Below are positions 1 through 40,170 of a stretch of DNA of 40,170 bases, in pieces. Numbering within the stretch: position 1 is the stretch's first letter; each line of letters opens with the position of its first letter. Source of the stretch: a virus; the IMG/VR virus record IMGVR_UViG_3300045988_166694, positions 1-40,170 of that record, one strand, 5' to 3'. The position numbers were made by a program, and so were the translations under genes. The notes under the pieces are model-generated. The model was not told the origin of the DNA. It worked only from the letters and a program-made list of their open reading frames with translations, and did not search any database.

Positions 1-46
1 ATTGTAATAACAGCATCAGGTTGACGTCATGAGGTATAATTAGTCT
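1..46 (+). promoter_or_regulatory. Late promoter element, copy A. A conserved 31-mer ATTGTAATAACAGCATCAGGTTGACGTCATG that contains the TGACGTCA palindrome is followed by TATAAT, and the ATG at 47 lies 6 nt after the TATAAT. This implies a leaderless mRNA.
   Basis: The 31 bp are identical to an inverted copy at about 23895-23925. TATAAT lies at about 35-40. There is no Shine-Dalgarno sequence before the ATG at 47. Confidence 0.6.
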
Positions 47-55
47 ATGAGTAAA
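1..55. repeat. Direct repeat of the window start: 1-55 is identical to 40116-40170. This is either terminal redundancy or a circular wrap-around. The true repeat length is unknown because the window is cut.
   Basis: Exact 55-bp identity between the first and last bases of the window. The window ends 9 nt into a second copy of the 47..526 gene. Confidence 0.9.
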
Positions 56-526
56 AGAGCAGACGGCAAGAATGGTTTTGCAATCGGCGTCGGAAAACGT
101 GCGAACGGCACTTGGAAGAAAGAGCGGACGCCACGTGGACGGCTAGAGATATTATTAAACGACGTCAGTTATGAACAGTTGAAAGACTTGTTCAGGCGGT
201 TGGACAATGACGAGTTCGATGGCACAGCTAGAGTTGGCGACGTTTTAGATATTGCCGTACTGAAAGAGATTTTCGTCAGAAATGCACCAGGCGAAAAGAT
301 AAAAGTCTCTAGCGACAGATTATTAAAACTTTACGATTTTATTTACGGCAAAAAGTCTGAAAACAGTTTGAATGGCAAAATTAACGTTGATATCGACGCC
401 AAGATGACTAGCGTTAGAGGCTTTATATTGCCAGTGTCAGGTCAAGATTTCATCGATGAAAAGGGGCGACAGATTGACCAAGGTGACGTCAAGCCGTCTG
501 AAGACGCTGGGAAACGACAAGGCTAA
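47..526 (+). CDS. Putative terminase small subunit or DNA-packaging protein (159 aa, basic N-terminus).
   Basis: First gene of the late operon and immediately upstream of terL. Call rests on size and position only. Confidence 0.4.
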   Translation: MSKRADGKNGFAIGVGKRANGTWKKERTPRGRLEILLNDVSYEQLKDLFRRLDNDEFDGTARVGDVLDIAVLKEIFVRNAPGEKIKVSSDRLLKLYDFIYGKKSENSLNGKINVDIDAKMTSVRGFILPVSGQDFIDEKGRQIDQGDVKPSEDAGKRQG

Positions 527-2096
527 CAAGTTACGCTCATCGGGCTACTGGGTACCGATGCCGGGGCCTCAGACGTTAGCCTCAGCCGTAGCTAGTGATA
601 GGCGTTTTCGTGAGATTTTATACGGCGGGGCGAGAGGCGGTGGTAAAACTGATTTATCGATAGCCCTGCTTGGCGTTAGATTAGCGAACAAGAGAGCTAA
701 ACAATTAGTTATTAGACGTAATGCTGATGATTTAACTGACTTTGAGTGGCGAGCCAAAGAGGCGTATCAATTTTTGGGGATTAAAACAACTCACAAGCCT
801 CTACTATTCACTGGTAACGGTAGAGGCAGATTACTTGGTGGTCACTTGAACGACGAGGACAGCTATACGAAATATCAGGGACACGAGTATTGCCGTATCA
901 ATATCGAAGAGCTGACCCAGATACCTTATGAAGACATGTATCTTAGACTTATCAGCTCAGCTAGAAGTAAATATCATGATTTATATCCTCAAGTGTTCAG
1001 CACTACTAATCCAGGCGGCGTGGGTATGGCGTGGGTCAAAGAACGTTTTGTCACACCCGATACTGACCTGTGCGATGTGGTTCACAACACCTATAAGTGG
1101 TATGACTATGAAGGCAAAGAACATAAAACTCATTGGCAGGTCGTCATTGACAAGCAGACTGGGCTATGGCGAGCGTATATACCAGCCACCATTGACAGCA
1201 ATCCTATCCTGATGAAAGCAGACCCTGAATACGTTAGGCAGCTAGAGGGGCTAAAACAGACTAATCCTGAACTATACGAGGCTTGGCGAAACGGGTCGTG
1301 GGATGTGCAGTTCGGTGCAGTTTTTGACGACTTTAGCACCCAAAGACACGTGTTTGATAAGTTTGCCGAGTTTGGTATAACTCAAAGACAATACAAGTCG
1401 TCGTGGAAGATATGTGGTATGGACTGGGGCTACAACGATGAGTGTGTGTTGCTGTGGGCGATGTTTGACAAAATAGGTGACGGCAAAGAACGAGCGTTTA
1501 TCTTTAGAGAAAAACATGGCAATCACCATGGCTCAGAGTGGTGGGCTAAAGAGTTTGCCCGTATTCAAGAGAAAGACCCTGTTGATGTCTTTGCTATGCC
1601 CCACGACGCTTATGCTCACTCTGGCGGGGCTGACAAGACTATTGCTGAAGCGTTCAAGGAGCAGACCGATTTGTTACCACCCGACATAAGACCTATTTAT
1701 GTGCGAGCCGACAAGATGATGAGAGACAAGAAGATTAGTGCTATCGATACATTGCATAATATGTTTGCTAACGCCCTAGATAACGAGCCGTCATTACTTT
1801 TTCACCGCACCTGTAACTATCTGATAAAAACACTACCGACTATTGTTTACGCTAAAGAGACTGGCGGTGAAGAGTTGGATAAAGACAACGTCGACCACGC
1901 CCTGGACGCCCTATTCTACACACTGCTGACGGCTGACCGAGTGAGAGGCTCATTGGTCAATCGTAGCCAGATAGTCAAGAAGGTGACGCCGTCGTTTGTA
2001 GCAGGGCTACATAACGTGTACAAAGATGTGGGGCTAGATATTGAACGTCTGGTCAAAGAGGCTAATCAGCCAAAACGTGACTGGCGCACTATTTAG
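456..2096 (+). CDS. terL: Terminase large subunit. The start is uncertain: either the track ATG at 456 (no ribosome-binding site, overlaps the upstream gene) or the ATG at about 558.
   Basis: Walker A motif 'GGARGGGKT' near the N-terminus. The C-terminal nuclease region contains 'MDWGYNDECVLLW'. The protein is 546 aa and sits before the portal gene. Confidence 0.85.
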   Translation: MKRGDRLTKVTSSRLKTLGNDKANKLRSSGYWVPMPGPQTLASAVASDRRFREILYGGARGGGKTDLSIALLGVRLANKRAKQLVIRRNADDLTDFEWRAKEAYQFLGIKTTHKPLLFTGNGRGRLLGGHLNDEDSYTKYQGHEYCRINIEELTQIPYEDMYLRLISSARSKYHDLYPQVFSTTNPGGVGMAWVKERFVTPDTDLCDVVHNTYKWYDYEGKEHKTHWQVVIDKQTGLWRAYIPATIDSNPILMKADPEYVRQLEGLKQTNPELYEAWRNGSWDVQFGAVFDDFSTQRHVFDKFAEFGITQRQYKSSWKICGMDWGYNDECVLLWAMFDKIGDGKERAFIFREKHGNHHGSEWWAKEFARIQEKDPVDVFAMPHDAYAHSGGADKTIAEAFKEQTDLLPPDIRPIYVRADKMMRDKKISAIDTLHNMFANALDNEPSLLFHRTCNYLIKTLPTIVYAKETGGEELDKDNVDHALDALFYTLLTADRVRGSLVNRSQIVKKVTPSFVAGLHNVYKDVGLDIERLVKEANQPKRDWRTI

Positions 2097-2107
2097 ACAG
2101 TGGCGGA

Positions 2108-4285
2108 ATGGCTATAGCGTGCTATGATAGCCATAATATGAACGATAATCAGCAGCCACTTTTTCATGACCCCTCAGTAGACGTCATTACTGACCAGACA
2201 GACGTCGTAGACGAACAGGCTGTCTTAAAGCTGGATATAGACGATAGACAACTCATCTCTAACTTTAGACGCTGGATTGATGGCAGCAAAGATTACTGGA
2301 ATAACACGGACGGCTATAATCTAGAGAACGTGCGCAATCAGAACGAGCGATATTATTTGGGCAAGCAGATAGACAAGACGTTGCTTTATCCTCATCAAGT
2401 GCCGTATCAGGAGAATATTATCTTTACCGACGTGCAAGCTATCATGGCTTACGTCACTGCCTCAGAGCCTTCATGTGAGGTAGTACCTGACAATGATAAA
2501 ACTCAGTCGATGGTTATGGCTGAAGACTTGGAGCGGGCTATTAATATCCATACTGAACGTCACAAGTTGGCTGAGAAGATAAAGTCTGCCGTCAAGAACA
2601 TGTATCTGAAGCGAGTCGGCATTATTAAGCTGATGTGGGACGAAAAGTCGAATGATATCAAGCCTGTCGCTGTTGACCCTGCCAGGGTGATTTTGGATAA
2701 GAACTGTCTCTTATGTGAAGAGCCGCGGTTTATTTGCGAGGTGTGTCTGAAGAGTGTGGGCGAATTGGTGAAGCAATTCCCTGATAAGAAAGATGCACTG
2801 CTCAAAGCCTTGGGTAGAGAACGATGGAGCCAAAAGCTATTTAACGAGATGATAGCTTATAACGAGATATGGTTTACTGACGATACGGCTGATTATGGCG
2901 AGCAGGAGTGTGTAGCTTGGTATTACAAGGACGTCGTCTTTGACAAAATGAAAAACCCGAATTATCTCTATGACGGTGAGGGCGTGGCTGTCAATAACTT
3001 CTTAGACAGACCGACAAAACCGTATATCTTCTTTAACTATATCAATGACGGCTCATCACTAATTGACCAGACCACCCCGCTTGAGCAGGTTATACCATTA
3101 CAAGACGTTTTGAATAAGCGAGGGCGACAGATTGTCGAAAATGCCGATACGGCTAACTCTATCCTGGTTTTTAAGGCTGGGGCAATCAAGCAGGAGACGG
3201 CGGAGAATATTACCCGTGACCCTAACCAGAAGATATTGCTGGAGACAGCACCTGAACAGCCTGTCAGCAGTGCCTATGGGGAGATAGAACCACACCTGTT
3301 GCCTAATTACGTCATAAACGATAAACAGGATATCAAGAATGCTATCCACGATATTTTAGGTGCGCCAAGCCAGTTCAGGGGTAGTGATAGTGACAACAAT
3401 GTGAACACTCTAGGTGAGGCTCAGATGATTAAGTCTCAAGCTAGTGGTAGGCAGGACGAGATTGTACGAGCTATCGAGATGAGCCTGGATAGCTACTTTA
3501 AGTTACTGGTGCAGATGATGAAAGTTTACTATGACGAAAAGCACCCCTTTGCCACCAGAGATACTGATGGTAAGTTTGTCTACACCGAGCTATCCAGAGC
3601 TACCATGCCCGATATTGCCTCTATCTCTATCTCTCATGGCTCATTACTCAAGGTAGACCGTGAGAGACGAGAGAATGTAGCTATGGCGATGGCTAAGATG
3701 GGGCTAATTGACCCGTACAACTTGTTCAAAGACCTATCGCTACATGACGCCGATAAACGTTATGAAGCTTTAGTCAAGTTCAAGGTAGACCCGACCAGCC
3801 TGGTTAGCGATGTCAAGACCGAGGTGGACAACCGTGAAGCTTATATCGACTTTGTCACCATTATGGGCGGCAATAATGCCGAGCCACGTCAAGATATCGA
3901 ACCAGGCTATATCTTAGCTATGCGTAAGTTACTGATGACTGACCAATTCTTGTATGCTAAGCCTGACCGACAGAAGAAGCTACTGGACTACATCCAAGGT
4001 TGCGTGATTGACCTGGGTAACCGAGTGAGACTAGAGCAGGCTGACCAGGCTGGATTACTGGTAGACCCGAGTATACCGATTACCCCTGAAGCACCTGAAG
4101 TACCGCCAGAGATGATGACTCAACAACAACCCCAGCCACCGATGCCGCCTGACCAAGCCCAGCCCGAACAACCACCTATCCAGAATATGCCCGCTGTACC
4201 CAACCAAGAAGCCCCTGTATCTATCCAGGACGCAGGTATACCTCAAGACGCCATTAGTACACTAGGTGGATTGCTAGGAGGCTAG
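2108..4285 (+). CDS. Portal protein (725 aa) with a Pro/Gln-rich C-terminal tail.
   Basis: Size and position directly after terL. The C-terminus is the low-complexity segment PQPPMPPDQAQPEQPP. Confidence 0.55.
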   Translation: MAIACYDSHNMNDNQQPLFHDPSVDVITDQTDVVDEQAVLKLDIDDRQLISNFRRWIDGSKDYWNNTDGYNLENVRNQNERYYLGKQIDKTLLYPHQVPYQENIIFTDVQAIMAYVTASEPSCEVVPDNDKTQSMVMAEDLERAINIHTERHKLAEKIKSAVKNMYLKRVGIIKLMWDEKSNDIKPVAVDPARVILDKNCLLCEEPRFICEVCLKSVGELVKQFPDKKDALLKALGRERWSQKLFNEMIAYNEIWFTDDTADYGEQECVAWYYKDVVFDKMKNPNYLYDGEGVAVNNFLDRPTKPYIFFNYINDGSSLIDQTTPLEQVIPLQDVLNKRGRQIVENADTANSILVFKAGAIKQETAENITRDPNQKILLETAPEQPVSSAYGEIEPHLLPNYVINDKQDIKNAIHDILGAPSQFRGSDSDNNVNTLGEAQMIKSQASGRQDEIVRAIEMSLDSYFKLLVQMMKVYYDEKHPFATRDTDGKFVYTELSRATMPDIASISISHGSLLKVDRERRENVAMAMAKMGLIDPYNLFKDLSLHDADKRYEALVKFKVDPTSLVSDVKTEVDNREAYIDFVTIMGGNNAEPRQDIEPGYILAMRKLLMTDQFLYAKPDRQKKLLDYIQGCVIDLGNRVRLEQADQAGLLVDPSIPITPEAPEVPPEMMTQQQPQPPMPPDQAQPEQPPIQNMPAVPNQEAPVSIQDAGIPQDAISTLGGLLGG

Positions 4286-4286
4286 A

Positions 4287-4555
4287 ATGAGCGTCTTAAG
4301 CAGTTTATTTAAGAGATTGCTCAAGGGTAGAGGCGATGATATCGCTGAAAAGGTAGCGCAGAGGTTATGGATAATTTGGGCAAGCTGGGCGTCAAGAATA
4401 TCCAACCCTACAACGTTGATGAAGGTATCCAATCCTACCTTGGCAACATGGCTAAGAAAGGACGACGGCTTGTCAATCCATACGTGCTTGGACTAGGTGG
4501 AGCGGGCGTCTTATCCAGTTTGTTCAGTGGTCAAAATGGCTCAGATAACGCATAG
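4287..4555 (+). CDS. Small virion-associated protein, apparently frameshifted. The first 26 codons (frame of 4287) carry the conserved N-terminal motif MSVLSSLFKRLLKGRGDDIAEKVAQR. The protein-like continuation is in the -1 frame from about 4349 to 4555.
   Basis: A good ribosome-binding site 'AGGAGG' precedes 4287. After about residue 27 the frame-0 product becomes W-rich and non-protein-like, while the 4349-4555 frame reads as a normal protein. The N-terminus is homologous to the N-termini of the 13956..15785 and 12197..13954 products. Confidence 0.35.
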
Positions 4556-4608
4556 TGACATAAACAACATTTTAAGATAGACTAAAATTGTAATAAGAAA
4601 GGAGATAG

Positions 4609-5694
4609 ATGAGCGATATCGCCGATATCTTAGAGAGTGCTTTGGCTAACGATGAGTCATCCGAACAGCCCGATACTGGGCAGGATAATCAGCCAGAACA
4701 GCCAGAGCAAGAGACTCAGGACGAGGGGCAATCAGATACCAACCAAGACGAAGCTCAGTCTGAAGCTAATCAGGAAGAGTCTCAGAATGATGAGGCTGAC
4801 CAAGAGCAACCCGACCAAGAGCAGGAGGATGAGCAAGGGGGCGAAGGCGAACAAAAAGATGAGCAACCCGAGCCTGAACAGCCTCAGGAAAAACAAGAAC
4901 CCGAAGCCCCGAAAAAGCAAGACCAACCGCAGTCAATCAGTGACGAGATGTTGCGAGCTGAGCTTGAACGACGGGGTATGGTGGCTACCAAAAAGCAAGA
5001 CCAACCTCAGCCCGAAGACCCACGTTTTAGTCAACCAAGAGAGCTACCTGACGCCGTGTGGTCAAAGATGACCGAAGAGGGTAAGTATATCTATAATCAG
5101 CTACCTTATCTGACAATTAGAGGTAAGGACGGTGTTCTTAGGATTAAGTCTGACGAGCAGATACCACCTGACTTTGAGTGGGCTGATGAGGCGGAGAAGA
5201 CGCAATTCTACTCTAAGGAGCTACCGGCTCAAGTTTATCGAGCAGAACAACTCAACGCTCAGGTGACCAAAGCGGTCGAGGATTACAATCGAGAGCTGGA
5301 ACGGCAACGTGAGGCTCAGACGATAGTGCGGGGCGTCGAGAAGCTACAGGCTAGTGGTATTTTGCCTAAAATACCTGGTGAGCGTGGTAGTAAAGAGTAC
5401 GAGGGGTCGGCAGAGCTGGCTTACGTAAACAACGTGCTTGGCTTATGGGAACAGCATCATCGTCAAGGTGAGAATATCTCTATCGAGACCGCAGCCTATC
5501 TATACAAGGCTCAGCACCCCGATGCATTGAAGCCCAAGCCGGCCACCACCCCGACAGACAAGATGCGTAAGGCTAAGTCAAGCAATATCAACGGCGGAGC
5601 AAAGGGTAAAGCTATGCCTGAACAGAGGCACACTTTTCCACCGGGGACAATGCCGAGCGACATAATAGATTACTATCTGGATGATTTTGAATAA
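4609..5694 (+). CDS. Acidic, Gln/Glu-rich protein (361 aa). Scaffolding protein candidate.
   Basis: Ribosome-binding site 'AAAGGAGA'. Extremely acidic low-complexity N-terminal third followed by a charged helical region. Located after the portal gene. Confidence 0.4.
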   Translation: MSDIADILESALANDESSEQPDTGQDNQPEQPEQETQDEGQSDTNQDEAQSEANQEESQNDEADQEQPDQEQEDEQGGEGEQKDEQPEPEQPQEKQEPEAPKKQDQPQSISDEMLRAELERRGMVATKKQDQPQPEDPRFSQPRELPDAVWSKMTEEGKYIYNQLPYLTIRGKDGVLRIKSDEQIPPDFEWADEAEKTQFYSKELPAQVYRAEQLNAQVTKAVEDYNRELERQREAQTIVRGVEKLQASGILPKIPGERGSKEYEGSAELAYVNNVLGLWEQHHRQGENISIETAAYLYKAQHPDALKPKPATTPTDKMRKAKSSNINGGAKGKAMPEQRHTFPPGTMPSDIIDYYLDDFE

Positions 5695-5703
5695 AGGAGG
5701 AAT

Positions 5704-6348
5704 ATGGCAGAAAACACCAGCAATGCAGACCAGAGCGACAATTTAGAAGATACGCTGACTCAAGACCTTGACTCAAGCACTAGGGGGACTGAAGTAGCCT
5801 CATCTCAATCGATGCGTGAGATTTTGCGAGGTATGTTTGAACCGAGTGATTACGTTAAGCTAACCAACCCATTCAAGTATTCTATGGGATGGGTATACGC
5901 TAATCCTGCCAAGCAACCTAAGTCGGAGCAGACATCGGGTGCAGGCAAGCGTGTTTATCACGGCGTACAGGACAAGAAGATACTCAAGCCTGGCGAGAGT
6001 ACCGCAGTAACAGGCGGAGAGGCTTATGTGGCTATCGAGCGAATGTATAAGCGTTACGTACAGATAGATGGTGACGTGGTCATCATGTTCAACAACCCCG
6101 AGTTTATGCGTGAGTTCATCCCCCGTGTCTACAAGGGCAAGGTCGATGTGGCAGAGCTAATCGATATGATAGACAACAAGCATCAACCAGCCCCCGTCGA
6201 GGTTAAGACCGAGGACTTGGCGCAGATGCGTGAGAATATTGCTGACGATATCGACAATCTAGGTTTTGCTGATGAGGATGAACCTGAGGCACCTAAAGAG
6301 ATAAAGTTTAAGAAGCCTGTCGGAAGACCGCCCAAAAACAGTAAGTAG
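5704..6348 (+). CDS. Hypothetical head-associated protein (214 aa).
   Basis: Ribosome-binding site 'AAAGGAGGAAT' 4 nt before the ATG. No recognisable motifs. Confidence 0.5.
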   Translation: MAENTSNADQSDNLEDTLTQDLDSSTRGTEVASSQSMREILRGMFEPSDYVKLTNPFKYSMGWVYANPAKQPKSEQTSGAGKRVYHGVQDKKILKPGESTAVTGGEAYVAIERMYKRYVQIDGDVVIMFNNPEFMREFIPRVYKGKVDVAELIDMIDNKHQPAPVEVKTEDLAQMRENIADDIDNLGFADEDEPEAPKEIKFKKPVGRPPKNSK

Positions 6349-6364
6349 TTGCTAAAATGAGGGT

Positions 6365-6697
6365 ATGGATGAAGTTAGTCGGCAGATTGGAGAACTTAGA
6401 GGACGTCTAGACACCTTTGAGCGTGACCTGTCTAAGGAACTTGGGGAGCATGCTCAGAGCCTAGACCATATACAAGCCTCAGTCACTCAGATAGAAACCA
6501 GATTAGCCGTTAAAGATAACTCACTAATCGGTAAACTATCGCAAGTACTGGAAAACTCACTAATTAAGATTGTCGGAGCAGGCTTTGTGACAGTGATACT
6601 GATATCTATCACTAATCACTACCAAAGCCAGCTGGATGAGCTTAAAGCACAAGTAACTAAGACCATGACGGTGGTCAAGGAGAGGGAAATAAAATAA
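6365..6697 (+). CDS. Coiled-coil protein with a C-terminal transmembrane helix (110 aa). Possibly a lysis-associated membrane protein.
   Basis: Hydrophobic segment 'IVGAGFVTVILISI'. Lies immediately upstream of the endolysin. Confidence 0.45.
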   Translation: MDEVSRQIGELRGRLDTFERDLSKELGEHAQSLDHIQASVTQIETRLAVKDNSLIGKLSQVLENSLIKIVGAGFVTVILISITNHYQSQLDELKAQVTKTMTVVKEREIK

Positions 6698-6777
6698 TGG
6701 ACATTAGACCTGGAGAATTAGAGGTAGCTATCCCCGTAGACCCCGAGGAACTGGAAGCTATGGGCAAGGGGGAGTAG

Positions 6778-7833
6778 ATGGCGTACTTTGAACAGAAGTG
6801 GCTATCACCCAACCACACTATCGGCAGGGATGGAGCTACTATAGATAAGATTGTCTTGCATCACGCTGCTACAACCAGTTTTGCGGGTATCGGAGCAACT
6901 TTTCAGAATAGGAACATTGCCACCAGTGCCCACTATGGCGTATCACCCGGGCAAGTCTGTCAATATGTCGAGCCTCAGAATACGGCTTGGGCGGTAGGTA
7001 ACTGGGAGCAGAACAAGCGTTCAATCAGTATCGAGTTTGTCAACTCTACTGGCGCACCGAGCTGGGATATTGCCCGAGAGACTTTAGATACTGGAGCAGA
7101 GCTGGTAGCTAATATCGCTAAGTACCTGGGCTGGCGTGGGCTAAAGATAGGTGAGAATGTCTTCTATCACAGTGACTTTTTCCCGACGGCTTGCCCGGGC
7201 GTGCTTAAGAGTACATCGAGAGGACAATATGTAGTAGATAAGGCTAACGCTATCATAAATGGCGGTACTTTTACCGCACCAGAGCAATCAAAAGTGCCAG
7301 TGCCTAGATTAGCCAGTCAATCCCTTAATCCTGGTATGTGGCTATATCATGACTATAATGGTAATTGGCGCAATAAGCCGTCTCTAACGGGCGAAATAAT
7401 GGCTACCTACCCTGCTAACACCTGGGTCAAGATGAAAGGCTATGTGCATGGCGAGGCGGTCGATGGTGACGATAGGTGGCTGGTGTCAGACGTTCATGGC
7501 TGGTTTGCTCATGTCTCTATCTTTGGTGGTGTCTATCTACTGCCTGATTTAGGTAAGGTCAATCCTGATGAAGCTAAACCGTCGGGAGCTCATACGCTGG
7601 TTGAACAGCACGCCACCTTTAAGGCTACCGATACAATGAACATTAGGCGTGACCCGTCTGTCGGGGCTGGTGCTGTCGTAGGCACGTTAGCACCCGGTGA
7701 GACGGTCAACTATGAAGGTTATATTGATATCAACGGCTATCGCTGGATTAGCTATAGAGGTAACTCAGGTATGAGGTGCTATATCGCTAGACGCAATCTA
7801 TCGACCGGTGAGATTTATGGAGAATGTTATTAA
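6778..7833 (+). CDS. Endolysin: N-acetylmuramoyl-L-alanine amidase (Amidase_2/PGRP fold) with a C-terminal SH3-like cell-wall-binding region.
   Basis: N-terminal region 'DKIVLHHAATTSF...AHYGV...SISIEFVN' matches the Amidase_2 fold. The C-terminus contains 'YRWISYRGNSGMRCYIARRN'. Ribosome-binding site 'AAGGGGGAG'. Confidence 0.85.
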   Translation: MAYFEQKWLSPNHTIGRDGATIDKIVLHHAATTSFAGIGATFQNRNIATSAHYGVSPGQVCQYVEPQNTAWAVGNWEQNKRSISIEFVNSTGAPSWDIARETLDTGAELVANIAKYLGWRGLKIGENVFYHSDFFPTACPGVLKSTSRGQYVVDKANAIINGGTFTAPEQSKVPVPRLASQSLNPGMWLYHDYNGNWRNKPSLTGEIMATYPANTWVKMKGYVHGEAVDGDDRWLVSDVHGWFAHVSIFGGVYLLPDLGKVNPDEAKPSGAHTLVEQHATFKATDTMNIRRDPSVGAGAVVGTLAPGETVNYEGYIDINGYRWISYRGNSGMRCYIARRNLSTGEIYGECY

Positions 7834-7844
7834 AAGGAGGAACT

Positions 7845-8072
7845 ATGAATAACTTAGAATTAGACAATAAGACTTATGACCGATTGAAGCTAGCGGTACA
7901 GGTAATCTTACCTGCCCTGCTAACCTGCTACACCACTATCGCTGTAGCTTTAGGGCTACCTGCTACTGAAGTGGTCACTATCATCGCAGGAGCGGTCATT
8001 ACCTGCCTGGGCACAATTTTGGGTATCAGCTCAAAGAACTATGAAAAGAACAAGATGGACAATAACGCCTAA
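7845..8072 (+). CDS. Holin (75 aa, two transmembrane helices). The start is moved to the ATG at 7845, which follows 'AAAGGAGG'.
   Basis: Two hydrophobic helices, 'VILPALLTCYTTIAVALGL' and 'VVTIIAGAVITCLGTILGI', and a charged C-terminus. Adjacent to the endolysin. Confidence 0.7.
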   Translation: MNNLELDNKTYDRLKLAVQVILPALLTCYTTIAVALGLPATEVVTIIAGAVITCLGTILGISSKNYEKNKMDNNA

Positions 8073-8499
8073 AGCCCCTTTTGCTTGGACTGCCCTGTTC
8101 AGAGACGGTCACGCTATTGAACAGGGCGGTAGTGATGAGGAGGCACTAAACCGATTAGTCTGGTATCTACATGGTGACCCTCACGAGTTCACCAGACGTT
8201 CACACTACCTTATCTGGTTTAAGCTGTACGACAAAGACAACACCGATATGCTCACCGTCAATTTTGACCCCGATGGAGATGCTTATATATCCCTTATCGG
8301 TGGTCATTTTATTATGACCGAACACAAGATGCGGTCGGCCGAGTTACTCTATCGGATTATGTACGATAAGTTATTCATCGGTTTTGGTGGACTAAACAGT
8401 TTAGGCAAGCTGGACGCTAAGGTGATAGTCGTCAATCCTAACACCTCTATCAAGCAGGCACGCACGGCGACGCTATTATATGATAAGCTTAAGGTATGA
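8041..8499 (+). CDS. Hypothetical protein (152 aa), paralogue of the 9002..9487 product.
   Basis: Shared N-terminal pattern W-x-A-(L/I)-F-x-DG-x-x-I-x-Q ('FAWTALFRDGHAIEQ' versus 'YKWQAIFSDGTRITQ'). Overlaps the holin stop by 32 nt. Confidence 0.5.
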   Translation: MKRTRWTITPKAPFAWTALFRDGHAIEQGGSDEEALNRLVWYLHGDPHEFTRRSHYLIWFKLYDKDNTDMLTVNFDPDGDAYISLIGGHFIMTEHKMRSAELLYRIMYDKLFIGFGGLNSLGKLDAKVIVVNPNTSIKQARTATLLYDKLKV

Positions 8500-9017
8500 C
8501 AGCAATCGCACAATGGCAAGAAGACAACGGAACTGCCACGGGAAGCCCGGCTAAAGGTGCTACCCGCAATAACACTAATAACGTCAACTGGAAGTCAGTT
8601 GACGATACTACAACGTCAACTGCTAACGCTACTATCTTAGCGGGGACTAACAGTTACCCTAAGTACACCTTTGTTAAGTTCACGGGTACCTTCAATCAGT
8701 TATCTATGGGCAGGTTTGCTCACACAGGTGGCTCAGTCAGCCCTAACACTAAGTTGGTTGGGCTAGTTACTAGCACCTACACTACACCGACCAGAGGGGC
8801 TTTGGCGGGAGCTAAAGACTTAAGCAACCCTGTATCTCTGGATAACGGTGAGCCGGTCAAGTTTGCACCGGCAGGACCGGAAGGGACGGCTGTAGGAGAC
8901 AGACTAACGATGGCTGGCTACACCCAGTACATGGTTACTCAGTTACAGACCACCGGTAGTGCTCAGCCCGGTGATACACCTGAACTAACATTAGCCTTTA
9001 GGTGGAACGAGAACTAG
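8496..9017 (+). CDS. Thr/Ser/Asn-rich hypothetical protein (173 aa).
   Basis: ATGA start/stop overlap with the upstream gene, which suggests translational coupling. Coding-like composition. Confidence 0.5.
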   Translation: MTAIAQWQEDNGTATGSPAKGATRNNTNNVNWKSVDDTTTSTANATILAGTNSYPKYTFVKFTGTFNQLSMGRFAHTGGSVSPNTKLVGLVTSTYTTPTRGALAGAKDLSNPVSLDNGEPVKFAPAGPEGTAVGDRLTMAGYTQYMVTQLQTTGSAQPGDTPELTLAFRWNEN

Positions 9018-9487
9018 TGATGACGGACGGACAACGATATAAATGGCAAGCCATCTTTAGTGATGGTACACGCATTACTCAACCCGATGACGACCATTAC
9101 TCTAAGTATGACCCAGCCAAAGAGTACAACCCGTCTGCTTTTAGGGACGTAGAAGATAAGCGTGAGAAGACGCCATTGGTGGCTTTTGTCTTGCAAGACA
9201 TTACCGATGATAGTCAAGCCGTTTTGTTAGACCTGGAAGCCCGTATCTTCTATGTCAACAACATGCCCCTTAAGTTAGCAGGCGATGAACAGTTTATTTA
9301 TGACATTAACTGTAAGCCTGCCGAGCTCATCTACTACCGCACTATGGAGCAGAAGATGGAAGACGGCTCAAAACCAGTAGTCAAGAGTCACACAATCGGC
9401 TACAGATACAACGATGTGTCATACGTGATTGTCATACCTGATGCGCCATATTTAGATATTGTGAAGGATGACAAGAAAAATGAGTGA
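9002..9487 (+). CDS. Hypothetical protein (161 aa), paralogue of the 8041..8499 product. The track start is a GTG; an in-frame ATG lies about 18 nt downstream.
   Basis: Paralogy to 8041..8499 as described for that gene. Confidence 0.5.
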   Translation: MERELVMTDGQRYKWQAIFSDGTRITQPDDDHYSKYDPAKEYNPSAFRDVEDKREKTPLVAFVLQDITDDSQAVLLDLEARIFYVNNMPLKLAGDEQFIYDINCKPAELIYYRTMEQKMEDGSKPVVKSHTIGYRYNDVSYVIVIPDAPYLDIVKDDKKNE

Positions 9488-9746
9488 ATATCGAGCTACT
9501 ACAACTGGTTATCTGGATGGTGTAATAATTACAAAATAGCTTGTAGTTAGATAGCTGTCTTGATACTATATTGGTGTAGCATATTAGGTTTTTGGTTGAT
9601 TTTACTAGTATGCTTTGTACTTTCACCACACACAATCTTTCTCGTAAGCGGGTTTTCTCTTAATCTTTTCCCGCTTGCGGGTCATTACCTGTCGTTAGAG
9701 TGGTCTTTTGACTGGTTTATCCCACTCTTACGATGCATGTTGCGAA

Positions 9747-9780
9747 GACGCCTAGCTCACCCCAGGCGTCTTTTTTGTTT
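9747..9780 (+). terminator. Rho-independent terminator: a 7-bp GC-rich stem (GACGCCT...AGGCGTC) followed by TTTTTTGTTT.
   Basis: Read directly from the sequence. Terminates plus-strand transcription before the 9801 gene. Confidence 0.7.
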
Positions 9781-9800
9781 ACTGGTAAGATAGTAATAAG

Positions 9801-10994
9801 ATGAATGAATATTTTACTGATTTTTCTAATGAGCCACCGGGCAATATCCCTAGAGATAACCCTAACTGGATAGTAGACCAAGACCCGGGCAATCATATCG
9901 CTTTTGCCCCTGACCAACATGGCTGTATCTGGATTAAGGCAGACAATAAAGGTCAAGTCTTTATCCGTTGTCGGCAGTATGAGCCTGGCGCATCAGTAGT
10001 TGAGTCACTCACCCGTGTTATCGTCTGGACTAGTAATCAAAATGTAGGTAGCTATGGTATCTTAGGACACCGCTACAATAGGTCAGCCCCACAAGGATTG
10101 ACGCTAGGCTATATCCCTAGCTATGGACGCTTGTCGTTGTTTCTAAATGACGATACCCGTAATGAGGGAATAGCTTATTACCACTACAATTGGTCACTAA
10201 GCACGCCTTACTGGGTGAGGTTCAGGTCGGATAATAACCGCCAGTACGCTAAGATATGGCGTGACGGCGAGGCTGAGCCGGCTAACTGGCAGATAGATGC
10301 TGTACGTAAGTTCGGTGATAATAGTGGTGAGATTGGTTTAGTTAACTACACAGGTCGCCCCGGCGAGGTCGGTGTGACCTACACCCAGTATTCATTTGCC
10401 ACGGGCGGTGCCAGTGCACCTAGGGCGCAAAACGCTATCGCCATCCAGGGCTCAGCTAGGATAGAGCGGGCTGACATTGATGTAATTAGAGGTAAGGCGG
10501 TCATAAATAAGAACATGTCTACTCAGATAAAGGGTAGGGCAGATATTCTTAAACCAGTCACCGCATCGATTGTCGGCAAGTCCAAGATTGTTACAGGCGT
10601 AAACAAGGATATTCAGCTTAGAGGCAAAGCTAGACTAAACAAGTATCAGACTAAGCAGATTGGCGGTAGGTCGGTCGTCAGCGTCTTTGTTAAACAGGCA
10701 TTTATCAAGGGCGGGGCTAGGATACATATCCAACCGTCTCTCATACTGCTTGGTAGTGCCGTCGTTGCTAATGAAGCGACTATTACGATAAAGGGTGCAT
10801 CTCGGATATATGGCGTGTTTACGGCGTCTCTGAAGGGCAAGTCTGTTTTAAGACGCCCACCACGACCAATGTCGCCTCAGCACTGGCGTAACGCTGATAC
10901 GCACTCACCGACCAAGTGGCAAGGTGCAACTACTAAGCCTCAGCACTGGCGTAACGCTGATACGCACTCACCGACCAAGTGGCAAGAACAATAA
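9801..10994 (+). CDS. Putative receptor-binding or tail-fibre protein (397 aa) with about nine β-solenoid-like 'hxG(K/R)A(R/D)I' repeats and a C-terminal tandem duplication.
   Basis: Repeats IQGSARIE, IRGKAVIN, IKGRADIL, IVGKSKIV, LRGKARLN, IGGRSVVS, IKGGARIH, IKGASRIY and LKGKSVLR. The C-terminus carries the peptide PQHWRNADTHSPTKWQ twice. Confidence 0.45.
   Translation: MNEYFTDFSNEPPGNIPRDNPNWIVDQDPGNHIAFAPDQHGCIWIKADNKGQVFIRCRQYEPGASVVESLTRVIVWTSNQNVGSYGILGHRYNRSAPQGLTLGYIPSYGRLSLFLNDDTRNEGIAYYHYNWSLSTPYWVRFRSDNNRQYAKIWRDGEAEPANWQIDAVRKFGDNSGEIGLVNYTGRPGEVGVTYTQYSFATGGASAPRAQNAIAIQGSARIERADIDVIRGKAVINKNMSTQIKGRADILKPVTASIVGKSKIVTGVNKDIQLRGKARLNKYQTKQIGGRSVVSVFVKQAFIKGGARIHIQPSLILLGSAVVANEATITIKGASRIYGVFTASLKGKSVLRRPPRPMSPQHWRNADTHSPTKWQGATTKPQHWRNADTHSPTKWQEQ
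10875..10986 (+). repeat. Perfect tandem duplication of a 49-bp unit with a 63-bp period (CCTCAGCACTGGCGTAACGCTGATACGCACTCACCGACCAAGTGGCAAG, two copies) at the 3' end of the 9801..10994 gene.
   Basis: Two identical copies at about 10875-10923 and 10938-10986. Confidence 0.85.
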
Positions 10995-11026
10995 AAAACC
11001 ACCCCGTAAGAGGTGGCTTTTTAGTT
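10995..11026. terminator. Bidirectional rho-independent terminator between the convergent late operons (AAAAAACCACCCCGTAAGAGGTGGCTTTTT).
   Basis: A stem CCACC/GGTGG flanked by an A-run upstream and a T-run downstream. It lies between the stop at 10994 (plus strand) and the stop at 11040 (minus strand). Confidence 0.75.
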
Positions 11027-11039
11027 GTGGCAGGTCGCC

Positions 11040-12131
11040 CTAGGCTATTGACTTAATACCTGTAATCACACTGTTGCGTCGTGGCTGTCGGTGGATTAGG
11101 TTACCAAGCATCACTAACCAACCAATCTTACCGTACTGGTTGATAGGCTGCATGAAGTCACGCATCTGCAAGAACGACGGTACTTGGTCTTTAATATCTG
11201 AATATGTACCCTCAGTTATGTTGTTCTTGTTGTTGTAGTTGTTCAGGTCTTGACCCTTTAGATTGCGGTACTCCAGGTAGTGCTCGTTAATCCAGTAGAA
11301 CCGACCGTTCGGGCACTTGTCATCAGCCACTACAGGCTTACCGCGGTAGCTGATAGCATCGACACCCCAAGCACCTTTCAGAGACTGAGCAGGTACGCTA
11401 GTGCCACGTGGGGTCTTGCCATTCACACGGTTGTAGCCGGTAATGGCTGTAGCGTCATAGTGCGCCTGCAAGCTGTTGTTTTTGTGCAACAAGCTTTCAA
11501 ACAGACTCCAGATCTGAGAAGTGGTGAAGGCAATGTCAGGTGACTCTTGCGATGAGCCCGCCGCTGAAGCGTCGTCAAACGCCTTGGAGACAAGGTCGAG
11601 AGTCATCTTGCCGGCTGCCGCTGCGGTGACGTGACCGTTGATATTCGGCAGTTCAGCACGACTTAAGCCTGCATAAGAAGAGGTAGCAGTACCGTCGTCG
11701 ACAATAAGCCCCAATCCATCAAAGTCTTTACCGTTACCATAACCATATAACAGGTTGCCGACACCATCAGACAGAGAGTTCGCCGCCTCGTCCATCTTTG
11801 CACCAAGCAAGCGTACAGCTCCCTTATTGGCGGTCTCGTTGACAGACTGCTCGATACCAGGGATAACGATACTCTGCTCATAACCCTTGACATACCAAGT
11901 CATGCTGCGCACGTTGTTAGTGGCTGAGGTGTCAAACTCATCCATACCGTCAAATGAGCCACCGGTTGTTGAGTTAGCAATCTGGATAGGCTGATTGACA
12001 GTAGTACCTCGCCACGGCTTAGGGTTAGATAACGCCCTGGCGGTAAAGATGTTGCTCTGATTGACCGTATCCACAATCGACGGCAATATCTCGTTGTAGG
12101 TAATTGTCTTAACTCGTTCAGAAAATGTCAT
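11040..12131 (-). CDS. Putative major capsid protein (363 aa).
   Basis: Size typical of HK97-fold capsid proteins. Last gene of the structural operon with a strong ribosome-binding site 'AAGGAGAAG'. No other capsid-sized candidate was found. Homology was not verifiable. Confidence 0.45.
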   Translation of the reverse strand: MTFSERVKTITYNEILPSIVDTVNQSNIFTARALSNPKPWRGTTVNQPIQIANSTTGGSFDGMDEFDTSATNNVRSMTWYVKGYEQSIVIPGIEQSVNETANKGAVRLLGAKMDEAANSLSDGVGNLLYGYGNGKDFDGLGLIVDDGTATSSYAGLSRAELPNINGHVTAAAAGKMTLDLVSKAFDDASAAGSSQESPDIAFTTSQIWSLFESLLHKNNSLQAHYDATAITGYNRVNGKTPRGTSVPAQSLKGAWGVDAISYRGKPVVADDKCPNGRFYWINEHYLEYRNLKGQDLNNYNNKNNITEGTYSDIKDQVPSFLQMRDFMQPINQYGKIGWLVMLGNLIHRQPRRNSVITGIKSIA

Positions 12132-12196
12132 TTCTTCTCCTTGCTTATCTTATAGGGTGAATATACCACAGATATTCGCCCAAACTGTGACCGTTT

Positions 12197-13954
12197 TTAG
12201 TTATTGTCTTTTTGCTTTTGATTGATAGTTCTAGTTAGCCCCATTGTCAAAATGTTGTATGGTGTAGACTTGCGCCAGTTTTTCACAAAATCCAACAGCT
12301 CCTGATTGCTCATCTTTTTTAATTGAGCGACATCAGGTAGGTTATCTACAGCTGTTTTAAGGGCTAGTGCCTCTGTTCTCTTTGGCTTAATCACCTGAGG
12401 CTTTGACCGTGTAAGCATATGGTTAGGCAGTTCTTGGATATCGCTTTCCTTAACTTGGGGCAGGTAGTGCCGTACCTGCTCGATTATCTCGGCTGGTTCG
12501 GGTGTCAAATTGTGCACAGGCACGTTGCCTCTGTCCCAGTACTGGTTAATCTCCATAACTGGTACTTGGTGTGTGCCATTCTCGCTATCTGTCTGCGCAC
12601 GGGCACGTTTCTGAGGCTTTGGCTTGCTAATTGTGTTGTTGACCGTCTTTGGTTCTAAATCGCCAAATAAGCCAGCCTGGTTGTCTGATACGGGTATGGC
12701 TTCAGCCAGCTTCTCTTCGTCAATCTGAGGTGGCAGACTACCAAAGGTGGGGGTTGGGGCTTGTTTAGCAGAGCTGGCAACCCTATCATTATATCGACTG
12801 AGTATCTCATCTTGGATATTCTTAAGCTTGTCCTCCAGCTTAGCCGTCTGGTTACCGAGGGCGGTTACTACCTCGTCAGACATATCGTCAAGTCCCTGAA
12901 CCTTTTTGATAGCATTCATTTTAGACTTAATATCCCCCGATATGTTTTCAAAATCAGATAGCAAGTCAACCGCATCGATAGCTCGCCCTACATCATCACC
13001 AAACAGGGTAGATTGAGCGTCTTTTATCTTAAGGCTCTTCAGCTTGCCTGTCATCAGATTGACCACGTTATCCACGTTCTTCTTAGATAGCTTGTCGGCG
13101 TTGTATAGTCCTTCCACCACGCTCATAAACTTGTCTTGGCTCATGCCCCGATTGCGGGCGTTACGTGAGGTAGCTATCAGAGTATCCGGGCTAAAATCCA
13201 TGTTCTCGTTAATTACAGATTGCATCTTCGGGTTGTGTTCGATAGCGTCCCAGGCATAGCTGTAATCGTCAAAATCAGTGCCACGCTTAATGTTGTTGCG
13301 CTCGACTTGTGGCTCTAACCCCGACCGTTTACTCTCGGCAATCGACTTTGCCATGTCCAGCGTGCTCTCATATTGACCTCCCTGGTTAGCTCCACGGCTT
13401 ATCTGCTTAGCTTCGTCATCTGTTATATCCTGATAAATCCTAGCCTTGATAGACTCGGGATTATCTAGCCCCGCCTTAGCTCGTTGCTCCAGCCCCATAG
13501 TTCTAGAGTGTCCACCTAACACCTGAAAATCATCGCCCACCTTACGCACTACAATCGGCTGGTCAACCATCCCCTCCTGGTAACCTTTCTCAAAGACACT
13601 CTTAGTAGTACCCGCTCCACTGGCGGTGGTTCTTGGCTGGTACTCTTTCAGCCTCACCAGTTTACTAACGGGCACGTCTCCTTCTGAGAAGGCTAGCCCC
13701 AGGCGGTCGGTTAAGCTATCTGCCAACTTGCCGGCATTATCATCAGCATGTTTACTGAGGTAATTGCCGGCTTTGCTTAGTAGGTCATCCAGGTCGTTAT
13801 CGGCAACCTTCTTGACGGCTCTGGTCGCTCGCTTGGCAACGCCACCCAGTAAATCATCCAAGTGATTAGTGGCTGTTTTGCCTATACTTCGGGCAGCGAC
13901 ATCAGCTAAATTGCCAGCTCCAGAGAACAGCTTCGATAATACGCTGTTTAGCAT
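12197..13954 (-). CDS. Virion protein (585 aa) that carries an internal ParB/Srx-fold (ParB N-terminal nuclease/CTPase-like) domain and the shared N-terminal 'MLNSVLSKLF' motif.
   Basis: 'VPVSKLVRLKEYQPR' resembles the ParB 'IPIxKIxPNPYQPR' motif. 'QPIVVRKVGDDFQVLGGHSRTMG' resembles ParB 'QPIVVRP..G.YEIVAGERRWRA'. The N-terminus is homologous to those of the 13956..15785 and 4287 products. Confidence 0.6.
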   Translation of the reverse strand: MLNSVLSKLFSGAGNLADVAARSIGKTATNHLDDLLGGVAKRATRAVKKVADNDLDDLLSKAGNYLSKHADDNAGKLADSLTDRLGLAFSEGDVPVSKLVRLKEYQPRTTASGAGTTKSVFEKGYQEGMVDQPIVVRKVGDDFQVLGGHSRTMGLEQRAKAGLDNPESIKARIYQDITDDEAKQISRGANQGGQYESTLDMAKSIAESKRSGLEPQVERNNIKRGTDFDDYSYAWDAIEHNPKMQSVINENMDFSPDTLIATSRNARNRGMSQDKFMSVVEGLYNADKLSKKNVDNVVNLMTGKLKSLKIKDAQSTLFGDDVGRAIDAVDLLSDFENISGDIKSKMNAIKKVQGLDDMSDEVVTALGNQTAKLEDKLKNIQDEILSRYNDRVASSAKQAPTPTFGSLPPQIDEEKLAEAIPVSDNQAGLFGDLEPKTVNNTISKPKPQKRARAQTDSENGTHQVPVMEINQYWDRGNVPVHNLTPEPAEIIEQVRHYLPQVKESDIQELPNHMLTRSKPQVIKPKRTEALALKTAVDNLPDVAQLKKMSNQELLDFVKNWRKSTPYNILTMGLTRTINQKQKDNN

Positions 13955-13955
13955 T

Positions 13956-15785
13956 CTATTGCCCCAGCATGTTATAGATTGACTGTATCTTAAGTCTAGC
14001 TTTCACCGGATTATCGGCGATATCGGGCACCATTGACATGTATGACTTGATATCCATATCAGACAGTGTGCCGCTATCGCCACTGGCTCTAGCCAAGGCT
14101 ACGGCTAAAGCTTGACGCTGAGAGTTGTATGCTCCTGCCGCCGGGTTGACGCTGTCAGCGGTAATGGCATTGAGGGCATTAGTTAAGTGCCCACCTACAC
14201 CATGACCGCCACCGGCTTGTCGGTACAGTTTCATCAAGCTACTCATCTGAGTGCGGGCAGAGTTCTGCTTAGCTGCCGTTTTCGCATCAGCGGCACTGCT
14301 TTTGGCGGTTGAGGCTTTAGTGGCGGCTTTAGTTCTGCTATCCAGTAAATCGATAATACTAGCTATTGACTTACCCGCTTTGGTATTACCATCCATCAGT
14401 GCCTTGACATAAGCGTTCTCCAAGTCTTCTCTAGAATAGCCAGCAATGGTGTCATTGCTCGCTGAATTAGCAGCAGCTAACCCGTTAGATACATCTCTTG
14501 GGCTACCGGCAACGCCGCCCATAGCCGAGCCCATTCCGTCAGCTTCTGAGCCACCGCCGGGCATACTACTACCTCTAGCCTGTCTACCGCCCAACTGGTC
14601 ACCCAGCATGGATAGTGCTCCAATACCACCCGCTGCGACTGCGCCTCGCTTGATAGCCTTCTGTACGCCCTCATCTCTAAGCTTATCGGCAGCACCTACT
14701 AAGGTTGACCCAAGCTTGCCTGTCGCCGCTTGAGCCGGCGTACCGACTAAGGTGTCCAGTAAATTAGTCAAGCCCTTAGGCATACCACCCATACCACGAC
14801 CACCACCTGAGTTGCCCAGTAAAGCACCACCGCCCTGAGCCTGGTCAGATAATCGCTCCAGCTTCTCACCGTTGACAAAGTCACGCTTAAATGAGCGCAA
14901 GTTAGCAATAGTCCTCTCTGCTGCCGGGGTGGCTTCCAGTTCCTGAGCCAGCTTATCGTAAGCTTTCATGAAAGGTGTATTGTTCTGTAACCTAGCCTCA
15001 CCAGCCAGTCTTTTGAGCTCATTGATAGAGTTCTCGTACAGTTCTTGAGTAGCACCCGGTCTAACCTGTTCTACGGCGTTATCAATACCTGTAGCAATCT
15101 TGTCGCCCATGTCCATCATCAATCCGCCCAAGGTCTTATCACCAGCCTTGTTAGCTGTATACATCAGCCTGCTACCCTCACTCTTGAGTAACTTCTCCAT
15201 CTGTACAGGGGTGTAATGGTCAATTAGCGGTCGTAAGTTAGACGGAAAACTGTTCAATACCGCTTCGTATTCACGGGTAGGTAAGTCAAAATGAGTCATA
15301 TCCAGTACATCAGTAGCCGACCTGGTGCTATTGATTGCTTTGTCCAAAATAGCATCTTCAGTACCAGTCAATGTCCGTCCCAGCTCTGCCTGAGCCCCCG
15401 GGTCTGAGATACCTGTCCGTCTGAATACTTCAGCAATGTTGTGCTTAGCGTCCGGGGCAACTTTAGCCATACCGGCTCTTGTAACGCTTCTGCCCGTGTT
15501 CATTGCCGTCTCGCCGCTCTTCTCCAGTAAATCAGCCACTGAGTTCAGAAAACCGCCTTTTTTGACTACGCTCTGAGCAGTATCATCAGCTATCTCACGC
15601 CCCAGATTAGATAAGGCACTCTTGCCTAAGCCCCTAGAGGCACTGGCTACTGCGACATTAGCTAAATCGTCGCCATAGTTTCTAGCTAGGCTACTTGCTA
15701 ACCCCCTAGAGGCACTATTAGCAACGCCTCGGGCAATATCATCGCCTGAGCTTCTGAACAATTTACTTAAAATACTGCCAAACAT
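13956..15785 (-). CDS. Large Ala/Gly-rich virion protein (609 aa) with the shared N-terminal 'MFGSILSKLFRSSGDDIA' motif. Internal or ejection protein candidate.
   Basis: N-terminal homology to the 12197..13954 and 4287 products. Low-complexity Gly/Ala/Ser-rich core. Position in the structural operon. Confidence 0.55.
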   Translation of the reverse strand: MFGSILSKLFRSSGDDIARGVANSASRGLASSLARNYGDDLANVAVASASRGLGKSALSNLGREIADDTAQSVVKKGGFLNSVADLLEKSGETAMNTGRSVTRAGMAKVAPDAKHNIAEVFRRTGISDPGAQAELGRTLTGTEDAILDKAINSTRSATDVLDMTHFDLPTREYEAVLNSFPSNLRPLIDHYTPVQMEKLLKSEGSRLMYTANKAGDKTLGGLMMDMGDKIATGIDNAVEQVRPGATQELYENSINELKRLAGEARLQNNTPFMKAYDKLAQELEATPAAERTIANLRSFKRDFVNGEKLERLSDQAQGGGALLGNSGGGRGMGGMPKGLTNLLDTLVGTPAQAATGKLGSTLVGAADKLRDEGVQKAIKRGAVAAGGIGALSMLGDQLGGRQARGSSMPGGGSEADGMGSAMGGVAGSPRDVSNGLAAANSASNDTIAGYSREDLENAYVKALMDGNTKAGKSIASIIDLLDSRTKAATKASTAKSSAADAKTAAKQNSARTQMSSLMKLYRQAGGGHGVGGHLTNALNAITADSVNPAAGAYNSQRQALAVALARASGDSGTLSDMDIKSYMSMVPDIADNPVKARLKIQSIYNMLGQ

Positions 15786-16639
15786 TAGTAGTAGCCTCCT
15801 CCATATTCATCTTCATCATCTTGGTACTGGTCTTGATACTGGTTCTGTCCGCCACCGCCAAATAACGGCAATAATTTACTGCCACCATATAAAGCACCGC
15901 CACCTAAAGCTACCTTGCCCATAGTAGACTTGGGCAGATACTTACGCCAATCAGTGCCTGTTAGCTTATTTTTTAGACTGCCAAACTTTTCAAATCCGAT
16001 AGGCATAGCTGCGCCCATTACTGCGCCCATAGGTGCGCCACTTAAGGCGTCACTGAGCTTAGTGTTTTGACCACCTTCACGATAGGCACCAGCTACGCTA
16101 CTCGCTGCACCCGAGAGGGCGTTTCTAACCAGTGCGCCTCTGCTAATCTTGCCTGCTGAAGTTAAGGCTTTGACGCCTGATGCCCCAGGTATGATGTTCA
16201 TGAGGCTCTCGACACCAGCTCCAATATCTGAGACGGGGTCACGATTGTTCTGCTTGTAGGTATTGCCCATCAAATCGACCGCCGCTGTACCAGCCTGATA
16301 CATCGGATTGATGATACCGCCGATTATCCCGTTACCAAGAGGCTTGTATCGCCAGTCTTTCTCCTCTTGCTCATAAGCCTTGCCCAGCGTATCCAATCCG
16401 CTCTTGTTTTGGCTTCGGGCAGTGTTGTAAGAGTTCATGATAGCTGAACGTCTAGCCTGCTCATCGGGGCTAAGACTGCCCCAATCGACGCCCTCGATAT
16501 TTTTAGCGTAATAGTCATTAGCTTGCTGGTTCAAAGCATTAGCTTGGTCTATCTGCTTATTGACCGTATCACGGTCATATTGCCGACCTGTACCAAAAAG
16601 TAACTTGCCTAAATTACCCAAGATATCCATGTCTACCAA
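15785..16639 (-). CDS. Gly-rich virion protein (284 aa) that ends in 'YGGGYY'.
   Basis: ATGA start/stop overlap with the flanking genes. Gly-rich composition. Confidence 0.5.
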   Translation of the reverse strand: MVDMDILGNLGKLLFGTGRQYDRDTVNKQIDQANALNQQANDYYAKNIEGVDWGSLSPDEQARRSAIMNSYNTARSQNKSGLDTLGKAYEQEEKDWRYKPLGNGIIGGIINPMYQAGTAAVDLMGNTYKQNNRDPVSDIGAGVESLMNIIPGASGVKALTSAGKISRGALVRNALSGAASSVAGAYREGGQNTKLSDALSGAPMGAVMGAAMPIGFEKFGSLKNKLTGTDWRKYLPKSTMGKVALGGGALYGGSKLLPLFGGGGQNQYQDQYQDDEDEYGGGYY

Positions 16640-17568
16640 TCTCCTCCACCGTTACCATAGCTGCGCTCTGTCGGCCAGCGGTCTTCTATACCCTTATTAG
16701 CCCAAAACGTACCACCGCCAAGTGCCGCTAGCGGTCCATACATCTTAATGGCATCCCAAAGATTATTAGCCTTGGTAGCATAAATCGGCTCTTGACGCTT
16801 TCTCGGGGTGTAGGTGTTATTGTTACCAGGTTTATCAGTGTTGCTTCTACTAGGCTGACGCTGAGGCAGGTAACTACCTATCCTCGCCGCTTCTATCTGG
16901 GCATCATGGGCTAACTTAGCGCGGTAGTTCTCCTGTTGCGCTTTCCACCTGTCTAACGCCATCTGGTCTTGTGCTAACTGATACTTATCTCTAGCACCAT
17001 ACTCATTAGCCAGCAAGCCTCTATCCTGCTGGTTCATCTGGTAGGCAGAATTACGCTGACCAAGCAGGGTTGACCAGACGCTACGCAAAGCATCCAAGGT
17101 CTTCTCCTGGTCGCTCATCTGGTTACCAGCCACATACTGCGTCTCCTGCGTACCTCGATTAGCTAAATCAGTGTAATCTTGCAAAGTGTTGTTGTAGTTC
17201 TGACTGAGCATGTTCATAGTGTTGGCGTTATCGCCCTGTCTAGACTGCATAATCCGTGATAGCTGAGCCTGAGTTAGGTTGCCACCGTACTGTTGCCTAA
17301 TGGTATCTGGCATGCGGTTGATAGTATCGTTAAGCTGGTCTACTGCGCCTCTGGCTTGCTGATAACTAGTCCTGGCTTTGTTTATCTCATCAGTGTTGAG
17401 ATACCTATCTCTGGCTGCGTTATATATGTCACCAAAGCTCTGACGCTTATCAAAAGCGTTGTTGTACTTGCCATACGCCTCATCTGCCTGCTGTTGGTAG
17501 GCGTTGTATTTCTGATAACTAGCGTCTGCGTTTCGGTTAGCTGATGCAATACGTCCACTAAAATCCAT
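16633..17568 (-). CDS. Gln-rich coiled-coil virion protein (311 aa), paralogue of the 17611..18438 product.
   Basis: Shared 'Q(R/Q)(F/Y)GGNLT(E/Q)..L' segment and shared N-terminal Y/Q-rich heptads. Confidence 0.55.
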   Translation of the reverse strand: MDFSGRIASANRNADASYQKYNAYQQQADEAYGKYNNAFDKRQSFGDIYNAARDRYLNTDEINKARTSYQQARGAVDQLNDTINRMPDTIRQQYGGNLTQAQLSRIMQSRQGDNANTMNMLSQNYNNTLQDYTDLANRGTQETQYVAGNQMSDQEKTLDALRSVWSTLLGQRNSAYQMNQQDRGLLANEYGARDKYQLAQDQMALDRWKAQQENYRAKLAHDAQIEAARIGSYLPQRQPSRSNTDKPGNNNTYTPRKRQEPIYATKANNLWDAIKMYGPLAALGGGTFWANKGIEDRWPTERSYGNGGGDW

Positions 17569-17610
17569 CTAAACTCCTATTCTTAGGATTATCGTAACAC
17601 AGTAGCCTCG

Positions 17611-18438
17611 TTAATATGCCCCCGCATAAGCACCACCTTCGTATCTTCTGAAGTATTCAGCTAGCGATAGCTCACCAGATTGTGTCTTAGCAATATCTGA
17701 ACGCTTGCGGGCAGTAGCTAAGTCAGCGTTACGCTGCCGTTCGGCACTAGCTCTCGCCAGGCTGAGTTCTGTATTTATCTGGTTTTGATAACGCTTAGTC
17801 CTATTAGCCTCTATCTCTCGCTCCTGAGCCATCCAGCGTTGTCTAATATTCCACCAATCATAGGCACTCTGAACCGACTGTTGCTGATATCTCGCTTGAG
17901 TAGCCATATTCGACCACTGCTCCTCGTTCTTGACTGCTGTATTCCAGTCATCAGCTCGCCTCTTGATACCTGACCAGTAGCTATCGCTCTGCTTGTTAGT
18001 TAGCCCTAACGCCTGATTGAAAGCTTTCTCGACCCTAGAATGATAATCGTTGAACTTGGTCTGGTAGCTAGCCTCATACTGCTTAAATTGGCTGGTGAGG
18101 GCTTCTTCTTGAGGTTCTTTGACCCGCTCCAGTTCTTCTTCGGTAAGGTTGCCACCAAAACGTTGAACAATAGTAGTACTGAGCCTATCTAGCTGGTCTT
18201 TAACTACCGCCAGTGCCTCCTTAGACTTGTCTAGAGTAGTTTTAACGCCTGATACGTCTAAGTCTTTCTCTGATTGACGCTTGTACTGGTCATATATTGT
18301 CTGGTAGTCGGGACGTTGGTCAAAAGCAATATCGTAAGCCTGCTTGGCTTGCTTGGTCTGCTCTTGCGCGGCACCGTATGCACCGTAAGTCTGGTCTACA
18401 TATTGTTGGGCTTCTTGTAGACGTCTTTGCCAATCCAT
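17611..18438 (-). CDS. Gln-rich coiled-coil virion protein (275 aa), paralogue of the 16633..17568 product.
   Basis: Paralogy to 16633..17568 as described for that gene. Confidence 0.55.
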   Translation of the reverse strand: MDWQRRLQEAQQYVDQTYGAYGAAQEQTKQAKQAYDIAFDQRPDYQTIYDQYKRQSEKDLDVSGVKTTLDKSKEALAVVKDQLDRLSTTIVQRFGGNLTEEELERVKEPQEEALTSQFKQYEASYQTKFNDYHSRVEKAFNQALGLTNKQSDSYWSGIKRRADDWNTAVKNEEQWSNMATQARYQQQSVQSAYDWWNIRQRWMAQEREIEANRTKRYQNQINTELSLARASAERQRNADLATARKRSDIAKTQSGELSLAEYFRRYEGGAYAGAY

Positions 18439-18445
18439 AGTCTTA

Positions 18446-19831
18446 TTATAAATGGTAAGGGGTGATTAGTGTGGTGATATCAAAAGTTATGCCAGTTAGC
18501 CACCACCAGCTCCACCATTGTGAGGTAAACCACCATTGACCGCCACTAGCTCGGTTGCCCCACGCCCACGCCACGATAGAGTAGATATCGATATCACCAT
18601 TATCTCTTGGCTCGATAGAAAAACCACAATGAATACTCGGGTCAGTCATCATCAACATGGTCGGCTGTGAGCCGTTAATATAGCCCCTGGTCGGATAATT
18701 GCCACTTGGTGAAAATGCCCAGACAAATAATTCATTAGTAGCACCGGCTGATATCACGTTTTCTGTAATATTGAAGTTAGAGTAGGCAAAGATAGCATCG
18801 GTGCTGTTAGCTGGAAAATACACGTCAAAGTTGCCATCACCGTCATACTGCCACCAAGCCTCATGAATGGTTGACCTGAGATTGCCGCTACCAATCTCGC
18901 TATGAGCTAGGTTGATTATCCTAAGCTGTCCAGCTGGTATGCCAGTCCTGATAGTGTGAACATGTTTTTTGTACATGCCATGACCTGACCTATAGACGTT
19001 ATCCCAAGTAAATGGATTAGGTGTAACTGGTGGTTCTGGGGCGTCACCTAGTACGGTAAACTTGTACGTTCTAATCTGAGGTGTTTTACGTGAAATATCC
19101 GCCCCGATTAGCTTGTAGGCACTGTTCAGATAGACAACGTTATCATCATAGGGTGATAGTACCTTTAAGCCATAATCAGCTCTTGGCACGATACCGCCAT
19201 CTTTAGGTGGTAGTTCGCTTGACCCCTCGGCATCATCCTCATAGTAAGGCTTACCCTTACCTGAATACTGCACTTTGTAGGTTTTACTCACTAAATCAAA
19301 GAGGCAATCACTCGGGGCGGGTGTGGTGCTGTATTCAGTGCTACCTTGCTTAACTGGTACTACGTGCAACCGTTCAGCACCAGTCTCGTCTCGTAAGATA
19401 ACCTCACCCACGTCCATTAGTGGTGCTCGTTTTTCAATCTCCCCGCCAGTATTGACTGAACCGATAAAGACTGACCGGCTAGGGTTGATAATCGTGCTAT
19501 TGAGTTCTACTCGCCGTCCATTGATTGAGCCATAGCTAGGCTCGATATGTAGACGATAAATCGGGCTACTATCATAAGGGATATCAAATATGTCGGGATA
19601 ATCCAAAGCTACTCTCTTACTGCCATAATACATATAAAACTTGTTGTCCATAATTTCACAGCCAAACTGGTCTGGTGTTGTATAAGTAGCTCTACTACCA
19701 CACAGCCAGCCATTACCCGGATAACGGTCTTTAGTCCTAAATACACCGTCAACAGTCCAGCCGTGCTGAACAATGACGTTGCTATCGATTGACTGGGTAT
19801 CGCCGACACCGCCCAGTCTAAGCCACCTCAT
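18446..19831 (-). CDS. Virion or tail protein (461 aa) with a Trp-rich C-terminal tail 'SGGQWWFTSQWWSWWWLTGITF'.
   Basis: Position in the structural operon. Unusual aromatic C-terminus. Confidence 0.5.
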   Translation of the reverse strand: MRWLRLGGVGDTQSIDSNVIVQHGWTVDGVFRTKDRYPGNGWLCGSRATYTTPDQFGCEIMDNKFYMYYGSKRVALDYPDIFDIPYDSSPIYRLHIEPSYGSINGRRVELNSTIINPSRSVFIGSVNTGGEIEKRAPLMDVGEVILRDETGAERLHVVPVKQGSTEYSTTPAPSDCLFDLVSKTYKVQYSGKGKPYYEDDAEGSSELPPKDGGIVPRADYGLKVLSPYDDNVVYLNSAYKLIGADISRKTPQIRTYKFTVLGDAPEPPVTPNPFTWDNVYRSGHGMYKKHVHTIRTGIPAGQLRIINLAHSEIGSGNLRSTIHEAWWQYDGDGNFDVYFPANSTDAIFAYSNFNITENVISAGATNELFVWAFSPSGNYPTRGYINGSQPTMLMMTDPSIHCGFSIEPRDNGDIDIYSIVAWAWGNRASGGQWWFTSQWWSWWWLTGITFDITTLITPYHL

Positions 19832-20727
19832 GGATTGACCACCAATCTAGTCACCTCACTAGCTACCATCGGCTGCCTCACTACTACCAGGCTGCTCTTG
19901 GGATAGACTAAATGCCCATCGATATTGAACCCTTTGACCCCGTTTAAGGTATAGGCTCGATAGCCTCCTGCGTCCTGATAAGATACACCAGCGTTATGCC
20001 ATAACCCTTGGCTATCTTGGATAAAAGAGTAGGCTGCCACCTGGTTATAATCCATACCACCAGGCAGTGGATAGAAGCTACTCTCTTTCTTGTCAAAGGT
20101 CGCCACCTTGACCGCTAGCACTAGCTGGCTCTGCACCATAGCGTTCAAGCCTAGCTTATCCGGGTCTGTCTCTTTAGGATTATCGCTGAGGATATGTTTT
20201 AAGCCATAATCGTACGTCTCACCCCAATCAGTGGTATCGGGGGTATCAAAATAGGGGTATTCAATGTCATGACTGATATCTACAGCGATAAGCAAAGCTC
20301 TATCTTTGAGCGTCTGAGCTCTATGCTCGTTATATATGTTTAAGTCGTAAGCGGTAATCTCTTGATATATCCAGCTCTCATCCCACCAAAAACCTCTGTA
20401 CGTCTCACCGAATGAGGCTGGTTTATCTGTAGTGATTAGCATCGGTGGATAGCCTAGATTATGTAGTAGCTTAGCCCTGTACTTGTAGACAGTTCTCATC
20501 TCACCGCTACGTATATTATATTCAGTAGTAGCACCATCTTGTAGTACCTGCCAGGGGCTATTCTGGTCAATGGTAGTTATCCATTGCAAACAAGGAAAAG
20601 ATGAGCAATACAGCAAGTTCACATCTGAAGCTGTTCTGGCGTCATAGCCTTTCTTAGCTATTTTGATGCCGTAATCCTGCCTAGGTCGCATCGTTGACGG
20701 CATCGGCTTTGGTTCAAGAATTAGCAC
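19828..20727 (-). CDS. Tail or structural protein (299 aa).
   Basis: Operon position only. Confidence 0.45.
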   Translation of the reverse strand: MLILEPKPMPSTMRPRQDYGIKIAKKGYDARTASDVNLLYCSSFPCLQWITTIDQNSPWQVLQDGATTEYNIRSGEMRTVYKYRAKLLHNLGYPPMLITTDKPASFGETYRGFWWDESWIYQEITAYDLNIYNEHRAQTLKDRALLIAVDISHDIEYPYFDTPDTTDWGETYDYGLKHILSDNPKETDPDKLGLNAMVQSQLVLAVKVATFDKKESSFYPLPGGMDYNQVAAYSFIQDSQGLWHNAGVSYQDAGGYRAYTLNGVKGFNIDGHLVYPKSSLVVVRQPMVASEVTRLVVNP

Positions 20728-20987
20728 TAGAAAGCTCCTGGTGAATAGCCCATCAGCACGACTACTCTGCCCTTGTTGTCCTTAACTTGATAGAGACCCT
20801 GCACCACCTGAGTACCTCTAGTGACACCTGTCCTAGTCTGGCGTGGTGCTATCTGGGTCTGCTGAGCAATATCCAACTCACTGACATTGCCAATCTCCTC
20901 AAAGGTAGCCTTAAGCTCGGTTGGTTTAGTCTGAGAATAGCTGGTTACTAAATCGTTAGTGTTCTGATTATATACAGGTTCTGCCAT
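20727..20987 (-). CDS. Small structural protein (86 aa).
   Basis: ATGA overlap with neighbouring genes on both sides, which suggests translational coupling. Confidence 0.4.
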   Translation of the reverse strand: MAEPVYNQNTNDLVTSYSQTKPTELKATFEEIGNVSELDIAQQTQIAPRQTRTGVTRGTQVVQGLYQVKDNKGRVVVLMGYSPGAF

Positions 20988-23002
20988 TATTTATGCATCT
21001 TGCCCTCCTCGGGCAAGCTCCTTATGTTAATACCGATTGACGTTATTCTGGCAGGCTTGGTAGCACCGTCATTTATGCCCTCTAAACCAAATTGTAGCAC
21101 CTTAAATCGCTTGTTCACTTCAAAATACAGCTCTGTACTGCCTGGCTTAGCTTTGCCCTCGCTGAATACCCAATTACCGCCATTTATCTTGTACTTTAGC
21201 CTAATCGTGCACCCCTGAGGCAACGGGTCAAAGGTAGCCACCATCCTGAGTAGTTCTTTAGCTTTCCAAGGGTAGCCACCATCATACTCCAAGCTCTCAT
21301 ACTTAAACTTCTTAGCTGGCTTTGATGAGTTATTGACTACAGTTATATACCAGGTATCAGAGTTGTTGACGTTGTCGTGAACTCGATTAGAGATGTAAAG
21401 GTTTTCGCCAAAGTTCCAAATACCGCCGACTTCAAAGCTATACTTATCCGTATTACAGTTGTCGGGCAAACCGGGTAAAGCGTATGAATAATAGTAGCTG
21501 TTCGGATAGTTCTTGTCTAATGAGCCATAGCTGTAAACGCCAGCTCTGGTATTTAACGTTGTCTTGCCTGGATAGACCAGTAGCAATATCCCTTTGCGCA
21601 CCGTCATAGCATGGTCATAAACGACCGTCTGGTTATCTACACCTGAAAACTCACCCAAGTCACTGGTGAGCGTTCGTATCTTAGCGATAGCCTTTGAGCC
21701 GGTATAAGCATATAAGCCGTTGTCTATCACCATGTAGATGATGTTCTGATGAGAATAGAGGCTCTGAGGTGCGCCCTCTTCTAAATCCACTCTGAAGTTG
21801 ACGTTATCGGCCACGCAGTCCCAGAAGCATAGGCTACCTTGCTGAAAGTCTCTCGATTGACCCTTACCGACCCTTTCACAGCCCATCACAATATATTCAT
21901 CTGAACTGGTCAAGCTGGTTATCTCCATGCCGTCAACGGCACTGACACGGTTAGCTTGCATCACTTCGGGCGTCTCTGCCTCTGCCCCTGTCGGTAACCA
22001 CTGCATCAGATATCTGCCATTACCGACTAGCAATGTGCCGTCCTTGTAAGCCATTATCGGATGATAGCCACTGCTGGTGATATTTAACGCATTAGCATAA
22101 TATCTGAAGTGCAATCCATACATCTTGCCGCTCTCGTATGCATCGACTGTCCAGTCATTAGTATCAGCTACTAGATGAATATGATATTCTGTTCCACCTG
22201 TCTTATAGGTCACAATTTCAATCGGTTTTGAAAAGCTAAAATCAATCGTGCCATCGGGCTTAATATCGCTAACAGACGCCTTGGCTTTAGCTATCTCTTT
22301 ATTGGCGTTGTTATGTAAAATCAGCGTCATCTCACCTGATGCTGGATGAGACCTAACTCTAACCGCTATCTTAGCCATCGGTGAGACATCAGGTATGAAG
22401 ACACACTTGTCGTCGTCGCCTTCAGAGAGGGCTGTTTTGACCACTGTAGTACCAGCCCCGCCACTCTTAAATGACCACCTGTCCACGCCATTGCCCGTCA
22501 GATAGCCGGCAGGACTTCTGACTAGTATCTGAGCAACAGTGTTAGACGTGCTGTAATTCAAGCTATGAACTACTACTCTGCTTGAAAGGTTATCGCCAGT
22601 GACGTTGTCAAAACTGTACAGCCTGTTGTTAGCTGTAATATACAGCGTGTCGTTCATATTTTGATAGGCAATATCAGCTCGACTGACGCTATCTGTCCAA
22701 ACGTTAGCCATAACTGTTGCTATATTAGCTCTGTCCACTTTAATCAGCTTGCCGCGATCGGTTATCATCCATTTCATGCCATCGGCTGATTGTGTCATGC
22801 CTGTGACAAGACCTAGCTCAGTGGTCTTGCGGATAATATCAGCTTCAGCCAAAACAGTCATAGCACTAGGCTCTAATCTAGCGTCTAAGCACTCGCTATT
22901 AGCGTAAGCGTTCTTGATACCGACCTTCTTATCCGAGCCTTGCCCGCCGTAAAACGACGTCTGACAGATAACTAAATCTGTACTATCGTATCGGCTAGCC
23001 AT
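20987..23002 (-). CDS. Large tail protein (671 aa). Tailspike, tail-fibre or tail-knob candidate.
   Basis: Largest protein of the minus-strand operon. β-rich composition. Confidence 0.45.
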   Translation of the reverse strand: MASRYDSTDLVICQTSFYGGQGSDKKVGIKNAYANSECLDARLEPSAMTVLAEADIIRKTTELGLVTGMTQSADGMKWMITDRGKLIKVDRANIATVMANVWTDSVSRADIAYQNMNDTLYITANNRLYSFDNVTGDNLSSRVVVHSLNYSTSNTVAQILVRSPAGYLTGNGVDRWSFKSGGAGTTVVKTALSEGDDDKCVFIPDVSPMAKIAVRVRSHPASGEMTLILHNNANKEIAKAKASVSDIKPDGTIDFSFSKPIEIVTYKTGGTEYHIHLVADTNDWTVDAYESGKMYGLHFRYYANALNITSSGYHPIMAYKDGTLLVGNGRYLMQWLPTGAEAETPEVMQANRVSAVDGMEITSLTSSDEYIVMGCERVGKGQSRDFQQGSLCFWDCVADNVNFRVDLEEGAPQSLYSHQNIIYMVIDNGLYAYTGSKAIAKIRTLTSDLGEFSGVDNQTVVYDHAMTVRKGILLLVYPGKTTLNTRAGVYSYGSLDKNYPNSYYYSYALPGLPDNCNTDKYSFEVGGIWNFGENLYISNRVHDNVNNSDTWYITVVNNSSKPAKKFKYESLEYDGGYPWKAKELLRMVATFDPLPQGCTIRLKYKINGGNWVFSEGKAKPGSTELYFEVNKRFKVLQFGLEGINDGATKPARITSIGINIRSLPEEGKMHK

Positions 23003-23873
23003 TTAGCCTCCAAGGCGACACTCGTGGGTCATTGACAGGCAATCTTGGATATGGATTGATAACGCCATCTGACGTCTTCAAGCCATACGTTGTTCTGTAT
23101 CGCTCCACTAGCTCATCATAGAGTTGCTTATAGTAGCCTGCCGTCTGCAAGTCTTTGCGCATCAGATAAAACTGTTGACAGGCATAGTAAACGATGGCGT
23201 CGTGATATTCTTCAGGAATATCGACGCTCTGACCGATTGTAACAGTAGCGTTATCTGAGCTATCGCCCTCGTAATAGTTCTGTAATAACAGGTGAGTGTC
23301 GTCAAGCCGTCTGTCTATTTTAATCGCTCGCTCATCTGAAAATATCATATAGCAGTCGTCTACTACGTCAGATCTGAACTTGTCGCCACCCACAGCTTCA
23401 ACCGCATCGCTGTTAGTCTCTAGCTTGACTTTAATAGAATAGTCGTCGATATGTAGCCTAGTCGCTTTAGCCTCATAAATGACTTTTAATCCATCAGTAA
23501 CATTTACTGAACTCGGCGGCAACAGCTCAATCTGACGTGGTGTCTTGACAAAATAGTATGTCGGTTGTGAGGCTAAAGTTAGCCAGTTATGTTTAACCGC
23601 TAGATATTCGCTAGTACTTTTAATCTCAATCAGCTCATTATCCCTAGCCGTCACAGCTGTTATTCTCAAAACGTCATCGCTTAGCTGATATGCTGTCTGC
23701 TTAGCTATCAGATCGGTCGTCTTAGTCTTAGTCACAGGATATCGTCTAGCTAGAGAATTGACGAGCTGAGCGCCCGAACAGACATCTTTAGCTATCTTAA
23801 CCAGCTCATCTGAGCTGTCGTCTAAACCGCACAGCTGAGCGACTTCTGACTTCATCTGAGTAAACGTCTTCAT
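22995..23873 (-). CDS. First gene of the minus-strand late operon (292 aa). Head-tail adaptor or tail protein candidate. Probably translated from a leaderless mRNA.
   Basis: Its ATG lies 6 nt after the TATAAT of the inverted late-promoter copy. No Shine-Dalgarno sequence. Confidence 0.45.
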   Translation of the reverse strand: MKTFTQMKSEVAQLCGLDDSSDELVKIAKDVCSGAQLVNSLARRYPVTKTKTTDLIAKQTAYQLSDDVLRITAVTARDNELIEIKSTSEYLAVKHNWLTLASQPTYYFVKTPRQIELLPPSSVNVTDGLKVIYEAKATRLHIDDYSIKVKLETNSDAVEAVGGDKFRSDVVDDCYMIFSDERAIKIDRRLDDTHLLLQNYYEGDSSDNATVTIGQSVDIPEEYHDAIVYYACQQFYLMRKDLQTAGYYKQLYDELVERYRTTYGLKTSDGVINPYPRLPVNDPRVSPWRLNG

Positions 23874-23925
23874 ATCTCAATTATAACGTATTATCATGAC
23901 GTCAACCTGATGCTGTTATTACAAT
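23874..23925 (-). promoter_or_regulatory. Late promoter element, copy B: the same 31-mer as at 1-31 in inverted orientation, followed by TATAAT and a leaderless ATG.
   Basis: The reverse complement of about 23895-23925 equals bases 1-31 exactly. Confidence 0.6.
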
Positions 23926-23943
23926 GATGATCGTAGCTAAAAC

Positions 23944-24003
23944 GCTTGATTTTTAATAAGCACTTTGATACTATAATAGTGTCAAGTTAATAAGGAGGAC
24001 AAC
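23944..24003 (+). promoter_or_regulatory. Early promoter-leader cassette P1: TTGATT, 17 bp, TACTAT (TATAAT), then GTGTCAAG leader, AAGGAGGACAAC and the ATG.
   Basis: Aligns with three further cassettes at about 27755, 30110 and 33199. Confidence 0.6.
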
Positions 24004-24459
24004 ATGACAACTACAGTTAAAGATATCGCTTCTCAAGAGACATACGCCACGAACGTGACAGTTTCGTATTCAGCCGGCGAATTCGTTTTGCCAAGATGGT
24101 TCATCAACAAAAATCTTTCGCAGAGCCAAGCATACGCTGTCAGCGTTGAGGGCTGCGGGAAAGCAGTTAAAGAGACAGAGAAGGCTATTGACATCGAATT
24201 CACTACTGATTATGGAAAAGTATGGCTTTGGTGTCCGAAGTCAATTCTCAAAACAATCGATGAAGTTGCAGATGAGTTGATTGCGGCGACGAAAAAGTTC
24301 AATGATAAGATGAGCAAGCGTACCGAACTTATCGAGAAAATGAGAGCTTTGGGCGTCAAAGGCATTAGCAATCATCAGCGAACTGAGACAATTTTTAGTA
24401 AAGCTAAAAGCCAAGGCATCGACGTCTCTGATGTTGAAAAGTGGTATTTTAATAAATAA
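24004..24459 (+). CDS. First early protein (151 aa) of unknown function.
   Basis: Preceded by the canonical 'AAGGAGGACAACATG'. Confidence 0.55.
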   Translation: MTTTVKDIASQETYATNVTVSYSAGEFVLPRWFINKNLSQSQAYAVSVEGCGKAVKETEKAIDIEFTTDYGKVWLWCPKSILKTIDEVADELIAATKKFNDKMSKRTELIEKMRALGVKGISNHQRTETIFSKAKSQGIDVSDVEKWYFNK

Positions 24460-24473
24460 GAAAGGACAGAATT

Positions 24474-24614
24474 ATGAGAGCATCAGTTTACAGAAGATTA
24501 CAAGAACAGAGAATAATAGAACTGTCAAGGCTTGCGGTTTCAGCCGGTCTACTAGTGATTTTAAGCTTAATCTTCATCATATCTTTTGGATGTGCGCTAG
24601 CTAAGTTCAACTAG
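24474..24614 (+). CDS. Small hydrophobic peptide of about 46 aa, found by hand and absent from the ORF track (MRASVYRRLQEQRIIELSRLAVSAGLLVILSLIFIISFGCALAKFN).
   Basis: Ribosome-binding site 'AAAGGACAG' with 4-nt spacing. One transmembrane helix. Coordinates are approximate. Confidence 0.3.
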   Translation: MRASVYRRLQEQRIIELSRLAVSAGLLVILSLIFIISFGCALAKFN

Positions 24615-24900
24615 CCCCATCTAGTTTAGACGCCTCTTCTATAGTAGTAGCAGGGGCGTCTTCTTTTGGTATAAAGCCATAATCTTTGGCACTTTCAGGG
24701 TAATAATCGATGAAGTCTTGGTTGGGCGAGCCATCAGGATTGTGAGGCTGAATTAGCTCATGAGCGTGAGCTATAGCCTCATTGGTCAGTTGGTTGTCTT
24801 GACTAATGGTGCTTATGGTTGTATTAGATGAGTTAGATATAGACTGTCTGTCGTTTCGTTCAATCAGTCTATTATCTAGCGTTATTGTCCATCCAGCCAT
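24607..24900 (-). CDS. Hypothetical protein (97 aa), last gene of the minus-strand island. The start is uncertain because it overlaps the upstream gene by 29 nt.
   Basis: ORF track entry with coding-like composition. Confidence 0.35.
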   Translation of the reverse strand: MAGWTITLDNRLIERNDRQSISNSSNTTISTISQDNQLTNEAIAHAHELIQPHNPDGSPNQDFIDYYPESAKDYGFIPKEDAPATTIEEASKLDGAS

Positions 24901-25189
24901 AGCCCGCCCCCTTTTCTATTTCACGTGAATGTTCTGCTCTAATCTGAGCGGGTGTTTTAGTGCCAACCACGCCAGATACTTTTCTGAGAGGCAGCTGATT
25001 AGCACCCTTGAACGGATCGGTCACTTTGCCCGTTACGCCATAGCCTGGCACTAAAACTCTAATAGCTCTCTCGTTTAAGTCGTCTAACCGTTTAGTAGCA
25101 TTACGAATATCCATGTCGAGATAGTGAACTTTAACAGCTACTACTATCTGTAGTATGACAATAGCGATGAAGGATACAGCTTCTATCAT
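24872..25189 (-). CDS. Membrane-anchored protein (105 aa) with an N-terminal transmembrane helix 'VSFIAIVILQIVVAV'.
   Basis: Directly downstream of the GroEL homologue. Confidence 0.45.
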   Translation of the reverse strand: MIEAVSFIAIVILQIVVAVKVHYLDMDIRNATKRLDDLNERAIRVLVPGYGVTGKVTDPFKGANQLPLRKVSGVVGTKTPAQIRAEHSREIEKGAGYGWMDNNAR

Positions 25190-25191
25190 TT

Positions 25192-26646
25192 TTAGTCCAA
25201 GTCCTTTTCAAAAGGTAATGCTACTTTAATGCTGAGTAATTGCTTGACAGCACTGGCTGAATTAGCCACTGCTTCTTTAATGGCTAAAGCACTATCTAAA
25301 ACACCAGCTTCTCTCATGTCATTAATCTCATCTGTTGTCAGATCTAAGCCTTGTTTTGATTTAGTGCAACCATCTGAGGTGATCAGGCTGTAGATATCTT
25401 TCAAATAATTTAAGTTTTGAGAAGTGAGGGCGATATCTCTGAGTGCTGTGCCTGCGCCGTAAAGTGCGCCATGCTTTTTAGCTGAAAGAACTGCGCATAT
25501 ACCATCATCTATTCTTAGCTTAGCTTCATGTCGTTCAGCTAAAGTATTAGCCCCGACAGAGATTTTAACTGTTTTAGATTTTAGACGTTTTTGACGGTCT
25601 TCAGGTAACTTTTTGATATAGTTGTCAAGGTCTTGATTTAGCGAGCCATTTAGAACAGTTTCAGTGCTTGTGACTTGAGCATTTTCAACCGTGCCTAGAT
25701 ACTCCTCTGAGAATTGTTCAGGCGATAGAGTGAATGGTTTACAGTTAGAATATTTTGCGACGTCTTGCAAGAACTCGTCACGATTTTTGAAGGGCGGGGC
25801 AACAATCGAGACGTCAAGTTTTCCAGCTAACTTATTAGAGACAGTCGTTTCAAGTGCTTGACCCATGACGTCAGCAATGAGGATTATTCCTTGACCAGGC
25901 TTAAGCTTAATCGCTCGCTCAAGAATAGGAATGATATCGCTGTCAGTCTTGACAGTTTTGGGCAAAACTATTATCAGAGGATTATCATAATAGCTTTTGA
26001 AAGAAGTCAAGTCATTAGCTAATGCGATAGTTGTTAGTCCTTGGTTGAAAGCAAAACCCTCTACGATATCGACGTCGATCTGAGATAATTCTTGTTCGGA
26101 TACGGTGATAGCACCGCCGTCAGAATTAGTAACAGCTAAGTCGACAGCTTGAGCAAGTCGCTCGTCACCTGTCGCCGTCAAAGCGATGTTGTAGTAATCT
26201 TTATCCATCAGATCAGATGGTTTAATCGTAACTGTGTCAAGTCTCTTTAGAATATCGAAAGTGTCATAGTCAATCATGCTGTTTAGCTCACGTGGTGAGA
26301 TGTCTTTTGAAAGAGGTCGATAGTTATCATAAGTAAGTTTAGTTAAAACTACTGTTAAAGTAGTGCCGTCGCCAGCTTTCAGATCTGTTTTAGCACTAGC
26401 TTGACGAGCAATTGATATAGCTGCGTTCTCGATCGGATCAGCTACTTGTAAACTAGCTATGTTAGTAATTCCGTCGTGAGAGACGGTCGGTTCACCATAT
26501 CGATTTTCGATCAAGACATTCCCCGAGTTAGCTCCAAAAGCACAGATAGCCGTATCGTATATTTTAGTCAGACCACTCTTTATCTTAGACGTCAAGTCGT
26601 CGCCTGTTACTACATTTCGCACTAAATTAGTTTTTGGCATCGACAC
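25192..26646 (-). CDS. groEL: Phage-encoded GroEL-family (Hsp60) chaperonin, 484 aa.
   Basis: 'KAGDGTTLTVVL' matches the GroEL ATP-site motif 'AGDGTTTATVL'. 'GQGIILIADVMGQALETTV' matches 'KPLLIIAEDVEGEALATLV'. 'APPFKNRDEFLQD' matches 'KAPGFGDRRKAMLQD'. 'HGALYGAGTALRDIA' matches 'EGVVAGGGVALIRVA'. The protein is collinear with GroEL from the N-terminus to the C-terminus. Confidence 0.8.
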   Translation of the reverse strand: MSMPKTNLVRNVVTGDDLTSKIKSGLTKIYDTAICAFGANSGNVLIENRYGEPTVSHDGITNIASLQVADPIENAAISIARQASAKTDLKAGDGTTLTVVLTKLTYDNYRPLSKDISPRELNSMIDYDTFDILKRLDTVTIKPSDLMDKDYYNIALTATGDERLAQAVDLAVTNSDGGAITVSEQELSQIDVDIVEGFAFNQGLTTIALANDLTSFKSYYDNPLIIVLPKTVKTDSDIIPILERAIKLKPGQGIILIADVMGQALETTVSNKLAGKLDVSIVAPPFKNRDEFLQDVAKYSNCKPFTLSPEQFSEEYLGTVENAQVTSTETVLNGSLNQDLDNYIKKLPEDRQKRLKSKTVKISVGANTLAERHEAKLRIDDGICAVLSAKKHGALYGAGTALRDIALTSQNLNYLKDIYSLITSDGCTKSKQGLDLTTDEINDMREAGVLDSALAIKEAVANSASAVKQLLSIKVALPFEKDLD

Positions 26647-26651
26647 ACCTC

Positions 26652-26972
26652 CTAAATAAGCTTGTAGCCCATTATTTTATTATTCTGAATAAAGACGTAA
26701 CGCTTGTCGTTAATTACGATCGGCTCGCCTGATTGATAAGGCTGAAAATAAACTGTTGTGCCTTGCGGACGAGTAATAGCATCTTTGCCCGAACTTTTGA
26801 TAAGAATACCTTCTGTGATTTGCTCATACTTTTCACGAGAAAGCGTCAAGCCTGAGTCGCTGGTAGACAGCAGTTCCACTAAAGTATAGCCAGGCGTCGG
26901 TTCTAACAATTTGTCCCCCTTTTCAGTCATAATTACTACTGTTAGTTTACTAAAAATGACGCTATATTGCAA
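26652..26972 (-). CDS. groES: GroES-like co-chaperonin (106 aa).
   Basis: Size and position immediately upstream of the GroEL homologue. β-rich sequence with a Gly-containing loop region ('SDSGLTLSREKYEQITEGILIKSSG') comparable to the GroES mobile loop and core. Confidence 0.5.
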   Translation of the reverse strand: MQYSVIFSKLTVVIMTEKGDKLLEPTPGYTLVELLSTSDSGLTLSREKYEQITEGILIKSSGKDAITRPQGTTVYFQPYQSGEPIVINDKRYVFIQNNKIMGYKLI

Positions 26973-27001
26973 GCGTCATTTAGTTGATCGATGATAATCG
27001 G

Positions 27002-27508
27002 TTAGGCTATTTTGCCACCACCCGCTCGGATCCAGGTGTAATCACCGGCTTTAGCTTTGACTTCCATGACGCCGAGAGCTTCATTGCCCGTTGCACCCTT
27101 TACCACACCATTGAAAGCGTTGCTGTCAATAGAGACCGGGGTGTTAGCCGGCACGTCAAAGTCGAGAGCGTCAGCCAGGCTGATATAGCCATTGGTATTT
27201 ACTCCTTGAACCAGATATTGCACGTTAGCGATAGTTGCGATCGCATCTGTGAACACGACCACTTCATCAGCTGTAAAAGTCGCAGCTATTTTTATAGTCG
27301 ACATGCCCGCCGAAGCTGCCTCAGCGTTACCGCTTTTATTACTTTTTTGAACGATCACCTTGTCGCCGGGAACGACATTGCCGCCGATCCTGCTATAGCG
27401 ATAGACTCGACCGTCAGCCATGCGGGCGAACTTACCCAAAACCTCTTGCTGCACATCTGATACAGCGTGGATATCACTGTTATTCAATACATTTCGTACA
27501 TTTGCCAT
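27002..27508 (-). CDS. β-rich hypothetical protein (168 aa), first gene of the minus-strand island. It looks structural or decoration-like.
   Basis: Ribosome-binding site 'AAAGGAAG'. It is far more protein-like than the overlapping plus-strand ORF 26984..27460. Confidence 0.5.
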   Translation of the reverse strand: MANVRNVLNNSDIHAVSDVQQEVLGKFARMADGRVYRYSRIGGNVVPGDKVIVQKSNKSGNAEAASAGMSTIKIAATFTADEVVVFTDAIATIANVQYLVQGVNTNGYISLADALDFDVPANTPVSIDSNAFNGVVKGATGNEALGVMEVKAKAGDYTWIRAGGGKIA

Positions 27509-27559
27509 AAACTTCCTTTCGTTTATAAAACTATTCTAACAGAGAAAGTAGCTGATCGG

Positions 27560-27610
27560 CTGGTCGAGTTGTTTTTATATAGCAACACTGATTATTGTTT
27601 TGTCAATATA
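27560..27610 (-). promoter_or_regulatory. Putative σA-type promoter for the minus-strand island (ATTGACA ... TGCTATATA, read on the minus strand). A hairpin plus T-run lies just upstream.
   Basis: Read directly on the minus strand upstream of the ATG at 27508. Confidence 0.4.
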
Positions 27611-27754
27611 AAAAAGCACCAGCAACGAGATATGAAGCTTGAGGACAACATGACCGACGCTGGTGCTTATGTCATTATAGTAGCGCAGATCGCCCAGTAG
27701 GTCAATACGAGTTATCCACAGTTTATGTTTTTATTACATCGTTATTATAGTGCT

Positions 27755-27817
27755 TAAGTCTTGCTATTCTGAAAGTGCTTTGTTATTATAACAATGTCAT
27801 TAATAAAGGAGGACAAC
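27755..27817 (+). promoter_or_regulatory. Early promoter-leader cassette P2: TTGCTA, 17 bp, TATTAT, then AACAATGTCATT leader, AAGGAGGACAAC and the ATG.
   Basis: Member of the four-copy cassette family. Confidence 0.55.
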
Positions 27818-28453
27818 ATGACGGACAACGAAAAAACTAGTGTAGAAAACGACGTGATCGATTTTTACGCCAATCACCCTGAAGCGAAGGTGATCAATGC
27901 TTACGTTACCAAGCAAGAAGTTCTGAAGAAGAATGATATTGTGAGTAAGTTTTTAAGTAATTGCGAAAGTTACACAGAAGAAGACGAGCTGCTGAGCAGC
28001 ATATTTAATCAACTTAATCACGAGCGTATCGCTGTATCTGTTTGGCGTAAGCGAACAGGTTTTTCGATTGAAGGCAAAGCTATCGAGAAGATGATCGCTT
28101 ACCTAGTGGATGGCGAGTTGTCTATGAAAAGTGATGTTGACAATGTTATGAAAGAAGGCGTAAAAGAACTGCTGTCTGATAAGACTAGGCTTTCTTCAAT
28201 CTGTTGGTTGGCACTTTCAGATGTCAAAGAAACGCTTGGCGATGTGAAAAATAAGAAAGTATTTAACGAGTTTGTAAATAGCAGAGCGACTTATTGGCTA
28301 CTAAAAGGCTTCTTTGCGCTTGAACACGACGATACTGCCCCAACATCTGATCCGCAGGCTTTTCCGGAAGAGACGGTTGTCGATACTAGCTTGTTGCCGG
28401 CAGTAGCAGACTTTTTAGGCGAGAAAAGGAGGCTAGCTGAAGAGAATAAGTAA
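27818..28453 (+). CDS. Early protein (211 aa) of unknown function. The start is trimmed to the ATG that follows 'AAGGAGGACAAC'.
   Basis: The conserved ribosome-binding site and start context used by the other cassettes. Confidence 0.55.
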   Translation: MTDNEKTSVENDVIDFYANHPEAKVINAYVTKQEVLKKNDIVSKFLSNCESYTEEDELLSSIFNQLNHERIAVSVWRKRTGFSIEGKAIEKMIAYLVDGELSMKSDVDNVMKEGVKELLSDKTRLSSICWLALSDVKETLGDVKNKKVFNEFVNSRATYWLLKGFFALEHDDTAPTSDPQAFPEETVVDTSLLPAVADFLGEKRRLAEENK

Positions 28454-28537
28454 CTATTTTTAGTAAAAGATTATACCCTCTTGCAAAAAGAGGGTATAAT
28501 CTAGTTTAGCAGTTAGTTAAAACTAAAGGAGGTTATT

Positions 28538-28855
28538 ATGACTGCAGATAACAACACACCTGGTTTTATTGTACCAGATGTAGGTGAGAAATCAAGGTTT
28601 CATGTTGACACTTTCGACTCTACTATTCTTTATGACAACAGTATGACCAGTAACCAGAAGATAGTTTACTTCTACTACTGTCAGCACGACCAGATTAGCG
28701 AGACGGCTGAACAGGTCGCTAGCTTTCTTTATTTAGGCGTTAGCACTGTAAAAGAGGCGTGGCGTCGGCTTGAGGAGGATGGCTATCTACAATTGATTGA
28801 GAAGAAAGGGCGAGTGCGTACGTACGTCGCCATTTTTAAGTGTGGGCTATGGTAA
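28538..28855 (+). CDS. Winged-helix DNA-binding protein (105 aa).
   Basis: Ribosome-binding site 'AAAGGAGG'. The segment 'VSTVKEAWRRLEEDGYLQLIEK' is typical of a winged-helix recognition helix and wing. Confidence 0.5.
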   Translation: MTADNNTPGFIVPDVGEKSRFHVDTFDSTILYDNSMTSNQKIVYFYYCQHDQISETAEQVASFLYLGVSTVKEAWRRLEEDGYLQLIEKKGRVRTYVAIFKCGLW

Positions 28856-28871
28856 ACGACAAGGAGGGGAT

Positions 28872-29750
28872 ATGTCAAGTCAAAATAAGCAAAACTATCT
28901 ATTAACGCCACAATCGCTTTTTGCGTGTGATAAGTTCAGCTTAGCTGAGAAGGTGGTATTAGCTAGGGCGATGAGTTTCGGTAATCATCGCTATTACGAG
29001 TCGGTCGAGAAGACAGCATCGTTCTTGGGTATAAGCGAGTCGGTAGTTGAAAAGGCGAGGGCTAAGTTTATTAAGCTAGGCTACTTTAAGAAGGTCGGCT
29101 ATAGCAACAATAGGGTAGTCTATGAAGTATGCGACGACATTATCGAGAAAGATTGTCAAGTGAGAAGAATTACAAAAAATGACATTTCTTTTTGCCCAGA
29201 ACAATCGCAAAATATGCAACCAACAATCGCAGAATATGCGATTTCTCAAAATGATACATATATATATAATAATAAAGAAGATAATAAAGATATAACCCCC
29301 CTAAACCCCCCCATGGGGGGTTGTGTGGCTCAAAAAGTTAAAAATGATGAAAAAGAAGAGGTTGACAATATCTTCAATTTATGGCTTAGCTGTTTTGGGC
29401 TTTCAGGGCGTAAATTGACGCCAGGCAGGACGGTGAAAATAAAACGCCGTCTGAAGGATTGCGGTAAAGAACAACTAGAGCTGGCTATCCGTAACGCTAG
29501 TCAGGACTACTTCTACCGTGGTGATAACGACCGGGGCTGGCAGGCGGACATCGACTACATCTGTCGTTCAGCCGAGATTGTTGAGCGATTGGCGAACATG
29601 ACGCCGAGAGTCGAAAGAAAGATGAGTTGGTGGGAGCAAAAGCAGAAAGAAGAAGACGAGGAGCGGGAAGAGAGAGTTAAACATCCGAAATATGACGAAT
29701 TTGGTAGAGAAGCAAGGAGCGATGAAGCAGGGAACTTGGTCTATGTTTAG
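28872..29750 (+). CDS. Replication initiator or replisome-organiser protein (292 aa): N-terminal winged helix and a C-terminal phage replication-protein domain. An origin is embedded in the coding sequence.
   Basis: Ribosome-binding site 'AAGGAGGGGAT'. N-terminal 'SLAEKVVLARAMSF...KTASFLGISESVVEKARAKFIKLGYF'. C-terminal 'FNLWLSCFG...RRLKDCGKEQLELAIRNAS'. Iterons, an AT-rich stretch and a GC palindrome lie inside the gene. Confidence 0.5.
   Translation: MSSQNKQNYLLTPQSLFACDKFSLAEKVVLARAMSFGNHRYYESVEKTASFLGISESVVEKARAKFIKLGYFKKVGYSNNRVVYEVCDDIIEKDCQVRRITKNDISFCPEQSQNMQPTIAEYAISQNDTYIYNNKEDNKDITPLNPPMGGCVAQKVKNDEKEEVDNIFNLWLSCFGLSGRKLTPGRTVKIKRRLKDCGKEQLELAIRNASQDYFYRGDNDRGWQADIDYICRSAEIVERLANMTPRVERKMSWWEQKQKEEDEEREERVKHPKYDEFGREARSDEAGNLVYV
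29199..29325. other. Putative origin of replication. It consists of two 17-bp direct repeats (ACAATCGCA[A/G]AATATGC, 22-bp period), an AT-rich tract ATACATATATATATAATAATAAAGAAGATAATAAAGATATAA, and a C7-CATG-G6 palindrome.
   Basis: Read directly from the sequence. Embedded in the initiator gene, as in lambda O and many lactic-acid-bacteria phages. Confidence 0.5.
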
Positions 29751-29771
29751 CGGGAAAGAAGAGGAGGTTTT

Positions 29772-30062
29772 ATGAGAATGAGGTCAGATCCGCCGATGAG
29801 ATATGACAGCGAGGCTAAAGAGTGGTGTGTTTTGTGGGAATGGCGAAAGAAGTTTGTCAGAAAACGTGATCAGAACAACGCTTTTATCAAGGGTGATAGT
29901 TGGTTTAAGTTAGCAGAGATGAACGGCGGTAATTGGTGGGCGTGGCAAGCAGTGCCTGAGATCAGAAATGGGCAGATATTTTATCCTGAAAACTCAGAGC
30001 CCGTGAATAGCTATGACGAGATCAAGCTGGATCGGATGCTGGCTCAGCGTCAAGGATTTTAG
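29772..30062 (+). CDS. Hypothetical Trp-rich protein (96 aa).
   Basis: Ribosome-binding site 'AGAGGAGG'. Confidence 0.45.
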   Translation: MRMRSDPPMRYDSEAKEWCVLWEWRKKFVRKRDQNNAFIKGDSWFKLAEMNGGNWWAWQAVPEIRNGQIFYPENSEPVNSYDEIKLDRMLAQRQGF

Positions 30063-30109
30063 TTATCCACATTACGTTGTAAATAAAGTTATGATCGCAT
30101 AAACATACT

Positions 30110-30171
30110 GCTTGACTTTATCAAAGCACTATGAGATACTAATAATGTCAATAAGCGAAAAGGAGGACAAC
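30110..30171 (+). promoter_or_regulatory. Early promoter-leader cassette P3: TTGACT, 17 bp, GATACT, then AATAATGTCAA leader, AAGGAGGACAAC and the ATG.
   Basis: Member of the four-copy cassette family. Confidence 0.6.
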
Positions 30172-30414
30172 ATGAACGACGACAACGGTAATGAGATCGA
30201 GGGGCTAGCAGTAGCCTATGACGGCTGTCACAAGATTTATATCTGTGAGACTGAGGCGGATATCAAGAAGATGAAAGAGCTGCACTATCAGATCCACGAC
30301 ATGAACGAGTTGCAAGATATTTACAATAACTCTTGTAGTCTGAGGTTTATCAACAGCGCAGATCTGAAGAAGTGTTTTGTGACACAAAGATTGGATGACG
30401 ACGATGAGTACTAA
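30172..30414 (+). CDS. Small acidic protein (80 aa) directly upstream of recT. Possible host-nuclease inhibitor, by analogy with lambda Gam.
   Basis: The start is set at the ATG after the conserved ribosome-binding site. The functional suggestion rests on the Asp/Glu-rich composition and the position only. Confidence 0.45.
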   Translation: MNDDNGNEIEGLAVAYDGCHKIYICETEADIKKMKELHYQIHDMNELQDIYNNSCSLRFINSADLKKCFVTQRLDDDDEY

Positions 30415-31315
30415 CAACAACGCAATCGTGCCTCTTGACAAGTACTTACGTCAAAACGCAATTCAGCAACGCTTGTTGGAGAGGCTGTCTGAAAATGAAA
30501 TGAGGAGCTTTGCTGCTGAACTGATGGACGTCTATAAAAGCAATCCGCTACTACAGAAGTGCTCATCATCATCAGTCACGTCAGCTGGTCTGATCGCCAA
30601 TACGATCGGGCTACCACTGAATAGCAACCTTGGCTTAGCCTATCTGATCCCATACTGGAAAAGTAGCATTAAAAGATATAGATGTCAGTTCCAGATCGGT
30701 TATAAGGGGCTAATCCAGCTGGCTTTGGCGTCGGATGCTTATTCACGAGTGAACGTCAGCGACGTTAAAGAAGGCGAGCTGGTTAGCAGGGATCGGCTAA
30801 CAGGTGAGTTTGATTTTGACTGGGAGATGGATGAGATTGCACGTGAAAAGTTAAAGACGATTGGCTATGTAGCTTTCTTCAGACTGAACAATGGTTTTGA
30901 GAAAATGTTATACATGACTAACGAGCAACTACATGCTCACGCTAAGAAGTTTTCAAAAAGCTTTTCAGGTGAACATCCCGAGAGAAGTCTCTGGCATACT
31001 GATTTTGAGTCGATGGCGAAGAAAACTGTATTGAAGCTTTTGCTGAGTAAGTTTGGACCGATATCACCAAAACTGTCGATGGCTATCCGAGATGATCAGA
31101 AAGTTGACGGCAAGTACGTCGACAACCCAGCTAACGATCATGAGGGTGCTGATTTTCAAGCTAAGCGATCTGAGATGAAAAATAACCTAAAGAAAGAGGA
31201 GGTTAGGAAGACTGATCACATAGAAGAAGCAGAGATTGTTACTGATGAGAGTCAGATATCTGAAGAAGAACTAGAGTCGATATTTAACAGTTGCGAAGGA
31301 GGATACAGTGGTTAA
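30395..31315 (+). CDS. recT: RecT-family single-strand annealing recombinase (306 aa).
   Basis: 'AYLIPY' matches E. coli RecT 'AYLLPF'. 'QIGYKGLIQLA' matches 'IIGYRGMIDLA'. 'MAKKTVLKLLLSKFGPIS' matches 'MAKKTAIRRLFKYLPVS'. Confidence 0.85.
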   Translation: MTTMSTNNNAIVPLDKYLRQNAIQQRLLERLSENEMRSFAAELMDVYKSNPLLQKCSSSSVTSAGLIANTIGLPLNSNLGLAYLIPYWKSSIKRYRCQFQIGYKGLIQLALASDAYSRVNVSDVKEGELVSRDRLTGEFDFDWEMDEIAREKLKTIGYVAFFRLNNGFEKMLYMTNEQLHAHAKKFSKSFSGEHPERSLWHTDFESMAKKTVLKLLLSKFGPISPKLSMAIRDDQKVDGKYVDNPANDHEGADFQAKRSEMKNNLKKEEVRKTDHIEEAEIVTDESQISEEELESIFNSCEGGYSG

Positions 31316-32282
31316 AATAATACCGATATCGCAAGATACCGAGCGTGACGCCTGGCTGGAGTTCAGGCGAGGCAAGATTACGGGGACGTCAATCGGCAAG
31401 CTTTATGAGAAGAATAGGAGTAAAGCCGCCATAGAAGAGAGCGGAGTGTTTAGTACTAAGGCTAATCTAGAGCTATATAAGGTTGTAGCAGGTCGGATAG
31501 CTGTCGGCGATGATGGCGAGCCACCCCGAGAGAGAGGAATAAGGCTTGAGCATACAGCTTGTAAATTGGCGGTAAAGAAACTTGGGCTGAAGCACGGTGA
31601 ATATAACGGCTATGTTTTTCAATCCGAAGTATCAGAATACGCCATGTCGTCACCTGACAATTTTGAACACGTCGACAACCCGACTTGGCTGATGGAGATT
31701 AAGTGTCTATCTACAGCCAGGCATCTTAAAATGATTTTTGAGGGCGAAATAGATAAAGAGTTTAGGTGGCAAGTAGCTGATAGCTTTCTGAACTGCCCAA
31801 GTGCCAAAGTACTCTACTTTGTCTTGTTTGACCCAAGAGTGGTAATTGACGAGCTAGCGTTGCACATCATCACTGTGAAGCGTGAAGATGTCGCTGATGA
31901 TATCGAGACGTTGGCTAAGGTGCGAGACCGAGCGTTGAAGCAGATTGACAACATTTTGGAACAATTGAACGATATTGCTAAGAACAAGACTAAAGAGGAG
32001 GGCTTGCTAGACGATGACGATATTAAGGCGATTGGAGCTGATGACGGGATCAGACAATATTACCCGGAAGAGGAAGGCGAGGCGTGTACCGATCTACCAG
32101 AGTTGCCCGTACTGCCCGAAGAACCGGATGTATCTAAGTCATTGTCTGGCGAGTTATCTGATGGAGAGAGAGGCGACGTTGAGGCAGAGGGAAAAAATAT
32201 GGCAAGCAATGCAGTCTGTAGAAAGCAACGGGCAGGCAAGAAAATTGAAGAAACGCTGGAGCGAGCTAAGGAGATATTCTGA
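31308..32282 (+). CDS. YqaJ/lambda-Exo-like exonuclease (324 aa), the partner of RecT. GTG start.
   Basis: Ribosome-binding site 'AAGGAGG' 5 nt before the GTG. N-terminal 'WLEFRRGKITGTSIGKL' fits the YqaJ 'W..R.G.ITAS' motif. Confidence 0.6.
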   Translation: MVKIIPISQDTERDAWLEFRRGKITGTSIGKLYEKNRSKAAIEESGVFSTKANLELYKVVAGRIAVGDDGEPPRERGIRLEHTACKLAVKKLGLKHGEYNGYVFQSEVSEYAMSSPDNFEHVDNPTWLMEIKCLSTARHLKMIFEGEIDKEFRWQVADSFLNCPSAKVLYFVLFDPRVVIDELALHIITVKREDVADDIETLAKVRDRALKQIDNILEQLNDIAKNKTKEEGLLDDDDIKAIGADDGIRQYYPEEEGEACTDLPELPVLPEEPDVSKSLSGELSDGERGDVEAEGKNMASNAVCRKQRAGKKIEETLERAKEIF

Positions 32283-32857
32283 TGGCAGGAACTAAAGCAG
32301 GTGCTGAGAAAGCGTCTAACACAATGAAGAAACGGTACGGCGATGATTACTATCGTCGGATCGGCAAGGTTGGCGGTCAAAATGGTCGTATGGGCGGTTT
32401 TTACGCTGACCGTGAAGTGGCTAGAAGCGCAGGTGCTAAGGGCGGTCGGATCAGCAAGCGTGGTAGCGTCAATGATAAAAATAAACGACCACTCTGGACT
32501 TTGCTAATAAATTGGCGTCGAATTGTCAAAGAGTACATTAGCGGACATGCATATGACATAGCATACGACATCATAGATACAGCTTACGGCAAGGGCGTTA
32601 GCGTGGATGATTTGTCTGATGCGCACGTTGCGGCTGAATACTCAGTCGGTGACCTGGCTGATATATATCTGGATAAGGTTATCGAAGAAGTTGACACTAC
32701 AGACGGGGCTTATGAGCCGAGTGAGCATGTTAGTAATGATCTGTACAGCATTCTTGCTCAAGCCTTATTAGACTACGTCACCGACGAAAAGCAGAGCGAT
32801 CTGTACTGGCAGGCTTATTGTGAGTTTAAGGAAGTGCAAGAGCGAGACGATGGATAA
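32282..32857 (+). CDS. KGG-repeat (YciG/general-stress-protein-like) domain protein (191 aa).
   Basis: 'YGDDYYRRIGKVGGQNG...FYADREVARSAGAKGG' resembles the YciG-type motif 'FAEDREKASEAGRKGGQ'. Paralogous to the 39640..39903 product. Confidence 0.5.
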   Translation: MAGTKAGAEKASNTMKKRYGDDYYRRIGKVGGQNGRMGGFYADREVARSAGAKGGRISKRGSVNDKNKRPLWTLLINWRRIVKEYISGHAYDIAYDIIDTAYGKGVSVDDLSDAHVAAEYSVGDLADIYLDKVIEEVDTTDGAYEPSEHVSNDLYSILAQALLDYVTDEKQSDLYWQAYCEFKEVQERDDG

Positions 32858-33191
32858 CATACGTCTGAAGGCTATAACATGCGGCGGATTGTCTGTATCC
32901 CCAAAGCGGAGCGAAAAGTTTACTCTTTATCCATGGAGTAACTTAGGCTACAAGGGACTGATAGTCGCAACAATGCCCATGAAGTCTCATTATCGTAAGG
33001 CTGATGGGCGTTGGGCTACCGACCGTCTAAGAGAACTGTCTTTGCTAAGCAGTACGCTAGCTGACAGTTATGGATATGCGATAGTCGTAGCCAGATCTGA
33101 CGAGGAGGCTAACGATATTGCAATCTCATACGCTGATGGCAAGCCTGAAGCTAGACGTCTTATCCGATATTTTCAAGGTGTTGTAGGTTAG
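32850..33191 (+). CDS. Hypothetical protein of about 113 aa. The start is moved to the internal ATG to avoid a long overlap, and is uncertain.
   Basis: ORF track entry. Confidence 0.35.
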   Translation: MDNIRLKAITCGGLSVSPKRSEKFTLYPWSNLGYKGLIVATMPMKSHYRKADGRWATDRLRELSLLSSTLADSYGYAIVVARSDEEANDIAISYADGKPEARRLIRYFQGVVG

Positions 33192-33198
33192 TCATACA

Positions 33199-33255
33199 TA
33201 TTGACTTTCTATAAGCACTATGAGACAATAATAATGTCAAAGAAAGGAGGACAAC
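33199..33255 (+). promoter_or_regulatory. Early promoter-leader cassette P4: TTGACT, 17 bp, GACAAT, then AATAATGTCAAAG leader, AAGGAGGACAAC and the ATG.
   Basis: Member of the four-copy cassette family. Confidence 0.6.
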
Positions 33256-33426
33256 ATGAACGAAGCAAGCCAGCGTAAGTATCACTGGCGCAACGGTCGA
33301 GTGATAATTGAGCGAGAGATTATCGACGACCATCACGACAAGAGCATGGTGATCGGCTTAGGGATAGTACTTTTATTGTTCTTACAGCTGGCAATACACG
33401 CTTTTGGAGCATTACTCATAGGATAA
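33256..33426 (+). CDS. Small membrane protein of about 56 aa, found by hand and absent from the track (MNEASQRKYHWRNGRVIIEREIIDDHHDKSMVIGLGIVLLLFLQLAIHAFGALLIG).
   Basis: It uses the conserved 'AAGGAGGACAACATG' start of cassette P4 and has a C-terminal transmembrane helix. Coordinates are approximate. Confidence 0.5.
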   Translation: MNEASQRKYHWRNGRVIIEREIIDDHHDKSMVIGLGIVLLLFLQLAIHAFGALLIG

Positions 33427-33429
33427 TGT

Positions 33430-33714
33430 ATGTGTAGCGGTTTTTCTAAAGAGGAGGGAATACGAGTAAAAGTACTAAGAAAGCTAGCCAGGCTATTCAA
33501 AAAGCTCAGGCTAAGCAAGCTGTCACCGGTAGTCGATTGTCTAGGTTCAAGATTTACTTTGAAGCGATTTGACGAAAAAGCTAGACAGACTAAGAGTGAG
33601 ATCGAGCGTCGCCATAAGATATTCAACGACACAAGACCTCATGATGATATCGACGACTTGATAGAAGCATTAGAGTTTGAAAACTTTATGAGGGATAAAT
33701 ATGACCATAGATAG
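33430..33714 (+). CDS. Hypothetical basic protein (94 aa).
   Basis: ORF track entry. Weak start context. Confidence 0.35.
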   Translation: MCSGFSKEEGIRVKVLRKLARLFKKLRLSKLSPVVDCLGSRFTLKRFDEKARQTKSEIERRHKIFNDTRPHDDIDDLIEALEFENFMRDKYDHR

Positions 33715-33985
33715 ACTAACGATGCACGAAATGAAGGTTAGGCGTATCACCATCGTAAGTGGATACGCCTCCATCGATAAGAGGCAAAAAGATGCTATCG
33801 ATGCTTCTGCCTCTGCCGCCGCTAGCTCCGGCAGGCTTGGCTCCGACAAGGTGTTCTATAACTTAGGACGAGCCGATGGATTTAGGCAGGACTTGGGTGC
33901 TTATTTTGACGATATGACTTGTTTAGTAGATCGGCTCTTGCGACTGCTTGACAACGAGCTGGCATCAACCGAACAGGAGAAATAA
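33701..33985 (+). CDS. Hypothetical protein (94 aa).
   Basis: ORF track entry. Small overlap with the upstream gene. Confidence 0.4.
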   Translation: MTIDRLTMHEMKVRRITIVSGYASIDKRQKDAIDASASAAASSGRLGSDKVFYNLGRADGFRQDLGAYFDDMTCLVDRLLRLLDNELASTEQEK

Positions 33986-33988
33986 GCG

Positions 33989-34363
33989 ATGGATTGCAGG
34001 ATATTGGGAAAGACCAAAGTTGTTAGCCTCGGTGATGCAAGGTTGCACGACTGGGATTTGGAAGAATTACAAAAGGACGCACCGCTTGGTGTTGCCGTGG
34101 CAGAGGTCATTTATTGGTATAAGAAGTTTGACTATGAGGGTGGCGGCACTATAGTTTATCGGGACTCTTGCGATAAATGGCACATCGACGACTTAACTCA
34201 CTGCTCATGCTATGGACCATGTCATTACGGCTTTAGCGAAATAAGCTATTCTCTTAGCGATATCAAGAAACTTCTCAAGAAGGAGGATTATTACGAGAAT
34301 GGTGGCAAAGAGATACTTAACTATTTAGAGAATGAACGACTCGTGGAGGACGGCGATGAGTGA
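33989..34363 (+). CDS. Hypothetical Cys/His-containing protein (124 aa) with the segment 'THCSCYGPCHYGF'.
   Basis: ORF track entry. Confidence 0.45.
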   Translation: MDCRILGKTKVVSLGDARLHDWDLEELQKDAPLGVAVAEVIYWYKKFDYEGGGTIVYRDSCDKWHIDDLTHCSCYGPCHYGFSEISYSLSDIKKLLKKEDYYENGGKEILNYLENERLVEDGDE

Positions 34364-34697
34364 AGAGGTTACTGCTATAACAACAGCGTGGGTAGACTTA
34401 GAACAGCTTACAAAAGCGGTTATGGCTGCCTGCGCAATGATTGAAGCGGCTGTCGAGCAATATGACGATACGGCAACGAGGTTTAACGAAGGGTTGTTGG
34501 CGTTGGGCAACGAGATGAAAACCCACGCCGGCAATATCTACACCGTAGCAATCGAGTCTAGCGATGACGTCTCGCTTACAACTAAGATTCGCATCAAGTC
34601 TGATATTGACAAGCTAGATAACCTCATCGATGCATTTAAGCAGGTTATAAAGAAACAATCTAATAACAAGAAAGGAGTAGATGATGAAGAGCAGTAA
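34356..34697 (+). CDS. Hypothetical helical protein of about 113 aa. The start is trimmed to 'MSEEVT'.
   Basis: 8-nt overlap with the upstream gene. Confidence 0.4.
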   Translation: MSEEVTAITTAWVDLEQLTKAVMAACAMIEAAVEQYDDTATRFNEGLLALGNEMKTHAGNIYTVAIESSDDVSLTTKIRIKSDIDKLDNLIDAFKQVIKKQSNNKKGVDDEEQ

Positions 34698-35274
34698 TAT
34701 GACTGTATATAGGTTGAAAGAGGATTGGGGGCCGTTTGATAAGGGAACTCAGTTCATCGACAGCAACGACGATGCGTATGCGCTGAAAGAAAACGCTAAC
34801 GTGACGGCTGAAATACCAGCAGACCTATTGGAGGTTATTGGCAAGGAGAGGTGGAAGCCACGGGAACACAGGGACTATTACTATATTGAATGCAATGGAG
34901 ACATTAGCACCACCTCATTTTATCCTGAAGTTGAGAGTGATAAAAACAGACTTGCCATTGGTAACTGCTTTAGAATAGAAGAAGATGCGCTAGAGACAGT
35001 CAAGTGGCTCAAAGCCCGCCAAAGGCTAATCGATAATGGCGCTGAGTTCATGAATGGCGTCGGCGTAGATGGCGAAGACATTGCCTACTATGGCGTTGCG
35101 TTTGACAAAATTAGAGGCAGACTACACACGATAAAGTGTTACAGCATTGGAGATGACGTTTTTGAAAAAAAGTTGTATTTTCTCAACGAGGACGTTGCCG
35201 AGAAAAGCATCAGGAACTATCGAAGCGACTGGCTAACGTATTTAGGCGTGAAGGAGGATATCGATGAAGATTGA
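34681..35274 (+). CDS. Hypothetical protein (197 aa).
   Basis: Ribosome-binding site 'AAAGGAG'. Confidence 0.5.
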   Translation: MMKSSNMTVYRLKEDWGPFDKGTQFIDSNDDAYALKENANVTAEIPADLLEVIGKERWKPREHRDYYYIECNGDISTTSFYPEVESDKNRLAIGNCFRIEEDALETVKWLKARQRLIDNGAEFMNGVGVDGEDIAYYGVAFDKIRGRLHTIKCYSIGDDVFEKKLYFLNEDVAEKSIRNYRSDWLTYLGVKEDIDED

Positions 35275-35413
35275 CAATAACGTGCCCCATTTTACTTATG
35301 AGGGTGTGTCGGTGACCCGTCTCGGCGATGCCCAATTGCGCAATAGTGACTTTCTTGAGCTGAGAAATGGTTGCCCTCTCAATCAATCGGTTACCTACGA
35401 CGCAATGTGCTGA
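35264..35413 (+). CDS. Small protein of about 49 aa, found by hand (MKIDNNVPHFTYEGVSVTRLGDAQLRNSDFLELRNGCPLNQSVTYDAMC).
   Basis: Strong ribosome-binding site 'AAGGAGGA' 7 nt upstream. Coordinates are approximate. Confidence 0.4.
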   Translation: MKIDNNVPHFTYEGVSVTRLGDAQLRNSDFLELRNGCPLNQSVTYDAMC

Positions 35414-35425
35414 GTGAGGGGGTAA

Positions 35426-35632
35426 GTGATGAGCAAGACTAAGCGACACTTTGACCTCATGGAGTTCATGGGCAATGCCTGTATGACTGCGCTTGCATTG
35501 GCACTCATTTACGGGTTAGTTGCCTATGCCTTCTTCATAACCGACGATGCGCTAAGAGAGAGGCAAAAGAAGATTGACGGTTGTTGCGCCCAGTGCAAAG
35601 ATTTAAGTAATAAGAAGGGAGAGAAGAAATGA
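35426..35632 (+). CDS. Small membrane protein (68 aa).
   Basis: Transmembrane helix 'ACMTALALALIYGLVAYAFFI'. Ribosome-binding site 'GAGGGGG'. Confidence 0.45.
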   Translation: MMSKTKRHFDLMEFMGNACMTALALALIYGLVAYAFFITDDALRERQKKIDGCCAQCKDLSNKKGEKK

Positions 35633-35886
35633 AAAATAACAGGCGTGTATCTGAGACTTGGATAACTATCGCTTCTGCGATAATCCTAATACCTTTAGCG
35701 GTGGCGATATTTGCCTTCTCGACAATCTTCGTCCGTGACGTCATTCATGGCGCTACCCTGCCCGACGAAGACCAAGCCCAGTGTGAAAGCCTGGGCGGTA
35801 AGTGGTCGGTCAATCACCAGTGCTATAACGCAGGTGAGCCGACGACGATTAAGAAGCTTAAAGAGAGCTTGAAGGAGAGTCGTTAG
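35629..35886 (+). CDS. Small membrane protein (85 aa) with a Cys-containing ectodomain.
   Basis: Transmembrane helix 'ITIASAIILIPLAVAIFAF'. Ribosome-binding site 'AAGGGAGAGAAG'. Confidence 0.45.
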   Translation: MKNNRRVSETWITIASAIILIPLAVAIFAFSTIFVRDVIHGATLPDEDQAQCESLGGKWSVNHQCYNAGEPTTIKKLKESLKESR

Positions 35887-36372
35887 ATGATAATACATTC
35901 AACTGGGGCTAAGCGGTTTTACATAAAGAAAAAAGCACCTTATGGCGACATTCGCAGTGATTACTCGCCTAAATACGAGCTAAACATGTACCACTTTGAC
36001 AATCTGTGCAACGAGTTGTCTGACAGGAAGCGGAGTGGAGAGTGGGTGAGCTTTGAGCCAGGCCAGTATGATGATGAACACGAGTTTAGTATGACACTTG
36101 TTATGGCACTAGTGTCAGCTCTTAAAGAAACGGCAAAGAGGTCTACCGTTCCATTCGACGAAGAAGCCATAAAAAAGGTTCATGCGAACATTATGCGTGC
36201 GATTATCGAGGGTGGCGATGGGCGAATTAACATGGCGAATTGGGCGGGGCATAGAAAGTGTCTCGACGAGGTGCTTGCTAGAGGAGGCGATGTGAGGTGT
36301 AAAATATCGTCGCATCTTAATAAGCATTTTTATATAGCAGAAACTGTTTGGAGTATAAAATATCATGAATGA
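35887..36372 (+). CDS. Hypothetical protein (161 aa) immediately upstream of the RNA ligase.
   Basis: ORF track entry. ATGA coupling to the upstream gene. Confidence 0.45.
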   Translation: MIIHSTGAKRFYIKKKAPYGDIRSDYSPKYELNMYHFDNLCNELSDRKRSGEWVSFEPGQYDDEHEFSMTLVMALVSALKETAKRSTVPFDEEAIKKVHANIMRAIIEGGDGRINMANWAGHRKCLDEVLARGGDVRCKISSHLNKHFYIAETVWSIKYHE

Positions 36373-37390
36373 GATACCGACTAAAGACGTGCTTGACCGC
36401 TATCGGAAGATAGGGCTGGTCGATAAACGTACAGATAAAGAGCGTGGGCTGAATATTTATGTTTATACGATGTTTACTCAGAAAGAGCGATTATGGAACT
36501 ATGTCACCCTGAACGCCAGAGGCATCGTCTATGACGATAAAGGCAGGCTAATCCAACGTTGCTTGCCTAAGTTTTTCAATCACGACGAACCTGACGGTAT
36601 TAGAGTGAGAGAACTATACCGTGTCAGCCCAGGCCGCAACGACGTCACTGAAAAACTGGACGGCTCACTGATTAAAGTGACCAATGACCCTGAGTACGGT
36701 CTGGTAATTACCTCTAAAGGTAGTTTTCAGAGTGACCAAGCCAAGATGGCAAAGCAACTGCTGGACGATAAATACAAGTCGTTCAGTTTTGCGCCAGGAC
36801 TAACATATCACTTTGAGCTAATCTCACCTCAGAATAAGATTGTTATCAATTATGCCGATACCGAATTGGTGTTGTTGTGTCTCATAGATAACGAAACCGG
36901 GCTTGAGATTGAACCTGTAGATAGCCTGTTCAGGCGACCGACTAAATATTCAAGCAGAGTGCTTGATAATATTAACGCCATAAATGGAAACGGCTTACAC
37001 GAGGGCGTGGTGGTCAATTATGGTCTTTATCGGCTGAAGTATAAGACGGACGAATATATCAGGTTGCATCGTGTCGTCACTAATTACACCACTAGACGTG
37101 TTTGGGAAGACTTGTCTAGTGGGCGTAAAACCGACCGTCTCAATATGCCCGAAGAGTTCATCAACTGGCTGAATAGGACGGAAAATAGTCTGAAGAATAA
37201 GTATAACGAACTGTCAGCTGATGTGAGCATGGCTATCCTCTATTGTAGGGATATGACTAATAAGGAGGTGGCTACCTGCCCCCACCCATTTATTAGAAAC
37301 CATAAGAGTTACGTTTTAGCCTATCGTTCAGGCAAAGACGTCTCTCAAATGATGTGGCGGGCGATTAAACCGAAAGGAGGAGTGAAATGA
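36365..37390 (+). CDS. rnlA: ATP-dependent RNA ligase of the T4 Rnl1 family (341 aa).
   Basis: Motif I 'KLDGS' (KxDG). 'TEKLDGSLIKV...ITSKGSFQSDQAKMA' matches T4 Rnl1 'TKEDGSLVSTY...FKSKGSIKSEQALMA'. Motif IV 'EGVVVN'. Motif V 'LKYK'. Confidence 0.85.
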   Translation: MNEIPTKDVLDRYRKIGLVDKRTDKERGLNIYVYTMFTQKERLWNYVTLNARGIVYDDKGRLIQRCLPKFFNHDEPDGIRVRELYRVSPGRNDVTEKLDGSLIKVTNDPEYGLVITSKGSFQSDQAKMAKQLLDDKYKSFSFAPGLTYHFELISPQNKIVINYADTELVLLCLIDNETGLEIEPVDSLFRRPTKYSSRVLDNINAINGNGLHEGVVVNYGLYRLKYKTDEYIRLHRVVTNYTTRRVWEDLSSGRKTDRLNMPEEFINWLNRTENSLKNKYNELSADVSMAILYCRDMTNKEVATCPHPFIRNHKSYVLAYRSGKDVSQMMWRAIKPKGGVK

Positions 37391-38229
37391 AACTCTTACT
37401 ACTGAGGGGGCTTCCCGCCTCAGGTAAAACCACCTTTGCTAAGGAGCTTGTCAGAAAAGACGGTAATTGGGTGCGGGTGAATAAAGACGATTTGCGTAAC
37501 ATGCTACATGGCGGTAAGTGGTCGAGCGGGCGTGAAAAGAAGATAATTGCGTGTGAGCGGTCGCTTGTCGGAACATTGCTAGGAGAGGGAAAGAACGTAG
37601 TGGTGGATGACACTAATCTGAACCCGACTCACGAGAGATACTTTAAGGGGCTAGCTGAAAGCCATAACGCCGACTTTGAGATAAAGGAGTTTGACACGCC
37701 TCTGGAGGAATGCATTAAGCGTGACAATAGCCGCCCTAATGGCGTCGGCGAGACGGTGATACGGAGAATGTACAATCAGTATCTTAAGCCCGCACCTGCT
37801 AAATATACGCCAGACCCGATGCTGCAGCCGGCTATCGTTTGTGATATCGATGGCACACTGGCACACATGCACGACAGGTCGCCGTATGATTGGAGCAAAG
37901 TAGGCAATGATAAGGTAGATATACCCATTGCTTGGCTCACCAGCATCTTGTTTAGAAGCGTCAGCGTCATTTTGGTATCAGGCAGAGATGAGAGCTGTCG
38001 TAAGGAGACCGAGGATTGGTTAGCCAAGAATGGTATCTGTTACACCAAGTTAATTATGCGAAGGGAGGGAGATAATCGACCAGACGAAGTAGTCAAAGAG
38101 AAGATATTTAACGAGCATATCAGAGGAAACTATAACGTCAGATTTGTCCTAGATGACCGCAACAAGGTAGTCGACATGTGGCGTCAATTAGGATTAAAAT
38201 GTTTACAAGTGGCGGAAGGAGATTTTTAG
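37387..38229 (+). CDS. pnk: Polynucleotide 5'-kinase/3'-phosphatase of the T4 Pnkp family (280 aa).
   Basis: Walker A 'GLPASGKTT'. HAD phosphatase motif 'IVCDIDGTLA'. The C-terminus 'DDRNKVVDMWRQLGLKCLQVAEGDF' is nearly identical in pattern to T4 Pnkp '[25 protein letters not shown]'. Confidence 0.9.
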   Translation: MKLLLLRGLPASGKTTFAKELVRKDGNWVRVNKDDLRNMLHGGKWSSGREKKIIACERSLVGTLLGEGKNVVVDDTNLNPTHERYFKGLAESHNADFEIKEFDTPLEECIKRDNSRPNGVGETVIRRMYNQYLKPAPAKYTPDPMLQPAIVCDIDGTLAHMHDRSPYDWSKVGNDKVDIPIAWLTSILFRSVSVILVSGRDESCRKETEDWLAKNGICYTKLIMRREGDNRPDEVVKEKIFNEHIRGNYNVRFVLDDRNKVVDMWRQLGLKCLQVAEGDF

Positions 38230-38230
38230 A

Positions 38231-38599
38231 ATGACCGACAAAGAGTTTAGCGAAATATCCGACAAGAATAAGCAGGTTAGAGGCTTAGCTAGTGAAGTTT
38301 TTTTCTGGCTTGATAGAGCTAGGATACTGAAAATATACGCCAAAATGGCTCACGTCATTATTGACGCCGGGTTAGACCCTAGAGATTTAGACAACGCAAG
38401 CGGAGCATACTTGGACATATCTAGAGAGGTCTATGACGAGTTTGCTATCAAGCACCCAACGATGGTAAATAAGCTGGGCGAAGTACTTGTTGGGATAGTG
38501 TTGAGGGCTACTGTTTACAGCGAGATTATGGACAGGACTAATGAGTATCTTGATGTGATGAGTAAATGTGTCAAAATAAATGAGGAGAGGAAGAAATGA
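38231..38599 (+). CDS. Hypothetical protein (122 aa).
   Basis: ORF track entry. Ribosome-binding site 'GGAAGGAGA'. Confidence 0.45.
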   Translation: MTDKEFSEISDKNKQVRGLASEVFFWLDRARILKIYAKMAHVIIDAGLDPRDLDNASGAYLDISREVYDEFAIKHPTMVNKLGEVLVGIVLRATVYSEIMDRTNEYLDVMSKCVKINEERKK

Positions 38600-38994
38600 C
38601 CAATATCTGTCCAGACATAACACTTAGCAAAGGATGTGTACTGCTAAGCCAGGCCGATAAATTGTTTAGCACCGCAATATCCATACCCGATACGCTTAGT
38701 AGAGGTTATGGTGTCGTTGTCAAGTCAAACAATAGAAAAATAAACAAGCTGTTGCATAAGGCTACACCCCCTAAGAAAGAAGGTAATATCGTAGTTTTCT
38801 TTGCTCGGTACAGCAGTAGTGGCAATATCTGGTATAAAAACAATCCATGCGTCATTGTTCCTAACAATGGGATTTTAGGGGTGATGGAGCTATCCAATAG
38901 CCAGGTAAAAGAATGTGTCGATAACAGAAAACGTGAAGCGCGTGAGCTACTCGACGAGTTGGAGTCGTCGCAGAGAGGGCAAAGGATTTACTGA
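38596..38994 (+). CDS. Hypothetical protein (132 aa).
   Basis: ATGA coupling to the upstream gene. Ribosome-binding site 'GAGGAGAGGAAG'. Confidence 0.45.
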   Translation: MTNICPDITLSKGCVLLSQADKLFSTAISIPDTLSRGYGVVVKSNNRKINKLLHKATPPKKEGNIVVFFARYSSSGNIWYKNNPCVIVPNNGILGVMELSNSQVKECVDNRKREARELLDELESSQRGQRIY

Positions 38995-39212
38995 TGGTAC
39001 AGAGATTATACTGCTTGATATGTGACCACTGTGGCGGTGTGATGAGCTACTGGGGGCGTTCATCGGTAAAAGAGGCACTGGATGCTGAGCGTGAATTCGT
39101 CAGTGGTAGCGTTATATTTGCGAACGGCAAGACGTTTTGTAATAGAGAGTGCTACAAGAACTATCTGGCTAAGCACCGCCGAGCCAAGATGAAACGGATA
39201 AATAACGGATAA
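38994..39212 (+). CDS. Zinc-ribbon protein (72 aa) with a basic C-terminus. Candidate late-gene transcription activator, similar in kind to Ogr/Delta.
   Basis: Cys cluster 'CLICDHCGG' and 'CNRECY'. Basic tail 'KHRRAKMKRINNG'. The functional suggestion is inference. Confidence 0.4.
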   Translation: MVQRLYCLICDHCGGVMSYWGRSSVKEALDAEREFVSGSVIFANGKTFCNRECYKNYLAKHRRAKMKRINNG

Positions 39213-39221
39213 CTTTACGTA

Positions 39222-39638
39222 ATGACCGAGTCTGATTTACAAGTACAGGTAGCTTACTATCTTAGGTTGCAATACCCCGATGTCATTTTTCACTCTGACT
39301 ATGGCTCAGGGGTGAGGCTAACCAGATATCAGGCTAATGTGCAGCGTAAACAGAATGGTGGACGTCGAGCCTACCCCGACATGTTCATCGCTAAGATGAT
39401 GAACGGCAAGGGTGGGCTATTTATTGAATTGAAGAAGGAGGGCACTAAATTAAAGAAGAAGGACGGTACTTGGCTTACCTCTCATCTGGCTGAACAAGCG
39501 GAGATGCTGGAGATGCTTAAAATGGAAGGATACGAGGCTTATTTTGGAGTAGGCTTTGACGAGACTAAAGAGATAATTGATAATTATCTAGGCAAGAGAA
39601 TGACTAACAAAGAGCGGGTAGACAAGGAGGGCTTTTGA
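39222..39638 (+). CDS. VRR-NUC-like PD-(D/E)xK nuclease domain protein (138 aa).
   Basis: 'YPDMFIA...GGLFIELKKEG' fits the VRR-NUC core, which has a D, an ExK and a downstream Q. Confidence 0.45.
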   Translation: MTESDLQVQVAYYLRLQYPDVIFHSDYGSGVRLTRYQANVQRKQNGGRRAYPDMFIAKMMNGKGGLFIELKKEGTKLKKKDGTWLTSHLAEQAEMLEMLKMEGYEAYFGVGFDETKEIIDNYLGKRMTNKERVDKEGF

Positions 39639-39639
39639 T

Positions 39640-39903
39640 GTGAGTAGAAAATACACCACACATAAAAGTAAGTTATCCAAAATTGAAGGAGGGTATAAGA
39701 CTAGAGATAAGAATATAGCCAAGTATGGCGCAGACTACTACAAGCGGATTGGTTCAAAAGGCGGTAAGAATAGTACTATGCGTTGGTTCAGAGATGTGCC
39801 TGGAAGTGCCAGGCGAGCCAGATTAGCCAGACAACGTCGACGGTTAGGGCGTATAAAAGGCTGGAAATATGATTTGGCTGATTTATTGGGGTTAAGGTCA
39901 TGA
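39640..39903 (+). CDS. KGG-repeat domain protein (87 aa) with an Arg-rich C-terminus. Paralogue of the N-terminus of the 32282..32857 product.
   Basis: 'KYGADYYKRIGSKGGKNS' aligns with 'RYGDDYYRRIGKVGGQNG' in the paralogue. Confidence 0.5.
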   Translation: MSRKYTTHKSKLSKIEGGYKTRDKNIAKYGADYYKRIGSKGGKNSTMRWFRDVPGSARRARLARQRRRLGRIKGWKYDLADLLGLRS

Positions 39904-40060
39904 AAAAAGATTGGGATAGCATAGCTAACGTTATATTGGTTGTCGGCTGGGTGATAATAATGATATTGATGATTGTCACCCATTGACATGATATGCAAGT
40001 ATGGTAGACTAGCTACATACAATCGTGAATGCATTAGCTAGCAGTAGTCACGGTTGGGAG

Positions 40061-40108
40061 CCCACATCAAAAGGTCTTGTGCCTGAGGTGTGGGTCTTTT
40101 GTTTTGTC
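40061..40108 (+). terminator. Terminator-like hairpin (CCCACA...TGTGGG) followed by TCTTTTGTTTTG. It lies just upstream of the late-promoter element at the genome junction.
   Basis: Read directly from the sequence. The loop is long at about 22 nt, which lowers confidence. Confidence 0.45.
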
Positions 40109-40170
40109 ATTCATTATTGTAATAACAGCATCAGGTTGACGTCATGAGGTATAATTAGTCTATGAGTAAA

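Follow-up and report, generated by a model that had tools for sequence, protein, structure and literature searches.

Comparison of related assemblies has shown that crossing-over between two short inverted repeats, in the genome of a circular-mapping, podovirus-like 40.1-kb phage of the human mouth, inverts a 24-kb late segment against a 16-kb early/replication segment. Judged from the same assemblies, both isomers have been shown to be common in nature and to interconvert faster than point mutations accrue, and the two inverted copies have been shown to recombine with each other in such a way that gene conversion holds them identical in each genome. Homology-driven flip-flop between duplicated late-promoter regions is considered the most likely mechanism and the best explanation as a whole, a reading in which we place moderate confidence.

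The window analysed here is a whole 40,170-nt stretch (IMG/VR record IMGVR_UViG_3300045988_166694; features in Table 1). Its positions 1-55 are identical to 40116-40170, a 55-nt overlap (k=55) that indicates a circular assembly, and an independent MEGAHIT contig measures 40234 nt, that is 40115+119; the true genome is 40115 bp, circular or circularly permuted. An earlier note on this DNA had described a 31-bp element in perfect inverted copies, and a search for the 31-mer bears this out: it was located at 1-31 (+), 23895-23925 (-) and 40116-40146 (+), with 0 expected from shuffled sequences, the third match being the overlap duplicate of 1-31 and not an extra copy. The sequence is thus present at 1-31 as the note had it, but no genome end lies there; the window simply begins where the exact repeat does. 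Both the circular overlap and the inversion had been overlooked in that note.

Table 1. Features of the window, with positions in its own numbering.
Feature	Position	Strand	Remarks
Inverted-repeat copy A (TCATTATTGTAATAACAGCATCAGGTTGACGTCATGA)	40111..40147	+	Upstream of terS-position gene; includes dyad TGACGTCA
Copy A at window start	1..32	+	Overlap-made duplicate; from repeat search
Inverted-repeat copy B	23894..23930	-	Upstream of adaptor gene
Spacer TAATACGT, repeat to -10 of copy B	23886..23893	-	8 nt; copy A has 2 nt (GG)
Predicted -10 and leaderless start, first gene of operon 1	35..49	+	TATAAT 35-40, 6 nt, ATG 47-49
Predicted -10 and leaderless start, adaptor gene	23871..23885	-	TATAAT 23885-23880, 6 nt, ATG 23873-23871
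Third TATAAT-N6-ATG	18436..18450	-	Start of ORF 17611-18438; conserved in relatives; no repeat upstream
Late operon 1	47..10994	+	159-aa terS-position gene, TerL, SU10-type portal, endolysin, tail-fibre-region genes
TerL	456-2096	+	Late operon 1
SU10-type portal	2108-4285	+	Late operon 1
Endolysin	6778-7833	+	Late operon 1
Bidirectional intrinsic terminator	10992..11023	.	Between convergent operons; 14-bp-stem hairpin, A and T runs on flanks
Late operon 2	11040..23873	-	SU10-type adaptor through tail genes to major head protein
Major head protein	11040-12131	-	Late operon 2 end
SU10-type adaptor	22995-23873	-	First gene, late operon 2
B-flank	23938..24459	+	Canonical -35/-10 early promoter, strong SD, gene 24004-24459
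RecT-family single-strand annealing protein	30395..31315	+	Pfam 9.5e-40; candidate catalyst of repeat-repeat recombination
YqaJ-type recombination exonuclease	31308..32282	+	RecT partner
VRR-NUC / Holliday-junction-resolvase-like protein	39222..39638	+	Weak match
A-flank	39983..40100	+	Immediately outside copy A; TTGACA-16-TAGACT promoter-like site, ~85 nt as two hairpins, terminator 40076-40094
Assembly overlap	40116..40170	.	Identical to 1-55; independent contig 40115+119 nt

The operon on the + strand carries packaging, portal and lysis genes, and that on the - strand runs from adaptor to major head protein; the two converge, as the earlier note had it, on a shared bidirectional terminator near 11.0 kb, the hairpin of which was scored on both strands. 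The early promoters of the phage are canonical -35/-10 promoters, and the one in the B-flank, which is divergent from the adaptor operon, is one of four conserved copies.

The exact repeat is 32 nt long (1-32 vs 23894-23925), and across the junction it extends to 37 nt with one mismatch (40111-40147 vs 23894-23930). The palindrome noted within the 31-mer, TGACGTCA, is indeed perfect, and its centre lies at about -21.5 in copy A and about -27.5 in copy B, a difference of 6 bp, or half a turn. A 6-nt spacer heterology forms the inner edge of the repeat in the window's clade; it is missing in the relative SRR21779614, where the repeat extends through the -10 up to the ATG. The outer boundary is variable, the repeat being exact over 32 nt in the window and extending over 45 nt or more in _094417, and in a relative of 80% identity the repeat is shifted and spans the -10 and the ATG. 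Every version of the repeat contains the core CATCA..GACGTC..TG, the blocks ATTGTAATAA and TTGACGTCAT are almost invariant among genomes, and the dyad of a distant relative is altered symmetrically, from TGACGTCA to AGACGTCT. Divergence between genomes amounts to about 4% in the repeat and about 10% in coding DNA; this conservation, at least as good as that of coding DNA, suggests a sequence-specific function beyond homology.

Among related assemblies drawn from IMG/VR, ENA and Logan contigs, 11 are arranged like the window, and in another 8 the 24-kb late segment faces the opposite way with respect to the 16-kb early segment. The IMG/VR contig _144796, a self-consistent full-length genome, has its flanks swapped relative to five others, and an automated classification of all junctions agrees with this swap. 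Two pairs of essentially identical phages differ in orientation alone: ERZ27319393 (opposite) and ERZ28634148 (window-like) differ at one position in a 3,537-nt stretch reaching from the repeat into the portal gene, yet have unrelated upstream flanks, and the crossover interval deduced from them contains the dyad; ERZ988228 and ERZ505021 have adaptor proteins identical to each other and one private variant of the repeat in common, but opposite flanks. The opposite arrangement is dispersed across the terS-TerL tree, which indicates at least three flips, and the inversion alters no ORF, as the -10 boxes and start codons of both operons are all downstream of the repeat and the inner sequences remain joined to their genes. 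Nine further contigs terminate at the repeat, and five SPAdes-style contigs of 23-25 kb begin and end at it; such breaks, together with the window's own start at the repeat, are indirect signs that both isomers may occur within one sample, whilst the breaks in four Logan contigs could stem from k=31. It is extremely unlikely that the two arrangements arose from misassembly at an inverted repeat. The nine contigs that stop there do reveal a difficulty for the assemblers, but contigs assembled at k=119-141, far beyond repeat length, span the 37-45-nt repeat, so that k-mer collapse is excluded; moreover, both junction types recur across independent samples and assemblers, and one of the swapped genomes is the full-length _144796.

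The two copies also evolve in concert. Private variants are common to both copies in all six of the genomes that have any, and the mean number of mismatches between copies is 0.1 within a genome vs 1.37 between genomes (permutation p ~1e-5). Perfect identity of the copies does not point to a shared binding site; it is explained instead by concerted evolution through recombination. The promoter idea is plausible, yet it does not account for the matching copies.

As to the promoters themselves, the geometry described earlier was found as claimed: after both copies a TATAAT is followed 6 nt on by an ATG, no Shine-Dalgarno (SD) sequence is present at either ATG while most other genes carry GGAGG-like motifs, and TTGACG lies only 8 and 14 nt from the TATAAT. 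Both predicted late promoters have a good -10, with a -35 at 16-18 bp absent. The arrangement TATAAT-N6-ATG occurs three times in the window against 0.49 expected, always at a gene start, and an SD is absent at all three. In ~40 homologous sequences the 6-nt gap is constant whilst the six bases themselves vary; the adaptor N-terminus MKTFTQMK is kept down to relatives with 37-43% identity, and in the window a TGA cuts off an upstream in-frame ATG of the adaptor gene. At the position of a TG motif the window has AGG-TATAAT and CGT-TATAAT, with a G at -14 alone; relatives carry TGATATAAT, TGATACAAT or TGTTACAAT, and those with collinear operons have TGnTAnAAT without a -35. The invariant gap, the missing SD and the conserved adaptor start favour the leaderless, -35-less starts predicted at 47 and 23873, a reading of sequence geometry that is plausible and supported by comparison; late timing, promoter and leaderless start are predictions from sequence and gene content. 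The further proposal that one element governs the whole morphogenesis region does not hold, given that the third, conserved TATAAT-N6-ATG has no repeat upstream, and it follows that this type of promoter does not need the repeat.

The earlier note had suggested that the 31-mer binds a phage activator or alternative sigma factor; as the full story, with both late operons switched on by that factor and the copies kept identical by selection for its binding, this is unlikely. It would fit the lack of a -35 at a usable spacing and the near-constancy of blocks ATTGTAATAA and TTGACGTCAT, and a symmetric change of the dyad is what would be expected of a site bound by a dimer. Selection for binding, however, does not account for the neutral-looking private variants, in the two nucleotides before TTGACG, which always match in both copies of a genome; the 6-bp difference in distance between dyad and -10 misfits a position-dependent activator, and the third promoter does without the element. 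No activator or sigma family was matched, a search of 38231-39903 and the other small early ORFs (Pfam, NCBIfam) having yielded no RinA-, ArpU-, Ogr-, Mor-, C- or sigma-like protein. Activator-dependent promoters such as those of Mu Mor/C, P2 Ogr, staphylococcal RinA, ArpU and TP901-1 Alt likewise have a dyad upstream of a -35-less promoter before packaging genes, and a 72-aa zinc-ribbon protein of Ogr-like size is encoded nearby in the window; their dyads, however, lie at -43.5 or -55, whereas that of the window lies inside the core promoter at a variable position. A negative switch can also run -35-less late promoters, as gp39 does in Thermus phage P23-45 (PMC3950348). That phage, whose middle/late promoters are of the extended -10 kind, resembles the window phage in having early promoters of the -35/-10 class and late ones with a good -10 and no -35, in the TGnTAnAAT found in relatives of the window phage, and in a predicted transcript start at or beside the start codon; it differs in that, of the TG motif, the window retains just the G at -14, and in that no gp39/AsiA-like protein was identified. 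The conserved blocks could instead belong to an outward sigma-70-type promoter, ATGACG-18-TACAAT on the opposite strand, firing into the early-side flanks, the inward promoter needing only its -10. This is very unlikely: a scan scores 9/12 at both copies and the genome-variable positions fall within the would-be spacer, but the match is weak with an 18-nt spacer, it is not kept in the 80%-identity relative, ERZ27262923 has TGCAAT instead of TACAAT, and at copy A the transcript would run antisense into a terminator.

In homology-driven flip-flop, the element would be the upstream portion common to both copies of a duplicated late-promoter region; it heads the two convergent virion-gene operons, each with a -35-less TATAAT set so that the transcript would begin at the A of the AUG. 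The conserved dyad would probably bind a dimeric regulator, be it an activator or a repressor. Exchange would be driven by homology and catalysed by the phage RecT and YqaJ-type exonuclease with the VRR-NUC-like nuclease, no site-specific invertase taking part. The variable outer boundary, the shifted repeat of the 80%-identity relative and the presence of both RecT and YqaJ speak for homology. A repeat of 32-45 bp lies within the length range where RecT/exonuclease-type systems work; against this, such a length is short for homologous exchange this frequent.

Programmed inversion by an unrecognised site-specific recombinase acting at the dyad core, in the manner of Gin, with the flip a selected switch, is improbable. 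The repeat is about as long as gix-containing repeats, the orientations are near parity (11:8), flips are seen between identical genomes and all repeat versions share the core; a segment that lies between short inverted sites and occurs in both orientations is also a trait of serine-invertase systems. Such an enzyme, however, works with fixed boundaries and a non-palindromic central dinucleotide, whereas here the boundaries shift from clade to clade and end at an indel, as is typical of homology-dependent conversion, and the dyad's central CG, being palindromic, would lend no polarity to a serine recombinase. The flip, moreover, leaves ORFs and promoter linkage unaltered, and the ~55 ORFs scanned (Pfam, PHROGs, NCBIfam) yielded no resolvase, integrase or site-specific recombinase, and no domain of a serine or tyrosine recombinase; a recombinase of unrecognised type may hide among the many ORFs annotated without a function. 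The invertible segments of Mu (G, Gin), P1 (C, Cin) and e14 (P, Pin) likewise lie between short inverted repeats (of 34 bp in Mu) and occur in both orientations, but they are 3-4 kb long, are flipped by a serine invertase encoded next to them together with an enhancer and Fis, and exchange alternative ends of tail-fibre coding sequences, whereas the window phage flips 24 kb (60% of its genome), with no invertase gene found.

Parallels to homology-driven flip-flop are the L/S isomers of HSV and chloroplast flip-flop, in which two identical inverted repeats also split the genome into two mutually inverting segments, isomers occur at about the same frequency, the copies of the repeat undergo concerted evolution, and there is no dedicated invertase and no altered gene. 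They differ in that their repeats measure hundreds to thousands of bp, and in that here promoter regions coincide with the repeats, the genome belongs to a 40-kb tailed phage and the isomers were tallied among separate assemblies. As with herpesvirus or chloroplast isomers, the flip is probably a tolerated by-product, since it changes no coding sequence and no promoter-gene linkage. It is unlikely that the flip is instead a selected, quasi-programmed genome switch, for which two versions can be envisaged. On one, (a), it would pick the late operon (packaging, lysis, tail fibres or adaptor, tail, capsid) that comes immediately after the early/middle operon and its terminator and is read in the same direction, so that isomers would run different expression or lysis-timing programmes as a form of bet-hedging. 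On the other, (b), inversion during theta replication would lead to double rolling-circle replication and concatemers for packaging, as in the yeast 2-micron plasmid (FLP/FRT; Futcher amplification). That plasmid is likewise a circular replicon which inverted repeats divide into two unique segments and which has two interconverting forms, but it has a dedicated tyrosine recombinase, FLP, and 599-bp repeats; a comparable role in replication mode in the window phage is pure speculation. If the flip were such a switch, the 37-bp promoter-embedded repeat and the RecT system would together give a phage of ultra-small bacteria a minimal means of inversion without an invertase.

The host is probably a member of Saccharibacteria, an assignment based on the oral source and on the major head protein, which is 65% identical to that of TM7 phage DolZOral124_53_65 (MG269973), the nearest deposited genome. 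The two phages share the same gene set, including GroEL, exonuclease and SU10-type structural genes, and in MG269973 too a terminator and then TGATATAAT stand at the start of the late region; there, however, the two late modules are collinear on one strand, the repeat copy is absent and the adaptor gene has a leader with an SD.

The finding means that the genome of a tailed phage can occur in two isomeric forms that interconvert by the flipping of 60% of its length; the flipping part carries all virion, packaging and lysis genes, and the driver is a 32-45-bp repeat that doubles as a promoter region, no invertase having been found. In metagenomes, assemblies of this phage group break or differ at the repeat, synteny-based classification will separate identical phages, and gene callers miscall the adaptor gene start inside the repeat. 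To our knowledge, experimental knowledge of Saccharibacteria phages is almost nil. The inversion offers a natural way to follow short-homology recombination, probably dependent on RecT, in these phages, and three candidate leaderless late promoters are available for the study of transcription switching in Saccharibacteria hosts.

The 24-kb late segment of this phage genome, which carries the virion, packaging and lysis genes, is a flip-flop that inverts between 32-45-bp repeats embedded in promoters, and no invertase was found. At the core of the repeat is the 31-mer ATTGTAATAACAGCATCAGGTTGACGTCATG, for which three matches were recorded in the window against 0 expected by chance. The third match is the first one over again, because self-comparison of the window showed positions 40116-40170 to be an exact duplicate of 1-55, the k=55 overlap of a circular assembly; end overlaps of this kind are usual for circular assemblies. 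An independent MEGAHIT contig with an identical first gene measures 40234 nt, which is 40115+119. Read across the circular junction, the repeat is exact over 32 nt and extends to 37 nt with one mismatch. Copy A stands before the gene in the terS position and operon 1, which includes TerL, an SU10-type portal and endolysin, whilst copy B stands before operon 2, which runs from the SU10-type adaptor through to the major head protein. Everything that the earlier note described is present in the window: the inverted copies of the 31-mer, each followed by TATAAT, six nucleotides and ATG; the TTGACG, 8 nt from the TATAAT at one copy and 14 nt at the other; the lack of a Shine-Dalgarno (SD) sequence at either ATG; and the convergent operons, which meet at a shared bidirectional terminator. 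Most other genes in the window do have an SD. Shortly before the terminator, the 3' end of ORF 9801-10994 carries a 50-nt sequence twice in direct orientation without a mismatch, at a period of 63 nt (a 21-aa duplication). Extra TGACGTCA sites at 484, 25866 and 35736 are intragenic and without extended similarity.

Features of the window and of the sequences flanking the repeat
Feature	Position	Strand	Remarks
31-mer	1-31	+	
31-mer	23895-23925	-	
31-mer	40116-40146	+	same as 1-31
Repeat copy A	40111-40147	+	37 nt
Repeat copy B	23894-23930	-	37 nt
A-flank			PNKP, 138-aa gene, 87-aa gene, terminator hairpin
B-flank			GroEL module, divergent early promoter
50-nt direct repeats	10874-10923, 10937-10986	+	
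Bidirectional terminator	10992-11023		
PHROG 37153 paralogue	16633-17568	-	
PHROG 37153 paralogue	17611-18438	-	
Third TATAAT-N6-ATG	18436-18450	-	start of ORF 17611-18438; overlaps upstream gene's stop codon
Adaptor start region	23871-23897	-	
Early promoter copies	23938-24015, 27753-27829, 30104-30183, 33193-33267	+	conserved, about 48 nt
GroEL-like chaperonin	25192-26646	-	PHROG 2.4e-72
GroES/Cpn10-like partner	26652-26972	-	Pfam 1.6e-4
T4-type RNA ligase	36365-37390	+	
Polynucleotide kinase-phosphatase (PNKP)	37387-38229	+	directly after RNA ligase
Zinc-ribbon protein	38994-39212	+	72 aa
Possible small-RNA gene	39983-40100	+	adjoins copy A on outside; TTGACA-16-TAGACT (with TG)

Megablast with 12 kb of the window gave no nucleotide match among GenBank phages. 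The best protein lead is the TM7 (Saccharibacteria) phage DolZOral124_53_65, which was revealed only by protein search and shares 65% identity with the window in the major head protein; among the related contigs, one bears the label human oral metagenome. A search of IMG/VR with an exact 24-mer of the element returned 0 matches because the relatives have AACATC where the window has AACAGC, and relatives were instead recovered by protein-anchored searches, with close relatives (93-98% protein identity) drawn from IMG/VR, ENA and Logan. Neither the head protein nor the endolysin, used as queries against species-representative genomes, pointed to a prophage or a host.

The early-side sequence outside copy A (A-flank) lies before the terS-position gene, and that outside copy B (B-flank) before the adaptor gene, in the window as well as in 10 further assemblies. 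Another 8 assemblies have the two flanks swapped: their 24-kb late segment points the other way with respect to the 16-kb early segment. Over the 3,537 nt that lead from the repeat into the portal gene, assemblies ERZ27319393 and ERZ28634148 differ at a single position, yet their upstream flanks are unrelated; ERZ988228 and ERZ505021, with opposite flanks, agree in their private repeat variant and encode an identical adaptor protein. Collapse of k-mers is excluded because contigs from assemblies at k=119-141 read through the repeat, and the scatter of the inverted form on a terS-TerL tree implies at least three flips. Five contigs of 23-25 kb have both ends at the repeat and four Logan contigs also terminate there; indirectly, such breaks are the pattern that both isomers mixed in one sample would give. 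The window itself (1 / 40116) opens on the very first nucleotide of the exact repeat, and a contig start at this point is the de Bruijn graph branch point expected if the source sample held both orientations. Literature searches returned no description of genome inversion in this phage group.

Other readings of the repeat were considered and discarded: contigs run through it into both flanks, which rules out the terminal inverted repeats of a linear or bipartite genome, a transposon is ruled out by the lack of a transposase, and a telomere-resolvase site by the 24 kb between copies. The two bases preceding TTGACG vary by genome (GG, GC, TG, AG, AC), yet always match between its two copies, and AACAGC in the window and GACGTTAT in the related contig _137474 are each likewise common to both copies. 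Copies differ on average by 0.1 nt within a genome, a figure that rises to 1.37 nt across genomes (p ~1e-5 by permutation), and recombination explains the identity of the two copies. The outer edge of the repeat is variable, from 32 exact nt in the window to 45 nt or more in contig _094417, whilst the inner edge ends at a 6-nt indel; in SRR21779614, a relative of 80% identity without this indel, the repeat is shifted and extends through the -10 hexamer to the ATG before both operons. By this comparison the edges act like homology-dependent conversion tracts. A cryptic site-specific enzyme may perform the exchange, but no resolvase, invertase or integrase domain was found among about 55 ORFs scanned with databases including Pfam and NCBIfam. 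The phage does encode RecT (9.5e-40), a YqaJ exonuclease and a VRR-NUC/resolvase-like protein, and RecET/Red-type systems work on homologies of ~35-50 bp. The missing invertase, the RecT/YqaJ genes and the behaviour of the repeat edges favour homology-driven exchange as the route by which the inverted copies recombine and the late segment flips. Mechanistically the closest analogues are herpesvirus and plastid isomers; in appearance the nearest is the Mu G segment.

Against an expectation of 0.49, TATAAT-N6-ATG occurs 3 times in the window, always where a real gene begins, and among the compared relatives the gap is constant in length and variable in its bases. The earlier note's reading of the late promoters as leaderless is plausible on these grounds and on the missing SD. 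The third site, which is conserved among close relatives as well as in a 41%-identity relative, has neither repeat nor dyad (the perfect palindrome inside the repeat) upstream, and may be an internal leaderless promoter. It heads one of two neighbouring paralogues, the other of which has an SD. Public gene calls (P0001-P0003) begin the adaptor 8 codons too early, at an ATG within the repeat (300 aa); the true start, MKTFTQMK (292 aa), is shown by a TGA stop in the window. All four early promoters fit the canonical pattern (TTGACT-17-TAnnAT, or more fully TTGACT-17-TG-n-TAnnAT) and come with strong SD sequences; each copy has the conserved spacer AAAGCAC and AATGTCAA downstream, and stands before a start region that reads AAAGGAGGACAACATG in every case. 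An analogous promoter family of 75 nt occurs in the TM7 phage. Compared with the early promoters, the late ones form a distinct class that lacks a -35 and is probably leaderless. They resemble the middle/late promoters of Thermus phage P23-45, which are of the extended -10 type and remain active while gp39 blocks -35 recognition (PMC3950348).

The further proposal that the 31-mer, as an activator or sigma site, controls the whole morphogenesis region is unsupported as stated. The dyad centre sits near -21.5 in copy A and near -27.5 in copy B, two positions that do not fit a position-dependent activator, the third site has no repeat upstream, and no sigma, RinA or ArpU family was found via Pfam and NCBIfam. 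The dyad is nearly invariant, and its symmetrical change to AGACGTCT in the distant SRR21779614 fits a dimeric binding protein. Searching the PDB with the sequences of four candidate regulators returned nothing above noise. One 72-aa protein has CxxCxxC ... FCNxxC and a basic tail (a TRASH/FCS-like zinc ribbon); it matches the P2 Ogr late activators in size, is kept in relatives as a 70-aa ORF and has no significant family or PDB match. On the opposite strand of the repeat, ATGACG-18-TACAAT is a weak outward promoter candidate that the distant relative does not conserve.

The candidate small RNA beside copy A is ~85 nt long, with two hairpins (z = -2.8), the second of them a terminator; close relatives conserve it strongly, the 80%-identity relative does not have it, and it has no Rfam match. 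Rfam and tRNA scans were empty. The RNA ligase and PNKP form a tRNA/RNA-repair pair, which suggests counter-defence against host anticodon nucleases. The GroEL/GroES-like pair is also found in the TM7 phage.

Late modules are collinear in the TM7 phage and four IMG/VR relatives (37-43% adaptor identity), where the adaptor gene follows a tail-fibre gene and has TGnTAnAAT and a ~20-nt leader containing an SD. The TM7 phage late region opens with a terminator hairpin and then TGATATAAT, with no copy of the element and no enriched dyad. Judged against these relatives, the convergent operons, the repeat and the leaderless geometry are derived features of the window's clade.

Follow-up and report, generated by a model that had tools for sequence, protein, structure and literature searches.

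An N-terminal leader common to two otherwise unrelated proteins, and to the remnant of a third gene, was identified in a 40,170-nucleotide stretch of viral DNA (IMG/VR record IMGVR_UViG_3300045988_166694), referred to below as the window. The likeness among the three N-termini is real and far beyond chance. Since the same tag is found on a conserved internal protein and on swappable enzyme cargo, it is, judging from sequence comparison, most likely an address label for packaging and injection, and comparison gives good support, short of proof, to its role in virion loading.

The phage and its virion genes

The virus is a short-tailed phage of about 40 kb, kin to a Saccharibacteria (TM7) phage; for these episymbiotic bacteria, the conflict between phages and hosts is almost unstudied. 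Its major capsid protein (MCP; gene 11040-12131, minus strand; phrog_9953, 4.3e-71) is 65% identical to that of the TM7 phage DolZOral124_53_65; the record of one related metagenomic phage, the nearest relative with an annotation, suggests TM7 as the host, and no isolated member of this phage group was found. The SU10-like portal gene (2108-4285, plus strand; Pfam SU10_portal, 6.3e-11; phrog_156, 1.5e-22) is followed, 2 nt further, by the remnant of a cargo gene. A scaffold-like protein is encoded at 4609-5694. On the minus strand, the gene at 13956-15785 encodes the core protein, a putative ejection-type internal protein of 609 aa, all-alpha and with 127 homologues, in an operon of adaptor, nozzle and internal proteins. 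It is translationally coupled, through a 1-nt spacer, to an accessory cargo gene (12197-13954, minus strand) whose 585-aa product consists of a leader and a ParB/Srx-fold body. The cargo slot is the interval between the core gene and the MCP gene, and both leader genes are coupled members of the late structural operon.

Detection and extent of the leader

The N-termini quoted in the preliminary description were all verified, at 4287 (plus strand, MSVLSSLFKRLLKGRGDDIAEKVAQ), 15785 (minus strand, MFGSILSKLFRSSGDDIARGVANS) and 13954 (minus strand, MLNSVLSKLFSGAGNLADVAARS). In all six frames, only four instances of the strict motif [IV]LS[KS]LF exist: three fall at residues 4-10 of an ORF, and the fourth is the copy GAGVLSSLFSGQNG (4499-4540). 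With the first 45 aa of the orthologues of the 609-aa protein as its sole input, an HMM recovered two further ORFs from the 316 of the window, namely the 585-aa protein (E 6.9e-5) and that at 4287 (E 2e-4). Both align from their residue 1 and from the first position of the profile, which bears out the homology that had been claimed for the three N-termini. Across the 15,675 ORFs of 75 related loci, this HMM gave no further match and a second-round leader profile made no addition. Besides, the first 50 residues of the 609-aa and 585-aa proteins align at E 1.8e-6, and their bodies, described beforehand as unrelated, indeed yield no BLASTP match better than E 4.7. Within one genome, the leaders have about 33% of residues in common over the N-terminal 45 and differ at most synonymous sites, so that the constraint is on the protein rather than on a DNA repeat; these codon differences rule out a DNA repeat or gene conversion as the origin of the likeness.

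While the leader was initially given as 25 residues, the full module extends over about 40-80 aa and comprises a helix, M-x-x-(x)-Φ-L-S-x-L-Φ, followed by one to four (N)YGDDΦxR repeats. In the 609-aa protein, it covers residues 1-49 (15639-15785, minus strand), with the helix MFGSILSKLF followed by GDDIAR and NYGDDLAN repeats; in the 585-aa protein, it covers residues 1-45 (13820-13954, minus strand), with MLNSVLSKLF followed by (N)xLDDLL repeats that run to about residue 78. Two unrelated families keep the same residues M1, L6 and L9, which are invariant in 39 homologues of the 609-aa protein (down to 23% identity) and nearly invariant in 29 homologues of the 585-aa ParB family, and all 127 homologues of the 609-aa protein possess the leader, down to 29% identity. 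Loss of the motif in homologues, which would have spoken against the leader, is therefore not what is seen, as the motif is conserved down to about 23-30% identity.

A search of 1.84 billion cluster representatives gave 70 matching clusters (E<=1e-3), of which 42 match exactly at residue 1. Pfam contains no curated NYGDD-repeat family, and a match of the repeat to Bacteriocin_IIi was discarded, its summed score of 6.3e-8 including no single significant stretch. Long tandem arrays of NYGDD-type repeats are also seen in proteins whose N-termini resemble signal peptides; at least one of these proteins sits in a cellular context, so that the repeat is not unique to virions. Three more candidate leader copies, in the adaptor (E 0.009), at the C-terminus of the portal and at the N-terminus of a 284-aa protein (MDILGNLGKLLFG), were rejected as not significant or not conserved in orthologues.

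The core protein and the ParB/Srx cargo

The AlphaFold2 (AF2) model of the 609-aa protein is poor (mean pLDDT 56.5), residues 1-77 being helical with pLDDT <50, and Foldseek against the PDB returned no fold match at E <0.6. As the protein has no recognisable fold, gene synteny is the sole basis on which it is classed, putatively, as an ejection-type internal virion protein. In some lineages, the leader is found on the core protein only.

The body of the 585-aa protein is better defined. A ParB/Srx-like domain at residues ~80-310 (13025-13717, minus strand), modelled by AF2 with pLDDT 72-92, matches ParB 6sdk_A in the PDB by Foldseek (E 4.8e-8, probability 1.0), the matches also including Noc and KorB. 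It contains a ParB-box match, QPxLVRKxGDxYEVLGGHSR, whose LGGHSR is invariant in the ParB family, so that the ParB N-domain fold and the GxxR arginine motif are both present; the Pfam ParB_N match on its own is sub-threshold (E 0.048). This is the one recognisable domain of the protein, whose C-terminal half lies beyond it, and the body is predicted to be a nuclease/NTPase. The gene is accessory: among genomes with 96-99% identity in both MCP and core protein, only some possess it.

A third leader on a deleted gene for a predicted RNase

The three leader proteins initially counted are reduced to two in the window, the 609-aa and 585-aa proteins, since the supposed gene at 4287 proved to be an out-of-frame deletion remnant. 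In relatives, an intact gene for a 431-aa predicted PBECR5 RNase starts 2 nt past the portal, as the remnant does, and its protein bears the motif at both ends, the C-terminal copy being kept in the PBECR5 family down to 35% identity. In the window, 25 leader codons persist (4287-4361, plus strand; intact allele MSVLSSLFKRLLKGRGDDIAEKVAQNYGDDAIRIAT...), up to a junction at 4362-4363 (plus strand) where, as established by BLASTN of the window against the relative L004 and by base-by-base comparison, 1027 nt of the L004 allele are absent (gene positions 77-1103). As 1027 is not a multiple of three, the frame is shifted, and the 3' end of the gene is left stranded as 62 codons in another frame (4367-4555, plus strand). 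The C-terminal copy GAGVLSSLFSGQNG (4499-4540, plus strand) lies inside this stranded end and not, as had been stated, in the frame that continues from 4287. A programmed -1 frameshift at A_AAG (4348-4352) was ruled out, given that relatives have one continuous ORF of 429-431 aa and that the window lacks the 1027 nt.

The same junction is absent from the 75 loci fetched and from IMG/VR, and the contigs that encode an identical 609-aa protein stop short of the junction region. The deletion may be a real variant or an assembly artefact, and two other deletion alleles exist, so that three independent ones are counted for the PBECR5 gene among near-identical genomes. In one of these genomes, L008, the N-terminal motif copy has recombined with the C-terminal one, which excised the body exactly and left MSVLSSLFSGQNGSDNA.

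Cargo bodies and leader types in related phages

The expectation that related phages would carry the same leader on other cargo was borne out, as it heads at least five unrelated bodies: PBECR5 (1.7e-14), ART-PolyVal (4.4e-14) and Zeta_toxin (9e-10), all above the Pfam cut-offs, a weakly matching RelA_SpoT, and ParB/Srx, recognised as a fold by Foldseek. Multi-domain proteins also occur, such as P0155, which joins leader, ART and ParB, and a 797-aa protein of L063 with ART and Zeta. The positions of the leader genes are fixed, with starts either -1 to 533 nt past the core gene or directly past the portal. The slot directly downstream of the core gene is hypervariable; the post-portal cargo gene lies about 10 kb from the core gene, on the opposite strand. 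Many cargos bear the motif at the C-terminus as well, often as Gly-rich hydrophobic copies (for example ...LGLGGAGVLSSLFSG or ...GGGSILGSLLGGG).

In distant lineages, the leader is a different one, and is again common to the core protein and to the neighbouring cargo, as illustrated by the pair MSMLNSLIKAS / MMLTLNSLIKAS in L060. Of 16 cargos, 14 have a leader that finds its best match among core leaders of its own type. MCPs are 75-78% identical across different leader types and as little as 48% identical within the NYGDD type, so that the MCP does not track the leader; the MCP as a co-evolving receptor of the leader was set aside on this ground. Profiles of the upstream internal proteins, examined as possible leader partners, gave no clean signal.

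Proposed function and alternatives

The conservation of the leader, the effector type of the bodies, the gene positions and the joint switching of leader type are all consistent with a packaging and injection leader. The comparative tests, which also cover the homology of the leader, its modular spread and the accessory status of the cargo genes, thereby agree with the idea, put forward in the preliminary description, that the leader marks the packaged and injected proteins; the observations are computed directly, and from them we infer incorporation into the virion, injection and the identity of the partner. The leader is probably a portable docking module through which the core protein and effectors would be loaded into the head for later ejection. 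Such a module would be native to the 609-aa internal protein and would have been copied later onto accessory effector genes. During procapsid assembly, it would attach to one internal partner common to these proteins; the core protein and the effectors would thereby become enclosed in the head, to be expelled into the cell along with the DNA. As partner, the core protein's own N-terminal region, the portal or a scaffold are candidates, the capsid shell being less likely. In this window, the effector loaded would be the ParB/Srx-type protein, a predicted nuclease/NTPase, while a second one, the predicted PBECR5 RNase, would have been lost by deletion.

A handful of features could also indicate that the module acts only after ejection, by threading proteins through the portal/tail channel or by tethering them to the envelope of the host or to the conduit of entry, these still being virion proteins but loaded by another feature. 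The leader helix is indeed short and amphipathic (hydrophobic moment 0.4-0.6), the 11-residue period of the repeats is that of lipid-binding amphipathic repeats, and the Gly-rich hydrophobic C-terminal copies resemble membrane-active segments. Nevertheless, a membrane anchor is superfluous for ART, RNase, Zeta kinase, ParB and other soluble enzymes of this kind, the repeats have an acidic character (DD), no more than ~7 residues make up the hydrophobic stretch, and the match between cargo and core leader types of the same genome would be left unexplained, which makes a post-ejection handle unlikely. A Sec, Tat or lipoprotein secretion signal, with which the leader shares an N-terminal position and a partly hydrophobic character, is hardly credible: the hydrophobic run of ~7 residues falls short of an h-region of at least about 12, acidic repeats come straight after the leader, and inspection of the sequences reveals no positively charged n-region, A-x-A site or lipobox Cys.

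The hypervariable slot directly downstream of the core gene and the precise excision of the L008 body between motif copies would be expected if the leader were a footprint of cassette exchange, effector bodies having recombined behind a 5' segment copied from the core gene, with no targeting function. This appears rather improbable, since the divergence of same-genome leaders at synonymous sites, with their ~33% of common residues, indicates that they are old and kept by selection on the protein. In the same line, M1, L6 and L9 are kept across families at 23-40% identity, and the post-portal cargo gene stands on the opposite strand, some 10 kb off. In addition, polymorphic toxin systems do evolve by cassette exchange, and there the conserved N-terminal part is a trafficking domain (PMC5576092, PMC12226406), which argues against a footprint devoid of function. 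The phage and its relatives also encode a Cpn60-family chaperonin (here 25192-26646), and the AF2 models of the 609-aa and 585-aa proteins predict flexibility in the leader region; a very small chance is accordingly left to a cytoplasmic tag, for recognition by the phage Cpn60, regulated turnover or homo-oligomerisation, on proteins that are never packaged. We know of no leader-like tag for phage chaperonins, which counts against this view, as do the coupling of the leader genes to the late structural operon and the domain types of the bodies, typical of injected effectors (PMC5512222).

Returning to the docking module, a more specific and only tentative version would be an address code readable from sequence, in which a bipartite tag, made of the N-terminal Φ-L-x-x-L-Φ helix with NYGDD 11-residue repeats and often of a C-terminal Φ-L-x-x-L-Φ-G, loads interchangeable toxin or anti-defence enzymes by associating, like with like, with the N-terminal part of the core ejection protein, and not with the capsid shell. 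If so, the system would be what the 'specialised effector' logic is to type VI secretion and polymorphic toxins, transposed to phages, a change of code would affect core and cargo jointly across whole lineages, and the injected proteome of uncultured phages of CPR bacteria would be predictable from sequence. Even if the tag is simply a loading signal, one short profile would name the injected proteins of these uncultured phages, among them ADP-ribosyltransferases, RNases, Zeta kinases and ParB-type nucleases. It would also provide an example of consensus-bearing capsid targeting in a podovirus with no detectable prohead protease, and a candidate protein-delivery tag for engineering. Effector turnover is meanwhile visible in the population, through the presence or absence of the ParB gene and the three independent RNase-gene deletions.

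Comparison with known systems

The leader had been likened to the internal-protein targeting sequence of T4 and to the P22 ejection proteins, the latter of which, to our knowledge, do not share a leader. The capsid-targeting sequence (CTS) of T4 is about 10 aa long and is removed by the prohead protease gp21. As with this CTS, present on IPI-III and Alt, a short N-terminal peptide is common to otherwise unrelated proteins, the likeness being here significant and confined to residue 1. The T4 CTS directs proteins into the prohead for injection, including an ADP-ribosyltransferase and anti-defence proteins (PMC5512222, PMC9024508), and the leader proteins would likewise reside inside the head. 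However, the two tags have no sequence similarity, and, unlike that of the myovirus T4, the module of the present podovirus is 40-80 aa long with repeats and is also borne by the conserved core internal protein. No prohead protease family was found among the window ORFs scanned with Pfam or PHROGs, so that removal of the leader by a protease, as previously suggested, is without support; nor does any conserved cleavage motif follow the leader across leader families. Encapsulins provide another precedent, in which enzymes of diverse kinds are sent inside an HK97-fold shell by short peptides at their termini. There the peptide binds the shell protein, whereas no correspondence between leader type and MCP divergence is seen here, and the sequences are unrelated.

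In phage P1, DarB's first 30 residues suffice to load a reporter into the head (PMC9024508), and the ParB-domain protein DdrB is also packaged (PMC9024508, PMC5512222). Unlike the P1 Dar proteins, which have no common consensus (PMC9024508), the cargos described here all share a clear one, and the cargo set is therefore predictable from sequence. Concerning gene order, the phage resembles the Kuravirus SU10, with a related portal and adaptor and a block of internal proteins past adaptor and nozzle. SU10 carries five ejection proteins in its head, gp20-24, which are encoded after the adaptor and nozzle and released at infection; its description makes no mention of a leader shared among them (PMC9509320).

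Iyer et al. (2017) described PBECR, ART, Zeta, RelA/SpoT and ParB-type domains as effectors of head-packaged, injected 'polyvalent proteins', with the ParB of P1 DdrB, the ART of T4 Alt and PBECR fused to MuF or portal as examples (PMC5512222). In a similar way, ART-PolyVal, PBECR, Zeta and ParB-type effector domains are encoded here among virion genes. Unlike giant multidomain polyvalent proteins, the effectors of this window are separate small genes; two- and three-part fusions occur in relatives, such as P0155 and L063. The combination of a constant trafficking part with swappable effectors beside portal and virion genes is also that of polyvalent proteins and of MuF / SPP1 gp7 toxins (PMC5512222, PMC5576092), and the intact PBECR5 gene of relatives, of which the window keeps only the remnant, occupies the classical MuF/gp7 slot directly past the portal. 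No MuF (Phage_Mu_F) domain was matched in the 431-aa, 585-aa or 609-aa proteins and no MuF-fused homologues of the PBECR5 body were recovered; unlike in MuF toxins, the constant part is here a short peptide-repeat module instead of a folded domain. Taken together, the capsid-targeting sequence of T4, the 30-residue N-terminal segment of P1 DarB and the MuF-domain toxins appear to be better analogies for the leader than the P22 ejection proteins.

Three proteins with one N-terminus

The N-termini of the core internal protein (609 aa; 13956-15785, minus strand), of the 585-aa protein (12197-13954, minus strand) and of the ORF starting at 4287 read exactly as quoted in the preliminary description, and translation of the window in six frames yields four instances of the strict motif [IV]LS[KS]LF, three at residues 4-10 of ORFs and one at 4499-4540. 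Homology of the three is supported by a profile for which only orthologues of the 609-aa protein, trimmed to their N-terminal 45 residues, were used. Run against the 316 window ORFs, it matches the 585-aa protein at E 6.9e-5 and the ORF starting at 4287 at E 2e-4, in both cases from residue 1 at profile position 1. Over their N-terminal 50 residues, the core protein and the 585-aa protein also align directly (E 1.8e-6), while the bodies of these two and of the 431-aa protein encoded in relatives have no similarity to one another.

The motif is also conserved in homologues. The N-terminus is kept in every full-length one of the 127 homologues of the 609-aa protein, down to 29% identity (for example MFGxΦLSKLF, MFGGLSKLF, MSILSTLFGNYGDD and MGFLSALLGNYGDD), and consists of the helix motif followed by (N)YGDDΦ(A/L)R, present one to four times, with M1, L6 and L9 invariant and the DD of the repeat nearly so. 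All 29 homologues of the 585-aa protein start MFGGVLSKLL..ADDVARAVGKTAT, the same M1, L6 and L9 being nearly invariant. AlphaFold models the leader regions as helical with low confidence (pLDDT below 50 at residues 1-77 and 1-53), which would fit a flexible segment folding upon a partner.

Further copies of leader elements were observed elsewhere. In the L039-L057 lineage, the core protein (680-712 aa) has an internal second leader copy (…ARSAGSGVLNNLMRNEADDIAA…), and no separate cargo gene was detected. Repeats of 11 residues of the (K)NYGDDVA(R/K)G type, for which Pfam holds no family, also form long tandem arrays in other proteins (P0168, P0169, P0177, P0204, P0208, P0232 and L078:1682-2566) that start with an N-terminus resembling, by eye, a hydrophobic signal peptide; P0168 adjoins a Ser/Thr kinase gene on an apparently cellular contig.

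Genome organization

The podophage genome, about 40 kb long and almost complete, carries genes for a terminase (456-2096), an SU10-type portal (2108-4285), an acidic scaffold-like protein (4609-5694), an endolysin (6778-7833, plus strand) and a Dp-1 holin (7824-8072). A long minus-strand operon starts with an SU10-type adaptor (22995-23873), continues with a 671-aa protein at the position of the nozzle, then six internal proteins (299, 461, 275, 311, 284 and 609 aa) and the 585-aa protein, and ends with the major capsid protein (MCP; 11040-12131). The closest annotated relative is the TM7 phage DolZOral124_53_65 (the dolphin phage), whose MCP is 65% and 609-aa protein 30% identical. This places the window's phage in a group with a single annotated member, to which its record assigns a Saccharibacteria (TM7) host.

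Several other genes deserve mention. The endolysin joins Amidase_2 to an SH3_5 wall-binding domain, as is typical for phages of Gram-positive-type walls. The adjacent 311-aa (16633-17568, minus) and 275-aa (17611-18438, minus) proteins are paralogues that both match phrog_37153 and begin MDF/MDW..R(I/L), the same pair being duplicated in the dolphin phage. At 36365-38229 (plus), a T4 Rnl1-type RNA ligase (E 1.1e-17) and, after it, a polynucleotide kinase-phosphatase (HAD_PNKP, E 9.7e-53) form the classic pair of tRNA-repair counter-defence, and 30395-32282 (plus) encodes a recombination pair, a RecT recombinase (E 9.5e-40) and a YqaJ exonuclease. The Cpn60/TCP-1 family chaperonin at 25192-26646 (minus; E 6.3e-27) is kept in L013-L016, L076 and the dolphin phage. 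Finally, the 397-aa protein at 9801-10994 (plus) ends in two copies of the direct repeat PQHWRNADTHSPTKWQ(G/E), preceded by many short GxAxI-type segments.

Deletions in the post-portal gene

The leader at 4287 is real, but the gene taken to follow it is a deletion remnant. In eight of the ten close IMG/VR relatives (MCP 98-99% identical), a single ORF of 429-431 aa lies directly 3' of the portal gene and reads MSVLSSLFKRLLKGRGDDIAEKVAQNYGDDAIRIAT...PYVLGLGGAGVLSSLFSGQNGSDNA. The window lacks 1027 nt of it (gene positions 77-1103). Because this length is not divisible by three, the 25-codon leader is joined out of frame, while the last 62 codons, with a second motif copy, are stranded in another frame. 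This explains the GAGVLSSLFSGQNG noted near the end of the gene: the copy is present, but not in the frame continuing from 4287. A programmed frameshift is likewise ruled out by the deletion. Pfam assigns to the intact 431-aa protein a domain of the PBECR5 family (E 1.7e-14, above cut-off), a predicted phage RNase.

Two further, independent deletion alleles were found. In L008 (IMGVR_UViG_3300045988_154683; 17200-17640, minus), the motif copies at the two ends of the gene, which are identical at about 16 of 20 DNA positions, have recombined and left a 17-codon ORF, MSVLSSLFSGQNGSDNA; in P0216, the remnant comprises 61 aa and the junction is another one. No second instance of the window's own junction was found in the 75 related loci or IMG/VR.

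A Gly-rich hydrophobic motif copy such as ...GAGVLSSLFSGQNGSDNA closes many cargo proteins, the 585-aa protein excepted, as read in L002-L011, L036-L038 and P0233-P0251. The PBECR5 family keeps ...PYVLGLGG..G(V/I)L(S/G)xΦ(F/L)(S/G)G.. down to 35% identity, and other cargo ends in ...GGGSILGSLLGGGNDNNQRRA or ...GSILNGLLG. The portal C-termini (...AISTLGGLLGG at 4253-4285; ...GSVMSNLLPM in the dolphin phage, L001) faintly recall Φ-L-x-x-L-L-G, a likeness that is not significant and is missing from L012. The 284-aa protein upstream of the core gene (15785-16639, minus) starts (MVD)MDILGNLGKLLFGTG and has GGGALYGGSKLLPLFGGGG near its C-terminus; its N-terminus was rejected as the same leader since orthologues start MFDWLFG...

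Effector bodies and their turnover

The body of the 585-aa protein is a ParB/Srx-fold domain (pLDDT 72-92 over residues 80-310) that matches ParB, Noc and KorB in Foldseek (E 5e-8, probability 1.0), and the ParB box is invariant in its family. Among the 15,675 ORFs of the 75 related loci, the 609-family-only profile (E<0.01) matched solely the core gene, the one to three genes immediately 3' of it and the post-portal gene, always at the true N-terminus, and a second-round profile added nothing further. The bodies behind the leader are: PBECR5 (the 431-aa protein; 442 aa in L037), ART-PolyVal (L037, 350 aa, E 4.4e-14), Zeta_toxin (L061, 551 aa, E 9e-10), ART with Zeta (L063, 797 aa), ART with ParB (P0155), weak RelA_SpoT (L069, 716 aa) and weak GNAT (L028, 337 aa) matches, and several bodies without domain assignment. 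Against 1.84 billion cluster representatives, a leader profile matched 70 clusters at E<=1e-3, 42 of them exactly at residue 1, again with PBECR5, ART-PolyVal, Zeta or ParB bodies. These domains are effectors of the "polyvalent proteins" defined by Iyer et al., a class of proteins that travel inside phage heads or accompany transferred DNA; P1 DdrB-ParB, T4 Alt and fusions of PBECR to MuF or portal are among their examples (PMC5512222). The module may extend beyond this phage group, since L081 (68-7259), a different phage-like contig, encodes a 255-aa leader-like protein (MANLNTLKGLFSKL..ANYGDDVARAVVNYGDD..), directly 5' of a 2123-aa gene without Pfam domain.

Cargo genes are accessory and fast-evolving. 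Of eleven near-identical genomes, six carry the RNase gene alone and three carry it together with the ParB gene; the remaining two, L008 and the window, have ParB but have lost the RNase gene by deletion. The slot between core and MCP genes holds the ParB gene in the window, and a 93-aa leader protein in the dolphin phage. In other lineages it is empty, or is filled by a 56-aa protein consisting of the leader alone or by between one and three different effectors.

A candidate partner for the leader

More distant lineages are without the NYGDD type, and their core and following genes still share a lineage-specific N-terminus (MSMLNSLIKASGKSL and MMLTLNSLIKASASSL in L060; MAVTNAIIKAGEKALTKGSEKAIEKA and MGIENALIKVGEQALSKGGTKALQKA in L071). 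With types defined after inspection of the sequences and lineages that are not independent, 14 of 16 cargo leaders find their best match in a core leader of their own type, and the cargo's own core has a mean rank of 2.9 among 13 cores, compared to 7 expected by chance. Judged from these sequences, core and cargo change leader type together. Lineages of different leader types have MCPs that are 75-78% identical, but some lineages sharing the NYGDD type have MCPs only 48-56% identical, so that the MCP does not track leader type, which argues weakly against the capsid shell as the receptor. The comparison favours the N-terminal region of the core protein itself, or a different internal partner.

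Loading signal or alternative roles

The leader is, with fair probability, a loading signal. The leader-repeat module would dock the core protein and piggy-backing effectors to a common partner in the assembling procapsid, both would be expelled together with the DNA, and the ParB-type enzyme (in relatives RNase, ART or Zeta kinase) would then target nucleic acids or defence systems of the host ahead of phage gene expression. In the related phage SU10, five proteins of the corresponding gene block sit in the head and exit at infection (PMC9509320). Less probably, the leader works after ejection, in threading or membrane anchoring, or serves as a cytoplasmic tag. Likewise with lower probability, the shared N-terminus is a mere recombination footprint; synonymous codons differ among the three copies, and their similarity is therefore maintained at the protein level. 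As for a secretion signal, the hydrophobic run is too short and its surroundings are too acidic. The preliminary description had considered removal of the leader by a protease, but no prohead protease was detected in about 45 ORFs scanned, and cleavage is therefore not predicted for the loading signal.

Comparison with known systems

In function, the leader is similar to two signals, the capsid-targeting sequence of T4 and the N-terminal signal of P1 DarB (PMC9024508); in evolutionary logic, it is similar to MuF-domain toxins (PMC5576092). However, it has no sequence similarity to any of them. A MuF domain is absent, no protease was detected, the module is made of repeats, and the tag is common to cargo and a conserved structural protein. 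It therefore belongs to none of these families, and its clear consensus, a further difference, allows the cargo set to be predicted from sequence.

Follow-up and report, generated by a model that had tools for sequence, protein, structure and literature searches.

Whether a phage of about 40 kb encodes a complete chaperonin of its own, and of what kind, is the question raised by a block of minus-strand genes in the viral DNA that we analysed (IMGVR_UViG_3300045988_166694; 40,170 nucleotides, here called the window). Our best overall explanation, which we consider likely, is that this block is a conserved phage module that combines a divergent group I chaperonin with a Cpn10-like lid, probably working as a single ring that folds phage proteins.

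We found five minus-strand open reading frames, at the positions given by the original prediction: p168 (27002-27508), a GroES/Cpn10-like co-chaperonin (26652-26930, within a maximal ORF of 106 aa that reaches 26972, i.e. 26652-26972), a GroEL/Cpn60 homologue (25192-26646; a short group I chaperonin of 484 aa when counted from a GTG), p105 (24872-25189) and p97 (24607-24900). All five have homologues in the same place in relatives (24-55% identity), and comparison with relatives of ~90% nucleotide identity gave dN/dS values of 0.03-0.27, indicating purifying selection (p168, 0.04-0.06; groES, 0.07-0.13; groEL, 0.04-0.05; p105, 0.03-0.05; p97, 0.11-0.27). They are thus real, conserved genes. 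The last four are tightly packed: groES and groEL are separated by 5 nt and the Shine-Dalgarno sequence of groEL overlaps the groES stop codon, p105 begins 2 nt past the groEL stop, and p97 overlaps p105 by 29 nt. Repeated plus-strand promoter/RBS cassettes flank the block at 23938-24015 and 27753-27829, as had been predicted, and are also present at 30104 and 33193. The description of the block as an island in the early region was not supported or went too far: in relatives it forms a module with the structural genes on one side and, on the other, recombination/replication genes that are transcribed divergently.

The GroEL homologue matched the Pfam domain Cpn60_TCP1 (PF00118; 94.8 bits, where 34.3 are required; E 6.3e-27), the PHROG family phrog_5725 'chaperonin groEL' (2.4e-72) and bacterial GroELs of the PDB (E 1e-30 to 1e-40). 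Alignment of the family profile to a cellular GroEL profile with hhalign gave a probability of 100% (E 2e-83) over 482 columns, and the AF2 model was GroEL-like (pLDDT 88.5). NCBIfam GroEL models scored 1e-49 versus 1e-9 or worse for CCT/thermosome models, so that the protein resembles group I chaperonins more closely than those of group II. The likely start codon is the ATG at 26640, preceded by the Shine-Dalgarno sequence AGGAGG, which yields 482 aa as in P0001. Identity to any cellular GroEL was 23-28%, and the score of 167 bits lay far below the NCBIfam TIGR02348 equivalog cutoff of 582 bits; the gene is therefore no recent host copy. Based on these results, the 482- or 484-aa protein is a divergent, full-length group I chaperonin.

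Most of the ATP-site residues were retained: D52, D87, T89, T90, D398, G414 and D495 are invariant in the 55 relatives (family clusters) and G416 is kept in 54 of the 55, while the apical positions L234, L237, L259 and V263 keep hydrophobic residues across the 55 members. The window protein has the motif KAGDGTT, with T91L and G415A in its nucleotide pocket; GDGTT is replaced by GD(S/A)TT (G88S/A) in most relatives. The ATPase activity may therefore be altered or reduced. The GDGTT motif and the 482-column collinearity agree with the GroEL homologue, ATP site and three domains that had been read from the sequence.

The gene located directly upstream of groEL in all loci encodes the GroES-like protein. 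We prefer its TTG start at 26909 (85 aa, Shine-Dalgarno sequence AAGGGGG), which is also the gene call in a 96% relative, over the alternative ATG at 26930 (92 aa). The Pfam Cpn10 domain (PF00166) was detected with 23.0 bits in the 85-aa form and 22.1 bits in the 106-aa ORF (cutoff 21.1); individually, only 6 of the 18 family members passed this cutoff and 12 failed, and the NCBIfam search returned no match for the protein. The profile built from the 18 members had Cpn20, Cpn10 and GroES structures as its top five PDB matches, all along the full length (E 4e-4 to 0.03). In the alignment with E. coli GroES, S-G-L-T-L falls on the mobile-loop residues G-G-I-V-L, so that the loop reads G-L-T-L in the window, G-L-(S/T)-x in the family consensus and G24-I25-V26-L27 in E. 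coli, with a hydrophobic first and a polar second position in the phage proteins. Polar variants of the mobile loop are common in viral GroES (PMC5649160). Judged from the sequence, the homology of this 85-92-aa protein to Cpn10/GroES is weak but consistent, and the predicted GroES-sized co-chaperonin has its Cpn10 match above the cutoff and its gene just 5' of groEL. Both the Cpn60 and the Cpn10 profiles were thus matched and the ATP motif aligned, the points on which the original prediction could have failed.

A different reading of these scores is that the GroEL-like protein acts alone, in the manner of EL gp146, OBP gp246 and AR9 gp228, and that the 85-aa beta-barrel protein has another role. 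The Cpn10 score barely exceeds the cutoff, with 12 of 18 relatives failing in Pfam and NCBIfam silent, and the phage GroELs studied biochemically all come from jumbo phages, each characterised one being co-chaperonin-independent (PMC9598537). We nevertheless regard this reading as very unlikely: the five best PDB matches are all of Cpn10 type and full-length, a glycine and hydrophobic motif occupies the mobile-loop site, the canonical placement of groES before groEL is found in every lineage, and bacterial GroELs match the large subunit far better than the EL and OBP chaperonins do.

The 168-aa protein at the head of the block stands somewhat apart. Its AF2 model is all-beta (pLDDT 86.9), its gene has a strong Shine-Dalgarno sequence (AAAGGAAG), and its homologue in a TM7 phage matches phrog_26298 'virion structural protein' (1.3e-6); the wider family comprises 1078 representatives, mostly of ~240 aa. 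It is probably a virion beta-barrel protein, either decoration or particle-associated, in line with the β-rich, structural-looking protein first described. An extended -10 promoter candidate, TGTTAGAAT (TGnTAGAAT; 27533-27541, minus strand), lies 25 nt 5' of the p168 start, and the pattern TGnTAnnAT was present in 10 out of 10 close relatives with varying inner bases. For the σA-like promoter proposed originally at about 27560-27610, the -35 hexamer TTGACA (27601-27606, minus strand) is invariant in 10 relatives, but the -10 at 17-19 nt from it (GCTATA/TATATA) is weak and variable among relatives, and the promoter was absent from the output of our promoter scan. At the level of consensus matches, the extended -10 at 27541-27533 is the better conserved candidate.

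Between p168 and groES we detected a terminator- or attenuator-like hairpin (26949-26984, minus strand), with a 10-bp core stem (AAATGACGCT/AGCGTCATTT) that runs into a T-run. A hairpin occupies the equivalent position in 14 out of 14 other lineages, mostly GC-rich and with a T tail, and for the minimum free energy of the intergenic region we obtained a z-score of -1.8 in the window, compared with -2.9 to -7.3 among 8 relatives. Because this structure is found in every lineage examined, simple co-transcription of p168 and groES is doubtful, and the claim that the chaperonin pair is co-transcribed with a structural protein was not upheld. The p168 gene is therefore probably, at least in part, a unit of its own with higher expression, terminated separately and coding for a protein of virion type, and p168 does not demonstrably belong to the chaperonin machine.

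The two small proteins downstream of groEL are less easily assigned. A hydrophobic N-terminal stretch of ~20 aa, the predicted anchor of the protein described earlier as membrane-anchored, is found in p105 and retained by most aligned relatives, while the L039/L049 clade differs; the C-terminal part has the conserved motif VTDPF..AN...PDQIR.E...IK.G..YG, and searches of Pfam, PHROG, NCBIfam and the PDB gave no informative matches. Nearly all loci have a p97 gene (29-55% identity) on the downstream side of groEL, and its protein has a highly conserved motif, HAH(D/E)LIQP.NPDG.PN.DFI.YYPE.AK.YG.I; neither a family match nor a structure match was obtained for it.

The gene cassette was present in every member that we found of a phage family of ~36-40 kb, represented by 45 IMG/VR loci, 5 GTDB-MAG contigs, a TM7 phage from GenBank and another 4 contigs from metagenomes. 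The host is probably an oral member of the Saccharibacteria (TM7), an attribution based on the host that GenBank gives for the closest phage and on a 94%-identical contig binned in a Saccharibacteria MAG; 3 out of the 5 MAG bins with family contigs were Atopobium/Atopobiaceae and not Saccharibacteria. In most relatives the cassette and the major capsid gene are 1.5-2.5 kb apart, whereas in the window's own clade this proximity has been lost and the late region is inverted (a distance of 12 kb in the window). The closeness of the capsid gene could hint at a client and may merely reflect genome layout. The pair had been called unusual for a 40-kb phage; it is fixed family-wide, the Cpn60 gene of a family member in GenBank was annotated in 2017, and there are mid-sized precedents, as GroES-GroEL operons have been published for non-jumbo, podovirus-like phages (PMC5649160) and are annotated in 60-kb Flavobacterium phages. 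Phage gene sets of this kind are known, and the chaperonin pair is not unique.

We then considered the ring state. The GroEL homologue is ~60 aa short, with deletions relative to E. coli at ~352-366, 427-443 and 461-472, and it ends at ...ALPFEKDLD (~E. coli residue 528) without the GGM tail; in the AF2 model a single helix stands in place of GroEL helices O, P and Q. The window lacks the positions E434, E461, S463 and V464, as do 44-53 of the 55 members, A108/A109 are missing in 43-44 of the 55, and the inter-ring positions K105 and R452 show no conservation in the phage GroEL family. We found no earlier report of these equatorial deletions in the literature searched. Substitutions at R452/E461/S463/V464 result in single-ring GroEL, and mtHsp60, which lacks the K105-D435 and E461-R452 bridges, is mainly single-ring (PMC5575113). 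The loss of the inter-ring segments together with the GGM tail suggests a single-ring, GroES-dependent machine. A single ring requires weakened GroES binding for cycling (PMC5575113), a need which the polar second position of the mobile loop would fit. The nearest cellular GroELs also differ at inter-ring sites (L/I at R452, N at E461), so that the case for a single ring comes only from the deletion of the segments and not from the identity of the residues; new contacts could have arisen.

The same residues could also belong to a conventional double-ring GroEL/GroES copy that boosts capacity in a folding-poor host, the deletions being neutral and the rings still stacking in another way. All catalytic and hinge residues are retained and a GroES partner is present, the hosts own a GroEL (Saccharibacteria GroEL P0106 was among the cellular matches), and the nearest cellular GroELs already diverge at the E. 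coli contact residues. Against this stand the distance from cellular GroELs described above and the family-wide absence of equatorial sequence of the ring-ring face, two helices' worth; we judge this alternative rather unlikely. Returning to the single ring, we tentatively propose, as a possibility that is less likely than not, that no natural group I chaperonins are smaller than these ~480-aa GroELs, which would be obligate single heptamers that need a cognate GroES-like lid with a weakened mobile loop, and a bacterial counterpart of mtHsp60/Hsp10 that evolved in phages of ultrasmall Saccharibacteria, possibly acting with p105 and p97, e.g. in membrane tethering of folding.

In the mechanism that we propose, the GroES-like lid would be translated just before the shortened GroEL, with the membrane-anchored p105 and p97 made from the same operon. 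By homology, the GroEL-like subunits would form a heptameric ring whose aliphatic apical residues hold non-native phage proteins, ATP would be bound at the conserved equatorial site, and a GroES-like heptamer would cap the ring through its G-L-(S/T)-x mobile loop and enclose the client to fold. The ring would be single, like mitochondrial Hsp60/Hsp10, and not a GroEL-type double ring.

Our guess is that the clients are late phage proteins that fit the cage, first the 363-aa HK97-type major capsid protein and second the 351-aa endolysin; dedicated capsid folding, or escape from the host chaperone system, is likewise a guess at the purpose of the pair. The order of these clients may be the reverse, with endolysin or other non-structural proteins as the main client, or the role may be a non-folding one (host takeover, counter-defence). 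Endolysin is the experimentally shown substrate of the EL, OBP and AR9 chaperonins (PMC9598537), that of the window would fit the cage, and the cassette has a candidate host-type promoter by the early genes and not the 37-nt element preceding both late operons. Classical genetics, however, ties GroEL/GroES and T4 gp31 to head assembly (PMC5649160), the cassette adjoins the capsid gene in most relatives, and a non-folding role has no positive evidence; we hold these options to be rather improbable.

Phage chaperonins reveal which steps of virion production are not entrusted to the host. Here, phages of ~39 kb, attributed to ultrasmall, genome-reduced oral bacteria, devote ~4-5% of their genome to the GroES/GroEL pair; given this cost and its presence in every member found, the pair is probably indispensable for such a lifestyle. 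If the trimmed GroEL is a natural single-ring chaperonin that depends on its lid, it would offer a compact model of the minimal group I folding cycle and a useful contrast to the lid-independent chaperonins of jumbo phages.

Among known systems, the TM7 phage DolZOral124_53_65 (MG269973.1, 38.8 kb, host 'candidate division TM7') shares the cassette and its gene order, with a p168 homologue of 164 aa, a GroES-like protein of 100 aa, a GroEL of 480 aa and then proteins of 103 and 79 aa. Its GroEL is 43% and its capsid protein 65% identical to those of the window, and it shares the genome size and the position of the cassette next to divergent early genes; unlike the window, it belongs to another clade, with ~53% GC and with the capsid gene adjacent and convergent. 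Its Cpn60 has been annotated since 2017, while the GroES-like and other cassette genes are listed in GenBank only as 'hypothetical'; the GroES-like gene can now be assigned and the family recognised as having a complete pair. Viruses of marine virioplankton and Cellulophaga/Flavobacterium podoviruses (PMC5649160; Elemovirus) also encode a GroEL with its own co-chaperonin in mid-sized, podovirus-like genomes, in operons of either gene order and with divergent mobile loops that have polar residues; the GroELs of this set differ in length (~490-520 aa), show ~25% identity to that of the window and come from other hosts and habitats.

The jumbo-phage proteins EL gp146, OBP gp246 and AR9 gp228 are phage GroEL homologues as well, those of OBP and AR9 being single-ring heptamers (PMC9598537), but they belong to phages of >200 kb, have 515-558 aa and need no co-chaperonin (PMC9598537). 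Assignment to the EL gp146-type class was rejected, given the GroES-like gene and matches to EL and OBP (8e-19 and 9e-10, N-terminal part only) that were weaker than those to bacterial GroELs. The mitochondrial Hsp60/Hsp10 and engineered SR1 resemble our proposal as group I chaperonins that depend on a Cpn10 lid, lack the GroEL inter-ring salt bridges and are largely single-ring (PMC5575113); mtHsp60 has substitutions and not deletions at the contact residues, there is no phylogenetic link, and the single ring of the phage protein is the predicted side of this comparison. E. coli GroEL/GroES shares with the window's pair the domain order, the ATP-site residues and the order groES-groEL, whereas the window protein has ~25% identity to it, is ~60 aa shorter without the GGM tail, and carries L/I, A and L for the apical aromatics Y199, Y203 and F204. 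Finally, T4 gp31 represents the case in which the phage supplies the lid alone and the host supplies GroEL, with folding for the phage head as its historical role.

We examined the chaperonin block on the minus strand at 24607-27508 and found all five predicted ORFs at exactly the coordinates of the original prediction: p168 (27002-27508, 168 aa), a GroES-like gene (26652-26972, a maximal ORF of 106 aa), a GroEL-like gene (25192-26646, 484 aa), p105 (24872-25189, 105 aa) and p97 (24607-24900, 97 aa). Each ORF had a homologue at the same position in distant relatives, and dN/dS against relatives at about 90% nucleotide identity was 0.03-0.27 for all five, indicating strong purifying selection. 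Judged from the sequence, the five are genes and not chance ORFs. Antisense plus-strand ORFs (e.g. 26984-27460) were rejected as spurious, since both conservation and dN/dS track the minus-strand frames. The most likely groES start is TTG 26909, giving 85 aa; it is preceded by the Shine-Dalgarno sequence AAGGGGG, is also used in the gene call of the 96% relative, and fits the N-termini of the family (M-x-L-x-P-x-P-G-Y). For groEL, the start is most likely ATG 26640, which is preceded by an AGGAGG overlapping the groES stop and gives a protein of 482 aa, equal in length to the GroEL of a relative (P0001).

An identical 55-nt direct repeat is present at both ends of the window (1-55 and 40116-40170) and is an assembly overlap; therefore, the genome is circular or terminally redundant, and its true length is 40,115 bp. 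Large terminase, portal and endolysin (the last at 6778-7833) are encoded on the plus strand (47-10994), while the minus-strand genes at 11040-23873 run from an SU10-type adaptor (22995-23873) through to the major capsid protein (11040-12131). A lone plus-strand ORF behind an early-type promoter/RBS cassette (24004-24459) comes next, then the chaperonin block, and from 27794 onward plus-strand genes that in the 96% relative include RecT and a YqaJ exonuclease. The block is thus placed at the divergent junction between replication/recombination genes and structural genes, likewise in all relatives. The Rfam scan of the whole window matched 0 families, and by blastn positions 24000-28000 matched none of 50,697 phage records. 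We also noted an exact 50-nt duplicate (10874-10923 and 10937-10986, spaced by 63 nt) in ORF 9801-10994 (397 aa), which encodes a repeated 21-aa peptide near the C-terminus. The adjacent minus-strand genes 16633-17568 and 17611-18438 (311 and 275 aa) matched phrog_37153 (function unknown) at 7e-63 and 7e-43, and by these matches are tandem paralogues within the structural module. Downstream of the lone gene 24004-24459, a 46-aa plus-strand ORF (24474-24614) with the hydrophobic core LAVSAGLLVILSLIFIISFGCALA is convergent with p97 and overlaps its stop by 8 nt; a gene of similar size was also called in the 96% relative.

The 484-aa protein matched Pfam Cpn60_TCP1 (6.3e-27), PHROG 'chaperonin groEL' (2.4e-72, residues 8-476) and, by phmmer against PDB, dozens of GroEL/Hsp60 chains (1e-25 to 1e-40). 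The predicted collinearity with GroEL was borne out: a family profile (n = 38) aligned to the cellular GroEL profile (probability 100%, E 2e-83) across 482 columns, spanning E. coli GroEL residue 1 to about 528. NCBIfam GroEL models scored 1e-49 and CCT/thermosome models 1e-9, and therefore the protein, by its profile matches, is a group I chaperonin. Its score of 167 bits lies far under the NCBIfam GroEL equivalog cutoff of 582 bits, which sets the protein apart from ordinary bacterial GroELs. The AlphaFold model was confident (pLDDT 88.5). A recent capture of groEL from the host was ruled out by the identity of at most 30% to any cellular GroEL.

Residues were mapped in E. coli GroEL numbering across 55 family clusters. 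The predicted ATP site was present, with D52, D87, T89, T90, D398, G414 and D495 invariant in all 55 clusters, G416 kept in 54 of them, and the GDGTT motif found in the window. The phosphate-loop motif reads GD(S/A)TT in 53/55 relatives; the clade of the window is the exception and retains the Gly (window residue 94). T91 is replaced by Leu in nearly the whole family, and the window protein also carries G415A. The apical positions for GroES and substrate binding remain hydrophobic but turn aliphatic (Y199L/I, Y203A and F204L); L234, L237, L259 and V263 are retained in the family, and V264 is replaced by S/A.

For the upstream protein, Pfam Cpn10 gave 22.1-23.0 bits, just over the cutoff of 21.1, and PHROG 'co-chaperonin GroES' matched at 5e-3. 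We also searched PDB with a family GroES profile of 18 members, from which cellular GroES was left out; its best five matches were Cpn20, Cpn10 and GroES chains (E 4e-4 to 0.03, full length). The mobile loop, another element of the original prediction to be checked, corresponds to the family motif Y-x-S-G-L-(S/T)-x, which aligns to G23-G24-I25-V26-L27 of E. coli GroES; in viral GroES proteins the second and third positions of the loop are often polar (PMC5649160). The region of the roof hairpin varies, and in the window it is shorter by about 6 aa. The gene lies directly upstream of groEL in all loci. Homology to GroES is well supported and highly probable, and the protein would presumably function as a lid.

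The family GroEL was 473-502 aa long in every member, against about 540 aa for GroEL. Three conserved deletions were found at about residues 352-366 (the K/L helical hairpin), 427-443 and 461-472 in E. coli numbering, and the C-terminal GGM tail is missing. The last two deletions take out E434/D435 and E461/S463/V464, which are absent in 44-53 of the 55 members; A108/A109 and the small helix-D segment that carries them are missing in 43-44/55, and K105 and R452 are unconserved. In the AF2 model, one 14-residue helix (410-423) stands in place of GroEL helices O, P and Q. The double ring is stabilised by the salt bridges K105-D435 and E461-R452, single-ring GroEL arises from substitutions at R452/E461/S463/V464, and mtHsp60, which is without both bridges, is mainly single-ring (PMC5575113). 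Based on these data and the loss of the inter-ring segments, we infer that the family GroEL may operate as a single ring, a reading whose chances we consider evenly balanced. Only the loss of the segments themselves counts towards it, because the inter-ring contact residues are unconserved even in the nearest cellular GroELs. Cycling of a single ring is possible only with weakened GroES binding (PMC5575113). Reading the pair as a natural minimal single-ring, lid-dependent chaperonin would be defensible.

Upstream of p168 are a strong Shine-Dalgarno sequence and an extended -10 element that is conserved (TGnTAnnAT, 27541-27533, minus strand). In distant relatives, a strict sigma70 search ahead of the p168 homologues gave no candidate that reached 10/12 matches. 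The original prediction had called the p168 product structural-looking, a reasonable reading of a putative virion protein: its AlphaFold model is all-beta (pLDDT 86.9) and its homologues match PHROGs annotated 'virion structural protein'. The wider p168 family comprises 1078 representatives, mostly of about 240 aa, and Pfam and PHROG searches on ten of them gave only one weak 'virion structural protein' match. At E<=0.001 the p168 model had 0 Foldseek matches in PDB, and the search against BFVD recovered uncharacterised homologues only. The p168, p97 and p105 profiles found nothing meaningful in PDB, the p105 matches being designed coiled coils or TM helices.

A terminator-like hairpin occupies the spacer between p168 and groES (26949-26984), and we found one at the same position, with differing sequence, in 15 out of the 15 lineages examined, the other 14 being L001, L006, L013-L016, L018, L020, L024, L033, L038, L040, L044 and L045 (numbered relative loci). 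In relatives its dG was -16 to -25 kcal/mol, mostly with a T-run following, and the spacer had an MFE z-score of -1.8 in the window, compared with -2.9 to -7.3 for eight relatives. The predicted co-transcription of the chaperonin pair with the 'structural' gene is therefore doubtful, and p168 is predicted to be an at least partly separate unit with stronger expression. Transcription of the chaperonin operon would then come from read-through of p168 or from an unrecognised promoter. The positional conservation of the hairpin implies differential expression of the putative beta-barrel protein and the chaperonin operon.

Downstream of groEL, p105 has a hydrophobic segment at its N-terminus and a conserved motif at its C-terminus, and p97 has the strongly conserved motif HAHDLIQP.NPDG.PN.DFI.YYPE.AK.YG. 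Neither matched a family in Pfam, PHROG or NCBIfam, and paralogy between them was rejected (hhalign probability 6.7%). The tight coupling of these genes, with p105 2 nt from groEL and p97 overlapping p105 by 29 nt, suggests a role linked to groEL.

Four near-identical promoter/RBS cassettes were found on the plus strand (23938-24015, 27753-27829, 30104-30183 and 33193-33267), and the two cassettes originally recognised are the first two of these. Each combines TTGACT-N17-GATACT-like hexamers, the conserved spacer AAGCACTATGA, and AAAGGAGGACAACATGA at the start codon, which suggests four separately promoted early transcription units. We also found a candidate small antisense RNA (27612-27672, minus strand) with its own conserved promoter and terminator. 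The promoter is sigma70-like (TTGACC-N17-TACTAT, 27705-27677, minus strand), with both hexamers invariant in 9 relatives, and the hairpin has an 11-bp stem (dG -23.4 kcal/mol, z -5.4) followed by a U-run. Its loop GGUCAUGUUGUCCUC exactly complements GAGGACAACATGA(CC), the SD and start block of four plus-strand early genes (sites 23995, 27809, 30163 and 33247; 5 matches found against 0.09 expected). A rival reading takes 27612-27672 as the decayed remains of a fifth early cassette that has a 16-aa ORF. In relatives, the interval shows one compensatory replacement of C-G by U-A, as well as C-to-U changes after which G.U pairing is preserved on the minus-strand RNA only. Read as an RNA, it could shut off the translation of early genes; this anti-RBS hairpin had no Rfam match and no analogue among distant relatives.

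In each late operon, the first gene is immediately preceded by an inverted repeat of 32-37 nt (ATTGTAATAACAGCATCAGGTTGACGTCATGA; 1-37 and 23894-23930), which may serve as a late promoter/operator, as a recombination site, or in both roles. Relative locus L012, at about 90% nucleotide identity, has the entire 23.9-kb late region in inverted orientation with respect to the window, with breakpoints exactly in the repeat, while in L003, L007 and L008 it is oriented as in the window; therefore, both isomers occur in nature. The metagenome of L012 is also the source of several relatives with the window gene order.

The points established for the pair are the homology of both core proteins, the conservation of the catalytic residues and of the operon structure, purifying selection, and the lost inter-ring segments and tail. 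From family knowledge, the GroEL-like subunits would form a heptameric ring with an ATP-driven cycle, and the GroES-like lid would dock on the H/I groove via the G-L-(S/T)-x loop. As to clients, the 40-kDa capsid protein is a guess by analogy with T4, lambda and HK97 and from the gene neighbourhood in relatives, and the 38-kDa endolysin a guess drawn from the EL, OBP and AR9 chaperonins. At 725 aa, the portal would exceed the size that can be encapsulated. The cassette has host-type promoter candidates and is without the 37-nt element upstream of both late operons, so early or continuous expression would fit.

The protein search recovered about 55 clusters at 42-96% identity to the window GroEL, many on 38-40 kb contigs, and IMG/VR held 45 loci with the cassette, nearly all on 36-40 kb contigs. 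Among GTDB MAGs, we found five family contigs (L052-L056), of which two were binned as Candidatus Saccharibacteria, one of them with a GroEL 94% identical to that of the window, and three as Atopobium/Atopobiaceae; Saccharibacteria phages are reported to be co-targeted by CRISPR spacers of Actinobacteria (PMC10746230). Gene order was constant in every locus: a p168-like gene of about 160-171 aa (in the L039/L049 clade an unrelated gene stands in its place), the GroES-like gene, groEL, a gene of about 92-108 aa and a p97-like gene of about 73-97 aa, often with one more gene (about 115 aa) behind it. Most relatives have their major capsid gene (47-70% identical to window 11040-12131) convergent with the cassette and 1.5-2.5 kb downstream of it. 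The closest GenBank genome is TM7 phage DolZOral124_53_65 (38.8 kb, circular, host field 'candidate division TM7'), where the GroEL homologue is annotated 'chaperonin Cpn60/TCP-1 family protein' and the GroES-like gene 'hypothetical'. In the library that we searched, there was no paper on a chaperonin of Saccharibacteria phages, and the mBio 2023 paper on these phages leaves chaperonins unmentioned.

The original interpretation thus holds in part. The folding pair is real, but it had been regarded as unusual for a phage of this size, and it is family-wide, already deposited in GenBank and of a known kind. Viral operons of both orders, GroES>GroEL and GroEL>GroES, are common in virioplankton (Marine et al. 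2017, PMC5649160), and in one dataset 133 out of 337 GroEL contigs had GroES, with podovirus-like neighbours (PMC5649160). Both genes are annotated in 60-kb Flavobacterium podoviruses, and one 43-kb siphovirus genome has GroEL without GroES. The biochemically characterised phage GroELs, EL gp146, OBP gp246 and AR9 gp228, are from jumbo phages, work independently of a co-chaperonin and fold endolysin (PMC9598537); the window GroEL is much nearer to bacterial GroELs than to these chaperonins. Given the published viral operons, the GroES/GroEL pair of this 40-kb phage is at the small end of the known range and not new in kind.
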